Shown here: one piece after another, positions 1 through 32,000 of the stretch | How positions within the stretch are numbered: position 1 is the first letter of the stretch | How the letters are laid out: each line of letters starts with the position of its first letter | Assembly: GCF_000007985.2 (NCBI RefSeq) | Contig: NC_002939.5 | Coordinates: 630,001 to 662,000 of the forward strand | Source of the DNA: Geobacter sulfurreducens PCA | GTDB taxonomy: Bacteria; Desulfobacterota; Desulfuromonadia; Geobacterales; Geobacteraceae | Length of the DNA: 32,000 bases | Reading direction: 5' to 3' | Translations under genes and position numbers: made by a program | The notes under the pieces: generated by a model | The model's input: only the letters and a program-made list of their open reading frames with translations | Database searches by the model: none | What the model was told of the DNA's origin: nothing

Positions 1-1
1 C

Positions 2-262
2 CTGGAGCTTCGCGTCGCTACGGACTCCCAGGCCGGGGTTGGTGGCTATGTTCCCCAGAATGTGGAAGAGCTCAAGGAGACAAAGCGCCAGATACGGGAG
101 CGGGCCGTGGAGCCCATAGAGAAGGCGTTCGTGCTCCAGGCGCTCAAGCGCAACAACTGGAACATTACCAGGGCAGCCGAAGAGACGGGGATGTTGCGTC
201 CCAACTTTCAGGCATTGCTCAAAAAACTCCGGATTTCAGTACGTAACCAGATGACGAACTGA
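2..262 (+). CDS. sigma-54-dependent (NtrC-family) response regulator, C-terminal fragment; the 5' part lies outside the window
   Basis: The frame is open from nt 2 to TGA 260-262. The tail NWNITRAAEETGMLRPNFQALLKKLRI is the Fis-type HTH that ends NtrC-type enhancer-binding proteins. The GTG at 62 in the ORF track is internal. Confidence 0.7.
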   Translation: MELRVATDSQAGVGGYVPQNVEELKETKRQIRERAVEPIEKAFVLQALKRNNWNITRAAEETGMLRPNFQALLKKLRISVRNQMTN

Positions 263-288
263 ACATCTCGGCGTACCGGCTCAAATAC

Positions 289-320
289 AAAAAGGGGCAC
301 ACGCGCGTGTGCCCCTTTTT
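289..320. terminator. bidirectional rho-independent terminator shared by convergent genes
   Basis: AAAAA-GGGGCACAC-gcgc-GTGTGCCCC-TTTTT: a perfect 9-bp GC-rich stem flanked by an A-run and a T-run, lying between the stop at 262 (+) and the stop at 359 (-). Confidence 0.75.
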
Positions 321-358
321 GTATTTACGGCTGTCTTGATGTCCGTACCGCAGTCGGA

Positions 359-1969
359 TCAGGCGCTTTGCTGTCGCTGGCCGGCTGCTGCTGCAGCTTC
401 GAGGGGCGCCTCGTGGAGGAGGGGGAGGCGCACAGTGAACGTGGTACCCGCCCCCACGGTACTCTGCACATCGATCCTGCCGCCGTGCCCCTCGATGATC
501 CCGTAAGAAACCGAGAGGCCCAGCCCCGTCCCTTTGGTTTCCTTGGTGGTAAAGAAGGGGTCGAATATCTTGCCGATTATTTCATCGGGGATACCACAGC
601 CTGTATCGGTAATTGCAACGCTGACCTCGTCATTCACGTGATCAAACCCCGTCCTGATGTGTACTTCTCCCGAGCCGGCAATGGCGTGGCAGGCGTTCAG
701 GAGGAGGTTGATGAATACCTGTTCAATCTGGTGGGGATCAAGGAGCATTTCCGGTATGTCCGGGTTGTACTCTTTAACGACGGTGATGTCGTGGAAGCAT
801 GACTGGTGGACCACCAAGGTCAGGGTGGCATCCATGATGGCATTGATGGAAGAGGGCTTTTTCTGCGGGATCGACTCCCTGGAGAAATCGAGGAGCCCCT
901 TGACGATCTTGGCACAGCGCTGGGTCTCTTTGACGATCAGGTCCAGGTCGGCCTTGAGCGACGGATCAAGTTTTTTGTCACTGGCCATGAGCGACGCGAA
1001 GACCAGGATGCCGGTCAGGGGGTTGTTGATTTCGTGGGCAATGCCGGCCACCAGTTCGCCCAGAGAGGCAAGTTTTTCGGAATGGACGAGCTGGGCCTGA
1101 ATGTTCTTGAGCTCCTGGGTCCGCTCCTCAACTTTTACCTCCAGGTTTTTGCCCCAATCCTCAAGCTCGCCATGAACCTTCTTGAGGTTGACGGTCATGG
1201 AGTTGAAGGCCGATGCCAATTCTCCCAGCTCGTCATGGGACGACAGCGTCACCCGAGTATCCAGATCTCCTTCGCCAACCTGCTGGGTAAGCCTGACTAG
1301 CTGCCGTACCGGTCTGTTGACGAAGCGCTGGGTGAAAAAGGTCAGGCAGAGGGCGATGAGCGTGATCTGCAGCACCGTCAGCACGATGATCTCGTTGCGG
1401 TAGGCGTAGACCTTCTGATGCATGGGGTCGAGGGAGACGATAACGTCGAGGACTCCCAGGACTTTTGCCTCCTTCGGGTGATAGTGGCAGGGGGCGGTAA
1501 AGCAGCGCTCGTCGTTGTAGATGGCCTTTGCAAGGCCGAGAACCTGTTTTCCTTCCCTGTCGGTGAAGAGGCGGCTGCGGTTCATGGTGGTGGCATGGAC
1601 CAGGGGCGAGGGGCCCGAATGGCACATGTTGCAAGCCTCGGCCTTTTTATCCAGGAAGTAGCCGATTTCCCTCTGGTCCGTCGAATGGGTCACCTGGCCG
1701 AACTTGTTGATCATTCTGATCCGCTGGGTGATTCCCTTCTGACTCCCCACCTCGTTGATGATCTGATAGGCGCGCTCGCGGTTGTCTTCGAGCATGTGGT
1801 AGTGGGTGGTGCGGATGATCGTTTCGCTGAGCTTGTCGGCGTCGGAAACCGCCTCTTCAAAGAGGAGTTTCTCCAGCTGCTCCACGTTGATATAGGCAAA
1901 GAGCCCCATGGTGACGAGGAGTACGAAGCTGGTGGCAATCGTGAATTTGGCGAGAAGGCTCAGGCGCAC
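359..1969 (-). CDS. sensor histidine kinase (TM - periplasmic domain with CXXCH - TM - HAMP - HisKA - HATPase_c)
   Basis: 536 aa with two TM helices (res 7-27 and about 194-215). HAMP segment RPVRQLVRLTQQVGEGDLD...ELGELASAFNSM. H-box AGIAHEINNPLTGI, N-box LLLNACHAI, G-boxes DTGCGIP and GTGLGLS. The periplasmic loop contains CNMCH and CFTAPCHYH. Confidence 0.9.
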   Translation of the reverse strand: MRLSLLAKFTIATSFVLLVTMGLFAYINVEQLEKLLFEEAVSDADKLSETIIRTTHYHMLEDNRERAYQIINEVGSQKGITQRIRMINKFGQVTHSTDQREIGYFLDKKAEACNMCHSGPSPLVHATTMNRSRLFTDREGKQVLGLAKAIYNDERCFTAPCHYHPKEAKVLGVLDVIVSLDPMHQKVYAYRNEIIVLTVLQITLIALCLTFFTQRFVNRPVRQLVRLTQQVGEGDLDTRVTLSSHDELGELASAFNSMTVNLKKVHGELEDWGKNLEVKVEERTQELKNIQAQLVHSEKLASLGELVAGIAHEINNPLTGILVFASLMASDKKLDPSLKADLDLIVKETQRCAKIVKGLLDFSRESIPQKKPSSINAIMDATLTLVVHQSCFHDITVVKEYNPDIPEMLLDPHQIEQVFINLLLNACHAIAGSGEVHIRTGFDHVNDEVSVAITDTGCGIPDEIIGKIFDPFFTTKETKGTGLGLSVSYGIIEGHGGRIDVQSTVGAGTTFTVRLPLLHEAPLEAAAAAGQRQQSA

Positions 1970-2130
1970 GGCAGCGGTTCCCGATTATCTGACGGAGTTG
2001 CTGTGAAGTGACTGTAAAAATTGTATTAACAGAAGATTAATGTGCAGGGCATTAATAGTCAAGCTGCTTGTGACTCCGGATCGGGAGTCTCCGGAGGTGA
2101 CACCGGCGGGAATAGTATGTATGATGTGAA

Positions 2131-5100
2131 ATGGTTGGCCTGAACGAGGCGCTTCACGAGGTGGTAATGACCGGAACGAAACGTAGAGAACTCTATTTCC
2201 CCTTTGAACTGCACGTGTCCGGCCGGGCGTGGCAACGCCTCGACCTGGAAACGGCAGCCAAGGGGCTTCCGCCATCAGGGGGGCGCATTCTGTTCCTGCG
2301 CCGGATCGCAGAGCGTCTTGATGTCGCTTCTGAAGCGAAGGGGCGGCAGGTCTTCGCCGGAGCCCTTAACCTCTATACGCTCTTGCTTCGGGCGTTGCGC
2401 GGCATGGTCGCCCTCTACGATGAAAAGGGACTGCCGGGAGCGCTCCTGTCGTCACTGGGAACGGCCGGCGCCGTCTGCGGCGAAGACGCTGTCGAGACGG
2501 TTGAGCGGAGTTTCGTGGGGCTTTTCCCTCCTGCCGCGGTGCTTCTCGGCGGAGAGAGTCCTGATCGCTTTCTGGACGTTGCCGCATACCGCGAACAGCG
2601 GCGTTGCCATGTGGCGACCGAACTCCTGCTCCTGCGGGTGGCGTCGGAAAACCGGGCGACCGATACCTTCCGCCACCTGTTTGACGACGGCGAGCTGGCA
2701 GCCGTTTCTCCCTACCGACGCGTGATGGAAGCGGTCGAGGGCACGCTTGGAGCGCTTCCTCACGTGCCGGGACTCGGTCTGACCCTTCCCGAACTGCTGC
2801 GTGCCCCCCTCAAGGCTGCGCCCGACTCCCTGGAGGGGCAACTCTCATTTGTCCGGGAGCAATGGGGGACCTTTCTGCCGTCCGAGCTTGTGGAGGATAT
2901 CGCCATCGCCTTCGGCATCCTTGAGGAAGAAACCCGCGCACGCTGGGGAGGAGCCGGGCCTCCGCAGGTTCTCAGGTTCGGACCCGGGGCCGGGTTCTCC
3001 GGTCCTGACGACCACTATCCGGAGCCCGAGCGGTTCTCCCCCGACGTGGACTGGATGCCGAACGTGGTCCTCATTGCAAAGATGGTCTACGTATGGCTCG
3101 GGCAGTTGTCCCGTTGGTACGGCCGCGAGATCACCCGCCTGGACCAGGTTCCCGATGCGGAGCTCGACAAGCTGGCCAGCTGGGGAGTTACGGGACTCTG
3201 GCTCATCGGCATATGGGAGCGCTCCAGCGCCTCGCGTGCCATCAAGCACCGCTCCGGCAATGTCGACGCCATCGCATCCGCATATTCACTCTTCGACTAT
3301 CGGATTGCCGACGACTTGGGCGGATGGGACGCGCTCCACGACCTGAAGGAACGGGCGTTGCGCCGCGGCATCCGCCTCGCCAGCGACATGGTCCCCAACC
3401 ACACCGGCATCTACTCCAAGTGGATCGTGGAGCACCCTGACTGGTTCATCCAGCTCGACCACCCCCCCTACCCCACGTACCGCTTCACCGGTCCCGATCT
3501 CTCCGGTTCCCCCGAGGTGAGCGTTCACATCGAGGACGGCTACTGGGACCGCACCGACGCCGCCGTCGTCTTCAAAATGTACGATCATCGGGATGGGTCC
3601 ACCCGCTACGTGTACCACGGCAACGACGGCACGAGCACCCCCTGGAACGATACGGCCCAACTGGACTACCTCAAGCCGGAAGTGCGCGAGGCGGTGATCC
3701 GGACCATACTCCATGTGGCCCACAACTTCCCCATTATCCGGTTCGACGCGGCCATGACCCTGGCCAAACGCCACTACCAGCGCCTCTGGTTTCCTCAGCC
3801 GGGGCACAGCGGAGTCCCCTCACGGGCCGAGCACGGCATGACCAGGGCCGCTTTTGATGCCGCCATGCCCGAGGAGTTCTGGCGTCAGGTGGTGGACCGG
3901 GTTGCCGCCGAAGCGCCCGATACCCTGCTGCTGGCCGAGGCCTTCTGGCTGATGGAGGGATACTTCGTCCGGACCCTCGGTATGCACAGGGTATACAACA
4001 GCGCCTTCATGAACATGCTCAAGATGGAGGAGAACGCCAAGTACCGCCAGACCATCAAGAATGTACTGGCCTATGATCACCGCATTCTCCAGCGGTTCGT
4101 GAACTTCATGAACAACCCCGACGAGCGGACCGCCGTAGAGCAGTTCGGCAAGGAGGGAAAGTACTTCGGTGCCGCAGTGCTGCTGGTCACCATGCCGGGC
4201 CTTCCCATGCTCGGCCACGGACAGGTTGAGGGATTCCACGAGAAGTACGGCATGGAGTACCGGCGCGCCTACTGGGACGAGCCGGTGGACGAGCATTTGG
4301 TGTCCGGACACGAGCGTTGGATTTTCCCGCTCATGCGCCGTCGCCCCCTTTTCTCCGGGTCGGGCAACTTCGTGCTCTATGACTTTTTCGTGAACGGAGC
4401 GGTAAACGAGGATGTGTTCGCCTACTCCAACCGCCGGGGAGACGATCGGGCGCTCGTTGTCTTCCACAACCGGTTTGCCGCCACTTCCGGCTGGATCAGG
4501 AGTTCATGCGCCAAGGTCGCCAACCCTGAAACGGGTGACACTGCCCCCGTCCAGACCGATCTGGGGACGGCCCTCGGCTTCAACGACGATGGCCGGCACT
4601 ACTACGCGTTCCGCGACCACGCGGCGGGACTCGAATACCTGCGAAACGGCCGTGAGCTTTGCAGGGAGGGGCTGTTCGTTTCCCTGGAGCCGTACGAGTT
4701 CCATGTGTTCCTCGATTTCAGAGAAATCCGTGATGACGATTTCGGAACCTGGGGTCACCTCTGCCATCGATTGAGTGGAGGTGGGGCGCCAAGCATCGAC
4801 GAGGAGGTAAAGCTCGTCCGCCATGGTACGCTCGTGGCGCGGTTCGTCGATCTCTGGGACGAGCCGGCGGTGCTTGACATCCTCGCCTCCCCCGGCAGCG
4901 TCACTGCAGCGCGCCGGAAGGTGACGGCGGCGTTCCGTGAGAAGCTCGTGGCGTTCCTGACGGAGTTGGCCCGGGAGACAGGGGCGTCAGGCGAGGTGGG
5001 GACCGTTGCTGACACGATCATGGCCCGGCTGGCTCTGCGGGTGACGCTGGGCGCAGTCAAGCCGGGAAAGACGGACGAGCATGGCCCCGGCACCTGTGCC

Positions 5101-5712
5101 GCTCCCGGTGACGCCTCGCTGGACCGATTGATCCGTGGTTGCCTCGCGGTTGTCGGCGAAGCGGGTCGACTCGCCAGCGCTGAAGGCTACCGCGCCCGCT
5201 CCGCTGAATGGTTTGTGACCCTGGGGCTGCGGCGAGCTCTGGCCAACATCCTTCGCGCAGCATGCGATAGCGGCGACAGTGAGGCGTCGCGCGCGGATTG
5301 GGCTGTCCTTCTGGTCGAAGTGCTCCTGGGTCTGGGAGAGGAAGGCCTTGACACCCCAGAGGCGCTGGATCGCTGCCTGGCGGGACTTTTTGCCGACCGC
5401 GAGGCAGCCCGTCTTCTCGGCGTCCACCGTAGCGGGGGTATCGACTGGTTCGTTCAGGAGCGGTTCGAGGCCCTGGTGGGCTGGATTCTGTCCCTCGCAG
5501 GCCGGGATGCCGCCGTTTCGAAACAAACGGGCTGGCATGCCGGCTACCGAACGATGCGTGCCCGCGAGGTGGCGCGCCTGACGGCGATGGCGCGCACGGC
5601 CGGCTATCGGGTCGATCTCATGCGGGCGGCCCTGCTGGAGACGACGGAGCGCAAACGTCCTCGCGCCAGCAAGAAACCTGTTTCGGCGCCTAAACCTTGT
5701 GGCAACCGGTAA
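2131..5712 (+). CDS. large alpha-amylase (GH13)-family protein with long N- and C-terminal extensions
   Basis: 1193-aa ORF. GH13 region I DMVPNHTG, region II IRFDAAMTL (nucleophile Asp), region III LLLAEAFW (acid/base Glu), region IV FMNNPDE. ATG 2167 has a better SD (GAGGTGG, 5-nt spacing) than ATG 2131, so the true start may be 2167. Confidence 0.85.
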   Translation: MVGLNEALHEVVMTGTKRRELYFPFELHVSGRAWQRLDLETAAKGLPPSGGRILFLRRIAERLDVASEAKGRQVFAGALNLYTLLLRALRGMVALYDEKGLPGALLSSLGTAGAVCGEDAVETVERSFVGLFPPAAVLLGGESPDRFLDVAAYREQRRCHVATELLLLRVASENRATDTFRHLFDDGELAAVSPYRRVMEAVEGTLGALPHVPGLGLTLPELLRAPLKAAPDSLEGQLSFVREQWGTFLPSELVEDIAIAFGILEEETRARWGGAGPPQVLRFGPGAGFSGPDDHYPEPERFSPDVDWMPNVVLIAKMVYVWLGQLSRWYGREITRLDQVPDAELDKLASWGVTGLWLIGIWERSSASRAIKHRSGNVDAIASAYSLFDYRIADDLGGWDALHDLKERALRRGIRLASDMVPNHTGIYSKWIVEHPDWFIQLDHPPYPTYRFTGPDLSGSPEVSVHIEDGYWDRTDAAVVFKMYDHRDGSTRYVYHGNDGTSTPWNDTAQLDYLKPEVREAVIRTILHVAHNFPIIRFDAAMTLAKRHYQRLWFPQPGHSGVPSRAEHGMTRAAFDAAMPEEFWRQVVDRVAAEAPDTLLLAEAFWLMEGYFVRTLGMHRVYNSAFMNMLKMEENAKYRQTIKNVLAYDHRILQRFVNFMNNPDERTAVEQFGKEGKYFGAAVLLVTMPGLPMLGHGQVEGFHEKYGMEYRRAYWDEPVDEHLVSGHERWIFPLMRRRPLFSGSGNFVLYDFFVNGAVNEDVFAYSNRRGDDRALVVFHNRFAATSGWIRSSCAKVANPETGDTAPVQTDLGTALGFNDDGRHYYAFRDHAAGLEYLRNGRELCREGLFVSLEPYEFHVFLDFREIRDDDFGTWGHLCHRLSGGGAPSIDEEVKLVRHGTLVARFVDLWDEPAVLDILASPGSVTAARRKVTAAFREKLVAFLTELARETGASGEVGTVADTIMARLALRVTLGAVKPGKTDEHGPGTCAAPGDASLDRLIRGCLAVVGEAGRLASAEGYRARSAEWFVTLGLRRALANILRAACDSGDSEASRADWAVLLVEVLLGLGEEGLDTPEALDRCLAGLFADREAARLLGVHRSGGIDWFVQERFEALVGWILSLAGRDAAVSKQTGWHAGYRTMRAREVARLTAMARTAGYRVDLMRAALLETTERKRPRASKKPVSAPKPCGNR

Positions 5713-5748
5713 CGCGATGGCTTGTCTCTGTGGGTGGTGGCGGAGCTA

Positions 5749-6513
5749 ATGGGCCTGTTTGCGCGATGGCGGAGAAAAAGGTTGCGGAGAGGCGGATTCC
5801 CGCCCCAATGGTTGAAAATCGTTGAACGCAACGTGCCGTTCTACGGTCGTCTTTGTGTTGACGACCAACAGGAGCTGCTGCGGCATGTGCAGGTATTCGT
5901 GGCAGAAAAGAGTTTCGAAGGCTGCAGCGGCATACAGGTAACCGACGAGATAAAGGTTACGGTTGCCGCCCTTGCCTGCCTGCTCATCCTCCATCGACCC
6001 GGCGATTACTACCCGTACCTTTCATCGATCGTCATCTACCCCGATGAATACGTCGGCCAGCGGCAGCGCTGGGACGAGGGAGGGGTGGTCACCGAGGGTC
6101 CCGAGCCCCGGGTGGGCGAGTCATGGGAGTTGGGGACCGTTGTCCTTTCCTGGAAGGATGTGGTGCTGGACGCCCAGGCACCCGATGACGGGTTCAATGT
6201 GGTGTTCCATGAATTCGCTCACCAGCTCGATCACGAGGACCGGCTCACCGATTATGACGGCTTTCTGCCCAATGAACCCGAGCAGTCGCCCTGGCGTGAG
6301 ATTCTGGAGCGGGAATACCGGCGCCTGATTGACGATGACGAAGCCGGCCGCTGGACGTTTCTCGACCCCTACGGGGCCGAAAGCCCAGCGGAATTTTTCG
6401 CAGTGGCGACCGAGAGCTTTTTCGAGATGCCCGGCGAGTTGAAGGCCCGTCATACGGGACTCTACGAATTGTTGCGTTCGTACTACCGCCAGGACCCTGC
6501 CGTCTGGGAATAA
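5749..6513 (+). CDS. MtfA-like zinc-dependent peptidase (HExxH)
   Basis: The N-terminus MGLFARWRRKRLRRGGFPPQW, the motif HEFAHQLDHED and the tail ESPAEFFAVATESFFE are typical of the MtfA (peptidase M90) family. ATG 5749 is preceded by GGAG. The TTG at 5722 used in the ORF track is a less likely start. Confidence 0.75.
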   Translation: MGLFARWRRKRLRRGGFPPQWLKIVERNVPFYGRLCVDDQQELLRHVQVFVAEKSFEGCSGIQVTDEIKVTVAALACLLILHRPGDYYPYLSSIVIYPDEYVGQRQRWDEGGVVTEGPEPRVGESWELGTVVLSWKDVVLDAQAPDDGFNVVFHEFAHQLDHEDRLTDYDGFLPNEPEQSPWREILEREYRRLIDDDEAGRWTFLDPYGAESPAEFFAVATESFFEMPGELKARHTGLYELLRSYYRQDPAVWE

Positions 6514-7400
6514 CCCTCGTCAGGTGAAGTCTCCACCACCTCAATTTCGATGTAGTCCGAGAGGTTGGGGTCGCTGGCGCGGCGCAGGGTGACCTCGGTG
6601 GAGACAAGTTTCTTGTTGACGTAGGAGTACCCCGACAACACGATGACCTGTGCCGATGTCTTGATGCCGAAAACCTCGGCGGGCGCCGGCATCCCCTCAG
6701 CATCCCCAGCCACGATCACGGTCCGGTGAATCTCTTTGAGCTTCCGGTCGAAGAATTGTTCCACCTCCCGCAGTTCTCCCTTTACCGCGTAGAGCACGTT
6801 ACGCCGCAGAGCCTCATTTTCGCGGATCTGAAACACGCGGGAGCCGGGAAAGCGGCCGGTCCGCGGCTCAGGGGCGGGAATGTCGACGGCGGGAATGATT
6901 CGCTGTTTTTTCCATGAGGTGGCAAAACCGGTACTCACGGGGATGTGAAGCTCGTAAACCGCCGCCGTAAGAGGAACAAGAGGTTTGTTGGTCTTGATGT
7001 CCCGGACCGTTCCGTCGGAGATTTCAATGGTATCCGGTTCGCCTTCCACCTTTCGCGTCATGGTGATTGCCGCGTCCAGGACGGTCCGATCCCATGCGAA
7101 GTCGCCATAGTAGGCGGCCCCGTAGATGCTGATCCCCCGGGAAATCAGGCTTTCATTAAGTTTGCGCACGTTTCTGCTGGTAATTCCCCGGTCTGAGGTG
7201 ATGGTCACGAGCCGGCGATCTCCCTCTGTGGTAACCGTAATATCCCGGTACTGGAACGAGGGGGAGAAGAGGGGGGCGAGCGTCCGTTCGGCCGGAGAGG
7301 CTTCGTGTGCCTCCACCGTCAGGTAATCCTGCGGGGCCGCCGAAACCATTGCCTGCACGGGTGCTGCGAGTAACAACGCGGTACCTGCCGTTGCTGCCAT
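6483..7400 (-). CDS. secreted hypothetical protein
   Basis: Long minus-strand ORF. The internal ATG at 7400 gives a classic signal peptide MAATAGTALLLAAPVQA/MVSA, whereas the longer ORF start at 7496 adds a non-signal leader. I recognise no family. Its 3' end overlaps the convergent peptidase gene by 31 nt. Confidence 0.6.
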   Translation of the reverse strand: MAATAGTALLLAAPVQAMVSAAPQDYLTVEAHEASPAERTLAPLFSPSFQYRDITVTTEGDRRLVTITSDRGITSRNVRKLNESLISRGISIYGAAYYGDFAWDRTVLDAAITMTRKVEGEPDTIEISDGTVRDIKTNKPLVPLTAAVYELHIPVSTGFATSWKKQRIIPAVDIPAPEPRTGRFPGSRVFQIRENEALRRNVLYAVKGELREVEQFFDRKLKEIHRTVIVAGDAEGMPAPAEVFGIKTSAQVIVLSGYSYVNKKLVSTEVTLRRASDPNLSDYIEIEVVETSPDEGYSQTAGSWR

Positions 7401-7660
7401 GGCCTGTCTCGCGAAGTGAATGCATCTGTCCAAACGCACGGGGATCTCCTTTCGAGCTGGTTCGCTTCCGTCAATGACACGCATGAAGAGATTCATCCCG
7501 CCAGGAAGGAAGACGAACGGTCTGTTTCTGATACTGCCGGAGGATGGGGTGGGTTGCGGATAGTTAGGAATGTCTAATTATACATATCCGCTACTCGATT
7601 TCCAGCAAAATGTTTGGCGGGGTGGGGCATCGGCTTTGCTGCGTTCGGGCCGGAAAGCGC

Positions 7661-7694
7661 AAATGGGGCTGCGGCGTGTGCCGCAGCCCCATTT
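7661..7694 (-). terminator. hairpin downstream of tRNA-Thr (probable terminator)
   Basis: GGGGCTGCGG-cgtgtg-CCGCAGCCCC, a 10-bp perfect stem flanked by AAAT/ATTT, 9 nt after the tRNA 3' end on the minus strand. The U-tract is weak. Confidence 0.5.
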
Positions 7695-7702
7695 GTATAT
7701 GC

Positions 7703-7778
7703 TGGAGCCACCGATCCGACTTGAACGGACGACCTGCTGATTACGAATCAGCTGCTCTACCGACTGAGCTACGGTGGC
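7703..7778 (-). tRNA. tRNA-Thr (anticodon CGU)
   Basis: The minus strand reads GCCACCGTAGCTCAGTCGGTAGAGCAGCTGATTCGTAATCAGCAGGTCGTCCGTTCAAGTCGGATCGGTGGCTCCA. Acceptor stem GCCACCG/CGGTGGC, anticodon stem CTGAT/ATCAG with loop TTCGTAA, T-loop TTCAAGT, encoded CCA, 76 nt. Confidence 0.95.
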
Positions 7779-7879
7779 CTGTGCTGCAAACTGCATTGTG
7801 TCCCTGATCAGGCGGCTGCATTTCATCGGAAGCCGGCGGCCTGCCATGGAATGCATCGTCTGCAATGAAGAGACACCAG

Positions 7880-7908
7880 TATTTAACCTAACTGGCGGAT
7901 GGTGTCAA
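7880..7908 (-). promoter_or_regulatory. candidate sigma-70 promoter upstream of tRNA-Thr
   Basis: The minus strand reads TTGACA-N17-TAAATA (plus-strand tgtcaa 7903-7908, tattta 7880-7885). This would give a leader of about 95 nt before the tRNA. Confidence 0.45.
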
Positions 7909-7924
7909 TAAGTAATCCCGGTCG

Positions 7925-9235
7925 CTAGAGGGTTGCCGTCCGCTGCTTTTCCATGGCGTCGTCCATCACCTTGTAAGCACAGAACTCGCCACACATGGTG
8001 CAGGCGCCGTGCTCGGCCACGCCCGATTCGTCGCGCATGCGCCGGGCTTTTTCCGGGTCGAGGGCCTGTTCGAATTGACCTTCCCAGTCCAGCTTCTTAC
8101 GGCATTTAGCCATGGCGATGTCCTTAGCCATGGCCCCCTTTACCCCTTTGGCTATATCGGCGGCATGGGCGGCGATGCGGGAGGCGATGACCCCTTCGCG
8201 GACGTCTTCCACGCTCGGCAGTCGCAGGTGCTCGCTCGGTGTCACGTAGCAGAGGAAGTCGGCCCCGGCCGCCGCGGCGATGGCGCCGCCGATCGCGCAG
8301 GTGATGTGGTCGTAGCCGGGAGCGATATCGGTTACCAGCGGGCCGAGGACATAAAAGGGAGCGCCGTGGCAGAGTCGCTTCTGGAGGAGAATGTTCGCTT
8401 CGATCTGGTTGAGCGGCACGTGCCCGGGGCCTTCGATCATGACCTGAACCCCGACGTCCTGAGCCCGCTGGGTCAGCTCGCCCAGAAGGATCAGCTCGTG
8501 GATCTGGGCCCGGTCAGTGGCATCCGCGAGGCAGCCGGGGCGGAAGCCGTCCCCCAGCGACAGGGTCATGTCATATGCCTTGACGATGTCGAGCAGCCGG
8601 TCAAAGTGCTCGAAGAGAGGGTTTTCGGCGTTGTTGTAGGTCATCCACTCCACGGTGAAGGCGCCGCCGCGGGAAACCACGTCCATGATGCGCCCCTCGT
8701 TCTTCATGCGCTCGACCGTGGCGCGGGTCACGCCGCAGTGGACGGTTATGAAGTCGACTCCGTCCTCGGCATGCTTGATGATCCCCTCGAAGATATCGTC
8801 CACGGTCATGTCGACGATGGCCTTTTTCTTGGTCCTGACCGCATCAAGGGCCGCCTGGTAGAGGGGGACGCTGCCGATGCAGGCATTCGTCTCGGCGATG
8901 ATCGCGCGGCGGATTTCGTCCACCGGTCCGCCGGTGGAGAGATCCATGATGGCGTCGGCACCGTGGCGAACCGCCACCCGGGCCTTCTCAAGCTCCTTGG
9001 TGATATCCGTGTCGTCGGCGGAGGTGCCGATGTTTGCGTTGACCTTGGTCCGTAGCCCTGTGCCCACGGCCAGGGGGCGGCCGTTGTGATGCTTGTTGTT
9101 GTGGCAGATGATGATGGTCCCGTCGGCAATGCCCGCCTTGATGAATTCGGGCGATACCCCTTCGGCCAGGGCGGCCTCTTTCATCTTGTCGGTGATGATT
9201 CCGTTGCGGGCGTATTCCAGTTGCGTCATAGCCAT
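7925..9235 (-). CDS. thiC: phosphomethylpyrimidine synthase ThiC
   Basis: 436 aa starting [22 protein letters not shown] with AAGGAG 8 nt upstream. Conserved ThiC blocks ([25 protein letters not shown], and the C-terminal CTMCGEFCA cluster motif). The upstream 138 codons of the track ORF are a non-coding extension. Confidence 0.95.
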
Positions 9236-9284
9236 GTGTCGATACTCCTTGGTCGTTATCCGGGTGATTTCTGCCGGTCCCCGA

Positions 9285-10757
9285 TCACCGGTCCCTGACG
9301 TCCTCCGCGGCGAGGATATGGTTGACCGGTCCGTGTCCGCGTCCCAAGGGCTGGGCAAGGCGGATGGCAGCGGTGATGTAACGTTTGGCCCGGGCGATGG
9401 CTTCGCGCAGGGGGTCGCCCTGGGCCAGATAGGTGGCAATGGCCGAGGCGAAGGTACAGCCGGTGCCGTGGGTGTTTTTCGAGAGGATTCGCGGTGAGAC
9501 GAAGCGGTGGAAGGCTGCCCCGTCGAAGAGGATGTCCACCGAGTCGCCGGCCAGCAGGTGGCCGCCCTTGAGAAGAACGTTGCGTGCCCCCAGCCGGTGC
9601 AGGCGGCGGGCCGCCTCCCGCATCGATTCTTCGTCGGAGATGTTTGCACCGGTGAGCCGCTCGGCCTCGGGTATATTGGGGGTAACGAGGTAGGCGAGGG
9701 GAAAGAGCCGCTCCTTGAGCACGCTTACCGCTCCGCGGTCGATCAGGTTCGCCCCCCCCTTGGCCACCATAACGGGATCGACCACTACCATTCGCCGCCG
9801 GTACTCGGTAAGCTTCGCGGCGATTGCGACGATGGTTTCCGCCGAGAAGAGCATGCCGGTCTTGACCACATCCACGGGAATGTCGGAGAAGACCGCGTCG
9901 AGCTGGTCGGCAACGAACGCCGGCGGTACGCCGTGGATGCCGCTGACCCCCCGGGTGTTCTGGGCTGTCAGGGCCGTGAGGACCGACGAGCCATAGCTCC
10001 CGAGCAGGGTGACGGTTTTCAGGTCTGCCTGGATGCCCGCGCCTCCCCCCGAATCGCTGCCGGCCACGGTGAGGACGGAGCCGCGCGGAAACGGTGCGCG
10101 CCGGTTGAAGAGCAGTGCTATCTCGGTGGCCGCCAGGGCCGGATCGGGATGGGACAGAACCGCCGATATGACTGCCACGGCATCGGCACCGGCATCAATG
10201 ACGCTGGCGCCGTTATCGCGGGTAATGCCGCCGATGGCGACAATGGGGATGCTGATGGAACTCCGGATGGCCGCGAGCAGCTCCGATCCGGCCACATGCT
10301 CGACCTCCTTACTCCGGGAGGGGAACATGGCGCCGAGGCCGATGTAGTCCACCCCGGCCGCCTGGGCCTCCAAGGCTTCGCTCAGGGTGTGGGTGGACAC
10401 GCCGATGATCTTGCCGGGGCCGAGAACGCGTCGCGCTTCGCGGGGATCGCCGTCACCCTGGCCCAGGTGAAGCCCGTCGGCCTTGAGGCTCACGGCCATC
10501 TCCAGGTCGTCGTTCACGATGAAGGGGATGCTCCGCCTGCGGCACAGCTCCCGCAGCTCCAGGCCGAGGGCGAGCCGGCTCTCCCGGTCCTGATTCTTGT
10601 TGCGGTACTGGACCACTCGGGCGCCGCCGTCGATGGCCGCCTCAACCCGCGGGATGAGGTTGTCGTCGTGATCGGTCACCAGGTAGAGCCCCCGGATGAC
10701 CGAGTCGTGCTTGTCCCGGTTTATGACGAGCCGAAGCGTGTGACCGTTAGAGGCCAT
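9285..10757 (-). CDS. thiED: bifunctional thiamine-phosphate synthase / hydroxymethylpyrimidine-phosphate kinase (ThiE-ThiD fusion)
   Basis: 490 aa from [12 protein letters not shown] (GAGGAG RBS). The N-terminal half is ThiE-like ([28 protein letters not shown]). The C-terminal half is ThiD-like ([37 protein letters not shown]). Only 49 nt separate it from thiC. Confidence 0.9.
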
Positions 10758-10773
10758 GAAAGGAAATCTCCTC

Positions 10774-10920
10774 AAAAAAAAACCGCGACGGCAAAGTCGC
10801 GGTTCCAGAAAAGACGTACGGATGATTGTTTCTGGCCGCTTCCCTACGCCGGTATAAACCGGATCAGGTTCAAAGGGTTCGGGCGTTGCCCGTCTCAGTT
10901 CCCAAGAACTCCCCCAGCAG
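10774..10920 (-). promoter_or_regulatory. TPP (THI-box) riboswitch with intrinsic-terminator expression platform
   Basis: The minus strand reads CTGCTGGGGGAGTTCTTGGGAACTGAGACGGGCAACGCCCGAACCCTTTGAACCTGATCCGGTTTATACCGGCGTAGGGAAG, carrying the conserved CUGAGA and ACCUGAUCCGG..UAUACCGGCG.AGGGA elements. It is followed by CCGCGAC-tttgcc-GTCGCGG-T10 (10774-10803) directly before the thiED RBS. Confidence 0.9.
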
Positions 10921-10935
10921 ACTATGGTGTAAACA

Positions 10936-10964
10936 AAGCTAAACGATAATCCCCCACAAGTCAA
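10936..10964 (-). promoter_or_regulatory. candidate sigma-70 promoter for the riboswitch-thiED-thiC transcript
   Basis: The minus strand reads TTGACT-N17-TAGCTT, placing a TSS about 10 nt before the riboswitch P1. Confidence 0.4.
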
Positions 10965-11047
10965 CGGAATTAACATGGATTTGCCGGGCGGGAAGGCGCA
11001 GGTTTTCATCCTTTACAGGCGGGGTGAGAAGTGGTACCTAAAGGGGC

Positions 11048-12196
11048 ATGGACAGCCGGCCCACCATTGCTGAAGTCGATCTCGCCGCCCTCCGCCACAA
11101 CTACGACCTTGTCGTCCGTACGATTCCCCGGGGGTGCGGAATCCTGGCGGTAGTCAAGGCCGACGCCTACGGCCACGGTTTCATGGATATCGCCCGCGAG
11201 TTGGAGACACTGGGAGTGACTGCCTTCGGCGTTGCCTTTCTGGCCGAGGGAATTCAACTGCGCAAGAGCGGAATCGATCGTCCCGTCCTGATCCTGGGAG
11301 GGGTTTATCCCGGCCAGGAACGCAAGTGTGTCGGGTTCAATCTGTCCACGGCCCTGTTCAGCCTGGAGCAGGCGCGGGTTCTGGACGATGCGGCCGGTCG
11401 CCTGTATCGCCGGGCCAGGGTCCATGCGAAGATCGATACCGGCATGGGGCGCCTCGGCATCCCCCACGAGGAGGCGTCGGCCTTTTTTAGCGCCCTGCGG
11501 GAGTTGAAGCACCTGGACCTGGAGGGGATCATCTCCCACTTCGCCTCCGCCGACGAACTCGACGAGGATGGCCGGCGCTACTCCGATCTCCAGGCGAGCC
11601 GGTTTGCCGCGGCGGTCGCGGCGGCCCGCCACGAGGGGTTCGAGCCTCGCTATGTCCATATCGCCAACAGCGCGGCCGCCTTCGGGATGGACCTGCCGTT
11701 CTGCAACCTCGTCCGGCCCGGCATCGTCCTCTACGGCGCGCTCCCTTCCGGCGACTTCGAGGGGAAGATGGCGCTCAAGCCCATCATGCGCCTGCGCAGT
11801 TCCATCGCCATGCTCAAATGGGTGGAACCGGGCACAAGCATCAGCTACGCCCGCCGCTTCACCGCTCCCGACCGGCGACTCGTGGCCAGTATTCCGGTTG
11901 GCTACGCAGACGGCTACAGCCGTTCTCTCACCAACCGTGGGGAGGTTGTCGTGCGCGGCCGGCGCGCTCCGGTCGTGGGCACCGTCTGCATGGACTGGAT
12001 CATGGCCGACGTGACCCACGTCTCCGGCGTGACCGTTGGCGACGAGGTGACGCTTCTGGGGTGCGACCAGGAGGGAAACTGCGTCCGTGCCGAAGAACTT
12101 GCCGAGTGGGCCGGTACCATCCCCTACGAAATTTTCTGCGGCATCAGCAAGCGGGTGCCGCGCGTCTACCTCAACCCGTCGATCAGGCACAGGTGA
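11048..12196 (+). CDS. alr: alanine racemase
   Basis: 382 aa with the PLP-lysine motif [11 protein letters not shown], plus SHFASAD, YGALPSG and VGYADGY blocks typical of Alr. Confidence 0.92.
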
Positions 12197-12212
12197 GAGA
12201 AGGGAAACTCCG

Positions 12213-13250
12213 ATGACCGAAGGCATCAAGCTGACATCGCTCGTCAAAGCAGCCGGCTGAGCGGCCAAGCTGGGCCCGGCGGGCCTGGAACAAGCGCTGA
12301 GCGACATGGTTCGGGAAGACGATCCGAATCTGCTGGTGGGGCCGGAAACCGCCGACGACGCGGGGGTGTACCGGATAGGGGAGGGGCTCGCCCTGGTGGA
12401 GACGGTGGACATCATCACCCCACTGGTGGATGATCCCTACACCTTCGGCCGGATCGCGGCGGCCAATGCCCTGTCGGATGTCTTCGCCATGGGCGGCCGG
12501 CCGGTCACGGCCATGAACCTCGTCTTCTTCCCGGCGTGCGCGCTACCGGGGTCGGTCCTTTCCGCCATTCTGGCCGGCGGGCACGACGCCCTGCGCGAGG
12601 CGGGGGCCTGTCTCGTGGGCGGCCATACGGTGGAGGACGACGAGCTCAAGTACGGCCTGGCCGTGACCGGACTCATCAGTCCGTCGCGCGTGGTGCGCAA
12701 TGCCACTGCACGTGCCGGGGACCGGCTGGTGCTCACCAAGCCGCTCGGCACCGGCATCGTCTCGACGGCAATCAAGGCCGACATGGCACCGGCTGCGCTC
12801 ACGGCCGAAGCCGTCCGCTGGATGACCATGCTGAACGCCGAAGCCGCGGGGCTCATGCTCGAGTGCGGGGCCTCCGCCTGTACCGACGTGACCGGTTTCG
12901 GCCTGGTCGGACACGCCTGCGAGGTGGCTCGGGGGGCAGGAGTGACCCTGCGTCTTCACCTGGAACAGGTGCCGGTGCTGGACGGCGTCATGGGCCTGGT
13001 GGCCGACGGGCTCGTGCCGGCCGGCTGCTATCGCAACAGGGATCACTATGCACCCTTTGTCGGCGCGCCCCGCAGCGACGACGACCGGCTTCTTCCCCTC
13101 TTCGATCCCCAGACATCGGGGGGGCTCCTCCTGTCCTTGTCTCCGTCCTCCGCCGGCCGGTTCCTCGCTGCGGCCGGCGACCGGGGGCTGTTTGCCCTGG
13201 AGGTGGGGGAGGTCCTCCCCGCCGGGGAGTGCGCCGTTGACATCGTCTGA
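12213..13250 (+). CDS. selD: selenide, water dikinase SelD, selenocysteine-containing (in-frame TGA at 12258-12260)
   Basis: ATG 12213 reads [34 protein letters not shown] and is in frame with the track ORF 12306-13250. The TGA sits at the position of the catalytic Cys/Sec in the SelD N-terminal G-(C/U)-x-x-K motif. Downstream AIR-synthase-like blocks are DDAGVY, DVFAMGG and [13 protein letters not shown]. Confidence 0.9.
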
Positions 13251-14517
13251 CTCCAACGTTGATCCAGGCCTCGGCATTGCCGTTGACCTGGGCACCACTA
13301 CCCTTGCCGCTTCGCTGGTCGATCTTTCATCCGGGGAAAGACTGGCTTCCGCCGGGTCTCTGAACCCCCAGCGGGAATTCGGCGCCGACGTGGTCTCGCG
13401 GCTCGATGCCGCCTGTCGTTCCGGTGAGGCACTGCAACGCATGGCCGCGCTGGTCAGGGAGGAGTTGTACCGCCTCGCGGCCCGTCTGCTCGACAGCGCC
13501 GGCGAGGCACGGGACCGCCTGCGCATGGTGGCTGTGGCCGGCAATCCCGCCATGGAACACCTCCTGCTCGGACTACCCGTTGTCCGGCTGGCATACCCCC
13601 CCTACCGCCCGCTGTTCTCGACCTCCACGCATATTTCCGCGGCAGACCTGGGGTGGGACCTGTCCGGCCGGGTCGCGCTCTTCCCGCTGCCGGGCGGCTT
13701 TGTGGGCGGCGATACGGTAGCCTTCTTGTTCGGTGTTCCCGATGTGTGTGCCCCGTGCCCTGGTCCCCGTCTGTTTCTGGACATGGGAACCAATGGCGAG
13801 ATGGTTCTCCAGTGCGGTGATGTGCTGCTGGGCACATCGGCCGCCGCCGGTCCCGCCTTCGAGGGGGGAGGGCTCGCCTGCGGCATGGCTGCCCTGCCGG
13901 GGGCCGTGAACGGCATCATCCGGGATGGAGACCGCGTGCGCGTCACGACGATCGGAGGCGGCCAGCCCCTCGGTATCTGCGGTTCTGCGGTGCTGGACAC
14001 GGTTGCGCTTCTTCTGGAAGAGGGGCTTCTGGACTCCACCGGCCGCCTTCTGCCGCCGGAAGAGATCGCGTCACCTGTCGGCGCCCGCATGGGAACGGTG
14101 GGCGGGGAGCCCGCGTTCATTCTTCATCGGGATGCGGCGCGGACCATCTATCTCTCCCAGGGGGATATCCGCCAGGTGCAGCTCGCCAAGGGGGCAATCC
14201 GCGCCGGCATGGAGGTCCTGTGCGAACGGGCCCGCATCCGGTGTGAGGATATTGAAGAGGTTGTCCTGACCGGCTCTTTCGGCGCGGTTCTCTCACCCCG
14301 GAGCCTAAAATTCATTGGAATTTTCACGGAAAAGATGGTACAAACGACCCGTTTCGTCCGGGAGGGTGCCTTGGCCGGTGCCGAAAGGGCACTGACCGCC
14401 CCGGAGGGGTTCGAGGCCGTTGACCGACTGGCCCGGGCGCTCCGGGTCATCCCCCTCTCGGGTACGCCTGCCTTCGAGAAACACTTTCTGAAGCACATCG
14501 ACTTCCCGTCTCGCTAA
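13237..14517 (+). CDS. ASKHA-fold ATPase, DUF4445 / RACo C-terminal-like, without the N-terminal ferredoxin domain
   Basis: The phosphate-1 motif [15 protein letters not shown] starts at about 13273, so the start must lie upstream of it. The only canonical start after selD's body is TTG 13237, which overlaps the selD stop by 14 nt. Later motifs are [19 protein letters not shown] and VLTGSFG. Confidence 0.7.
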
Positions 14518-14569
14518 CATCCGCCACGGAGCTCCGTGGTGATCTCAGCTCATGTCAAAGGGGTAAACC

Positions 14570-16135
14570 ATGGCAAAGATAACACGTGCGCTCATCAGCG
14601 TCTCGGACAAGACCGGCATCCTTGATTTCGCCCGGGAACTGGCCGGCTACGGCGTGGAGATCCTCTCCACCGGCGGTACCGCAAAGCTTCTCCGCGACGC
14701 GGGACTCGCGGTCAAGGACGTCTCCGATTTTACCGGCTTTCCGGAGATGCTCGACGGCCGGGTCAAGACGCTTCACCCCAAGGTCCACGGGGGCCTTCTG
14801 GGAATGCGCTCCAACCCAGACCATGTGGCAACCATGAAGGCGCACGGCATCGAGCCCATCGACTTGGTGGTGGTGAACCTCTACCCCTTCGAGGCCACCG
14901 TGGCCAAGCCCGAATGCACCCTGGAAGATGCCATCGAGAACATCGATATCGGCGGTCCCACCATGCTCCGCTCCGCGGCCAAGAACAACGCCGACGTGAC
15001 CGTGCTCGTGGATCCGGCGGACTATCGGCCGGTTCTCGATGAAATGAAGGCATCCGGCGGCGCCGTGTCCCGGGAGACCAACTTTTGCCTGGCGGTGAAA
15101 GTCTACCAGCACACTGCAGCCTATGACGGCGCCATTTCCAACTGGCTCGGCGCCCGGACCGGCGAAGGGATCGCCGCCTATCCCGACACCGTCACGCTTC
15201 AGTTCAGAAAGGCCCAGGAGATGCGCTACGGCGAGAACCCCCACCAGGGTGCCGCCTTCTATGTGGAGCGCCAGGTGAAGGAAGCGTCCGTCGCCACGGC
15301 CCGCCAGCTCCAGGGCAAGGAGCTTTCCTACAACAACATCGCCGACACCGACGCGGCCCTGGAGTGCGTGAAGCAGTTTGCCGAAGGCCCCGCCTGCGTC
15401 ATCGTAAAGCATGCCAACCCCTGCGGCGTGGCCGTGGGCGGGACGTTGCTGGAGGCCTACGACCGGGCCTATGCCACCGATCCCGAGTCGGCCTTCGGGG
15501 GCATCATCGCCTTCAACCGGGAACTGGACGCCGACACGGCGCGGGCAATCTGCGACCGCCAGTTCGTGGAGGTCATCATCGCTCCCGCCGTATCGCCGGA
15601 GGCCACGGAAGTTGTTGCCGCCAAGAAGAACGTGCGTCTCCTGGAGTGCGGCACCTGGCCGGAGAAGCAACAGCCGCGCCTCGACCTGAAGCGGGTGAAC
15701 GGCGGCATCCTGGTGCAGGACACCGATCTCGACCTGTACGCCGAACTGAAGGTCGTGACCAAGCGGCAGCCCACGGAGCAGGAGATGAAGGACCTGCTCT
15801 TTGCCTGGCGCGTGGCCAAGTTCGTCAAGTCCAACGCCATTGTCTACGGCAAGGGCAATATGACCATCGGCGTGGGGGCCGGCCAGATGAGCCGGGTCAA
15901 CTCGGCCCGCATCGCCGCCATCAAGGCCGAGCACGCGGGGCTTGAGGTGAAGGGGGCCGTTATGGCGTCCGATGCCTTCTTCCCCTTCCGCGACGGCATC
16001 GACAACGCGGCTGCCGTGGGCATCACCGCGGTTATCCAGCCGGGCGGCAGCATGCGCGACGCTGAGGTGATCGCCGCCGCCGACGAGCACGGCATGGCGA
16101 TGGTATTCACCGGCATGAGGCATTTCAGACACTGA
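14570..16135 (+). CDS. purH: bifunctional AICAR formyltransferase / IMP cyclohydrolase
   Basis: 521 aa with [39 protein letters not shown] and a C-terminal RHFRH, all canonical PurH. Confidence 0.97.
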
Positions 16136-16163
16136 GACAGGGAACGATCACGGGGAGGAACCC

Positions 16164-17435
16164 ATGAAGGTACTGGTAATCGGAGGGGGGGGCAGGGAGC
16201 ACGCCCTGGTCTGGAAAATCGCCCAGTCACCCCTGGTAAGCAAGGTGTACTGCGCGCCGGGCAACCCCGGCATCGGCCTTATCGCCGAGAACGTGTCCCT
16301 GGCGGTGGATGACCTGGACGGGCTCGCCGCCTTTGCGACGGAACAGTCTATCGACCTCACCGTGGTGGGGCCGGAACTACCTCTTTCCCTCGGCATCGTT
16401 GACCGGTTCGAGGAAAAGGGGCTACTGATCTTCGGCGCCCGCCGGAATGCCGCCATCATCGAAGCGAGCAAGGCGTTTTCGAAAGACCTGATGAAAAAGT
16501 ATCAGGTACCCACCGCCGCCTATGACGTCTTTACCGAGGTGGAGCCGGCCGTGGCTTTCATCGACCGGGTAGGGGTGCCCATCGTCGTCAAGGCGGACGG
16601 GCTGGCCGCCGGCAAAGGGGTTATCATCGCCCATACCCGTGAGGAAGCCGTTGGCGCCGTGATGGACATGCTGTCGGGCAACGCCTTCGGCGATGCCGGT
16701 TCGCGGGTGGTCATCGAAGAGTTTCTCACCGGGGAGGAGGCATCGTTTCTCGCCTTCACCGACGGCAAGAACATCATTCCCCTGGCCAGCGCCCAGGACC
16801 ACAAGGCGGTCTTTGACGGCGACACGGGACCCAATACCGGCGGCATGGGCGCCTATTCACCCGCGCCGGTAGTCACCCCTGCCATTCATGATAAGGTCAT
16901 GGCCGAGGTGATGCGCCGGACCGTGGACGGCATGGCTGCCGAGGGGCGTCCTTATCGCGGGGTGCTGTATGCCGGTCTCATGATCAACGGTGACCAGGTG
17001 AAAACCCTCGAGTTCAACGCGCGCTTCGGCGACCCAGAGTGCCAGCCGCTGCTCATGCGGATGAAGTCGGACATCGTGCCCGTGCTCCTTGCGGTTGCCC
17101 GTGGCGACCTGTCGGGCATTGAGCTCGAATGGCATGACATGGCTGCCGTCTGTGTCGTCATGGCTTCCGGGGGGTATCCCGCCGATTACCGCAAGGGAGA
17201 CGAGATCCGGGGGCTGGAGGATGCGGCTCGCATGGAGGATCTGTTCGTGTTCCACGCCGGCACATCCCGGAAAAACGGCCGTATCGTCACCAGCGGGGGG
17301 CGGGTGCTTGGGGTTACTGCCCTTGGCGCTACGGTGGGTGAGGCCATTGATCGCGCCTACCGGGGCGTTGCGGCAATCTCATGGGACGGCGTCCACTACC
17401 GCAAAGACATCGGCGCCAAGGCGCTCACACGTTGA
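16164..17435 (+). CDS. purD: phosphoribosylamine-glycine ligase
   Basis: 423 aa with [28 protein letters not shown] and the ATP-grasp motif [10 protein letters not shown]. Confidence 0.97.
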
Positions 17436-17449
17436 CAGGGGAGGTCGCG

Positions 17450-17959
17450 ATGGAAAACCCGCAGGTACTCATCATTATGGGAAGTGATTCGGACGTTCCC
17501 GTCATGGAAGAAGCGGCAAAGGCCCTTGATGCTTTCGGCGTGACCTGGGAAATGCGAGTGGCGTCGGCCCACCGTTCGCCGAAAAAAGCGGCAGATCTCG
17601 CCTCGAACGCGGCCGCGCGCGGCGTGAAGGCGATCATCGCCGGTGCCGGCGTGGCTGCCCACCTTGCGGGGGTCCTCGCCGCCGAGACTATTCTGCCGGT
17701 TATCGCGGTACCAATGCCGGGAGGGGCGCTCAACGGCGTTGATGCCCTGTACTCCATGGTGCAGATGCCTGGCGGGATTCCGGTGGCTACTATGGCCATC
17801 GGCAAGGCAGGAGCCAAAAATGCCGGGCTGTTCGCGGTGCAGATCCTGGCCCTCGGGGATGCCGCCATGGCCGGCAGGCTCGTGGAATACAAGGCGAGTA
17901 TGGCGGAAGAGGTGGAGGCCAAGGATCGGGCCCTTCAGGTCAAGTTGGGCCGCGCGTAG
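17450..17959 (+). CDS. purE: N5-carboxyaminoimidazole ribonucleotide mutase
   Basis: 169 aa from MENPQVLIIMGSDSDVPVM (AGGGGAGG RBS), with SAHRSP and AGGAAHLAG-type motifs. The track ORF start at 17381 overlaps purD and is an extension. Confidence 0.93.
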   Translation: MENPQVLIIMGSDSDVPVMEEAAKALDAFGVTWEMRVASAHRSPKKAADLASNAAARGVKAIIAGAGVAAHLAGVLAAETILPVIAVPMPGGALNGVDALYSMVQMPGGIPVATMAIGKAGAKNAGLFAVQILALGDAAMAGRLVEYKASMAEEVEAKDRALQVKLGRA

Positions 17960-18020
17960 CCCGGCTAGATTAACTTGCTGTAATCGTGCGGGTTTGACGC
18001 GGCTTCCGGCAGCTTTCCAC

Positions 18021-18048
18021 TTGACAAAATCTGCATGTGCTGTATAAA
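18021..18048 (+). promoter_or_regulatory. near-consensus sigma-70 promoter of ppcA
   Basis: TTGACA (18021-18026), a 16-nt spacer, then TG-TATAAA (18041-18048), about 45 nt upstream of the ppcA ATG. Confidence 0.6.
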
Positions 18049-18091
18049 AGGTTGCGTTTTCATCAACCTGTTAGAAAGGGGTAAGAATCAC

Positions 18092-18367
18092 ATGAAAAAG
18101 GTTATTGCTTCTCTCGCGCTGTCCGTATTCTGCGCCGGCCTCGCCTTTGCCGCCGACGACATCGTCCTCAAGGCCAAGAACGGTGATGTGAAGTTCCCGC
18201 ACAAGGCCCACCAGAAGGCTGTTCCCGACTGTAAGAAGTGCCACGAGAAAGGCCCGGGCAAGATCGAGGGCTTCGGCAAAGAGATGGCTCATGGCAAGGG
18301 CTGCAAGGGGTGCCACGAAGAAATGAAGAAGGGGCCGACGAAGTGCGGCGAGTGCCACAAGAAGTAA
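18092..18367 (+). CDS. ppcA: periplasmic triheme cytochrome c7 PpcA
   Basis: 91 aa: signal peptide MKKVIASLALSVFCAGLAFA, then a 71-aa mature protein with three CXXCH motifs (CKKCH, CKGCH, CGECH). It is identical, as far as I recall, to G. sulfurreducens PpcA. Confidence 0.97.
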   Translation: MKKVIASLALSVFCAGLAFAADDIVLKAKNGDVKFPHKAHQKAVPDCKKCHEKGPGKIEGFGKEMAHGKGCKGCHEEMKKGPTKCGECHKK

Positions 18368-18403
18368 TGATGATTTGACGTTACTTCACTGAGGTGCACC
18401 GAA

Positions 18404-18435
18404 GGGATAACAGAACTTACTGTTATCCCTTTTTC
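18404..18435 (+). terminator. rho-independent terminator of ppcA
   Basis: GGGATAACAG-aactta-CTGTTATCCC-TTTTTC, a 10-bp perfect stem plus T-tract, 37 nt after the stop. Confidence 0.85.
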
Positions 18436-18565
18436 TTGACCGCTAAAATAATTAAATTAAATTAACTGTTTGTTTTTTCCGGATATTTTTGTTTATAATC
18501 GTCTCTGCCCTGGTCGGGGATCTGGCATTGACGACCATAATCCTAAACATTGCGGGAGCGTTACC

Positions 18566-19930
18566 TTGACAACCAGCGATCGCGGCTTCTTGCAGGCACT
18601 GTGGGATTTCTTCTGTTCCCTCAAGTTGGCAATCTTCCTTCTCATTCTTCTAGCGGCAACGTCCATCATCGGTACGATCATTCCGCAGCAGAATCCGCTT
18701 CCCCCCGAGTACATCGCGGCCATAGGCGGCACGGGAAGCATGAAGTTCAAGGTCTACTCGACCCTTGGCTTCTTTGATATGTACCACTCCTGGTGGTTCA
18801 TTCTCCTGCTCTATCTGTTCACGGTCAACATCGTAGCCTGTTCCATCAAGCGGCTGCCCCGGGTATGGAAAACCATTTCCGAGCCGACGCTCGTCATGGA
18901 CGAGGGCTTTGAGCGGACCCTGACGCTCACCCATGACTTCAAGAAAGAGGGTGATGCGGCTGACCTGAACGAGAAGATGAAGGCTTTCCTCAAGAGCGAG
19001 TTCGCCGAGCCGGTGGTGACCGAGCGGGACGGAGAGTTCCACCTCTTCGCCCAGAAGTCGCCGTACAGCAGGCTGGGTGTTTATGTCGTGCACCTGAGCA
19101 TCGTCATCATATTCATCGGTGCCCTGCTCGGATCGTTCTTCGGGTACAAGGCCTATGTGAATATCGTGGAAGGCTCGGGAGCCTCTACGGTCATGTCTCG
19201 CAAGGGCGTGCCGATTGATCTCGGCTTTACGGTTAAGTGTGAGGATTTTTCGGTTTCGTTTTACGACACCGGGGCCCCAAAAGAATTCAAGAGTCTCCTC
19301 ACCGTCATCGACGGCGGCAAGGTGGTCATCGACAAACGCCCTGTCATCGTGAACGAGCCGCTGACCTACAAGGGGATAACGTTTTACCAGTCGAGCTACG
19401 GCCCTGCGGATGAAGGCGGCCTCTATCACCTCACCGTGCGCGAGCGCAAGGGAGGAGCTCCCGTACGGCTATCTCTGTCCATGGGAGAGCGGAAGGTCCT
19501 GCCCGACGGCTCCGCAGTCCAGCTCCTGGAGGCTACTGACGAAATCGGGCGCTTCATTCCCCAGTTCCGGGGCCCGGCGGTGCGGGTCGCTGTGGAGCCC
19601 AAGAGCGGCGAGCCCCAGGCGTTCATCGTGTTCCAGAACTATCCGGAATTCGACGTCCAGCGTGGAGCGGACCATATCTTCACGTATGAAGGGGCCGATC
19701 TCAAGATGTTCACCGGACTTCAGGTCGCCAAAGACCCGGGTGTCTGGGTAGTGTGGCTGGGATGCACCCTGATGGTGGTTGGCTGTTGCATGGCCTTCTT
19801 CATGTCCCACAAGCGGATCTGGATACGGGTTCGCAAGGGGCATGTGACCCTCGGCGGCACCGCCAACAAGAACCAGCCGGGATTCCAACTCGCCTTCGAC
19901 ACCCTTGTCGATAAACTGAAAACTCTGTAA
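18566..19930 (+). CDS. resB: cytochrome c biogenesis protein ResB/CcsB (System II)
   Basis: TTG 18566 (GGGAG 7 nt upstream) gives MTTSDRGFLQALWDFFCSLKLAIFLLILLA, a typical ResB N-terminus. The protein has a large periplasmic domain and a C-terminal TM (VWVVWLGCTLMVVGCCMAFF). The track start at 18470 lies in AT-rich promoter-like DNA. Confidence 0.85.
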   Translation: MTTSDRGFLQALWDFFCSLKLAIFLLILLAATSIIGTIIPQQNPLPPEYIAAIGGTGSMKFKVYSTLGFFDMYHSWWFILLLYLFTVNIVACSIKRLPRVWKTISEPTLVMDEGFERTLTLTHDFKKEGDAADLNEKMKAFLKSEFAEPVVTERDGEFHLFAQKSPYSRLGVYVVHLSIVIIFIGALLGSFFGYKAYVNIVEGSGASTVMSRKGVPIDLGFTVKCEDFSVSFYDTGAPKEFKSLLTVIDGGKVVIDKRPVIVNEPLTYKGITFYQSSYGPADEGGLYHLTVRERKGGAPVRLSLSMGERKVLPDGSAVQLLEATDEIGRFIPQFRGPAVRVAVEPKSGEPQAFIVFQNYPEFDVQRGADHIFTYEGADLKMFTGLQVAKDPGVWVVWLGCTLMVVGCCMAFFMSHKRIWIRVRKGHVTLGGTANKNQPGFQLAFDTLVDKLKTL

Positions 19931-19951
19931 GTACGGGCGGAGGATTGACTA

Positions 19952-20803
19952 ATGACCAGTTCCATGCTGTTCAACATCACGACGTTCACCTACCTGGTCT
20001 CCATGCTCGCTTTTTTTGCCTTCCTGGCGAGCAGGAACCGTCACCTGGGGATGGCGGGGAGTCTCATTTCCTATTTTGGCTTCTTCGTCCACACGGCTGC
20101 CATTCTGCTCCGCTGGAAGGAGTCCTATGACATCGGGCACGGCCACGCTCCCCTGTCGAATCTCTACGAGTCGGTGGTTTTCTTTGCCTGGACCATCGTT
20201 CTCATCTTCGGCATCATTGACCTGAAGTACAAGTACCGGGTCGTGGGCGCGTTCGTCATGCCCTTTGCGCTCCTCGGCATGGCCTGGGCCCAGCTGACGC
20301 TCAACAGCGGCATCGAGCCTCTTGTCCCGGCGCTCCAGAGCAACTGGCTGCTCTATCACGTCGTCACCTGCTTCCTGGGGTATGCCGCCTTTGCCGTTGC
20401 CTGCGGCATCTCCATCATGTATCTGATCAAGGCGGGGAAAGAGGACTCATCCCAATCGGCACAGGCCGGCGGAATCATCTCGATGTTTCCCCCTACGAAG
20501 ATCCTTGATGATCTCAACTACAAGGCGATCATGATCGGGTTCCCGCTGCTCACGCTCGGTATAATCACCGGCGCAGCATGGGCCAACTACGCCTGGGGTA
20601 CCTACTGGAGCTGGGACCCGAAAGAGACCTGGTCGCTGATCGTCTGGTTCGTTTATGCCGCATTCCTGCATGCCCGCTTTACCCGCGGGTGGGTCGGGAA
20701 GCGCGCCGCCATCCTTTCCATTGTCGGATTCGCGGCCACTATCTTCTGCTACCTCGGTGTGAACCTTCTTCTCTCCGGTCTCCACAGTTACGGAGGAGGG
20801 TAG
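19952..20803 (+). CDS. ccsA: cytochrome c biogenesis protein CcsA/ResC (System II heme handling)
   Basis: 283 aa, polytopic, with the WWD heme-handling motif WGTYWSWDPKETWSL and conserved His residues. It lies 21 nt after resB. Confidence 0.93.
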   Translation: MTSSMLFNITTFTYLVSMLAFFAFLASRNRHLGMAGSLISYFGFFVHTAAILLRWKESYDIGHGHAPLSNLYESVVFFAWTIVLIFGIIDLKYKYRVVGAFVMPFALLGMAWAQLTLNSGIEPLVPALQSNWLLYHVVTCFLGYAAFAVACGISIMYLIKAGKEDSSQSAQAGGIISMFPPTKILDDLNYKAIMIGFPLLTLGIITGAAWANYAWGTYWSWDPKETWSLIVWFVYAAFLHARFTRGWVGKRAAILSIVGFAATIFCYLGVNLLLSGLHSYGGG

Positions 20804-20875
20804 GCCTTCTGTTGGCAATGCTCTTGCATCATGTGCAGGGCATGCCTGACAATTTCTCCCGACATCCCCTCATCG

Positions 20876-20901
20876 CTTCGGCGCCCGCATGGGCGCCGAA
20901 G
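20876..20901 (+). promoter_or_regulatory. perfect 11-bp GC-rich hairpin between ccsA and the first multiheme cytochrome gene
   Basis: CTTCGGCGCCC-gcat-GGGCGCCGAAG, ending 15 nt before ATG 20917 and followed by TTCGTGCGTT (a broken U-tract). Confidence 0.6.
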
Positions 20902-20916
20902 TTCGTGCGTTCCGCC

Positions 20917-21930
20917 ATGAAAGCGTTGCTGGCCGGCAGTGTTTGTCGCCTTCTGGCCGTTTCCCTCGTTATGTCAGCCACTTCCCTTTGGTCGGCGCCT
21001 ATACCCGGCATCCCTGACGGATGCGCCACGCGTTGTCACAGGAGCAAGGCCCGCGATGGCGTAGTGCATGGGCCGGTGGCCTCCGATGATTGCATCGCCT
21101 GTCACAATCCCGTCGGCGCGGCGGTCCACCCCAAGCAGCAGGGGGCGTTCCGGCCCGTGGCGAAAGGTGCTGCCCTCTGCCAGACCTGCCATGAAAGCAT
21201 GGCATCGAAGAGGGTGGTTCATCCCCCGGTTGGCGGAGGAGAGTGCCTCTCCTGCCATGACCCTCACCAGTCGGCCAATCCGTCACTTCTCAAGGCGCGC
21301 GGTGCTGCGCTCTGCTTCGGTTGCCACGATGCCGCTGCCTTTTCCGTCCGCCATGGCCATCTGCCCGTCACCACCGGCGAATGCCTGAAGTGCCACGACC
21401 CCCATCAGTCAGACTCCCCGAGGCTTCTCCGCGGGAGCGGGGCGGCTCTTTGTTTCCGGTGCCATGACGAAAAAATGGCAGCGGGCCGGTCAATTCACCA
21501 ACCCGTGGCGCGGGGAGAGTGCTGCGACTGTCATAACCCGCACGGGTCCTCCTTCCCGAAGCTTCTGCGGAATGCCTATCCCGAGGCGCTGTACCTGAGC
21601 TACGAGCAGAATGACTTTGCCCTCTGTTTCACGTGCCACTCCCGCCAGATGGCCGACGACCGCCGCACGGATACCCTCACCGGCTTCCGCAACGGTGACA
21701 ATAATCTGCACTATCTGCACATCAACAAACCCGACAAGGGGCGTTCGTGCAAGACCTGCCACGACGCCCATGCGGCGCCGCAGCAGCGGCTTGTCAAAGA
21801 GCGGATTCCCGGCTTCGGCAGTTGGGACATACCCATCCGATACACAAAGACGGATACCGGCGGCACCTGCGTTGTGGGGTGCCACAAGCCGAAATCCTAC
21901 GACAGGCTCCGCGCGGTGAGCAACCCGTAG
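20917..21930 (+). CDS. periplasmic multiheme c-type cytochrome, tandem 'doubled CXXCH' modules (9 CXXCH plus 2 CX3CH)
   Basis: ATG 20917 gives the signal peptide MKALLAGSVCRLLAVSLVMSATSLWSA. Motifs are CIACH, CQTCH, CLSCH, CFGCH, CLKCH, CFRCH, CCDCH, CFTCH and CKTCH, plus CATRCH and CVVGCH. The module H.PV..GEC..CH.PH.S..P.LL...G..LCF.CHD occurs four times. Alternative start ATG 20818. Confidence 0.85.
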   Translation: MKALLAGSVCRLLAVSLVMSATSLWSAPIPGIPDGCATRCHRSKARDGVVHGPVASDDCIACHNPVGAAVHPKQQGAFRPVAKGAALCQTCHESMASKRVVHPPVGGGECLSCHDPHQSANPSLLKARGAALCFGCHDAAAFSVRHGHLPVTTGECLKCHDPHQSDSPRLLRGSGAALCFRCHDEKMAAGRSIHQPVARGECCDCHNPHGSSFPKLLRNAYPEALYLSYEQNDFALCFTCHSRQMADDRRTDTLTGFRNGDNNLHYLHINKPDKGRSCKTCHDAHAAPQQRLVKERIPGFGSWDIPIRYTKTDTGGTCVVGCHKPKSYDRLRAVSNP

Positions 21931-21944
21931 CGGCTGGAGGATAC

Positions 21945-22937
21945 ATGCTGGGGAAAGGACTATGGCTGGCCGTCTGTGCCGTGATACTGCTGGGCACGCC
22001 GGCGACGGCGGGCACAATCGCCTTTGTGGCGCCGACGCCGAATACCTGGGTCGGCCGATCGGACCATCTGGTTCTCAAGCTGAACAATCCCGAAATCACC
22101 GCTGTCCGCATTAATGTCAATGGTGTTGTCGGCGATATGCTGGCTATCTCGTCGCCCGAGTACCGCAAGGCCTTCCAGGATTTTCTCATCGTGCAGCCCC
22201 TCTGGGATCAGGGCCGCAATGAAGTCTCCGTGGAGGCGTATGCCGGCAAGGAGCGGGTCGAGACCGCCGTAGCGTCCGTCTATTACGCTCCTGGCAGGGA
22301 TGGTGCGACGGTGCCGCCTGAGTTCAAGCCGTTTGTCTTCCATGTGGCCGATACGGAGAGCAGGTGTGCCGGTTGCCACAACATGGAACCGAGCCCGGCC
22401 CAGCTTCTGAGCACCCAGGAGCGGGAAAACCCCTGTTTCGGCTGCCATCGCGGCATGCTCAAGGTGGCGTTTGTCCATGGCCCGGCCGGGACTTACTCCT
22501 GCGTCTATTGTCACAAGGAAAAGGCATCCCCGAAATATTCGGTGCCCAAGCGCGACAGTGCGCTCTGTGTCGAGTGCCACGAGGACAAGTCAACGGATTT
22601 CGCCAAGCGGAAATACGTTCACGGCCCCATTGCCGGCGGCATGTGCGAGGTCTGTCATGATCCCCACGGCAGCGCCAACCGGGCCCAGTTGCGGATGCCG
22701 ATCAACACGCTCTGTCTTTCCTGCCATGAGACCGTTGCCAGGAGGCCCCATATCCTGAGGACCCCGTCGGGAGAGGGACACCCGGTAAGCGGCAGGAAAG
22801 ACCCCTCTGCGTCAGCCTCGGGGCGCGATATGTCGTGCATATCATGCCACAATCCCCATGCGGCGGATGTGCGTTATTTCTTTGTGAATAACGCGGAAGA
22901 ACGCATGGCATTGTGCCAGATGTGCCATAACAAGTAG
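21945..22937 (+). CDS. periplasmic octaheme c-type cytochrome with a non-heme N-terminal beta-rich domain
   Basis: GGAGG RBS and ATG 21945 give the signal MLGKGLWLAVCAVILLGTPATAG. An N-domain of about 130 aa has no Cys-heme motif. Then come 8 CXXCH: CAGCH, CFGCH, CVYCH, CVECH, CEVCH, CLSCH, CISCH, CQMCH. Confidence 0.88.
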   Translation: MLGKGLWLAVCAVILLGTPATAGTIAFVAPTPNTWVGRSDHLVLKLNNPEITAVRINVNGVVGDMLAISSPEYRKAFQDFLIVQPLWDQGRNEVSVEAYAGKERVETAVASVYYAPGRDGATVPPEFKPFVFHVADTESRCAGCHNMEPSPAQLLSTQERENPCFGCHRGMLKVAFVHGPAGTYSCVYCHKEKASPKYSVPKRDSALCVECHEDKSTDFAKRKYVHGPIAGGMCEVCHDPHGSANRAQLRMPINTLCLSCHETVARRPHILRTPSGEGHPVSGRKDPSASASGRDMSCISCHNPHAADVRYFFVNNAEERMALCQMCHNK

Positions 22938-22992
22938 ACTGGGGCTGGCGGCGTACGATTGCCGGACTATTCTCATGGAACGAGGTGACCAT

Positions 22993-24078
22993 ATGAACGT
23001 TCTGAAGCTCATCCGCAGGTTCGTCGGTGCGGCCGCCCTGTGCGCCCTGTGCGCCGGTTGCGCAGGACAACAGGTCCGGGAGGAGCGGCGCTACTTCTGG
23101 CCGCCGCTGCCCGAGCGTCCCAGGATCGAATGGCTCGGTGCCTACAGCAGCCAGAACGACTTCCCGAAGCAGGGATTCGCGTCGTTCATGGCAGCCATTG
23201 CCGGAGAAGAACAGGCCATGAGCCTGACCAAGCCGCTGGATGTCTATGCGGATGGCCAGGACCGGATTTATGTGGCAGATCCGGGACTTCGCGGCGTGGT
23301 TGTGTTCAATATGAAAGAGCGGAGCGTGTCGATGCTCGGCGGACCCCAGGCGGCTAACCAGTTTAATACCCCGGTTTCGGTCACCGGTGATTCCCAGGGG
23401 AATATTTATGTTTCCGATGCGGAAAAGGGTGGGATACTGATTTTTGACAGATTTGAGGTGCCGCGTCGTTTTATCGACACCAAAGCTGCTGTCAAGAGAA
23501 ACACTGACATCGCCGTGGATGAAAAGGGTCAGAGAATTCTCGTGGTGGATGCGCGCGAGCACCGGATTGCCATCCTCGACATGCAGGGGGGGCTGCTTTC
23601 CGCCTTTGGGAAGCGTGGCATCGAAGACGGCGAATTCAACTTCCCCGTGGCGGTGGCCATCAATCACAAGGGGGAGATTATCGTGGGCGATGCCATGAAC
23701 GCCCGGGTTCAGATCTTCGATCAGGACGGGAAGTTTCTCCGCAAGTTCGGGCGCCGTGGCGACGGGCCGGCTGATTTCCAGATCATGAAAGGCGTGGCCG
23801 TCGACTCGGAGGATCATATCTATGTGACCGAGGGAAAAGGTCACAAGCTCATTATCTTCGGCACCAACGGCGAGTATCTTCTCACCGTGGGCGGACTCTA
23901 CTCCGCCATCACCACCGGCAAGCAGGCCCCCGGCGGATTCGTCATCCCGCAAGGAGTCTTTATTGACGATAAGGACGTCATTTACGTGGTTGACCAACTC
24001 AATCGGCGGTTCCAGGTGTTCCAGTACATCTCCGACGATTTCCTCAAGCGCAACCCCATCCCGGGATGGCAGGAGTAA
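22993..24078 (+). CDS. NHL-repeat (six-bladed beta-propeller) probable lipoprotein
   Basis: GAGGTG lies 5 nt before ATG 22993. The signal MNVLKLIRRFVGAAALCALCAGC looks lipobox-like. The blade signature recurs six times (D..G.IYV.D....R..VF, e.g. IYVADPGLRGVVVFN, IYVSDAEKGGILIFD, ILVVDAREHRIAILD, IIVGDAMNARVQIFD, IYVTEGKGHKLIIFG, IYVVDQLNRRFQVFQ). Confidence 0.88.
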   Translation: MNVLKLIRRFVGAAALCALCAGCAGQQVREERRYFWPPLPERPRIEWLGAYSSQNDFPKQGFASFMAAIAGEEQAMSLTKPLDVYADGQDRIYVADPGLRGVVVFNMKERSVSMLGGPQAANQFNTPVSVTGDSQGNIYVSDAEKGGILIFDRFEVPRRFIDTKAAVKRNTDIAVDEKGQRILVVDAREHRIAILDMQGGLLSAFGKRGIEDGEFNFPVAVAINHKGEIIVGDAMNARVQIFDQDGKFLRKFGRRGDGPADFQIMKGVAVDSEDHIYVTEGKGHKLIIFGTNGEYLLTVGGLYSAITTGKQAPGGFVIPQGVFIDDKDVIYVVDQLNRRFQVFQYISDDFLKRNPIPGWQE

Positions 24079-24283
24079 TATCAGTTTCATCACCTGCCAG
24101 GAGCCTGTCGGACTTGGAAATCGAAGCAAAAACTCGGCTGGGCCAGGGCTGCTTGTGTCGACTTGTGCAGGTTAATGGTCATTTTATTGGCCGGAAACCC
24201 GGCGAAATATGAACCGGCCAGACGGATTTGCAGCAGTTTTATGGTAAGTCCGGCAGACGCCTGGAACCCGCGGTTTCCGAAGA

Positions 24284-24325
24284 GCCCTCGCCAGCATGGT
24301 TGCTGTCGGGGGCCTTCTTATTTTT
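24284..24325 (+). terminator. rho-independent terminator ending the resB-ccsA-cytochrome-NHL transcription unit
   Basis: GCCCTCG-c-CAGCA-tggt-TGCTG-t-CGGGGGC (12 bp with one 1x1 mismatch and one G-U pair), followed by CTTCTTATTTTTG. It lies about 205 nt after the NHL stop. Confidence 0.7.
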
Positions 24326-24560
24326 GTCATCAATAAGCTATTTCGCGGATGCATTGAGTGCCGGTGCCATCTTCCGTCCGGTGTTGTAGCGAATTGCGGT
24401 TGGTGCCAAAAAAATGTAGCGTTATATGACGTATGATCTTCTCGGAAATACGTCCTGGGACAACGTTGCCGAGAGAAATGGGCTTGGTTGGTGTGATTCG
24501 TGTGCGTGTATCTATCCGTAATTATTCATTTCAGCTCTTTTATGAGAATGCGTTGAATAT

Positions 24561-24576
24561 TGGCGTGCTGGTTGCA
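24561..24576 (+). promoter_or_regulatory. sigma-54 (RpoN) -24/-12 promoter of omcE
   Basis: TGGCGTG-ctgg-TTGCAT fits TGGCACG-N4-TTGCW with exact GG-N10-GC spacing. It is 78 nt upstream of the omcE ATG and sits in an AT-rich tract. Confidence 0.65.
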
Positions 24577-24653
24577 TTGTGTTTCTTCATCCATTGGTGT
24601 CAACGCGAACGGCTGAGAAAGCACATAGTACTCACGTGAAAGGAGAACGCAGA

Positions 24654-25352
24654 ATGAGAAGCGAAGTAAAAATCGGATTGGCCCTGACCGCACTTCTGGT
24701 GGCCGTTACCGCGGCGGGAGCCGCCAGCATCAAGAATACCAAGCACGACCTGAGCTCCGGAAGCACCGGCGCCACATTCAAGGCGACGAACACCGACCAG
24801 ATCTGCGTGTTCTGTCACACCCCGCACAACGCGCAACAGGACATTCCCCTGTGGAACCGCGGCAACCCCACGGCCAGCACCTTCACCCTCTACTCGTCCA
24901 GCAGCATGAATAACGTGCCGGTCAAGCAGGGCTTTACGGCCGACTCCATCTCGCTCTTCTGCATGAGCTGTCATGACGGGGCCACCGGCCTGGGGGGCGC
25001 GGTGCACAACGACCCCAATGGTGCGGCAATCGCCATGGTGGGGGGGAACGATTTGATCACCGGTGAAGCCAACCTGGGCACCGATCTGAGCAATGATCAC
25101 CCCGTTAACTTCGAGGTAACCCCAGCCGGAATTGCCGCCGACGGCAACCTGGGCGCCCTCGATACCGGCACCAACCCGCCGACCATGAAGACCGGGGACG
25201 TGACCAACGGCCTCCCCCTCTTCAAGTCAGCCCGCGGAGCCACGACCCTCGAGTGCGGCAGCTGCCACAAGGTCCACGACAACACCGACGCTCCGTTCCT
25301 CCGTACCACCATGGCGGGCAGCAAGCTCTGTCTGGGTTGCCACAAGAAGTAG
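24654..25352 (+). CDS. omcE: tetraheme outer-surface cytochrome OmcE (nanowire subunit)
   Basis: AAAGGAGAA RBS and ATG 24654, 232 aa, signal MRSEVKIGLALTALLVAVTAAGAA. Four CXXCH motifs (CVFCH, CMSCH, CGSCH, CLGCH). Size, heme count and position a few genes after ppcA match G. sulfurreducens OmcE as I remember it. Confidence 0.85.
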   Translation: MRSEVKIGLALTALLVAVTAAGAASIKNTKHDLSSGSTGATFKATNTDQICVFCHTPHNAQQDIPLWNRGNPTASTFTLYSSSSMNNVPVKQGFTADSISLFCMSCHDGATGLGGAVHNDPNGAAIAMVGGNDLITGEANLGTDLSNDHPVNFEVTPAGIAADGNLGALDTGTNPPTMKTGDVTNGLPLFKSARGATTLECGSCHKVHDNTDAPFLRTTMAGSKLCLGCHKK

Positions 25353-25372
25353 GGGGTTCCTCTCCGGGAAAA

Positions 25373-25399
25373 GGGTGGACTCCGGTCCACCCTTTTTTT
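25373..25399 (+). terminator. rho-independent terminator of omcE
   Basis: GGGTGGAC-tccg-GTCCACCC-TTTTTTT, 21 nt after the stop. Confidence 0.85.
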
Positions 25400-25506
25400 A
25401 CGCAGCAGTCCGGCTTGTGGTGCCTGCAGCCGGTCGCCCGGAGGGTGGTTTCTCGTGGAGCGGGTGTGAATGTGTTGCCGTCTCCGGCGGTATACCGGAG
25501 TGATTC

Positions 25507-27774
25507 GTGGGTTCCATGACGCTAGGACGCATGCACATAGGGCTGGCGTCAGTGTCGGTCTTGGCCGGCCTGGTTCTTTGCTCGCCCGCATCGGTGCGGG
25601 CCGGTATTTCCGGCGAGGCGGAGCTGGGATACGTGCGCTATGAGGCCGATGCCAACGGCGCGCGGGTCAGCGATGCCCATTCGTTCTATCAGCGCTACTC
25701 CTTGCTGTATGAGACATCCGGCGAGCTTTACAAGGGCAGGGTAGGGCGCTACGACCTTGCCCTGGGCTACGAGTGGGGCTCCTTTGATACTAAGATAAAG
25801 AATCCCTCCAATCCCACCGACCCCCAGACCAACTACAACCCCTCCGTCAGTGCCGGACATCTGCTGTATCGCGGCGAAGTGGTGCTCGATCCGCTGGAGC
25901 TCCCCCTGCGGCTCAGAGCCTACAGCTATGACACGAACCGGATCAACATGCACGAGGACCTGTCCGGCATTGACGGTTCGTCGATCTTTGCGCCGAGGCT
26001 GATCACCAACCTTTACGACGGCATGCATATCAACAGTGGCGCAACTCTCGTCTTCGGGGTCAAGAACGGCCTGACCAACGGTTATAACGCCATTTTCCGG
26101 CATATCCCGCTGGTCATGCTCGACTACCGCGACGATGTCAACCGGGACCTGAAGAGTCTGGCTCCCGTGGATACGCGCATGCGCCGTCTGGCCTTCGTGA
26201 GTCTGAACAAGAGGGACAACTGGTTCCACTACCGGACCACCGATTTCAGGGATTACCTCAACACCGACCAGTCCTTCAAGGAAACCCAGATGCAGATCGG
26301 CACGGTCGATCACCTGCTGGCGCGGCGGTGGATCGATTTGACCAACTGGGTGAAGATCTCGGCCGACGGCCAGTTCACCAAACACGCGAGTTCAATGCCG
26401 GCCAACTCCTTCGAAGCTTACGAGCTTAACCTGTTCGCCGTGGCTTCCCGCAAGACCTGGGATGCTCGGACCTTTTCCAGTTTTTCCCGGCTGCTCGACG
26501 ATGAAGGGATTACCCTGGAGCGGACGGTGCCCTTCTATGCAAGCGGTGTCCTCGGGGCCGATGTAGACTGGAAGGCCAGCCTCTATTCCAATGAAAAGAA
26601 GATTCAGTCCCCCAGCGGCAGCGTGGTCAACAACTCCAACTACAGCGCTTCGGTCCGCGCCGACATGTTCCGGCGCTCTCCCTTCACTCTGGGGGTGGTG
26701 GTGCGTGGGGAGAGCACCGAGAGTTACGGCTCGAAACTGCTTTCCTTCGAAGGAGGCGTCGAAACGGCAAGCACTGCGCGCCTTTCGCGCGACTACAGCC
26801 TGTCGGGGAGCTATACGGTCAAGTACTTCGATGCGACCGGCGGTACCGGTTCGGGCGACGGCTACCTCAACCAGAACGTCCTTGGTCGCGTGGCGTATGC
26901 GGCATCGCCCACCTGGCGTTTCGAGGTGGAGGAGGACCTGTCAGCGGCCAGCGGCACCAATCCGCGCAACTTCAACAATTCGGCTATCACCGTGAACAGC
27001 GGATTCAGCAGCGGCACGAGCACGGTATCGGGCTCTGCCATCTCGTTCCAGCGACGCAACAGCGAAATCGACGAATATGTCCGCTCCGTTACCACGGTCA
27101 GCGCGGCTTGGCGTCCCTTCTCCCGCACCTCGCTCAGCTTTTCGGTCAGCGAAGACGTCCTCATGCAGTCGGGAGCGCCGACCGACTTCCTGACCACCTT
27201 CCGCAGTACCATCGACTACAGTACGCCGACCTTTTTGGCCCGGATGCGCAACAGCTACAACGTGCGGATGGTCGGTGGCGAGAGCATCGACTATCTGGAA
27301 AGCGTGGGCATCCTGGAATACCGTCCCGTCCGGCAGTTGGAGGGACTTCTCACCTATACCTACAACGTGGGCGACGTGGACGTGAACACCAGGAGCGAGT
27401 TCCTGGACCTGCGGCAGCGGCTGGGTTACAGCTTCTACACCCTGAGCGGGGCGAACAGGAAACTGCTGGAACTCTACGAGGAGTTCACCTATAATCGCAC
27501 CCTGAACACGGGGACGGTGGCCAACGAGCTCAACACTACCAGGCGGTTTACCCTGGGGGTTCGGTATTTCCCGCTCCGCAGCCTGTTTGTTGGGGCGGAT
27601 GCGCGCTACTCGCTCATCGAGCCGGGAAGCATCACGGAGCAACTCTATACCGGCGTGGTGGGGCTCAATTTCCGGAAACTCCAGGCTAACCTGGAGTATA
27701 CCTACGGCAAGCGGGACGGCAGCGACAACCGGATCGAGAAGCGGATCGCCGCAAACGTGAAGAAGTTCTTCTGA
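25507..27774 (+). CDS. large outer-membrane beta-barrel protein (755 aa), family not recognised
   Basis: GGAG lies 6 nt before GTG 25507. Signal ...MHIGLASVSVLAGLVLCSPASVRA/GISGEAELGYVRYE. An alternating hydrophobic/polar, aromatic-rich strand pattern runs throughout with many Y/F-x-Y/F turns. The protein ends in ...ANVKKFF (terminal Phe beta-signal). Confidence 0.8.
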   Translation: MGSMTLGRMHIGLASVSVLAGLVLCSPASVRAGISGEAELGYVRYEADANGARVSDAHSFYQRYSLLYETSGELYKGRVGRYDLALGYEWGSFDTKIKNPSNPTDPQTNYNPSVSAGHLLYRGEVVLDPLELPLRLRAYSYDTNRINMHEDLSGIDGSSIFAPRLITNLYDGMHINSGATLVFGVKNGLTNGYNAIFRHIPLVMLDYRDDVNRDLKSLAPVDTRMRRLAFVSLNKRDNWFHYRTTDFRDYLNTDQSFKETQMQIGTVDHLLARRWIDLTNWVKISADGQFTKHASSMPANSFEAYELNLFAVASRKTWDARTFSSFSRLLDDEGITLERTVPFYASGVLGADVDWKASLYSNEKKIQSPSGSVVNNSNYSASVRADMFRRSPFTLGVVVRGESTESYGSKLLSFEGGVETASTARLSRDYSLSGSYTVKYFDATGGTGSGDGYLNQNVLGRVAYAASPTWRFEVEEDLSAASGTNPRNFNNSAITVNSGFSSGTSTVSGSAISFQRRNSEIDEYVRSVTTVSAAWRPFSRTSLSFSVSEDVLMQSGAPTDFLTTFRSTIDYSTPTFLARMRNSYNVRMVGGESIDYLESVGILEYRPVRQLEGLLTYTYNVGDVDVNTRSEFLDLRQRLGYSFYTLSGANRKLLELYEEFTYNRTLNTGTVANELNTTRRFTLGVRYFPLRSLFVGADARYSLIEPGSITEQLYTGVVGLNFRKLQANLEYTYGKRDGSDNRIEKRIAANVKKFF

Positions 27775-27815
27775 CAACGGGTTCCGTCGCCCCTCCTGGA
27801 TACCAACTGTAAAAA

Positions 27816-27842
27816 AACCGGGCCGGACCCGGTTTTTCTTTT
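27816..27842 (+). terminator. rho-independent terminator after the beta-barrel gene, abutting the next start codon
   Basis: A7-AACCGGG-ccgga-CCCGGTT-TTTCTTTT. The hairpin ends 6 nt before ATG 27849. Confidence 0.7.
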
Positions 27843-27848
27843 GTCGCC

Positions 27849-28850
27849 ATGGCCGATTCGATTACCTTTTCCATCATCATTCCCGTGAAGCCGGGCGGAA
27901 CCGTCCGTGCCCTCGATCGCCTCGGATCGGCCGAGTATCCCTCCTCGCACATGGAGGTCCTGGTGGCCGAGGGGACGCGGCCGAGCCGTCAGCGTAACCA
28001 GGCTGCAGCCGCTGCAGCGGGCGAGATACTCTATTTTCTGGATGACGACTCTCTGACGTCACCGGATTTTCTGGCGCGGGCTGCGGCACACCTGGCCGAT
28101 CCATCCATAGCCGCCGTGGGCGGCCCGTCGCTCACCCCTGCATCCGACAGCCGATTCCAGCGCGCCATCGGCGTCGTTCTGGCATCGCGGCTGGGTGGGG
28201 GCGGGGCGCGCAACCGCTACCGCGCCACCGGCAGCCCCCGCCGCACGAGCGAGCGGGAACTGATCCTGTGCAACCTGGCCATGCGCCGGGATGTCTTCCT
28301 GGCGGAGGGGGGGCTTGACGAGCGGCTCTACCCCAACGAGGAGAACGAACTCATGGACCGGATCTCGAAGCGGGGAATGAGCCTCGTACACGATCCGGAC
28401 CTGGCTGTCCGGCGGAGCCAGCGACCCACGTTCCGGGCGTTTGTCCGTCAGTTTTTCGGCTATGGAAGGGGCCGCGGCGAGCAGACCCGCATAGCCGGTG
28501 TGCGCTCAGTGGTGGATTTCCTGCCAACGGTGTTTCTGATCTACCTGCTTCTCCTGCCGGTCGCGCCCTGGGCTCCCTGTTTCCTGCCTGCTGCCCTCTA
28601 CGGTGCGGCGGTTATGGTGTCGGCCCTGTCGGGTGCCGTGCATTCGCGCCTCTATGCCGCATTACCGTGGCTCGTTGTGCTCTATCCGACACTCCACCTC
28701 TGTTATGGGGCCGGCCTCTTGAAAGGCCTGCTGGCACCCCGCTTCAGGTCCGGTGGCGGGGAAACCGCGCCGGTCACGATCCGTTGCGTCAAGGAGTTCG
28801 GCACTCCTTGGCATCTGCCTGCCCACGGTCCCAGGGAGGTCCCGCGATGA
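27849..28850 (+). CDS. family 2 glycosyltransferase with C-terminal membrane domain
   Basis: ITFSIIIPVKPGG, PSRQRNQAA and a DxD-type LDDDS form a GT-A N-domain. Three to four hydrophobic helices lie in residues about 225-300. Confidence 0.8.
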   Translation: MADSITFSIIIPVKPGGTVRALDRLGSAEYPSSHMEVLVAEGTRPSRQRNQAAAAAAGEILYFLDDDSLTSPDFLARAAAHLADPSIAAVGGPSLTPASDSRFQRAIGVVLASRLGGGGARNRYRATGSPRRTSERELILCNLAMRRDVFLAEGGLDERLYPNEENELMDRISKRGMSLVHDPDLAVRRSQRPTFRAFVRQFFGYGRGRGEQTRIAGVRSVVDFLPTVFLIYLLLLPVAPWAPCFLPAALYGAAVMVSALSGAVHSRLYAALPWLVVLYPTLHLCYGAGLLKGLLAPRFRSGGGETAPVTIRCVKEFGTPWHLPAHGPREVPR

Positions 28851-30346
28851 CGGCATCGCCGCTGCCGCACAAGCGCATCCTGCTCGTCTTTTTTCTTCTG
28901 GTGACCGTGACGGTCTACGGGAACACCTTTTTCAACCAGTGGACCTATGACGATATCCCCGTTGTCCTGAAGAATCCCGATGCCCACTCGCTTGCCGGTT
29001 TTGCCCGGAACACGATGCCCGGCCGCCCCATACGCGAGCTCACCTACATCCCCGACCATCTCCTGTTCGGCGACCAGCCCGCCGGCTATCGCATCCAGCA
29101 GCTGGCCTGGCACGGAGTGAACGGACTGTTGCTGGTCGCCCTTTTCCACGCCCTGGGGGTAGAGCTTCCCTTTGCCCTCATGGGGGCGCTCCTCTTCCTG
29201 GTGCATCCCCTCCAGTCCGAGTCGGTGGCCGGCATCGCGCACCGCAAGGAGTTGCTGGCCCTGTTCTTTGCCCTCGGTGCCGTGCTCTGTTTCGTGGGGA
29301 GTTTCGCCGCCGCCGGGGGGCGGCGCCTTGCCTTGTGGCTCGCTGCTCTTGCCGCGTACGGTGGCGCACTCCTTGCCAATGAGGCCACGGTGACGCTGCC
29401 GCTCGTGGCTCTCCTCTACGAATGGCTGATGGTTGAACCAAGAAAAAGGGTGCTGCTCAGGCGTCCCCTCGTGACACTTCTCTTCCTCGTGGCGGCCGGT
29501 GCGGCGCTCATGTACCGGTTCCGGGGGCTCCTGGCACCTGAACATCTGCTCACGGTCTATTCCAAGAACAGCTTTGGTGCTTCGGAGAACTATCTTCCCC
29601 TCTTCATGGGTGCCATGAAGGCCTTCGGATTCTATCTCTCCAAGATCGTTCTCCCGGTCCGCCTAGCCCCCGAGTATGTATTCCGACTCTCCGAAAGCCT
29701 CTGGCAACCGTGGGCGTTGCTGTCGCTCGGGCTCCTTGCGTCAGTGGCAAGCGCGACGGTCTTTCTCCGTCGCCGGCTTCCCCTGGTATCGTTCGGTATC
29801 GGCTGGTTCCTCATTTTCTGGCTGCCGGTTTCCAACCTGGTTCCCGTGGCCTACCTGGCGGCGGACCGGTACATGTACCTCTGCCTTCCCGGCGTTGGGC
29901 TCGTCCTGGCGGGGTGCCTCCAACGCTGGCCCCACCGGAGATTTGTCGGCGCCTCCTGCCTCGTGATTGTTGTGTTCGCCGGGCTCACCGTGATACAAAA
30001 CGGGTACTGGCGCAGCGAACATACCCTCTGGCGGCATGCAGTCACGGTCAATCCCGACTCTACCTGGGTGCGCGAGACGGTGGGGCTGAGTTACCTGCTG
30101 ACGGGGGATTACAACCAGGCGGCGGCGCATGCGCGGGAGGCGCTACGGATCGACCGGTTCAATATCCGGGCGTACCTGACCCTGGCCAAGGCCGAGGAAC
30201 GGCGCGGCAATCTGGCCGAGGCGGTGCTCAATTACGAGATGTTCGCCATGTTCGGCGCCATGGAGTACCCGGACGAAGCCGCCGAGGTCAGGCTCTATCT
30301 GCCTGTCCTGCGGCAGCGTCAGGCAGTGCAGAAGCAACATCAGTGA
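28847..30346 (+). CDS. GT-C fold membrane glycosyltransferase of the TMTC/DUF1736 (PMT-like) type with C-terminal TPR repeats
   Basis: An ATGA start/stop overlap couples it to the preceding GT2. 499 aa. The first-loop acidic motif is FFNQWTYDDIPVVLKNPD, and HGVNGLLLV and VHPLQSESVAGIAHRKELLALFFAL resemble TMTC signature blocks. About 10 TM helices are followed by TPR-like helices (WRHAVTVNPDSTWV...YNQAAAHAREALRIDRFNIRAYLTLAKAEERRGNLAEA). Confidence 0.75.
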   Translation: MTASPLPHKRILLVFFLLVTVTVYGNTFFNQWTYDDIPVVLKNPDAHSLAGFARNTMPGRPIRELTYIPDHLLFGDQPAGYRIQQLAWHGVNGLLLVALFHALGVELPFALMGALLFLVHPLQSESVAGIAHRKELLALFFALGAVLCFVGSFAAAGGRRLALWLAALAAYGGALLANEATVTLPLVALLYEWLMVEPRKRVLLRRPLVTLLFLVAAGAALMYRFRGLLAPEHLLTVYSKNSFGASENYLPLFMGAMKAFGFYLSKIVLPVRLAPEYVFRLSESLWQPWALLSLGLLASVASATVFLRRRLPLVSFGIGWFLIFWLPVSNLVPVAYLAADRYMYLCLPGVGLVLAGCLQRWPHRRFVGASCLVIVVFAGLTVIQNGYWRSEHTLWRHAVTVNPDSTWVRETVGLSYLLTGDYNQAAAHAREALRIDRFNIRAYLTLAKAEERRGNLAEAVLNYEMFAMFGAMEYPDEAAEVRLYLPVLRQRQAVQKQHQ

Positions 30347-30354
30347 GGTGCCCG

Positions 30355-31305
30355 GTGGAACTGAGTATCGTTGTTCCGATCTACAATGAGGAAGAGACTA
30401 TTCCGCATCTTCATGCGCGGGTGAGCGACGCCCTGGTCGGGTCAGGCATCGACTACGAGCTGATTCTCGTGGATGACGGCTCCTCTGACGGCTCGTTCGC
30501 CCTGCTGCGGGAGATTGCCCAACAAGACCGGCGGGTGAAGGTGATCCGCTTCCGCCGCAACTTCGGCCAGACCGCCGCCATGGCGGCCGGCTTCGATGCC
30601 GCCCGGGGAAGGGTCATCGTGCCCATGGACGGCGACCTCCAGAACGACCCGGCTGACATTCCGATGCTCCTGGCCACGATCGACGAGGGGTACGACGTGG
30701 TCTCGGGCTGGCGCAAGGACCGGCAGGACACCTTCGTCAACCGGCGCCTTCCCTCCATTATCGCAAATGCGCTCATCTCCCGGATGACAGGGGTTCACCT
30801 CCACGATTACGGCTGCACCCTGAAGGCCTACCGGCGCGAAGTGCTGGACGGGGTCAATCTGTACGGAGAGATGCACCGGTTCGTCCCCGCCCTGGCCTCC
30901 CAGGTGGGGGCGCGGGTGACGGAGATACCGGTCCGCCACCATGCCCGCCTCTATGGCACGAGCAAATACGGCATTTCCCGTACCATGCGCGTCGTTCTGG
31001 ACCTGATGACGGTGAAGTTCCTGCTCACCTATTCCACCAAGCCGATCCAGCTCTTCGGCAAGTGGGGCATCTATACCATCCTGGCCGGGTTCCTGACCGG
31101 CGGGCTTACCCTCTCTATGAAACTCTTCGAGGGGATGAGCATGAACCGCAATCCCCTGCTGATCCTGACCGCCTTTCTCCTCTTCGGAGGGGTGCAGTTC
31201 ATCGCCCTCGGGCTGCTGGGAGAGGTGAACGCCCGAACCTACCACGAGTCCCAGGGGAAACCGATTTACGTCGTCCGGGAGAAAATCAACCTGGATGAAA
31301 GGTAG
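30355..31305 (+). CDS. polyprenyl-phosphate hexosyltransferase (GtrB/Dpm1/ArnC-like GT2 with two C-terminal TM helices)
   Basis: GAGGT lies 5 nt before GTG 30355 (alternative start GTG 30343, overlapping the upstream stop). Motifs LSIVVPIYNEEE, ELILVDDGSSDGS, NFGQTAAMAAGF, MDGDLQNDP, SGWRKDRQD and GEMHRFVP. Two TM helices occur at WGIYTILAGFLTGGL and LLILTAFLLFGGVQFIALGLLGE. Confidence 0.85.
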   Translation: MELSIVVPIYNEEETIPHLHARVSDALVGSGIDYELILVDDGSSDGSFALLREIAQQDRRVKVIRFRRNFGQTAAMAAGFDAARGRVIVPMDGDLQNDPADIPMLLATIDEGYDVVSGWRKDRQDTFVNRRLPSIIANALISRMTGVHLHDYGCTLKAYRREVLDGVNLYGEMHRFVPALASQVGARVTEIPVRHHARLYGTSKYGISRTMRVVLDLMTVKFLLTYSTKPIQLFGKWGIYTILAGFLTGGLTLSMKLFEGMSMNRNPLLILTAFLLFGGVQFIALGLLGEVNARTYHESQGKPIYVVREKINLDER

Positions 31306-31317
31306 GGGGGCGGCGCC

Positions 31318-32000
31318 GTGAGGATTCTCATGCTGGCCCCCACGCCGTTTTTCGCCGACCGCGGGTGCCACGTCAGGATTTACGAAGAGGCCCGGACGCT
31401 CATTGCCCGCGGGCACCAGGTGCGGATAGTCACCTACCATCTGGGGCGGGACATGGCGGGCATCCCCACGGACCGCACCCTGCGCGTCCCCTGGTACACG
31501 AAGCTTTCCGCCGGACCCTCCTGGCACAAGCCCTACCTGGATGTTCTCCTCTGCGGCACCGCCCTGCGCACCGCCCGGCGCCTGCGCCCCGACCTGATTC
31601 ATGCCCATCTGCATGAAGGGGCGTTCTTCGGCGTGTTCCTGAAAAAACTGATGGGTATCCCCCTTCTGTTCGACTGTCAGGGGAGCCTCACCATGGAGCT
31701 GGCCGACCACGGGTTTGTCCGCGAAGGGTCGCTGCTCTACCGTTTTTTCGCCCTAATGGAGGGGGGAATCAACCGCAGCGCCGATGCCATCGTGACCAGT
31801 TCGGGGCCGGGCAGGGACGATCTCGTCACGAAATGGGGGGTGCCGGCTGTAAAGGTGACGGCCCTCATGGACGGGGTCGATACCGCGGTGTTCCGTCCCC
31901 ATGACCGCACGGAGGTTCGCCGCCGGCTCGGCATCGCGCCGGACGTGCCGCTGGCGGTCTATCTAGGAGTGCTGAACCGCTACCAGGGGATCGATCTTCT
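31318..32000 (+). CDS. family 4 (GT-B) glycosyltransferase, N-terminal part; the 3' end lies outside the window
   Basis: Absent from the ORF track because there is no stop in the window. I translated it by eye from GTG 31318: (M)RILMLAPTPFFADRGCHVRIYEEARTLIARGHQVRIVTYH...DLIHAHLHEG...MDGVDTAVFRP. The frame stays open to nt 32000 and is typical of a GT4 N-domain. Confidence 0.75.
   Translation, partial: MRILMLAPTPFFADRGCHVRIYEEARTLIARGHQVRIVTYHLGRDMAGIPTDRTLRVPWYTKLSAGPSWHKPYLDVLLCGTALRTARRLRPDLIHAHLHEGAFFGVFLKKLMGIPLLFDCQGSLTMELADHGFVREGSLLYRFFALMEGGINRSADAIVTSSGPGRDDLVTKWGVPAVKVTALMDGVDTAVFRPHDRTEVRRRLGIAPDVPLAVYLGVLNRYQGIDL

Follow-up and report, generated by a model that had tools for sequence, protein, structure and literature searches.

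The closest described system is the locus itself, as the accessible part of a 2025 preprint (10.1101/2025.10.22.684050) deals with the cluster found in our window (the whole 32,000-nucleotide stretch of DNA analysed here). Its Figure 4D and text present a synteny running from purHDE and resB/ccsB to tRNA-modification genes and ffh in nearly all Desulfuromonadia, with an OmcE cluster inserted into it in some genomes. In the minimal cluster given there, OmcE and a large beta-barrel are joined by two multihemes and by beta-propeller lipoproteins; 15–70 glycosylation genes (GT2, GT4, GT39) are added in freshwater genera, a porin-type mounting model is put forward, and extra densities on G. sulfurreducens OmcE are interpreted as glycosylation. 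Because this account already describes the cluster, our finding is essentially known, and the original prediction that only ppcA and omcE are functionally characterised overlooked it. In the accessible part of the preprint we found no sigma-54 promoter, terminator conservation, strand count or MtrA/MtrB resemblance. Large beta-barrels are also reported for most OmcS and OmcE regions, as excerpted in citing papers. The osc (omcS-companion) cluster that Shen et al. (2025, Cell Chem Biol) described in G. sulfurreducens was compared as it is presented in those citing papers; a PPIase gene is absent from our window.

Twelve consecutive plus-strand genes, running from ppcA at 18092 to a GT4 gene that continues past 32000, were expected in the window and are borne out by gene calls; all features described below lie on the plus strand. 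The identity of OmcE with PDB 7TFS and the match of PpcA to 1OS6 place the locus in G. sulfurreducens, from GSU0612 onward. The plus-strand run begins before ppcA, with purH, purD and purE (14570–17959) and further genes back to ~12306, and co-directionality by itself is uninformative on function. We consider it probable that the 14-kb stretch is a composite of a backbone and a nanowire module with its own proposed OmcE mechanism, as opposed to a single pathway. The backbone, in the order purHDE, ppcA, resB-ccsB and GT2a-GT2b-GT4, is conserved across the lineage. The module, MHC1-MHC2-NHL, omcE and barrel, lies between ccsB and GT2a; GT2a and GT2b are separated by an inserted GT-C/TPR gene. 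The module that travels with omcE comprises no more than five or six of the twelve genes. Repeated deletion of the module could account equally well for the pattern that we describe as an insert in a backbone.

The module was delineated by the conservation of NHL and barrel genes at omcE and by the independence of the backbone from it. omcE (GSU0618, 24654–25352) encodes the tetraheme subunit of the OmcE filament, and its product aligns with PDB 7TFS chain A at 100% identity across 232 aa. A neighbourhood comparison of omcE homologues had been suggested as a check; performed on 80 of them, from Desulfuromonadia and other phyla, it showed that NHL and barrel genes recur. The direct upstream neighbour of omcE in 33/33 loci from Desulfuromonadia, and in 33/41 from other phyla, is a gene for a six-bladed NHL-repeat beta-propeller lipoprotein (GSU0617, 22993–24078; Pfam NHL, 76 bits; lipobox LCAGC), whose PDB relatives are the TRIM/Thin NHL propellers. 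It is the most widely conserved predicted partner of omcE, and only one such lipoprotein is encoded in this window, as compared with two in the minimal cluster of the preprint as far as that text is accessible. A very large outer-membrane (OM) protein or barrel is encoded downstream of omcE in all 29 evaluable Desulfuromonadia loci and in 18/33 loci of other phyla. At OmcE loci of other phyla a SurA-like PPIase, of which this window has none, stands beside NHL-omcE and the large OM protein, often with no adjoining MtrA-like cytochrome.

MHC1 (GSU0615, 20917–21930) is a periplasmic multiheme cytochrome with 9 CxxCH motifs and five paired-CXXCH domains, and MHC2 (GSU0616, 21945–22937), likewise periplasmic, has 8 CxxCH motifs and a heme-free N-terminal domain of ~130 aa. 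The best PDB sequence match of each is MtrA (6R2Q chain A; E = 3e-12 and 3.6e-15, respectively), and they score 99.5 and 67.8 bits against a DmsE-family decaheme model with a cut-off of 192.2; judged by sequence, both are MtrA-like. They accompany NHL-omcE-barrel throughout Desulfuromonadia, but MHC1 is absent at nine Geobacterales omcE loci; MHC2 was detected wherever the contig of a Desulfuromonadia omcE locus extends far enough upstream. The barrel gene (GSU0619, 25516–27774) encodes a signal peptide and a C-terminal KKFF, and its product has no Pfam or NCBIfam match. An AF2 model (pLDDT 87, pTM 0.64) is all-beta with ~34–36 strands, and its best Foldseek match is MtrB (6R2Q_B, E = 2e-9), with a TM-score of just 0.29–0.33.

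These likenesses raise the alternative that MHC1, MHC2 and the barrel form an MtrAB/Pcc-type conduit that passes electrons only, while OmcE leaves the cell by a type IV pilus/T2SS-like route. Pilus-dependent secretion has been modelled in published work, such machinery was earlier proposed for OmcS, and the MtrA, MtrB and below-cut-off DmsE-family matches speak for a conduit. Nevertheless, we regard this explanation as unlikely: the barrel has ~34–36 strands rather than 26 and a low TM-score to MtrB, the nine Geobacterales loci that lack MHC1 retain it, and the pairing in other phyla of a large OM protein with a SurA-like PPIase, often in the absence of an MtrA-like cytochrome, suits assembly or export. 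An earlier study speaks against the composite reading that we favour: disruption of gsu0616 (gsu0616::kan), which may be polar on GSU0617, did not slow the reduction of U(VI) and Fe(III) but made it faster (PMC1829397). This phenotype is not decisive, because OmcS can mask OmcE phenotypes.

The original prediction had treated all twelve genes as one self-contained pathway for OmcE maturation, assembly, modification and export, with ppcA, resB-ccsB and the GT2/GT4 genes dedicated to it. Gene adjacency and co-direction throughout Desulfuromonadia omcE loci fit this proposal, as does the suggestion of Aklujkar et al. that each ResB/ResC pair may serve cytochromes encoded nearby; in addition, genes for a c7 cytochrome and ResB/CcsB-like proteins are present at an OmcE locus from a gammaproteobacterium (L060), and 7 loci outside Desulfuromonadia have CcsB-like genes no more than 10 kb away. 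Examination of contigs carrying an orthologous ccsB contradicts it. omcE is found downstream in only 3/39, and in 12/39, which are metagenomic and whose source organisms may have omcE elsewhere, resB-ccsB (in some cases with an MHC1-like gene) leads directly into GT2a-GT2b(-GT4), and NHL, omcE and the barrel are all missing. Where detected, ppcA precedes resB in these contigs, and in one of them (L102) ccsB and GT2a are 45 nt apart. The proposal is thereby largely refuted for ppcA, resB, ccsB, GT2a, GT2b and GT4; co-direction, moreover, reaches into the purine genes. We consider it very improbable.

Among the backbone genes, ppcA (GSU0612, 18092–18367) encodes a periplasmic triheme cytochrome c7 (NCBIfam CytC7_Geobact, 150 bits, cut-off 120; PDB 1OS6 match), an abundant general periplasmic electron carrier whose gene has a promoter and a terminator to itself. 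The sigma-70-like promoter (TTGACA, 17 nt, TATAAA; 18021–18049) was read from the sequence and is missing from a consensus scan because its second hexamer ends in A. resB (GSU0613, 18470–19930; Pfam ResB, 380 bits; true start uncertain) and ccsB/resC (GSU0614, 19952–20803; TIGR03144, 309 bits, cut-off 187.6) encode the cytochrome c synthase and heme-handling subunits of System II. GSU0613–0614 were reported essential by Tn-seq (bioRxiv 10.1101/2022.08.12.503762), whereas omcE is dispensable according to the literature. The pair is therefore general, housekeeping heme-attachment machinery and not, as had been supposed, dedicated to OmcE. There are four ResB/ResC pairs, and two of them, this one included, are orthologously conserved with G. 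metallireducens. Some OmcE loci of proteobacteria contain ResB/CcsB-like paralogues and a c7-type cytochrome, so that heme attachment may in general be functionally linked to OmcE modules.

That omcE was merely placed beside unrelated envelope genes, as the independence of the flanking backbone might suggest, is hardly credible and is refuted for the core module, as NHL-omcE-large OM protein recurs amid different genes in Desulfuromonadia, Acidobacteriota, Nitrospirota, Beta- and Gammaproteobacteria and Myxococcota. The claim that the neighbourhood is not due to chance thus stands for NHL-omcE-barrel, MHC1/MHC2 and GT-C/TPR, but not for ppcA-resB-ccsB or GT2a-GT2b-GT4, which are independent of omcE.

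Among the glycosyltransferase genes, GT2a (27849–28850; Pfam Glyco_trans_2_3), a family-2 enzyme with a C-terminal membrane region, is a backbone gene that adjoins ccsB in omcE-less contigs. GT2b (30355–31305; Pfam Glycos_transf_2, 128 bits), an ArnC/GtrB/PgfS-like polyprenyl-phosphate sugar synthase, also belongs to the backbone, with 70–90% identity across relatives whether omcE is present or absent; it matches the NCBIfam models for ArnC (245 bits) and PgfS (191 bits) over their full length, in each case under cut-off. GT4 (31318–32000, cut by the window end; Pfam Glyco_trans_4_4 and Glyco_transf_4) follows GT2b in omcE-less contigs. The gene at 28847–30346 encodes a PMT/ArnT-like, GT-C-fold membrane glycosyltransferase with a C-terminal TPR domain, identified by AF2 (pLDDT 93.5) and Foldseek (top matches ArnT 5F15 and Pmt4 9I5K, with low TM-scores of 0.40–0.42). 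Residues D35 and D36 of its DD motif are invariant, and its homologues are named protein O-mannosyltransferase or have PMT Pfam matches. It is present in 10/19 omcE loci with GT2a and GT2b, the other nine having none, vs. 0/12 omcE-less contigs (Fisher p = 0.004, phylogeny ignored). At one locus (L003) it sits inside the module, flanked by omcE on one side and by a second NHL gene on the other, and Nitrospirota OmcE loci have embedded STT3/AglB oligosaccharyltransferase or TPR membrane proteins. Because it is seen only where omcE is present, it probably belongs to the nanowire module, and it is a candidate OmcE glycosyltransferase to which GT2b is the probable supplier of a lipid-linked donor.

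The region had also been divided into four units by terminators near 18404, 24284, 25373 and 27816, and a hairpin with a U-tract was found at all four: T1 after ppcA (18401–18438; dG -18.8, z -6.5), T2 ~200 nt past the NHL stop codon (24279–24326; dG -27.1, z -3.6), T3 after omcE (25366–25399; dG -23.5, z -4.9) and the weak T4, which ends 4 nt before the GT2a ATG (27813–27844; dG -13.7, z -1.5). A generic terminator consensus scan gave no enrichment (11 sites vs. 12.7 expected) and listed only T4 of the four; we judge the terminators real because of their intergenic position and conservation. Orthologous Desulfuromonadia loci have one after ppcA in 22/22 cases, after omcE in 29/33 (at +44 to +64 nt), after the barrel in ~18/33 and after NHL in only ~12/33, with a detector that is positive on 6.8% of random 95-nt segments. 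Delimitation of ppcA and omcE is thus conserved, but the second proposed unit, resB through NHL, is probably two, since a sigma-54-type -24/-12 motif, TGGCAATGCTCTTGCA, with one mismatch to consensus, lies upstream of MHC1 (20813–20828) and gsu0615-0616-0617 form a separate unit in an earlier operon prediction (PMC1829397). This site between ccsB and MHC1 is a candidate start of an MHC1-MHC2-NHL unit; similar motifs occur in 5/32 loci, only in the closest relatives. A second sigma-54-type motif, TGGCGTGCTGGTTGCA, lies 78 nt before the omcE ATG (24561–24576), and such motifs are found 68–190 nt before omcE in 34/36 loci vs. a background of 0.069 per 330 nt. In a gsu1771 mutant, GSU0619 was reported up ~4-fold and omcE was over-expressed too, a hint of co-regulation.

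In the composite locus that we favour, OmcE would be exported by Sec, receive its hemes from the general ResB/CcsB machinery and probably undergo periplasmic glycosylation by the GT-C/TPR enzyme, with polyprenyl-phosphate sugar made by the adjacent GT2b as the donor. The NHL propeller lipoprotein would handle OmcE subunits, or dock them, on the periplasmic face of the outer membrane, and the barrel would be the pore or anchor at which subunits or filament emerge. The two MtrA-like multihemes may connect the base of the filament with the PpcA pool, and might do so from within the barrel, in the way that MtrA is housed in MtrB. The conserved motif and the strong hairpin that flank omcE would act as promoter and terminator, a layout that would be expected of a major subunit produced in far greater amounts than the factors that assemble it.

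As far as its accessible text goes, the preprint presents glycosylation genes as an addition after the OmcE cluster, whereas here GT2a-GT2b-GT4 adjoin ccsB at loci that lack omcE, and GT-C/TPR is the one glycosyltransferase gene that tracks omcE. A GT2 polyprenyl-phosphate sugar synthase gene adjoining or overlapping a GT-C gene (here GT2a ends at 28850, GT-C spans 28847–30346 and GT2b starts at 30355) resembles the lipid-linked glycosylation pairs ArnC/ArnT, GtrB/GtrC, Ppm1/Pmt and PgfS/PgfM; neither GT-C/TPR nor GT2b reaches a curated NCBIfam cut-off, and the GT-C enzyme differs in its C-terminal TPR domain. Eukaryotic TMTC proteins carry a C-terminal TPR domain on a GT-C enzyme. The order of major-subunit gene, terminator and large OM barrel gene recalls chaperone-usher pili, and the usher FimD is among the weak fold matches of the barrel (TM 0.16–0.25), but an Ig-like periplasmic chaperone and the domain architecture of ushers are both missing from this locus. 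As in MtrCAB and Pcc, one locus groups the genes for a periplasmic MtrA-like multiheme, an OM barrel and an extracellular cytochrome; here, however, there are two 8–9-heme proteins under the DmsE-family cut-off, a far larger barrel and an NHL lipoprotein, and the extracellular partner is a polymer.

From 18092 to the end of the window, twelve plus-strand genes follow one another in succession, as the original prediction had stated and as gene calls and family searches confirmed: ppcA (GSU0612), resB (GSU0613), ccsB (GSU0614), two genes for periplasmic multiheme cytochromes (MHC1, GSU0615; MHC2, GSU0616), one for an NHL propeller lipoprotein (GSU0617), omcE (GSU0618), one for a large outer-membrane (OM) protein (GSU0619, 25516-27774, here called the barrel), and GT2a, GT-C/TPR, GT2b and GT4, the last of which is truncated. 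The plus-strand run itself starts upstream of ppcA, taking in purH, purD and purE. The protein encoded at 24654-25352 (232 aa) shares 232/232 residues with the OmcE filament subunit 7TFS_A and contains four CxxCH motifs. PpcA (product of 18092-18367) is a three-heme c7 cytochrome that matches 1OS6 and scores 150.2 bits against NF043011 (cut-off 120), and the adjacent resB and ccsB genes correspond to System II cytochrome c biogenesis (Pfam ResB, 380 bits; TIGR03144, 309 bits, above its cut-off of 187.6). A PDB entry of 16 chains of 218 aa labelled 'putative multiheme cytochrome c' (9YUQ) matches OmcE with an E value of 3e-33, and presumably represents the bundled OmcE filament described in a 2025 preprint.

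Gene neighbourhoods were compared in a survey of omcE homologues using one genome per species (80 loci), against which the window proteins were searched with tblastn and phmmer and, for the barrel, with an HMM. In 33/33 Desulfuromonadia loci, and in 33 of 41 evaluable loci from Acidobacteriota, Nitrospirota, Beta- and Gammaproteobacteria, Myxococcota and others, an NHL gene stands 5′ of an omcE copy at a distance of no more than 2.6 kb. On the 3′ side, a large secreted OM-type protein is encoded within 4.5 kb of omcE in 29/29 Desulfuromonadia and 18/33 other-phyla loci, and a SurA-like PPIase stands between the two genes in 15 of 33 loci outside the Desulfuromonadia. Many loci carry two or three NHL-omcE pairs. 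The neighbourhood of omcE, which the original prediction took not to be a chance one, recurs as far as the NHL and large OM proteins are concerned. Orthologues of ppcA, resB and ccsB, like those of MHC1 and MHC2, are confined to Desulfuromonadia loci in this survey. MHC1 is absent from nine Desulfuromonadia loci, and eleven have a second NHL gene that the window does not. There is thus a real and widely conserved OmcE module consisting of NHL, omcE and the barrel, with MtrA-like multihemes in Desulfuromonadia.

Three loci from other phyla have distinctive arrangements. A Nitrospirota MAG (L036, 192-13455) encodes a 15-heme cytochrome, NHL, OmcE, a SurA-like PPIase, a 612-aa OM-type protein, an STT3/AglB oligosaccharyltransferase, NHL, a second OmcE, a 7-heme cytochrome and an OmcE-like protein, so that an N-glycosylation-type transferase lies between two NHL-OmcE pairs. 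In a gammaproteobacterial MAG (L060, 7734-19331), genes for an OmcE-like protein, NHL, OmcE, PPIase, a 735-aa OM protein, a c7-type cytochrome, two NHL proteins, a short ResB-like and a CcsB-like protein share one strand, giving this OmcE locus its own System II-like pair and PpcA-like cytochrome. An Aromatoleum locus (L075, 9860-17564) lacks a nearby NHL gene, and its OmcE-like region sits inside a multiheme ORF of 829 aa; downstream are two FGE-sulfatase-like genes, a TPR protein gene, a CcsB-like gene and a GT2 gene.

The reciprocal comparison started from ccsB. Among the close relatives of the window ccsB found in a metagenome search, 39 were on contigs extending at least 3 kb downstream; three of these contigs carried the omcE module and 36 had no omcE downstream. 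On twelve of the 39, resB-ccsB led straight into GT2a-GT2b(-GT4) without NHL, omcE or barrel, the gap between ccsB and GT2a being as short as 45 nt on one (L102); ppcA was found 5′ of resB-ccsB on these twelve wherever it was detected, and sequence identities of the shared genes did not differ in range from those in omcE-bearing loci. Judged from such contigs, ppcA, resB-ccsB and GT2a/GT2b/GT4 form a conserved chromosomal backbone, through which they adjoin omcE, and MHC1-MHC2-NHL-omcE-barrel is a cassette of some lineages only. Four of the twelve (L111, L117, L121 and L153) have a single MHC1-like gene (46-48% identity) between ccsB and GT2a, where no MHC2, NHL, omcE or barrel was found; this gene may be the remnant of a deleted module, or MHC1 may belong to the backbone. 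GC content of the module (0.54-0.63) is slightly below that of the flanks (0.63-0.69), a difference that does not discriminate between insertion and loss. The proposal that the whole locus serves one nanowire maturation and export pathway is half right: NHL, omcE and the barrel with MHC1-MHC2, and probably GT-C/TPR, do make up a module, but the twelve omcE-less contigs speak against including ppcA, resB-ccsB and the GT2/GT4 genes.

The idea that resB-ccsB is heme-attachment machinery dedicated to OmcE does not hold for this locus, as 36 of the 39 orthologue contigs lack omcE downstream and GSU0613-0614 has been reported to be essential by Tn-seq (bioRxiv 10.1101/2022.08.12.503762). There are four ResB/ResC pairs, and GSU0613-0614 is among the two that are orthologously conserved with G. 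metallireducens (Aklujkar et al.). ResB/CcsB-like paralogues do occur within some proteobacterial OmcE loci, one of which (L060) also has the c7-type cytochrome, so that OmcE modules elsewhere may recruit genes for heme attachment.

According to the original prediction the genes fall into four terminator-delimited units, namely ppcA, resB to NHL, omcE, and the barrel with the glycosyltransferase genes. Intergenic GC-rich hairpins followed immediately by a U-tract, predicted to be intrinsic terminators, were found at all four boundaries: 18401-18438 after ppcA (ΔG -18.8 kcal/mol), 24279-24326 after NHL (-27.1), 25366-25399 after omcE (-23.5) and 27813-27844 after the barrel (-13.7), the last alone being unremarkable in comparison with shuffled sequences. 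Since a generic promoter/terminator consensus scan showed no enrichment, listing the post-barrel site and missing the other three, folding and conservation were used instead, and the four positions were confirmed. With a detector that gives a signal in 6.8% of random segments of 95 nt, terminators were found across 33 orthologous Desulfuromonadia loci 3′ of ppcA (22/22), omcE (29/33), the barrel (∼18/33) and NHL (∼12/33), three of the four terminators being kept well above this background. The post-barrel hairpin ends 4 nt 5′ of the GT2a start codon, so GT2a would be transcribed by read-through of this terminator or from a promoter within the barrel gene. Between the NHL stop codon and its terminator lies a spacer of ∼200 nt (24079-24283) for which no ORF or Rfam match accounts; it is missing from the two closest relatives (L001 and L002), whose terminator comes 68-77 nt past the NHL stop.

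Within the four-unit scheme the ppcA and omcE units are the robust ones. The unit from resB to NHL is probably two. A sigma-54-type motif lies between ccsB and MHC1 (20813-20828), at a position that agrees with an older operon prediction in which gsu0615-0616-0617 stands apart from resB-ccsB (PMC1829397). Another, TGGCGTGCTGGTTGCA (24561-24576), with -24 GG and -12 GC elements, is located 78 nt 5′ of omcE and is kept in the two closest relatives. An equivalent motif was found 68-190 nt 5′ of omcE in 34 of 36 Desulfuromonadia loci, against a background of 0.069 per 330 nt, and we consider the omcE motif a putative sigma-54 (RpoN) promoter. Such a motif also precedes the barrel gene in 20/36 of these loci, the window not among them. 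The block CCAAAAAAATGTAGCGTTATATGACGTA (24406-24433), kept in both L001 and L002, is a candidate enhancer-binding-protein or IHF site because it lies ∼130-155 nt 5′ of the omcE motif. omcE goes unmentioned in the main text of the RpoN-regulon paper. GSU0619 is up ∼four-fold in a gsu1771 mutant, which also over-expresses omcE.

An Rfam search of the whole window at gathering thresholds gave no match in the 18-32 kb region, and hence no cyclic-dinucleotide or other riboswitch 5′ of omcE. Elsewhere in the window, a TPP riboswitch (10824-10925, minus strand; 82 bits, gathering score 54) is found at the 5′ end of a thiamine-gene ORF (9285-11009, minus strand; TMP-TENI and Phos_pyr_kin), with ThiC (7925-9649, minus strand) further downstream. 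As the riboswitch falls within this mechanically called ORF, translation must really begin at a start codon further 3′ on the minus strand. A tRNA gene occupies 7706-7778 (minus strand; Rfam, 68 bits).

Among the glycosyltransferase genes, GT-C/TPR is the one whose distribution follows omcE. It lies between GT2a and GT2b in 10 of 19 omcE loci that have these two genes versus 0 of 12 omcE-less contigs (Fisher p = 0.004, uncorrected for phylogeny), and in Geobacter sp. UBA698 it is flanked by omcE and a second NHL gene, GT2a-GT2b-GT4 being contiguous further on; it probably belongs to the OmcE module. Its product is a membrane protein whose TPR region is C-terminal. The AlphaFold2 model (pLDDT 93.5, pTM 0.91) has a multi-pass GT-C fold, with ArnT 5F15 (E 2.3e-4), Pmt4 9I5K and DPY19 7ZLI as top Foldseek matches at a TM of only ∼0.4. 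Near the N-terminus, the pair D35-D36 is invariant across 38 sequences and, from the helix map, is inferred to lie in the first extracytoplasmic loop; modelled fold and acidic motif alike are those expected of a GT-C (PMT/ArnT-like) enzyme. Some homologues are named protein O-mannosyltransferase or have PMT Pfam matches. The stop codon of GT-C/TPR overlaps the start of GT2b, a predicted polyprenyl-phosphate sugar synthase with full-length matches to ArnC and PgfS. In Nitrospirota OmcE loci, genes for TPR membrane proteins or for an STT3/AglB oligosaccharyltransferase are embedded. The 2025 preprint (bioRxiv 10.1101/2025.10.22.684050) reads extra densities on the OmcE of G. sulfurreducens as glycosylation. 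Together with the adjacent ArnC/PgfS-like GT2b and the co-occurrence with omcE, these densities suggest that GT-C/TPR is the best candidate for an OmcE-directed glycosyltransferase, which would use a housekeeping donor synthase.

GSU0619, a secreted protein of 752 aa, matched no family. Its AlphaFold2 model, built from a 40-sequence alignment (pLDDT 87, pTM 0.64), is all-beta with a signal peptide and ∼34-36 long strands, and Foldseek returned generic large OM barrels only, MtrB (6R2Q_B) being first at a TM of 0.29-0.33. A chaperone-usher pilus reading was rejected, as the locus has no chaperone-type gene and TM to FimD is 0.16-0.25. At the HMM level the barrel family is confined to Desulfuromonadia. 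An hhalign comparison with large OM proteins of other phyla (84.6% probability, E 6.8e-6, 208 columns) and one Nitrospirota ORF (E 4e-4 against the barrel HMM) are only suggestive of relationship, as beta-barrels yield spurious profile matches. For both multihemes the best PDB sequence match is MtrA (6R2Q_A; E 3e-12 for MHC1 and 3.6e-15 for MHC2), a chain labelled 'Cystathionine beta-synthase' in the PDB set searched that is actually the multiheme chain of the Mtr complex. Against TIGR03508 (DmsE family) MHC1 and MHC2 score 99.5 and 67.8 bits, below the 192.2 cut-off, and they have 9 and 8 CxxCH motifs rather than 10. MHC2 begins with a heme-free N-terminal domain (21945-22340) of ∼130 aa before the first CxxCH, to which no family was assigned. 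A gsu0616 insertion mutant reduces metal faster than wild type (PMC1829397), and omcE has proved dispensable in several conditions.

The 2025 preprint presents it as a still open question how cytochrome nanowires traverse the OM and polymerise, and the locus offers a short candidate list: GSU0615-0617, GSU0619 and GT-C/TPR. Twelve genes are thereby narrowed to five or six, the conserved sigma-54 promoter motif is an added regulatory handle, and ppcA, resB-ccsB and the GT2/GT4 genes should not be taken as nanowire-specific. A fuller reading, which we offer tentatively and think rather unlikely to hold as a whole, is that the nanowire-specific machinery is small, comprising the NHL lipoprotein and a ∼34-36-strand barrel of no described family; that the barrel would be both an export/anchoring pore for the heme-loaded filament and a housing for the MtrA-like cytochromes; that the TPR-bearing GT-C would O-glycosylate OmcE in the periplasm with lipid-linked sugar from a housekeeping GtrB/ArnC-like synthase; and that sigma-54 would control the module as a whole. 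If this were true, the NHL-subunit-barrel trio, present in at least six phyla, would be a new OM filament-assembly pathway, distinct from the chaperone-usher, curli, type IV and type V systems.

Specialists have already described the composition and synteny of this locus, which is the type example in the model organism. The cluster is thus known, and our refinements are testable leads and not discoveries: the backbone status of GT2a/GT2b/GT4, the omcE-specific GT-C/TPR, the conserved sigma-54 motif and terminator that flank omcE, a barrel of unusual size, and the resemblance to MtrA/MtrB. The backbone/cassette split agrees with the synteny description in the preprint and refines it. With respect to porin-cytochrome conduits, the MtrA match of the multihemes, their DmsE scores below the cut-off and the barrel comparison argue that the module is conduit-like in outline only: it would work along similar lines, but MtrAB/Pcc has a 26-strand barrel whereas GSU0619 is modelled with ∼34-36 strands, a barrel size that places it outside that family.

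Follow-up and report, generated by a model that had tools for sequence, protein, structure and literature searches.

The gene that follows omcE in the window, a 32,000-nucleotide stretch of Geobacter sulfurreducens DNA whose positions are used throughout, codes for a very large outer-membrane beta-barrel, and the conservation of its gene neighbourhood indicates that this protein probably belongs to a conserved OmcE nanowire module as its outer-membrane component. Besides OmcE and the barrel, this module includes two cytochromes, one MtrA-like and multiheme and the other octaheme, and one or two lipoproteins of the NHL beta-propeller type. With slightly less than even confidence we suggest, on the strength of the structural model, the gene neighbourhood and a resemblance to a protein of the set proposed for OmcS secretion, that the barrel may serve OmcE as its pore across the outer membrane and hold the base of the filament. 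The interpretation of the protein as a conduit, put forward in an earlier note on this DNA, is partly supported; the synteny, homology and structure-prediction checks suggested there all favoured a link with OmcE.

How nanowires cross the outer membrane and are attached to it is recognized as an unsettled matter (PMC12307469; bioRxiv 10.1101/2025.10.22.684050), and the barrel gene is the obvious single target for OmcE crossing and attachment. It should be pointed out that the export or anchor idea is already in print, the protein having been named a large beta-barrel 'putatively functioning as a secretion or anchor' (bioRxiv 10.1101/2025.10.22.684050); since the gene has been flagged and the same role proposed by specialists, the novelty of the assignment is limited. 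What is added here is a predicted pore of about 34 strands that would be unable to plug itself and would rank among the largest single-chain barrels known, a conserved periplasmic patch (residues 184-288) suited to mutagenesis, and a possible evolutionary link with the barrel of the OmcS side. Heterologous nanowire production may also require the barrel.

Organization of the locus

The following genes and signals were located in the window:

20917-21930, + strand: cytA, MtrA/DmsE-like multiheme cytochrome (TIGR03508, 1e-36; 6R2Q chain A)
21945-22937, + strand: cytB, octaheme cytochrome (Pfam and NCBIfam searches, heme-motif count)
22993-24078, + strand: NHL-repeat beta-propeller protein with a lipobox-like N-terminus, LCAGC (Pfam NHL, 1.1e-21; N-terminal sequence)
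24654-25352, + strand: omcE, tetraheme filament subunit (PDB 7TFS, E 1.9e-155; four CXXCH motifs)
25366-25399, + strand: intrinsic terminator hairpin 3' of omcE (dG -23.5 kcal/mol, z -4.35)
25507-27774, + strand: barrel gene, presumably GSU0619 (open reading frame, match of 100% identity, Shine-Dalgarno sequence, AF2 model)
27813-27837, + strand: terminator-like hairpin and T-run 3' of the barrel gene, a weaker fold (dG -13.7 kcal/mol, z -1.67)
27849-28850, + strand: GT2a, GT2 glycosyltransferase (Pfam matches)
28847-30346, + strand: protein with a hydrophobic N-terminal region, judged from the sequence and not from a membrane prediction, and C-terminal TPR repeats (Pfam and NCBIfam TPR matches)
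30355-31305, + strand: GT2b, ArnC-like polyprenyl-phosphate sugar transferase (NF007986, 8.3e-73)

CytA is a protein of 337 amino acids with nine CXXCH and two CX3-4CH motifs, and its best match in the PDB is the MtrA chain 6R2Q_A (E 2.7e-12); CytB has an N-terminal domain of about 130 amino acids that carries no heme. The open reading frame upstream of the barrel gene had been taken for omcE in the earlier note, and the match to 7TFS confirmed this. The claim that the barrel gene stands behind the omcE terminator also proved correct: the spacer of 154 nt after the stop at 25352 contains the hairpin and a T-run that reaches a few bases past it. The hairpin was found by direct folding and missed by the terminator scan, probably because A-U pairs lengthen the stem into the T-run. 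An equivalent hairpin lies behind omcE in 61 of 69 loci, compared with 31 of 219 control windows. Neither a sigma-70-like promoter nor a GG-N10-GC sigma-54-like spacing was detected in the spacer. GSU0619 is up-regulated in a gsu1771 mutant, and omcE is absent from the differentially-expressed-gene lists examined.

The barrel gene and its product

Counted from the GTG at 25507 the barrel has 755 amino acids, with a GGAG Shine-Dalgarno sequence (25497-25500) placed 6 nt upstream of this start. In the public annotation a 100% identical G. sulfurreducens hypothetical protein of 752 amino acids is found, which presumably begins at the alternative start, the ATG at 25516. The gene is real and not a chance open reading frame, since it has 243 representative homologues (among 1.84 billion proteins), nearly all of full length. 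The following parts of the coding region are referred to below:

25507-25602, + strand: signal peptide, residues 1-32, cleavage at VRA|G (sequence; AF2 helix 9-24, first strand from residue 31)
26056-26370, + strand: most conserved stretch, residues 184-288 (invariant columns, per-loop conservation)
26956-27075, + strand: long, variable extracellular loop of low confidence, residues 484-523 (AF2 pLDDT, conservation)
27736-27774, + strand: last strand with the beta-signal ...IAANVKKFF, and the stop codon (sequence; invariant F755; coevolution pairing 36-1)

Both hallmarks of a BAM-type outer-membrane protein are present, namely a cleavable Sec signal peptide, where the N-terminus MGSMTLGRMHIGLASVSVLAGLVLCSPASVRA|G ends in a signal-peptidase-I-type site (VRA|G), and a C-terminal aromatic beta-signal (...ANVKKFF), the final F755 of which is invariant in 37 relatives. 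CXXCH motifs are missing from the protein, and its sole Cys lies within the signal peptide. The signal peptide, the heme-free chain and the terminal KKFF had all been recognized earlier, as had a beta-strand periodicity, which is reproduced by the AF2 strands spanning residues 31-754. The protein had also been called unclassified, and this is true of the databases: the query gave nothing at E <= 0.1 against Pfam and NCBIfam and no match at E <= 10 in a PDB sequence search, and the Pfam scan of 37 relatives gave nothing at E <= 0.01. Polysaccharide, LPS and MtrB family models, a match to which had been proposed as a check on the conduit interpretation, were not hit, and neither were usher models; this covers the PgaA, BcsC, AlgE, Wza-type and LptD family profiles (Pfam and NCBIfam with the query, and Pfam with the 37 relatives). 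Our literature search found no study of a GSU0619 mutant.

Conservation of the gene neighbourhood

The family is small, and in the genome scan it was confined to the Desulfuromonadales/Geobacterales. Conservation of omcE beside the barrel, named in the earlier note as a further check, was observed in 73 of 75 informative loci, where no more than about 3 kb separates the barrel gene from an omcE homologue, and this proximity is kept although the gene order is rearranged between loci. The upstream context of the most divergent relative, P0108, is incomplete and uninformative on omcE. All 56 loci with long flanks encode OmcE, the barrel and an NHL propeller along with at least one of the cytochromes cytA and cytB; cytA is found in 55 of these loci. 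The downstream genes are less regular: GT2a follows the barrel gene in just 40 of 65 loci and is, by this distribution, an accessory gene outside the core module, and a homologue of the TPR protein, which may be a periplasmic glycosyltransferase, is placed between omcE and the barrel gene in some loci. GT2b is 63-90% identical across loci.

Predicted structure of the barrel

The AF2 model (mean pLDDT 88) is an all-beta meander of 36 strand elements. Direct coupling analysis with a reduced alphabet on 298 sequences showed pairing between neighbours along the whole chain. Of 630 strand pairs, the 23 with the highest scores are sequence neighbours and the pair 5-8; the closing pair 1-36 comes 24th and stands above all 589 other non-adjacent pairs. 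The meander and the coevolution signal agree on an even number of antiparallel strands in a single closed barrel, and support a model with about 34 wall strands at about 21 residues per strand. For 34 strands, a formula that assumes a round barrel predicts about 61 Å as the C-alpha diameter and about 49 Å for the lumen, compared with 47 Å and 35 Å for 26-strand barrels. The free lumen is thus estimated at about 4.5-5 nm, against a nanowire width of 4-6 nm, the OmcE filament being the thinner one (PMC12954529); a lumen of about 4.9 nm would leave little room to spare for a sinusoidal filament of about 4 nm in width.

Connections longer than 7 amino acids hold just 102 residues of the barrel, therefore the lumen would not be plugged by its own chain; in the model the loops are very short and a plug domain is absent. 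The suggestion that lumen width be checked by structure prediction is hereby answered with a very wide, plugless predicted barrel. Conservation is uneven between the two faces: it ranges from 0.67 to 0.90 for the conserved periplasmic connections and from 0.17 to 0.30 for the extracellular loops. Within the stretch 184-288, GVKNGLTNGYNAIFRHIPL, the turn SLNKRDNW (residues 232-239) and RRWIDLTNW (273-281) are all assigned to periplasmic-side connections, and the conserved periplasmic motif NGYNAIFRH occupies residues 192-200. The loop 484-523 has a conservation of 0.24, and pLDDT falls below 50 at residues 501-517.

Comparison of the model with the PDB by Foldseek gave generic barrel matches only, with TM-scores not above 0.40. 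The best TM-scores (0.38-0.40) belong to SlpA of Deinococcus, and LptD matched merely in its general barrel fold (about 0.22-0.25). SprA, SlpA and LptD are of comparable or larger strand number, with 36 strands in SprA, the T9SS translocon, 30 in SlpA and 26 in LptD, which is plugged by LptE. They show no sequence relationship to the present protein, which differs from this group in having neither SLH nor periplasmic domains and is far more compact than SprA (more than 2000 amino acids). Giant lumens of this kind are gated by partners, that of SprA by a plug and PorV and that of LptD by LptE.

Possible role of the barrel and alternative explanations

According to the model proposed here, the barrel is a Sec-exported, BAM-type outer-membrane protein consisting of a single very large beta-barrel with almost no extracellular loops. 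Folded, heme-loaded OmcE would cross the outer membrane through it, the base of the filament would stay seated there, and partners would occupy the lumen. Export would be usher-like, driven by polymerization and not by ATP; the conserved periplasmic turns 184-288 may dock partners that deliver subunits and electrons, and the strong terminator behind omcE would make the barrel far less abundant than the OmcE subunit. Ushers such as FimD and PapC are likewise outer-membrane barrels, possibly alike in the ATP-free exit of folded polymer subunits, and their operons show the same succession of subunit gene, terminator and pore gene. Ushers have 24 strands, are plugged, carry periplasmic domains at both termini and require a PapD-like chaperone. 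The present barrel differs from them, as it matches no Usher profile, has neither plug nor periplasmic domains, the chain being all barrel, and reaches a TM-score of at most 0.25 to ushers; no PapD-like chaperone gene stands beside it, its neighbours being cytochromes, the NHL propeller and glycosyltransferases. The usher analogy has also been drawn in bioRxiv 10.1101/2025.10.22.684050.

Some observations count against the pore model. Work cited in PMC12307469 ties OmcS and OmcZ secretion to the PilA-N/C pilus, which speaks against a route through the barrel, and in the gsu1771 mutant GSU0619 is raised without omcE being listed with it. Furthermore, the MtrA-like cytochrome of the module fits an electron-conduit sheath equally well. 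The barrel of MtrB (6R2Q) is also large and plugless and is co-encoded with MtrA-family periplasmic and extracellular cytochromes, as are the porin-like proteins of the Geobacter Omb and Ext clusters; with such a cytochrome co-encoded here, an MtrB-like sheath explains the same data. The barrel would then insulate CytA, and possibly also the octaheme CytB, across the outer membrane, while OmcE would be exported otherwise and would dock outside for electrons. We regard this as a serious, though less likely, alternative. The cytochrome expected of an MtrB/PioB system was found in the form of CytA, with its MtrA and DmsE-family matches and its near-constant presence in the long loci; the top Foldseek match by E-value is MtrB (6R2Q_B, E 1.7e-9), and a plugless barrel must hold some filler. 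On the other hand, the TM-score to MtrB is just 0.23-0.27 at 9% identity, and the absence of any Pfam or NCBIfam match at E <= 0.1 includes the MtrB/PioB model. The barrel that houses an MtrA-size cytochrome has 26 strands, and one of about 34 is much wider. Moreover, the extracellular partner in the present module, OmcE, polymerizes and, unlike MtrC or OmcB, is not known to be a lipoprotein, and Mtr systems have no counterpart of the NHL propellers. Presence or absence of genes does not separate an usher-like from an MtrB-like function, since the long loci all have OmcE and at least one cytochrome. The two models are not exclusive either, as the barrel might enclose the site where CytA contacts the base of the filament.

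The other explanations appear far weaker. Export by the barrel of glycan or polysaccharide that the downstream glycosyltransferase genes produce, the alternative offered in the earlier note, had in its favour the GT2 genes and the TPR protein with its hydrophobic N-terminus directly 3' of the barrel gene in the window; it is now disfavoured and in our view very improbable. The barrel, lacking any Pfam or NCBIfam match, matches no polysaccharide-exporter model, and a terminator-like hairpin parts its gene from the glycosyltransferase genes. GT2a is linked to the barrel gene far less regularly than omcE, so there is no obligate linkage with glycan genes, and the omcE neighbourhood is kept where GT2a is missing, which argues against glycan export. 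GT2b is ArnC-like, that is, a synthase of lipid-linked sugar donors, and together with the TPR membrane protein it fits periplasmic glycosylation of OmcE, for which no outer-membrane exporter is needed. Minimal omcE clusters keep the barrel without glycosylation genes, and OmcE carries glycan-like densities (bioRxiv 10.1101/2025.10.22.684050). A general diffusion channel or uptake porin, merely neighbouring omcE and having no specific role in its function, is equally hard to credit. Terminator-like hairpins on both sides of the gene and its regulation apart from omcE in one dataset could be explained in this way, but the family is tiny and taxonomically restricted and omcE is adjacent almost always, despite the rearrangements of gene order; the predicted geometry, with an open lumen of about 5 nm, would also be incompatible with the barrier function of the outer membrane.

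Relationship with the barrel of the omcS cluster

PMC13194489, citing Shen et al. 2025 (Cell Chem Biol 32:239), calls the OscEFG proteins 'channel-like' and connects them with OmcS secretion. The protein at the OscE position of the osc cluster, assigned as OscE by gene order only, is similar in size (720-770 amino acids, compared with 755) and likewise adjoins an insulated cytochrome-filament subunit and beta-propeller proteins. Profile comparison detected similarity between the two proteins at both ends, in the first mature hairpin (probability 78%, E 1.8e-5) and in the last strands (79 columns, probability 93%, E 3.3e-7); these similarities are collinear and the reversed controls were clean. 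The middle part of about 480 residues showed no similarity (E 0.021, against 0.029 for the reversed control). It is a tentative and rather unlikely idea that GSU0619 and the OscE-position protein have diverged within a single ancient family of giant single-chain barrels that serve as a dedicated, ATP-independent pore for nanowire secretion and anchoring. The filament, already folded and loaded with heme, would leave through a lumen of about 5 nm and stay seated in it, with the MtrA-like cytochrome wiring the periplasmic mouth and the propeller lipoproteins gating. If true, this would define a new class of outer-membrane secretion system. The two proteins differ in that the OscE-position protein contains a weak discoidin-like (F5/8 type C) insert, and their partners differ as well: an LpoB/GNA1162-like lipoprotein, a protein of 381 amino acids and a SurA-like PPIase in the osc cluster, compared with NHL lipoproteins and the MtrA-like cytochrome beside the barrel.

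Identity and distribution of the barrel protein

The open reading frame at 25507-27774 (+), described in the earlier note as an unclassified outer-membrane beta-barrel, was confirmed: it encodes 755 aa from a GTG start with GGAG 6 nt 5' of the GTG, and it is 100% identical to an annotated 752-aa 'hypothetical protein' of Geobacter sulfurreducens, a version that presumably starts at ATG 25516. The ORF 5' of it is OmcE (PDB 7TFS, E 1.9e-155), and since omcE is GSU0618 (PMC13194489), the barrel gene is presumably GSU0619. The sequence shows a cleavable signal peptide ending at VRA|G, which contains the single Cys of the protein, a complete lack of CXXCH motifs in the protein sequence, and a C-terminus ...ANVKKFF, in which the final Phe is shared by all of 37 relatives. 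The omcE terminator proposed to precede the gene was also located:

25366-25399, hairpin and T-run in the 154-nt spacer 3' of omcE (dG -23.5 kcal/mol, z -4.35)
27813-27837, second, weaker terminator-like site 3' of the barrel gene (sequence scan and folding)

The label 'unclassified' is justified, as no Pfam or NCBIfam model matched the protein at E <= 0.1 and a PDB sequence search gave zero matches at E <= 10; the 37 relatives were likewise without a Pfam match at E <= 0.01. When 1.84 billion representative proteins were searched exhaustively with a profile, only 243 homologues came up at E <= 0.001 (192 at E <= 1e-30), and almost all of the matches listed were full length, ~700-790 aa. Scanning 185,579 species genomes yielded 80 loci, and those with an informative organism label were all of Desulfuromonadales/Geobacterales type. 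The family is small, compact and without a name. The homologue P0013, labelled 'Rhodocyclaceae bacterium' and 66% identical to the barrel studied here, is either the product of a horizontal transfer from Desulfuromonadales or misbinned. In Geotalea toluenoxydans (L042:10001-12129; P0086) the barrel gene is in two pieces, and the genes of the MtrA/DmsE-like cytochrome (cytA) and ccsB are fragmented too, which points to a pseudogenised module or assembly errors.

No experimental work on GSU0619 turned up in a literature search. Biofilms of a gsu1771 mutant, on glass and on graphite, had it up ~4-fold (log2FC ~2.1-2.2), and GSU0615, GSU0617 and GSU0618 (omcE) were absent from the differential-expression lists in the main text and in supplementary files 3 and 4 (PMC10599522), which hints that the barrel gene is regulated apart from them.

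Predicted structure and conservation

AlphaFold2 modelling from a 37-sequence alignment (mean pLDDT 88, pTM 0.65) gave a signal-peptide helix followed by 36 strand elements (residues 31-754), joined mostly by connections of 2-7 residues. As an independent test of the topology, mean-field DCA was run on 298 sequences of the family (Neff 246); all 630 strand pairs were scored in antiparallel registers, and the closing pair 1-36 was defined beforehand. The top 23 pairs were exclusively sequence-adjacent pairs and pair 5-8; the closing pair was at rank 24 with a score of 0.201, above all other 589 non-adjacent pairs (mean 0.108, sd 0.031, max 0.199). Because neighbours pair with each other and strand 1 with strand 36, the couplings support the predicted single closed meander barrel, and since elements 5-8 form one long hairpin, its wall would have ~34 strands. 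For n=34 the formula for a round barrel, an estimate and not a measurement, puts the C-alpha diameter at ~61 A and the free lumen at ~49 A; for 26-strand barrels the values are 47 A and 35 A. Connections of more than 7 aa account for only 102 residues, so the chain appears to lack a plug domain. A Foldseek search of the PDB returned generic large barrels only, at ~9% identity (MtrB, Deinococcus SlpA, TonB-dependent transporters, FimD, LptD), with the best TM-scores, 0.38-0.40, for SlpA.

The connections assigned as extracellular are variable (conservation 0.17-0.30), and those assigned as periplasmic are conserved, chiefly these:

residues 184-202, conserved periplasmic connection, GVKNGLTNGYNAIFRHIPL
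residues 234-238, conserved periplasmic connection, within SLNKRDNW
residues 266-281, conserved periplasmic connection, includes RRWIDLTNW

A typical porin has the opposite pattern. Judged from sequence conservation, the periplasmic side might be a docking surface.

Genomic context

The surroundings of the omcE module in the window are as follows:

14570-17959, purH, purD and likely purE, farther upstream of the PpcA-type gene
18035-18367 (+), PpcA-type triheme periplasmic cytochrome gene, shortly 5' of the resB-position ORF
18470-19930, unclassified 486-aa ORF in the resB position, between the PpcA-type gene and ccsB
19952-20803, ccsB, ahead of the omcE module
20917-21930 (+), cytA, 337 aa, 9 CXXCH and 2 variant heme motifs; best PDB match MtrA chain 6R2Q_A, E 2.7e-12
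21945-22937 (+), cytB, octaheme cytochrome

This order from the PpcA-type gene to the omcE module, together with the pur genes, matches the syntenic backbone of bioRxiv 10.1101/2025.10.22.684050. Further upstream, the long ORFs 6483-7496 (-), 8009-9055 (+) and 9507-10949 (+) are without a match in Pfam at E <= 1e-5; several of them overlap opposite-strand ORFs and may be non-genes.

The suggested link to OmcE is strongly supported by synteny, an omcE homologue lying within ~3 kb of the barrel gene in 73/75 informative loci. It is directly 5' on the same strand in 37 loci, separated by one gene, a second NHL propeller, in 29, farther 5' (~2.9-3.1 kb) in 3, and 3' of the barrel gene in 4. All 56 long loci, those whose 5' flank reaches 6.5 kb or more, have cytA and/or cytB, an NHL propeller, omcE and the barrel gene, usually with ccsB. 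The second propeller gene, which stands between omcE and the barrel gene in 29/56 long loci, is missing from G. sulfurreducens (24078-25507; compare L009, L011, L012 and others). A strong hairpin with T-run stands within ~45-65 nt of the omcE stop in 61/69 loci, as against 31/219 control windows inside genes, and the stems vary in sequence among genomes; the terminator is therefore conserved as structure, not as sequence. This fits a subunit that is abundant and a pore that is scarce.

With an OmcS probe checked against PDB 6EF8, 80 metagenomic omcS loci were fetched and 20 aligned. All 20 have a 705-774 aa ORF 3' of omcS with only weak matches to the barrel HMM (L098:13005-15176, L114:7516-9753 and 18 others). 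The order is OmcS, propeller, this ORF, an LpoB-like lipoprotein (LpoB/GNA1162-like), a 381-aa protein, a SurA-like PPIase and a large cytochrome, so by position the ORF is OscE. In profile-profile comparison after removal of signal peptides, it matched the barrel over 38 columns at the first hairpin (E 1.8e-5) and 79 columns at the last strands (E 3.3e-7), independently and collinearly (reversed controls E >= 0.02), with no match in the middle region; a weak signal for an F5/8 type C (discoidin-like) insert lies centrally in the OscE-position protein. The two are positional analogues and possibly distant homologues, and by this test not one family. For OmcS, Shen et al. 2025, as cited in PMC13194489, propose that OscH acts in folding, OscE/F/G in secretion and OscD in morphology.

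Discussion

A specific conduit role of the barrel for OmcE is plausible and was proposed in print before: the protein was described as 'putatively functioning as a secretion or anchor', with a porin model favoured (bioRxiv 10.1101/2025.10.22.684050). What this analysis adds is the closed ~34-strand topology, the conservation of a periplasmic patch and of the omcE terminator, and a similarity to the OscE-position protein that is confined to the termini. The best-supported reading, which we hold tentatively, is that the barrel would serve as translocation and anchoring pore for OmcE. Since an unplugged ~5 nm pore would be incompatible with the outer-membrane barrier, partner proteins would occupy its lumen. 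The main rival of the OmcE-pore reading, and compatible with it, is an MtrB-like sheath around the MtrA-like cytochrome, for which the MtrA match of cytA speaks. Synteny does not separate the two, because every long locus carries OmcE and at least one cytochrome; a barrel wider than 26 strands and the parallel with Osc shift the balance towards a translocon, and we consider the sheath somewhat less likely than the pore. That the barrel is a porin unrelated to this system seems very improbable.

Glycan export through the barrel, the alternative raised earlier, has lost ground and can hardly be upheld. GT2a, the glycosyltransferase gene 3' of the barrel gene, is there in 40/65 loci only, GT2b (30355-31305 (+)) is an ArnC-like polyprenyl-phosphate sugar transferase (NF007986, 8.3e-73), and published minimal omcE clusters keep the barrel without glycosylation genes (bioRxiv 10.1101/2025.10.22.684050). 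As OmcE bears glycan-like densities (same preprint), the genes 3' of the barrel gene more likely act in periplasmic glycosylation of OmcE than in glycan export. GT2b is 63-90% identical across loci, conserved far beyond the module genes, and directly follows the barrel gene in clusters without GT2a. The ORF of a TPR-membrane protein at 28847-30346 (+) probably starts at 28847, with a 4-nt overlap with the GT2a stop codon. Its homologue lies between omcE and the second propeller plus barrel in the loci L019, L029 and L038, a position that ties it to OmcE; it is perhaps the OmcE glycosyltransferase.

Follow-up and report, generated by a model that had tools for sequence, protein, structure and literature searches.

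The window, that is, the whole stretch of 32,000 nucleotides analysed here from Geobacter sulfurreducens PCA (GCF_000007985.2 NC_002939.5:630001-662000), carries omcE and a run of glycosyltransferase genes, and the features located in it below lie on its plus strand. The gene omcE (24654-25352; 100% identity to PDB 7TFS_A) encodes a tetrahaem nanowire subunit, the candidate acceptor discussed below, and ends 3.5 kb upstream of the GT-C gene described below, as a reading made before any database search (hereafter the sequence-only reading) had stated. It is followed by the gene for a 755-aa protein (25507-27774) without any match in Pfam or NCBIfam; this gene is kept across omcE loci, and a preprint describes its product as the cluster's large beta-barrel (bioRxiv 10.1101/2025.10.22.684050). 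Between this barrel gene and the first glycosyltransferase gene, a scan finds an intrinsic-terminator-like hairpin with a T-run (27813-27837), consisting of a 10-pair stem and then TTTTTCTTTT. The first glycosyltransferase is a family 2 enzyme (GT2) of 333 aa (27849-28850; Pfam Glyco_trans_2_3 and Glycos_transf_2), with a DDD motif, a hydrophobic C-terminal third and no relative among solved structures. Its TGA overlaps the ATG of a 499-aa GT-C gene (28847-30346; stop at 30344-30346) as ATGA, by which the two are translationally coupled. A second GT2, of 316 aa (30355-31305), starts with GTG 8 nt after the GT-C stop, and a GT4 glycosyltransferase of 383 aa (public gene calls; Pfam Glyco_transf_4/Glycos_transf_1) starts at 31330 and is cut by the window end, so that only its 5' part (31330-32000) is seen. 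These boundaries agree with independent public gene calls, and the overlap, the 8-nt spacing and the flanking GT4 had all been read correctly at the outset.

The 499-aa protein is, on its predicted structure, a member of the GT-C superfamily, with both the fold and an extracytoplasmic acidic motif. AlphaFold2 models are confident (pLDDT 92.5 for the full model and 88.8 for the TM-only model), and model helices, hydropathy and the positive-inside rule together predict 11 TM helices with a cytoplasmic N-terminus. The Arg/Lys-rich loops 155-160, 196-206, 307-311 and 361-365 are all predicted on one side of the membrane, and residues 391-498 on the other. The first periplasmic loop, which follows a TM1 with a positively charged N-terminus, holds D35-D36 of a YDD motif that is invariant in 30 homologues (identity down to 23%) and in 47 locus-derived sequences. 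The block that the sequence-only reading had written as VHP.Q.E.VAGI..R.ELL corresponds to F117-x-x-H120-P121...E125.V127...R133, invariant or nearly so, and further conserved blocks are R133-K-E135, N178-E-A-T-V-T and D340-R-Y-M-Y. The C-terminal segment 391-498 forms six helices in the confident model, a predicted periplasmic tetratricopeptide (TPR) domain of ~3 repeats that matches several Pfam TPR models and PDB TPR structures (E 3e-17). The polytopic architecture, the first-loop YDD and the C-terminal TPRs of the sequence-only reading are thus borne out, and structure prediction, proposed there as a check on fold and TPR orientation, gave a GT-C fold with the DD site and the TPRs both periplasmic. 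Every probability-1.0 Foldseek match of the TM-only model is a GT-C enzyme, with TM-scores of 0.45-0.48 for ArnT, 0.52 for Pmt4, 0.48-0.54 for STT3, 0.54 for PglB, 0.50 for AglB, 0.47 for DPY19 and 0.43 for EmbB.

The label TMTC/PMT-like, given to this protein by the sequence-only reading, holds for architecture and motifs only, because hmmscan against Pfam at E<=10 gave no DUF1736 (PF08409), PMT (PF02366) or PMT_2 (PF13231) match and returned only TPR models and weak HemY_N and OapA_N. PF08409 is absent from all 120 homologues listed, PF13231 or PF02366 is found among the homologues listed only in distant ones (23-40% identity), and a sequence profile of the TM domain matched no PMT among solved structures; some orthologues are annotated by JGI as protein O-mannosyl-transferase. 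Like the eukaryotic TMTC1-4, the GT105 protein O-mannosyltransferases, the protein places TPRs on the lumenal or periplasmic side after 11 TM helices (PMC7801869), and it has in common with them the loop 1 DD and (S/G)RP, the TM3 LF.VHP..(T/S)E.V, RxD/E, xE..xT and the loop 5 (E/D)RxxY. In terms of the TMTC motif set M1-M7 of Eisenhaber et al. 2021 (DD, SHKSYRP, RxD, KE(T/Q)xxT, DW, PxxP, ERxxY), we see DD, the RP of M2, R133-x-E135, E179..T183 and D340-R-x-x-Y344, the Lys of M4 being Asn178 across the omcE-linked clade; DW and an exact PxxP were not identified in it. Unlike the TMTCs, it is without DUF1736, has only ~3 TPRs and is 499 aa in total. The PMTs (GT39) of actinobacteria with Ppm1, and fungal Pmt1/2/4, follow the same two-step logic, in which a GT2 makes a lipid-phosphate sugar that a GT-C then attaches to exported proteins at Ser/Thr, and the preprint counts family 39 among these clusters (bioRxiv 10.1101/2025.10.22.684050). 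The GT-C fold is common to both, but the window protein has TPRs where classical PMTs have a MIR domain, besides its lack of PMT-family Pfam matches. An ArnT best match had been set beforehand as a result that would speak against the proposal of protein glycosylation; the lowest Foldseek E-value does belong to ArnT, yet this is not discriminating, because PMT, STT3 and PglB TM-scores equal or exceed those of ArnT and because TMTCs themselves also retrieve ArnT first (PMC7801869).

By strong homology, the product of 30355-31305 is a polyprenyl-phosphate monosaccharide synthase of the GtrB/ArnC/Dpm1 type, as the sequence-only reading had proposed, combining a GT-A domain, DxD motifs (DDG and DGD) and two C-terminal TM helices. 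Its residues 3-311 align to ArnC (E 2e-64), C-terminal TM helices included, and residues 1-310 to GtrB sll0501 (E 1e-44), whereas the alignment to DPMS covers the catalytic domain. In NCBIfam it scores 245 bits against the ArnC equivalog NF007986, under the cut-off of 529, and therefore no sugar specificity is assignable; PgfS gives 190 bits. Orthologues are 73-91% identical across Geobacteraceae. The pairing of an undecaprenyl-phosphate-sugar synthase with an outer-face GT-C is familiar from streptococcal GtrB-PgtC2 and PgfS-PgfM1 and from GtrABC O-antigen glucosylation (PMC12041528). The streptococcal GT-Cs, however, are of the YfhO/PgfM type without TPRs, and GtrABC includes a GtrA-type flippase, whereas the gene calls over the 20-kb G. 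sulfurreducens locus include none of the PF04138 type (GtrA small flippase). Overall, we do not regard these enzymes as a new type of system, and the membrane enzyme pair very probably attaches sugars in the periplasm.

Among known systems, TfpW, the GT-C pilin arabinofuranosyltransferase of Pseudomonas aeruginosa group IV pilin strains, compares well by its published description: its N-terminus is likewise cytoplasmic, it crosses the membrane with 11 TM helices, and both its DD(x) motif and its C-terminal TPR domain face the periplasm. For both proteins, ArnT is the closest structural template. TfpW is longer (646 aa against 499 aa, with a longer TPR domain), its substrate is a type IV pilin and its donor is polyprenyl-P-D-arabinofuranose. 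Whereas tfpW lies directly downstream of its filament-subunit gene, the window GT-C lies 3.5 kb from omcE and past a terminator.

Comparison of loci shows that the orthologues of the window GT-C form a distinct clade, with Asn178 where the TMTC KE(T/Q)xxT motif has Lys; its signature is Asn178, RKELL and LAPEY, and paralogues lack all three. In 18 of the 19 loci with enough flank to judge, omcE is found no more than 10 kb from the Asn-type gene, a count inflated by shared ancestry because all linked loci belong to one family. This clade is almost exclusively omcE-linked, and the linkage is seen in three gene orders: with the GT-C after the barrel gene and the coupled GT2, with the GT-C directly 3' of omcE (L003, L010, L016), as tfpW is to its pilin gene, and with the GT-C between purH and purD (L014, L017). 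The distinct Asn-type clade and its linkage to omcE in three gene orders are what is new here. Of the 19 omcE-linked loci with enough flank, 16 keep the coupled GT2 behind the barrel gene, and only the GT-C and this GT2 track omcE: GtrB and GT4 stay together with a MarR-type regulator whether or not omcE is present. The co-occurrence with omcE, which the sequence-only reading had proposed as a check, therefore stands for the GT-C clade but not for the GtrB-GT4 part, and the converse linkage fails, the block being present in one of 80 metagenomic omcE-like loci.

OmcE is extensively glycosylated in G. sulfurreducens according to the authors of its structure (PMC9473688) and also according to the preprint (bioRxiv 10.1101/2025.10.22.684050), in agreement with the heavy glycosylation on which the sequence-only reading built; its "unlike OmcS" was too strong, since OmcS is also reported to be glycosylated, in a different pattern (PMC9473688). 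OmcE of D. soudanensis shows no glycan density, and that organism is without the glycosylation genes (bioRxiv 10.1101/2025.10.22.684050). In Ser+Thr content, OmcE homologues of linked loci show no meaningful difference from those of unlinked ones, a point against OmcE as the acceptor. The statement that these enzymes had no prior assignment is outdated, as the preprint (2025) already links the omcE-adjacent GT2/GT4/GT39/TPR cluster, of 15-70 genes, to OmcE glycosylation, without experiments (bioRxiv 10.1101/2025.10.22.684050). OmcE glycosylation by the genes described here is thus plausible as a gene-level refinement of an idea already published for the whole cluster, and the omcE-tracking GT-C is a good candidate for the OmcE-glycosylating enzyme. 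We found no study in the literature linking inactivation of these genes to loss of the OmcE glycan.

On one hand, the surroundings leave room for a function in polysaccharide synthesis, in which the GT-C would add a periplasmic side-branch sugar to an exopolysaccharide or LPS-type glycan of the downstream Wzx-dependent genes, as in GtrABC or three-component pentofuranose systems, and its proximity to omcE would come from use of the same genomic hot spot and not from a common function. The downstream region, which resembles a Wzx-dependent polysaccharide locus and weighs against OmcE as acceptor, encodes Gmd and Fcl (both over their NCBIfam cut-offs), a Wzx-like PF01943 protein, three methyltransferases, a rhamnosyltransferase-like GT2 and a MarR_EPS-like regulator, and its sugar genes vary between genomes as in O-antigen loci. 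Because the GtrB-GT4-MarR block and the variable sugar genes occur also without omcE, we regard them as a general Geobacteraceae glycan locus. The terminator-like hairpin, a strong one that parts the omcE-barrel unit from the glycosyltransferase genes, also counts against OmcE, and the stretch from purHDE/resB/ccsB to the tRNA(Val)-modification/ffh region is a conserved insertion site (bioRxiv 10.1101/2025.10.22.684050). In addition, one Asn-type GT-C (L128, 46% identity) has no omcE nearby and belongs to a cluster of polysaccharide type, alongside pyruvyl-transferase, PGA_cap and GT4 genes. On the other hand, the GT-C clade stays linked to omcE through three rearrangements, including one that places it between omcE and the next cluster gene, a different, Lys-type TPR-GT-C occupies the GT-C position in omcE-free loci, the TPR domain suggests a protein partner, and OmcE does bear glycans. 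We consider a polysaccharide role rather unlikely. In omcE-free relatives, a DUF2304 gene adjoins a second GT2.

A protein O-glycosylation system might also act mainly on an acceptor other than OmcE, or generally on many periplasmic and surface proteins, to which we give only a small chance. The conserved cluster does encode other exported products (NHL propeller lipoproteins, the 755-aa barrel and two multihaem cytochromes), OmcS is encoded elsewhere and is among the reported glycoproteins, and streptococcal GtrB-type and GT-C pairs modify many proteins (PMC12041528); among the cluster products, however, glycan density is reported for OmcE only, and the three loci in which the GT-C directly follows omcE mirror pilA-tfpW, in which the enzyme modifies the filament subunit encoded next to it. 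Addition of an aminoarabinose-like sugar to lipid A by an ArnC/ArnT-type pair is very improbable: ArnC is the closest solved structure and best NCBIfam match of the GT2, and ArnT the top Foldseek match of the GT-C by E-value, but the ArnC score is far under its cut-off, the GT-C has neither PMT_2 nor PMT Pfam matches and carries TPRs where ArnT has its own periplasmic domain, other GT-C families match its fold as well or better, TfpW like the TMTCs retrieves ArnT first, no ArnA-, ArnB- or ArnD-type gene (aminotransferase, formyltransferase, deformylase) lies within 10 kb downstream, and the GT-C gene is linked to omcE.

The best explanation of the whole, to which we give about an even chance, is that the genes at 27849-31305 form a lipid-carrier-dependent periplasmic glycosylation module with OmcE as acceptor. 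In such a module, the GtrB/ArnC-type GT2 would, by its strong homology, take one sugar from a nucleotide sugar and attach it to undecaprenyl phosphate on the cytoplasmic side, and the lipid-linked sugar would be flipped across the membrane, a step for which no flippase was identified in the locus. The 11-TM GT-C would then use its periplasmic D35-D36 site to transfer the sugar to a periplasmic acceptor, a chemistry suggested by its fold and motifs, with the short TPR domain perhaps holding the acceptor protein or a partner. Linkage and the published glycan density point to OmcE as this acceptor, with the sugar going to Ser/Thr of the not yet polymerised subunit or to a glycan that it already bears. 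The remaining genes (GtrB, GT4, the MarR-type regulator and, further downstream, those for fucose, methyltransferases and Wzx) may be a general locus supplying donors or glycans.

To our knowledge, only three Geobacter nanowires have been defined structurally, OmcE among them, and we know of no enzyme so far tied to the sugar coat of OmcE. This coat has been proposed to act as insulation and may also govern bundling. We tentatively suggest, as a bolder version that may well fail, that the Asn178-type short-TPR GT-C and its coupled GT2 (27849-28850) are a dedicated nanowire-subunit glycosyltransferase that evolved in Geobacteraceae and coats OmcE in the periplasm before secretion, thereby setting whether wires remain separate and insulated, like those of G. 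sulfurreducens, or bundle, like the unglycosylated ones of D. soudanensis; if true, it would be a cytochrome-filament counterpart of pilA-tfpW. What nanowire glycosylation does in conductivity measurements, in the bundling of filaments and in the behaviour of biofilms would become directly testable and engineerable, as the cluster of 15-70 genes is narrowed to one or two that track omcE, and D35, D36 and N178 of the GT-C are clear predicted catalytic residues for mutation.

The glycosyltransferase genes that follow omcE very probably encode a lipid-carrier-dependent module for periplasmic glycosylation. In the window, which comes from Geobacter sulfurreducens, OmcE (24654–25352) is identical over 232 residues (100%) to PDB 7TFS_A; on the same strand its gene is preceded by two multihaem cytochromes and then an NHL propeller, and followed by a gene for a 755-aa protein (25507–27774) that has no family match and has been described as a barrel. 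Next on this strand are a GT2 gene (GT2a, 27849–28850), the gene for a 499-aa GT-C membrane glycosyltransferase (28847–30346), which overlaps GT2a at an ATGA, a second, GtrB-type GT2 gene (30355–31305) beginning 8 nt further on, and a GT4 gene that extends past the window end. Gene boundaries are identical in independent public gene calls, and everything that the sequence-only reading stated at the sequence level was confirmed. A strong terminator-like hairpin (27813–27837) follows the barrel gene and precedes GT2a, so omcE and the glycosyltransferase genes probably belong to different transcripts. A literature search for GSU0619–GSU0623 returned just one transcriptomics paper, which names GSU0619.

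The downstream GT2 aligns end to end, with both of its C-terminal membrane helices covered, to solved structures of ArnC (E 2e-64) and to GtrB of Synechocystis (1e-44), and its catalytic domain aligns with an archaeal dolichol-phosphate-mannose synthase. From these alignments it is a predicted polyprenyl-phosphate monosaccharide synthase, as had been proposed from its GtrB/Dpm1-like architecture. Since it scores below the NCBIfam cut-offs for ArnC (245 bits vs 529) and PgfS (190 vs 500), its family does not specify the sugar.

For the GT-C protein, Pfam and NCBIfam returned TPR matches only, with PMT, PMT_2, DUF1736 and ArnT-type models absent even at E ≤ 10. A PDB search with the full sequence likewise found only TPR proteins, and profile A3, built from the membrane part, gave no PDB match at E ≤ 10. 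The predicted structure is of high confidence (pLDDT 92.5 for the full-length protein, 88.8 for the membrane part alone), and all fold matches at a probability of 1.0 are GT-C enzymes: ArnT has the best E-value (TM-score 0.45–0.48), alongside Pmt4 (0.52), STT3 (0.48–0.54), PglB (0.54) and AglB (0.50). With both full and membrane-only models, these scores were too alike to choose between ArnT and the PMT and oligosaccharyltransferase enzymes. Hydropathy, model helices and the positive-inside rule together predict 11 transmembrane helices, a cytoplasmic N-terminus, a periplasmic YDD loop and a periplasmic TPR domain of about three repeats (residues 391–498), which is the topology described for TMTCs and TfpW. 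In a comparison of seven TMTC motifs, the protein has the DD pair (D35-D36, invariant in all homologues compared), the RP of M2, R133-x-E135, E179..T183 and D340-R-x-x-Y344, whereas the DW motif and the DUF1736 loop are not recognisable. The earlier label of "TMTC/PMT-like" has its support in architecture and motifs, and none in family models. We therefore call the protein a TPR-bearing GT-C that, as modelled, resembles TMTC and TfpW in architecture, and claim no membership of the TMTC, PMT or ArnT families.

Within the TMTC motif KE(T/Q)xxT, the window protein differs at one position: the Lys, modelled in TMTCs as a donor-phosphate ligand (PMC7801869), is replaced by Asn178 (codon at 29378–29380). 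With A2, an alignment of GT-C proteins closely related to that of the window, we scanned species-representative genomes, obtaining 41 loci with flanks of ±10 kb, and searched these with the window proteins. Asn is present in every omcE-linked orthologue (L001–L017, L048), together with the signatures RKELL, LAPEY and ADRYMY. Lys is retained in every paralogue and distant homologue compared, among them the additional TPR-GT-Cs that lie farther along the same clusters and the tandem arrays close to the tRNA(Val)-methyltransferase/ffh end of the region. The substitution may indicate a change of donor or of the way the donor is bound.

In the 41 loci, every GT-C gene with sufficient flank and a product of 43% identity or more has omcE within 10 kb, and so does that of L017, although identity there is only 36%. 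L048 and L129 match this pattern too, and in L130 the GT-C gene adjoins resB, a gene that the window and other loci have just 5' of the omcE cluster. The linked loci have three arrangements: that of the window; omcE–GT-C–NHL–barrel–GT2a, with GtrB next in L010 and L016; and the GT-C gene between purH and purD, 5–9 kb upstream of the cytochrome–NHL–omcE genes. In the second of these, GT-C is directly 3' of omcE in L003, L010 and L016, and probably also in the short L008. The third occurs in two Desulfuromonadales MAGs, L014 (GT-C at 9959–11464) and L017 (9965–11485), where purE-resB-ccsB follows before the cytochrome–NHL–omcE genes. In total, 18 of 19 Asn-type loci with enough flank are omcE-linked. 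As all linked loci come from Geobacteraceae or close relatives they are not independent, and linkage that survives rearrangement is a stronger argument than the locus count.

Conversely, when metagenomes were scanned with aligned OmcE sequences, 80 omcE-like loci came up (34–51% identity), about 15 of them with roughly 8–10 kb of flank on either side. GT2a, GT-C and GtrB occur together in only one (L048), which makes the block an accessory specific to one clade within a far broader omcE family. Thus the co-occurrence check favours the proposed pairing when started from the GT-C clade, but not when started from omcE. The clade-specific occurrence of the block agrees with a preprint, in which marine and thermophilic genera have minimal omcE clusters, those of Geobacter and Geomonas are followed by 15–70 glycosylation genes (GT2, GT4, GT39, TPR proteins), and D. 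soudanensis OmcE is without glycan density (bioRxiv 10.1101/2025.10.22.684050). Many of the metagenomic ORFs are 540–600 aa long, with an OmcE-like part and a long extension (L054, L061, L062, L070, L072, L084, L088 and others), and an NHL propeller gene is directly 5' in most omcE-like loci. Ser+Thr content (21.4% in OmcE homologues of linked loci vs about 19.5% in unlinked ones) was set aside, as so slight a difference is also confounded by protein length and phylogeny.

In the mechanism we propose, GtrB would make a lipid-phosphate sugar, which the Asn-type GT-C would use in the periplasm to glycosylate OmcE, or glycans on OmcE, with its TPR domain docking the acceptor protein. We hold this complete reading to be about evenly poised between right and wrong. 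The main rival, a Gtr-like side-chain modification of a polysaccharide built by the downstream genes, is a serious alternative that we nevertheless consider somewhat unlikely. The downstream region looks like a locus for surface glycans in general: 3' of the window lie genes for three methyltransferases and a Wzx-like protein, with more GT2 and GT4 genes, and past it in the same species (L044, 12168–14789) the genes for GDP-mannose 4,6-dehydratase and GDP-L-fucose synthase come after that for a MarR_EPS-like regulator. As both enzymes are above NCBIfam cut-offs, fucose or a derivative is predicted in the glycan of this locus, in addition to methylated sugars. Gene content in this downstream part differs between genomes. 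GtrB is the region's most conserved gene (73–91% identity), and GtrB, GT4 and a MarR-type regulator recur in the same order (81–85% identity) in three loci that have no omcE cluster genes (L125, L126 and the G. argillaceus locus L127; about 7000–12800 in each). Here the upstream genes are a different, Lys-type TPR-GT-C of 607–621 aa, a GT2 of 237–245 aa and a DUF2304 gene. GtrB probably supplies whichever GT-C is present instead of being dedicated to OmcE. The single Asn-type GT-C with no omcE in its flanks (L128, 10001–11500, 46% identity) has pyruvyl-transferase, PGA_cap, LPG_synthase_TM, DegT and GT4 genes around it, a cluster of polysaccharide type, and is the sole exception to the omcE linkage. 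The short GT2 and DUF2304 genes of L125–L127 resemble a PpgS/Rv3632-type polyprenyl-phosphate-sugar synthase pair; the idea that GT2a is a fusion of the two was rejected, as a comparison showed no similarity (best blastp E = 1.4).

A different or wider range of protein acceptors is less probable again, and has in its favour that OmcS is also reported to be glycosylated (PMC9473688). An Omnitrophota MAG (L028) encodes a distant 639-aa GT-C homologue (9947–11866), with a protein bearing a type IV pilin N-terminal methylation motif (4847–5446) 4.5 kb upstream and an alpha-2-macroglobulin gene just downstream, neighbours that decide nothing. ArnC/ArnT-type lipid A modification is highly improbable. 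A best match to ArnT, which the sequence-only reading took as adverse, was found by E-value but is uninformative, since Pmt4, STT3, PglB and AglB have equal or higher TM-scores and since published work likewise places ArnT nearest among solved structures to TMTCs (PMC7801869) and to TfpW.

These enzyme types are already known, the closest precedents being pilA-tfpW, PMT with Ppm1, and GtrB with PgtC2. The sequence-only reading knew of no assignment for these enzymes; a link between the cluster and OmcE glycosylation had in fact been proposed, with no experiments and no genes named (bioRxiv 10.1101/2025.10.22.684050). What is new here is the resolution to individual genes, the recognition of an Asn-type clade, its three arrangements of synteny and the generality of the GtrB block. 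In addition, L020 (5136–11365), L022, L023, L005 and L129 have two to four TPR-GT-C paralogues in tandem; those of L020, L022 and L023 adjoin a tRNA(Val)-methyltransferase-like gene, followed in L020 by ffh, where this conserved region has its other end.
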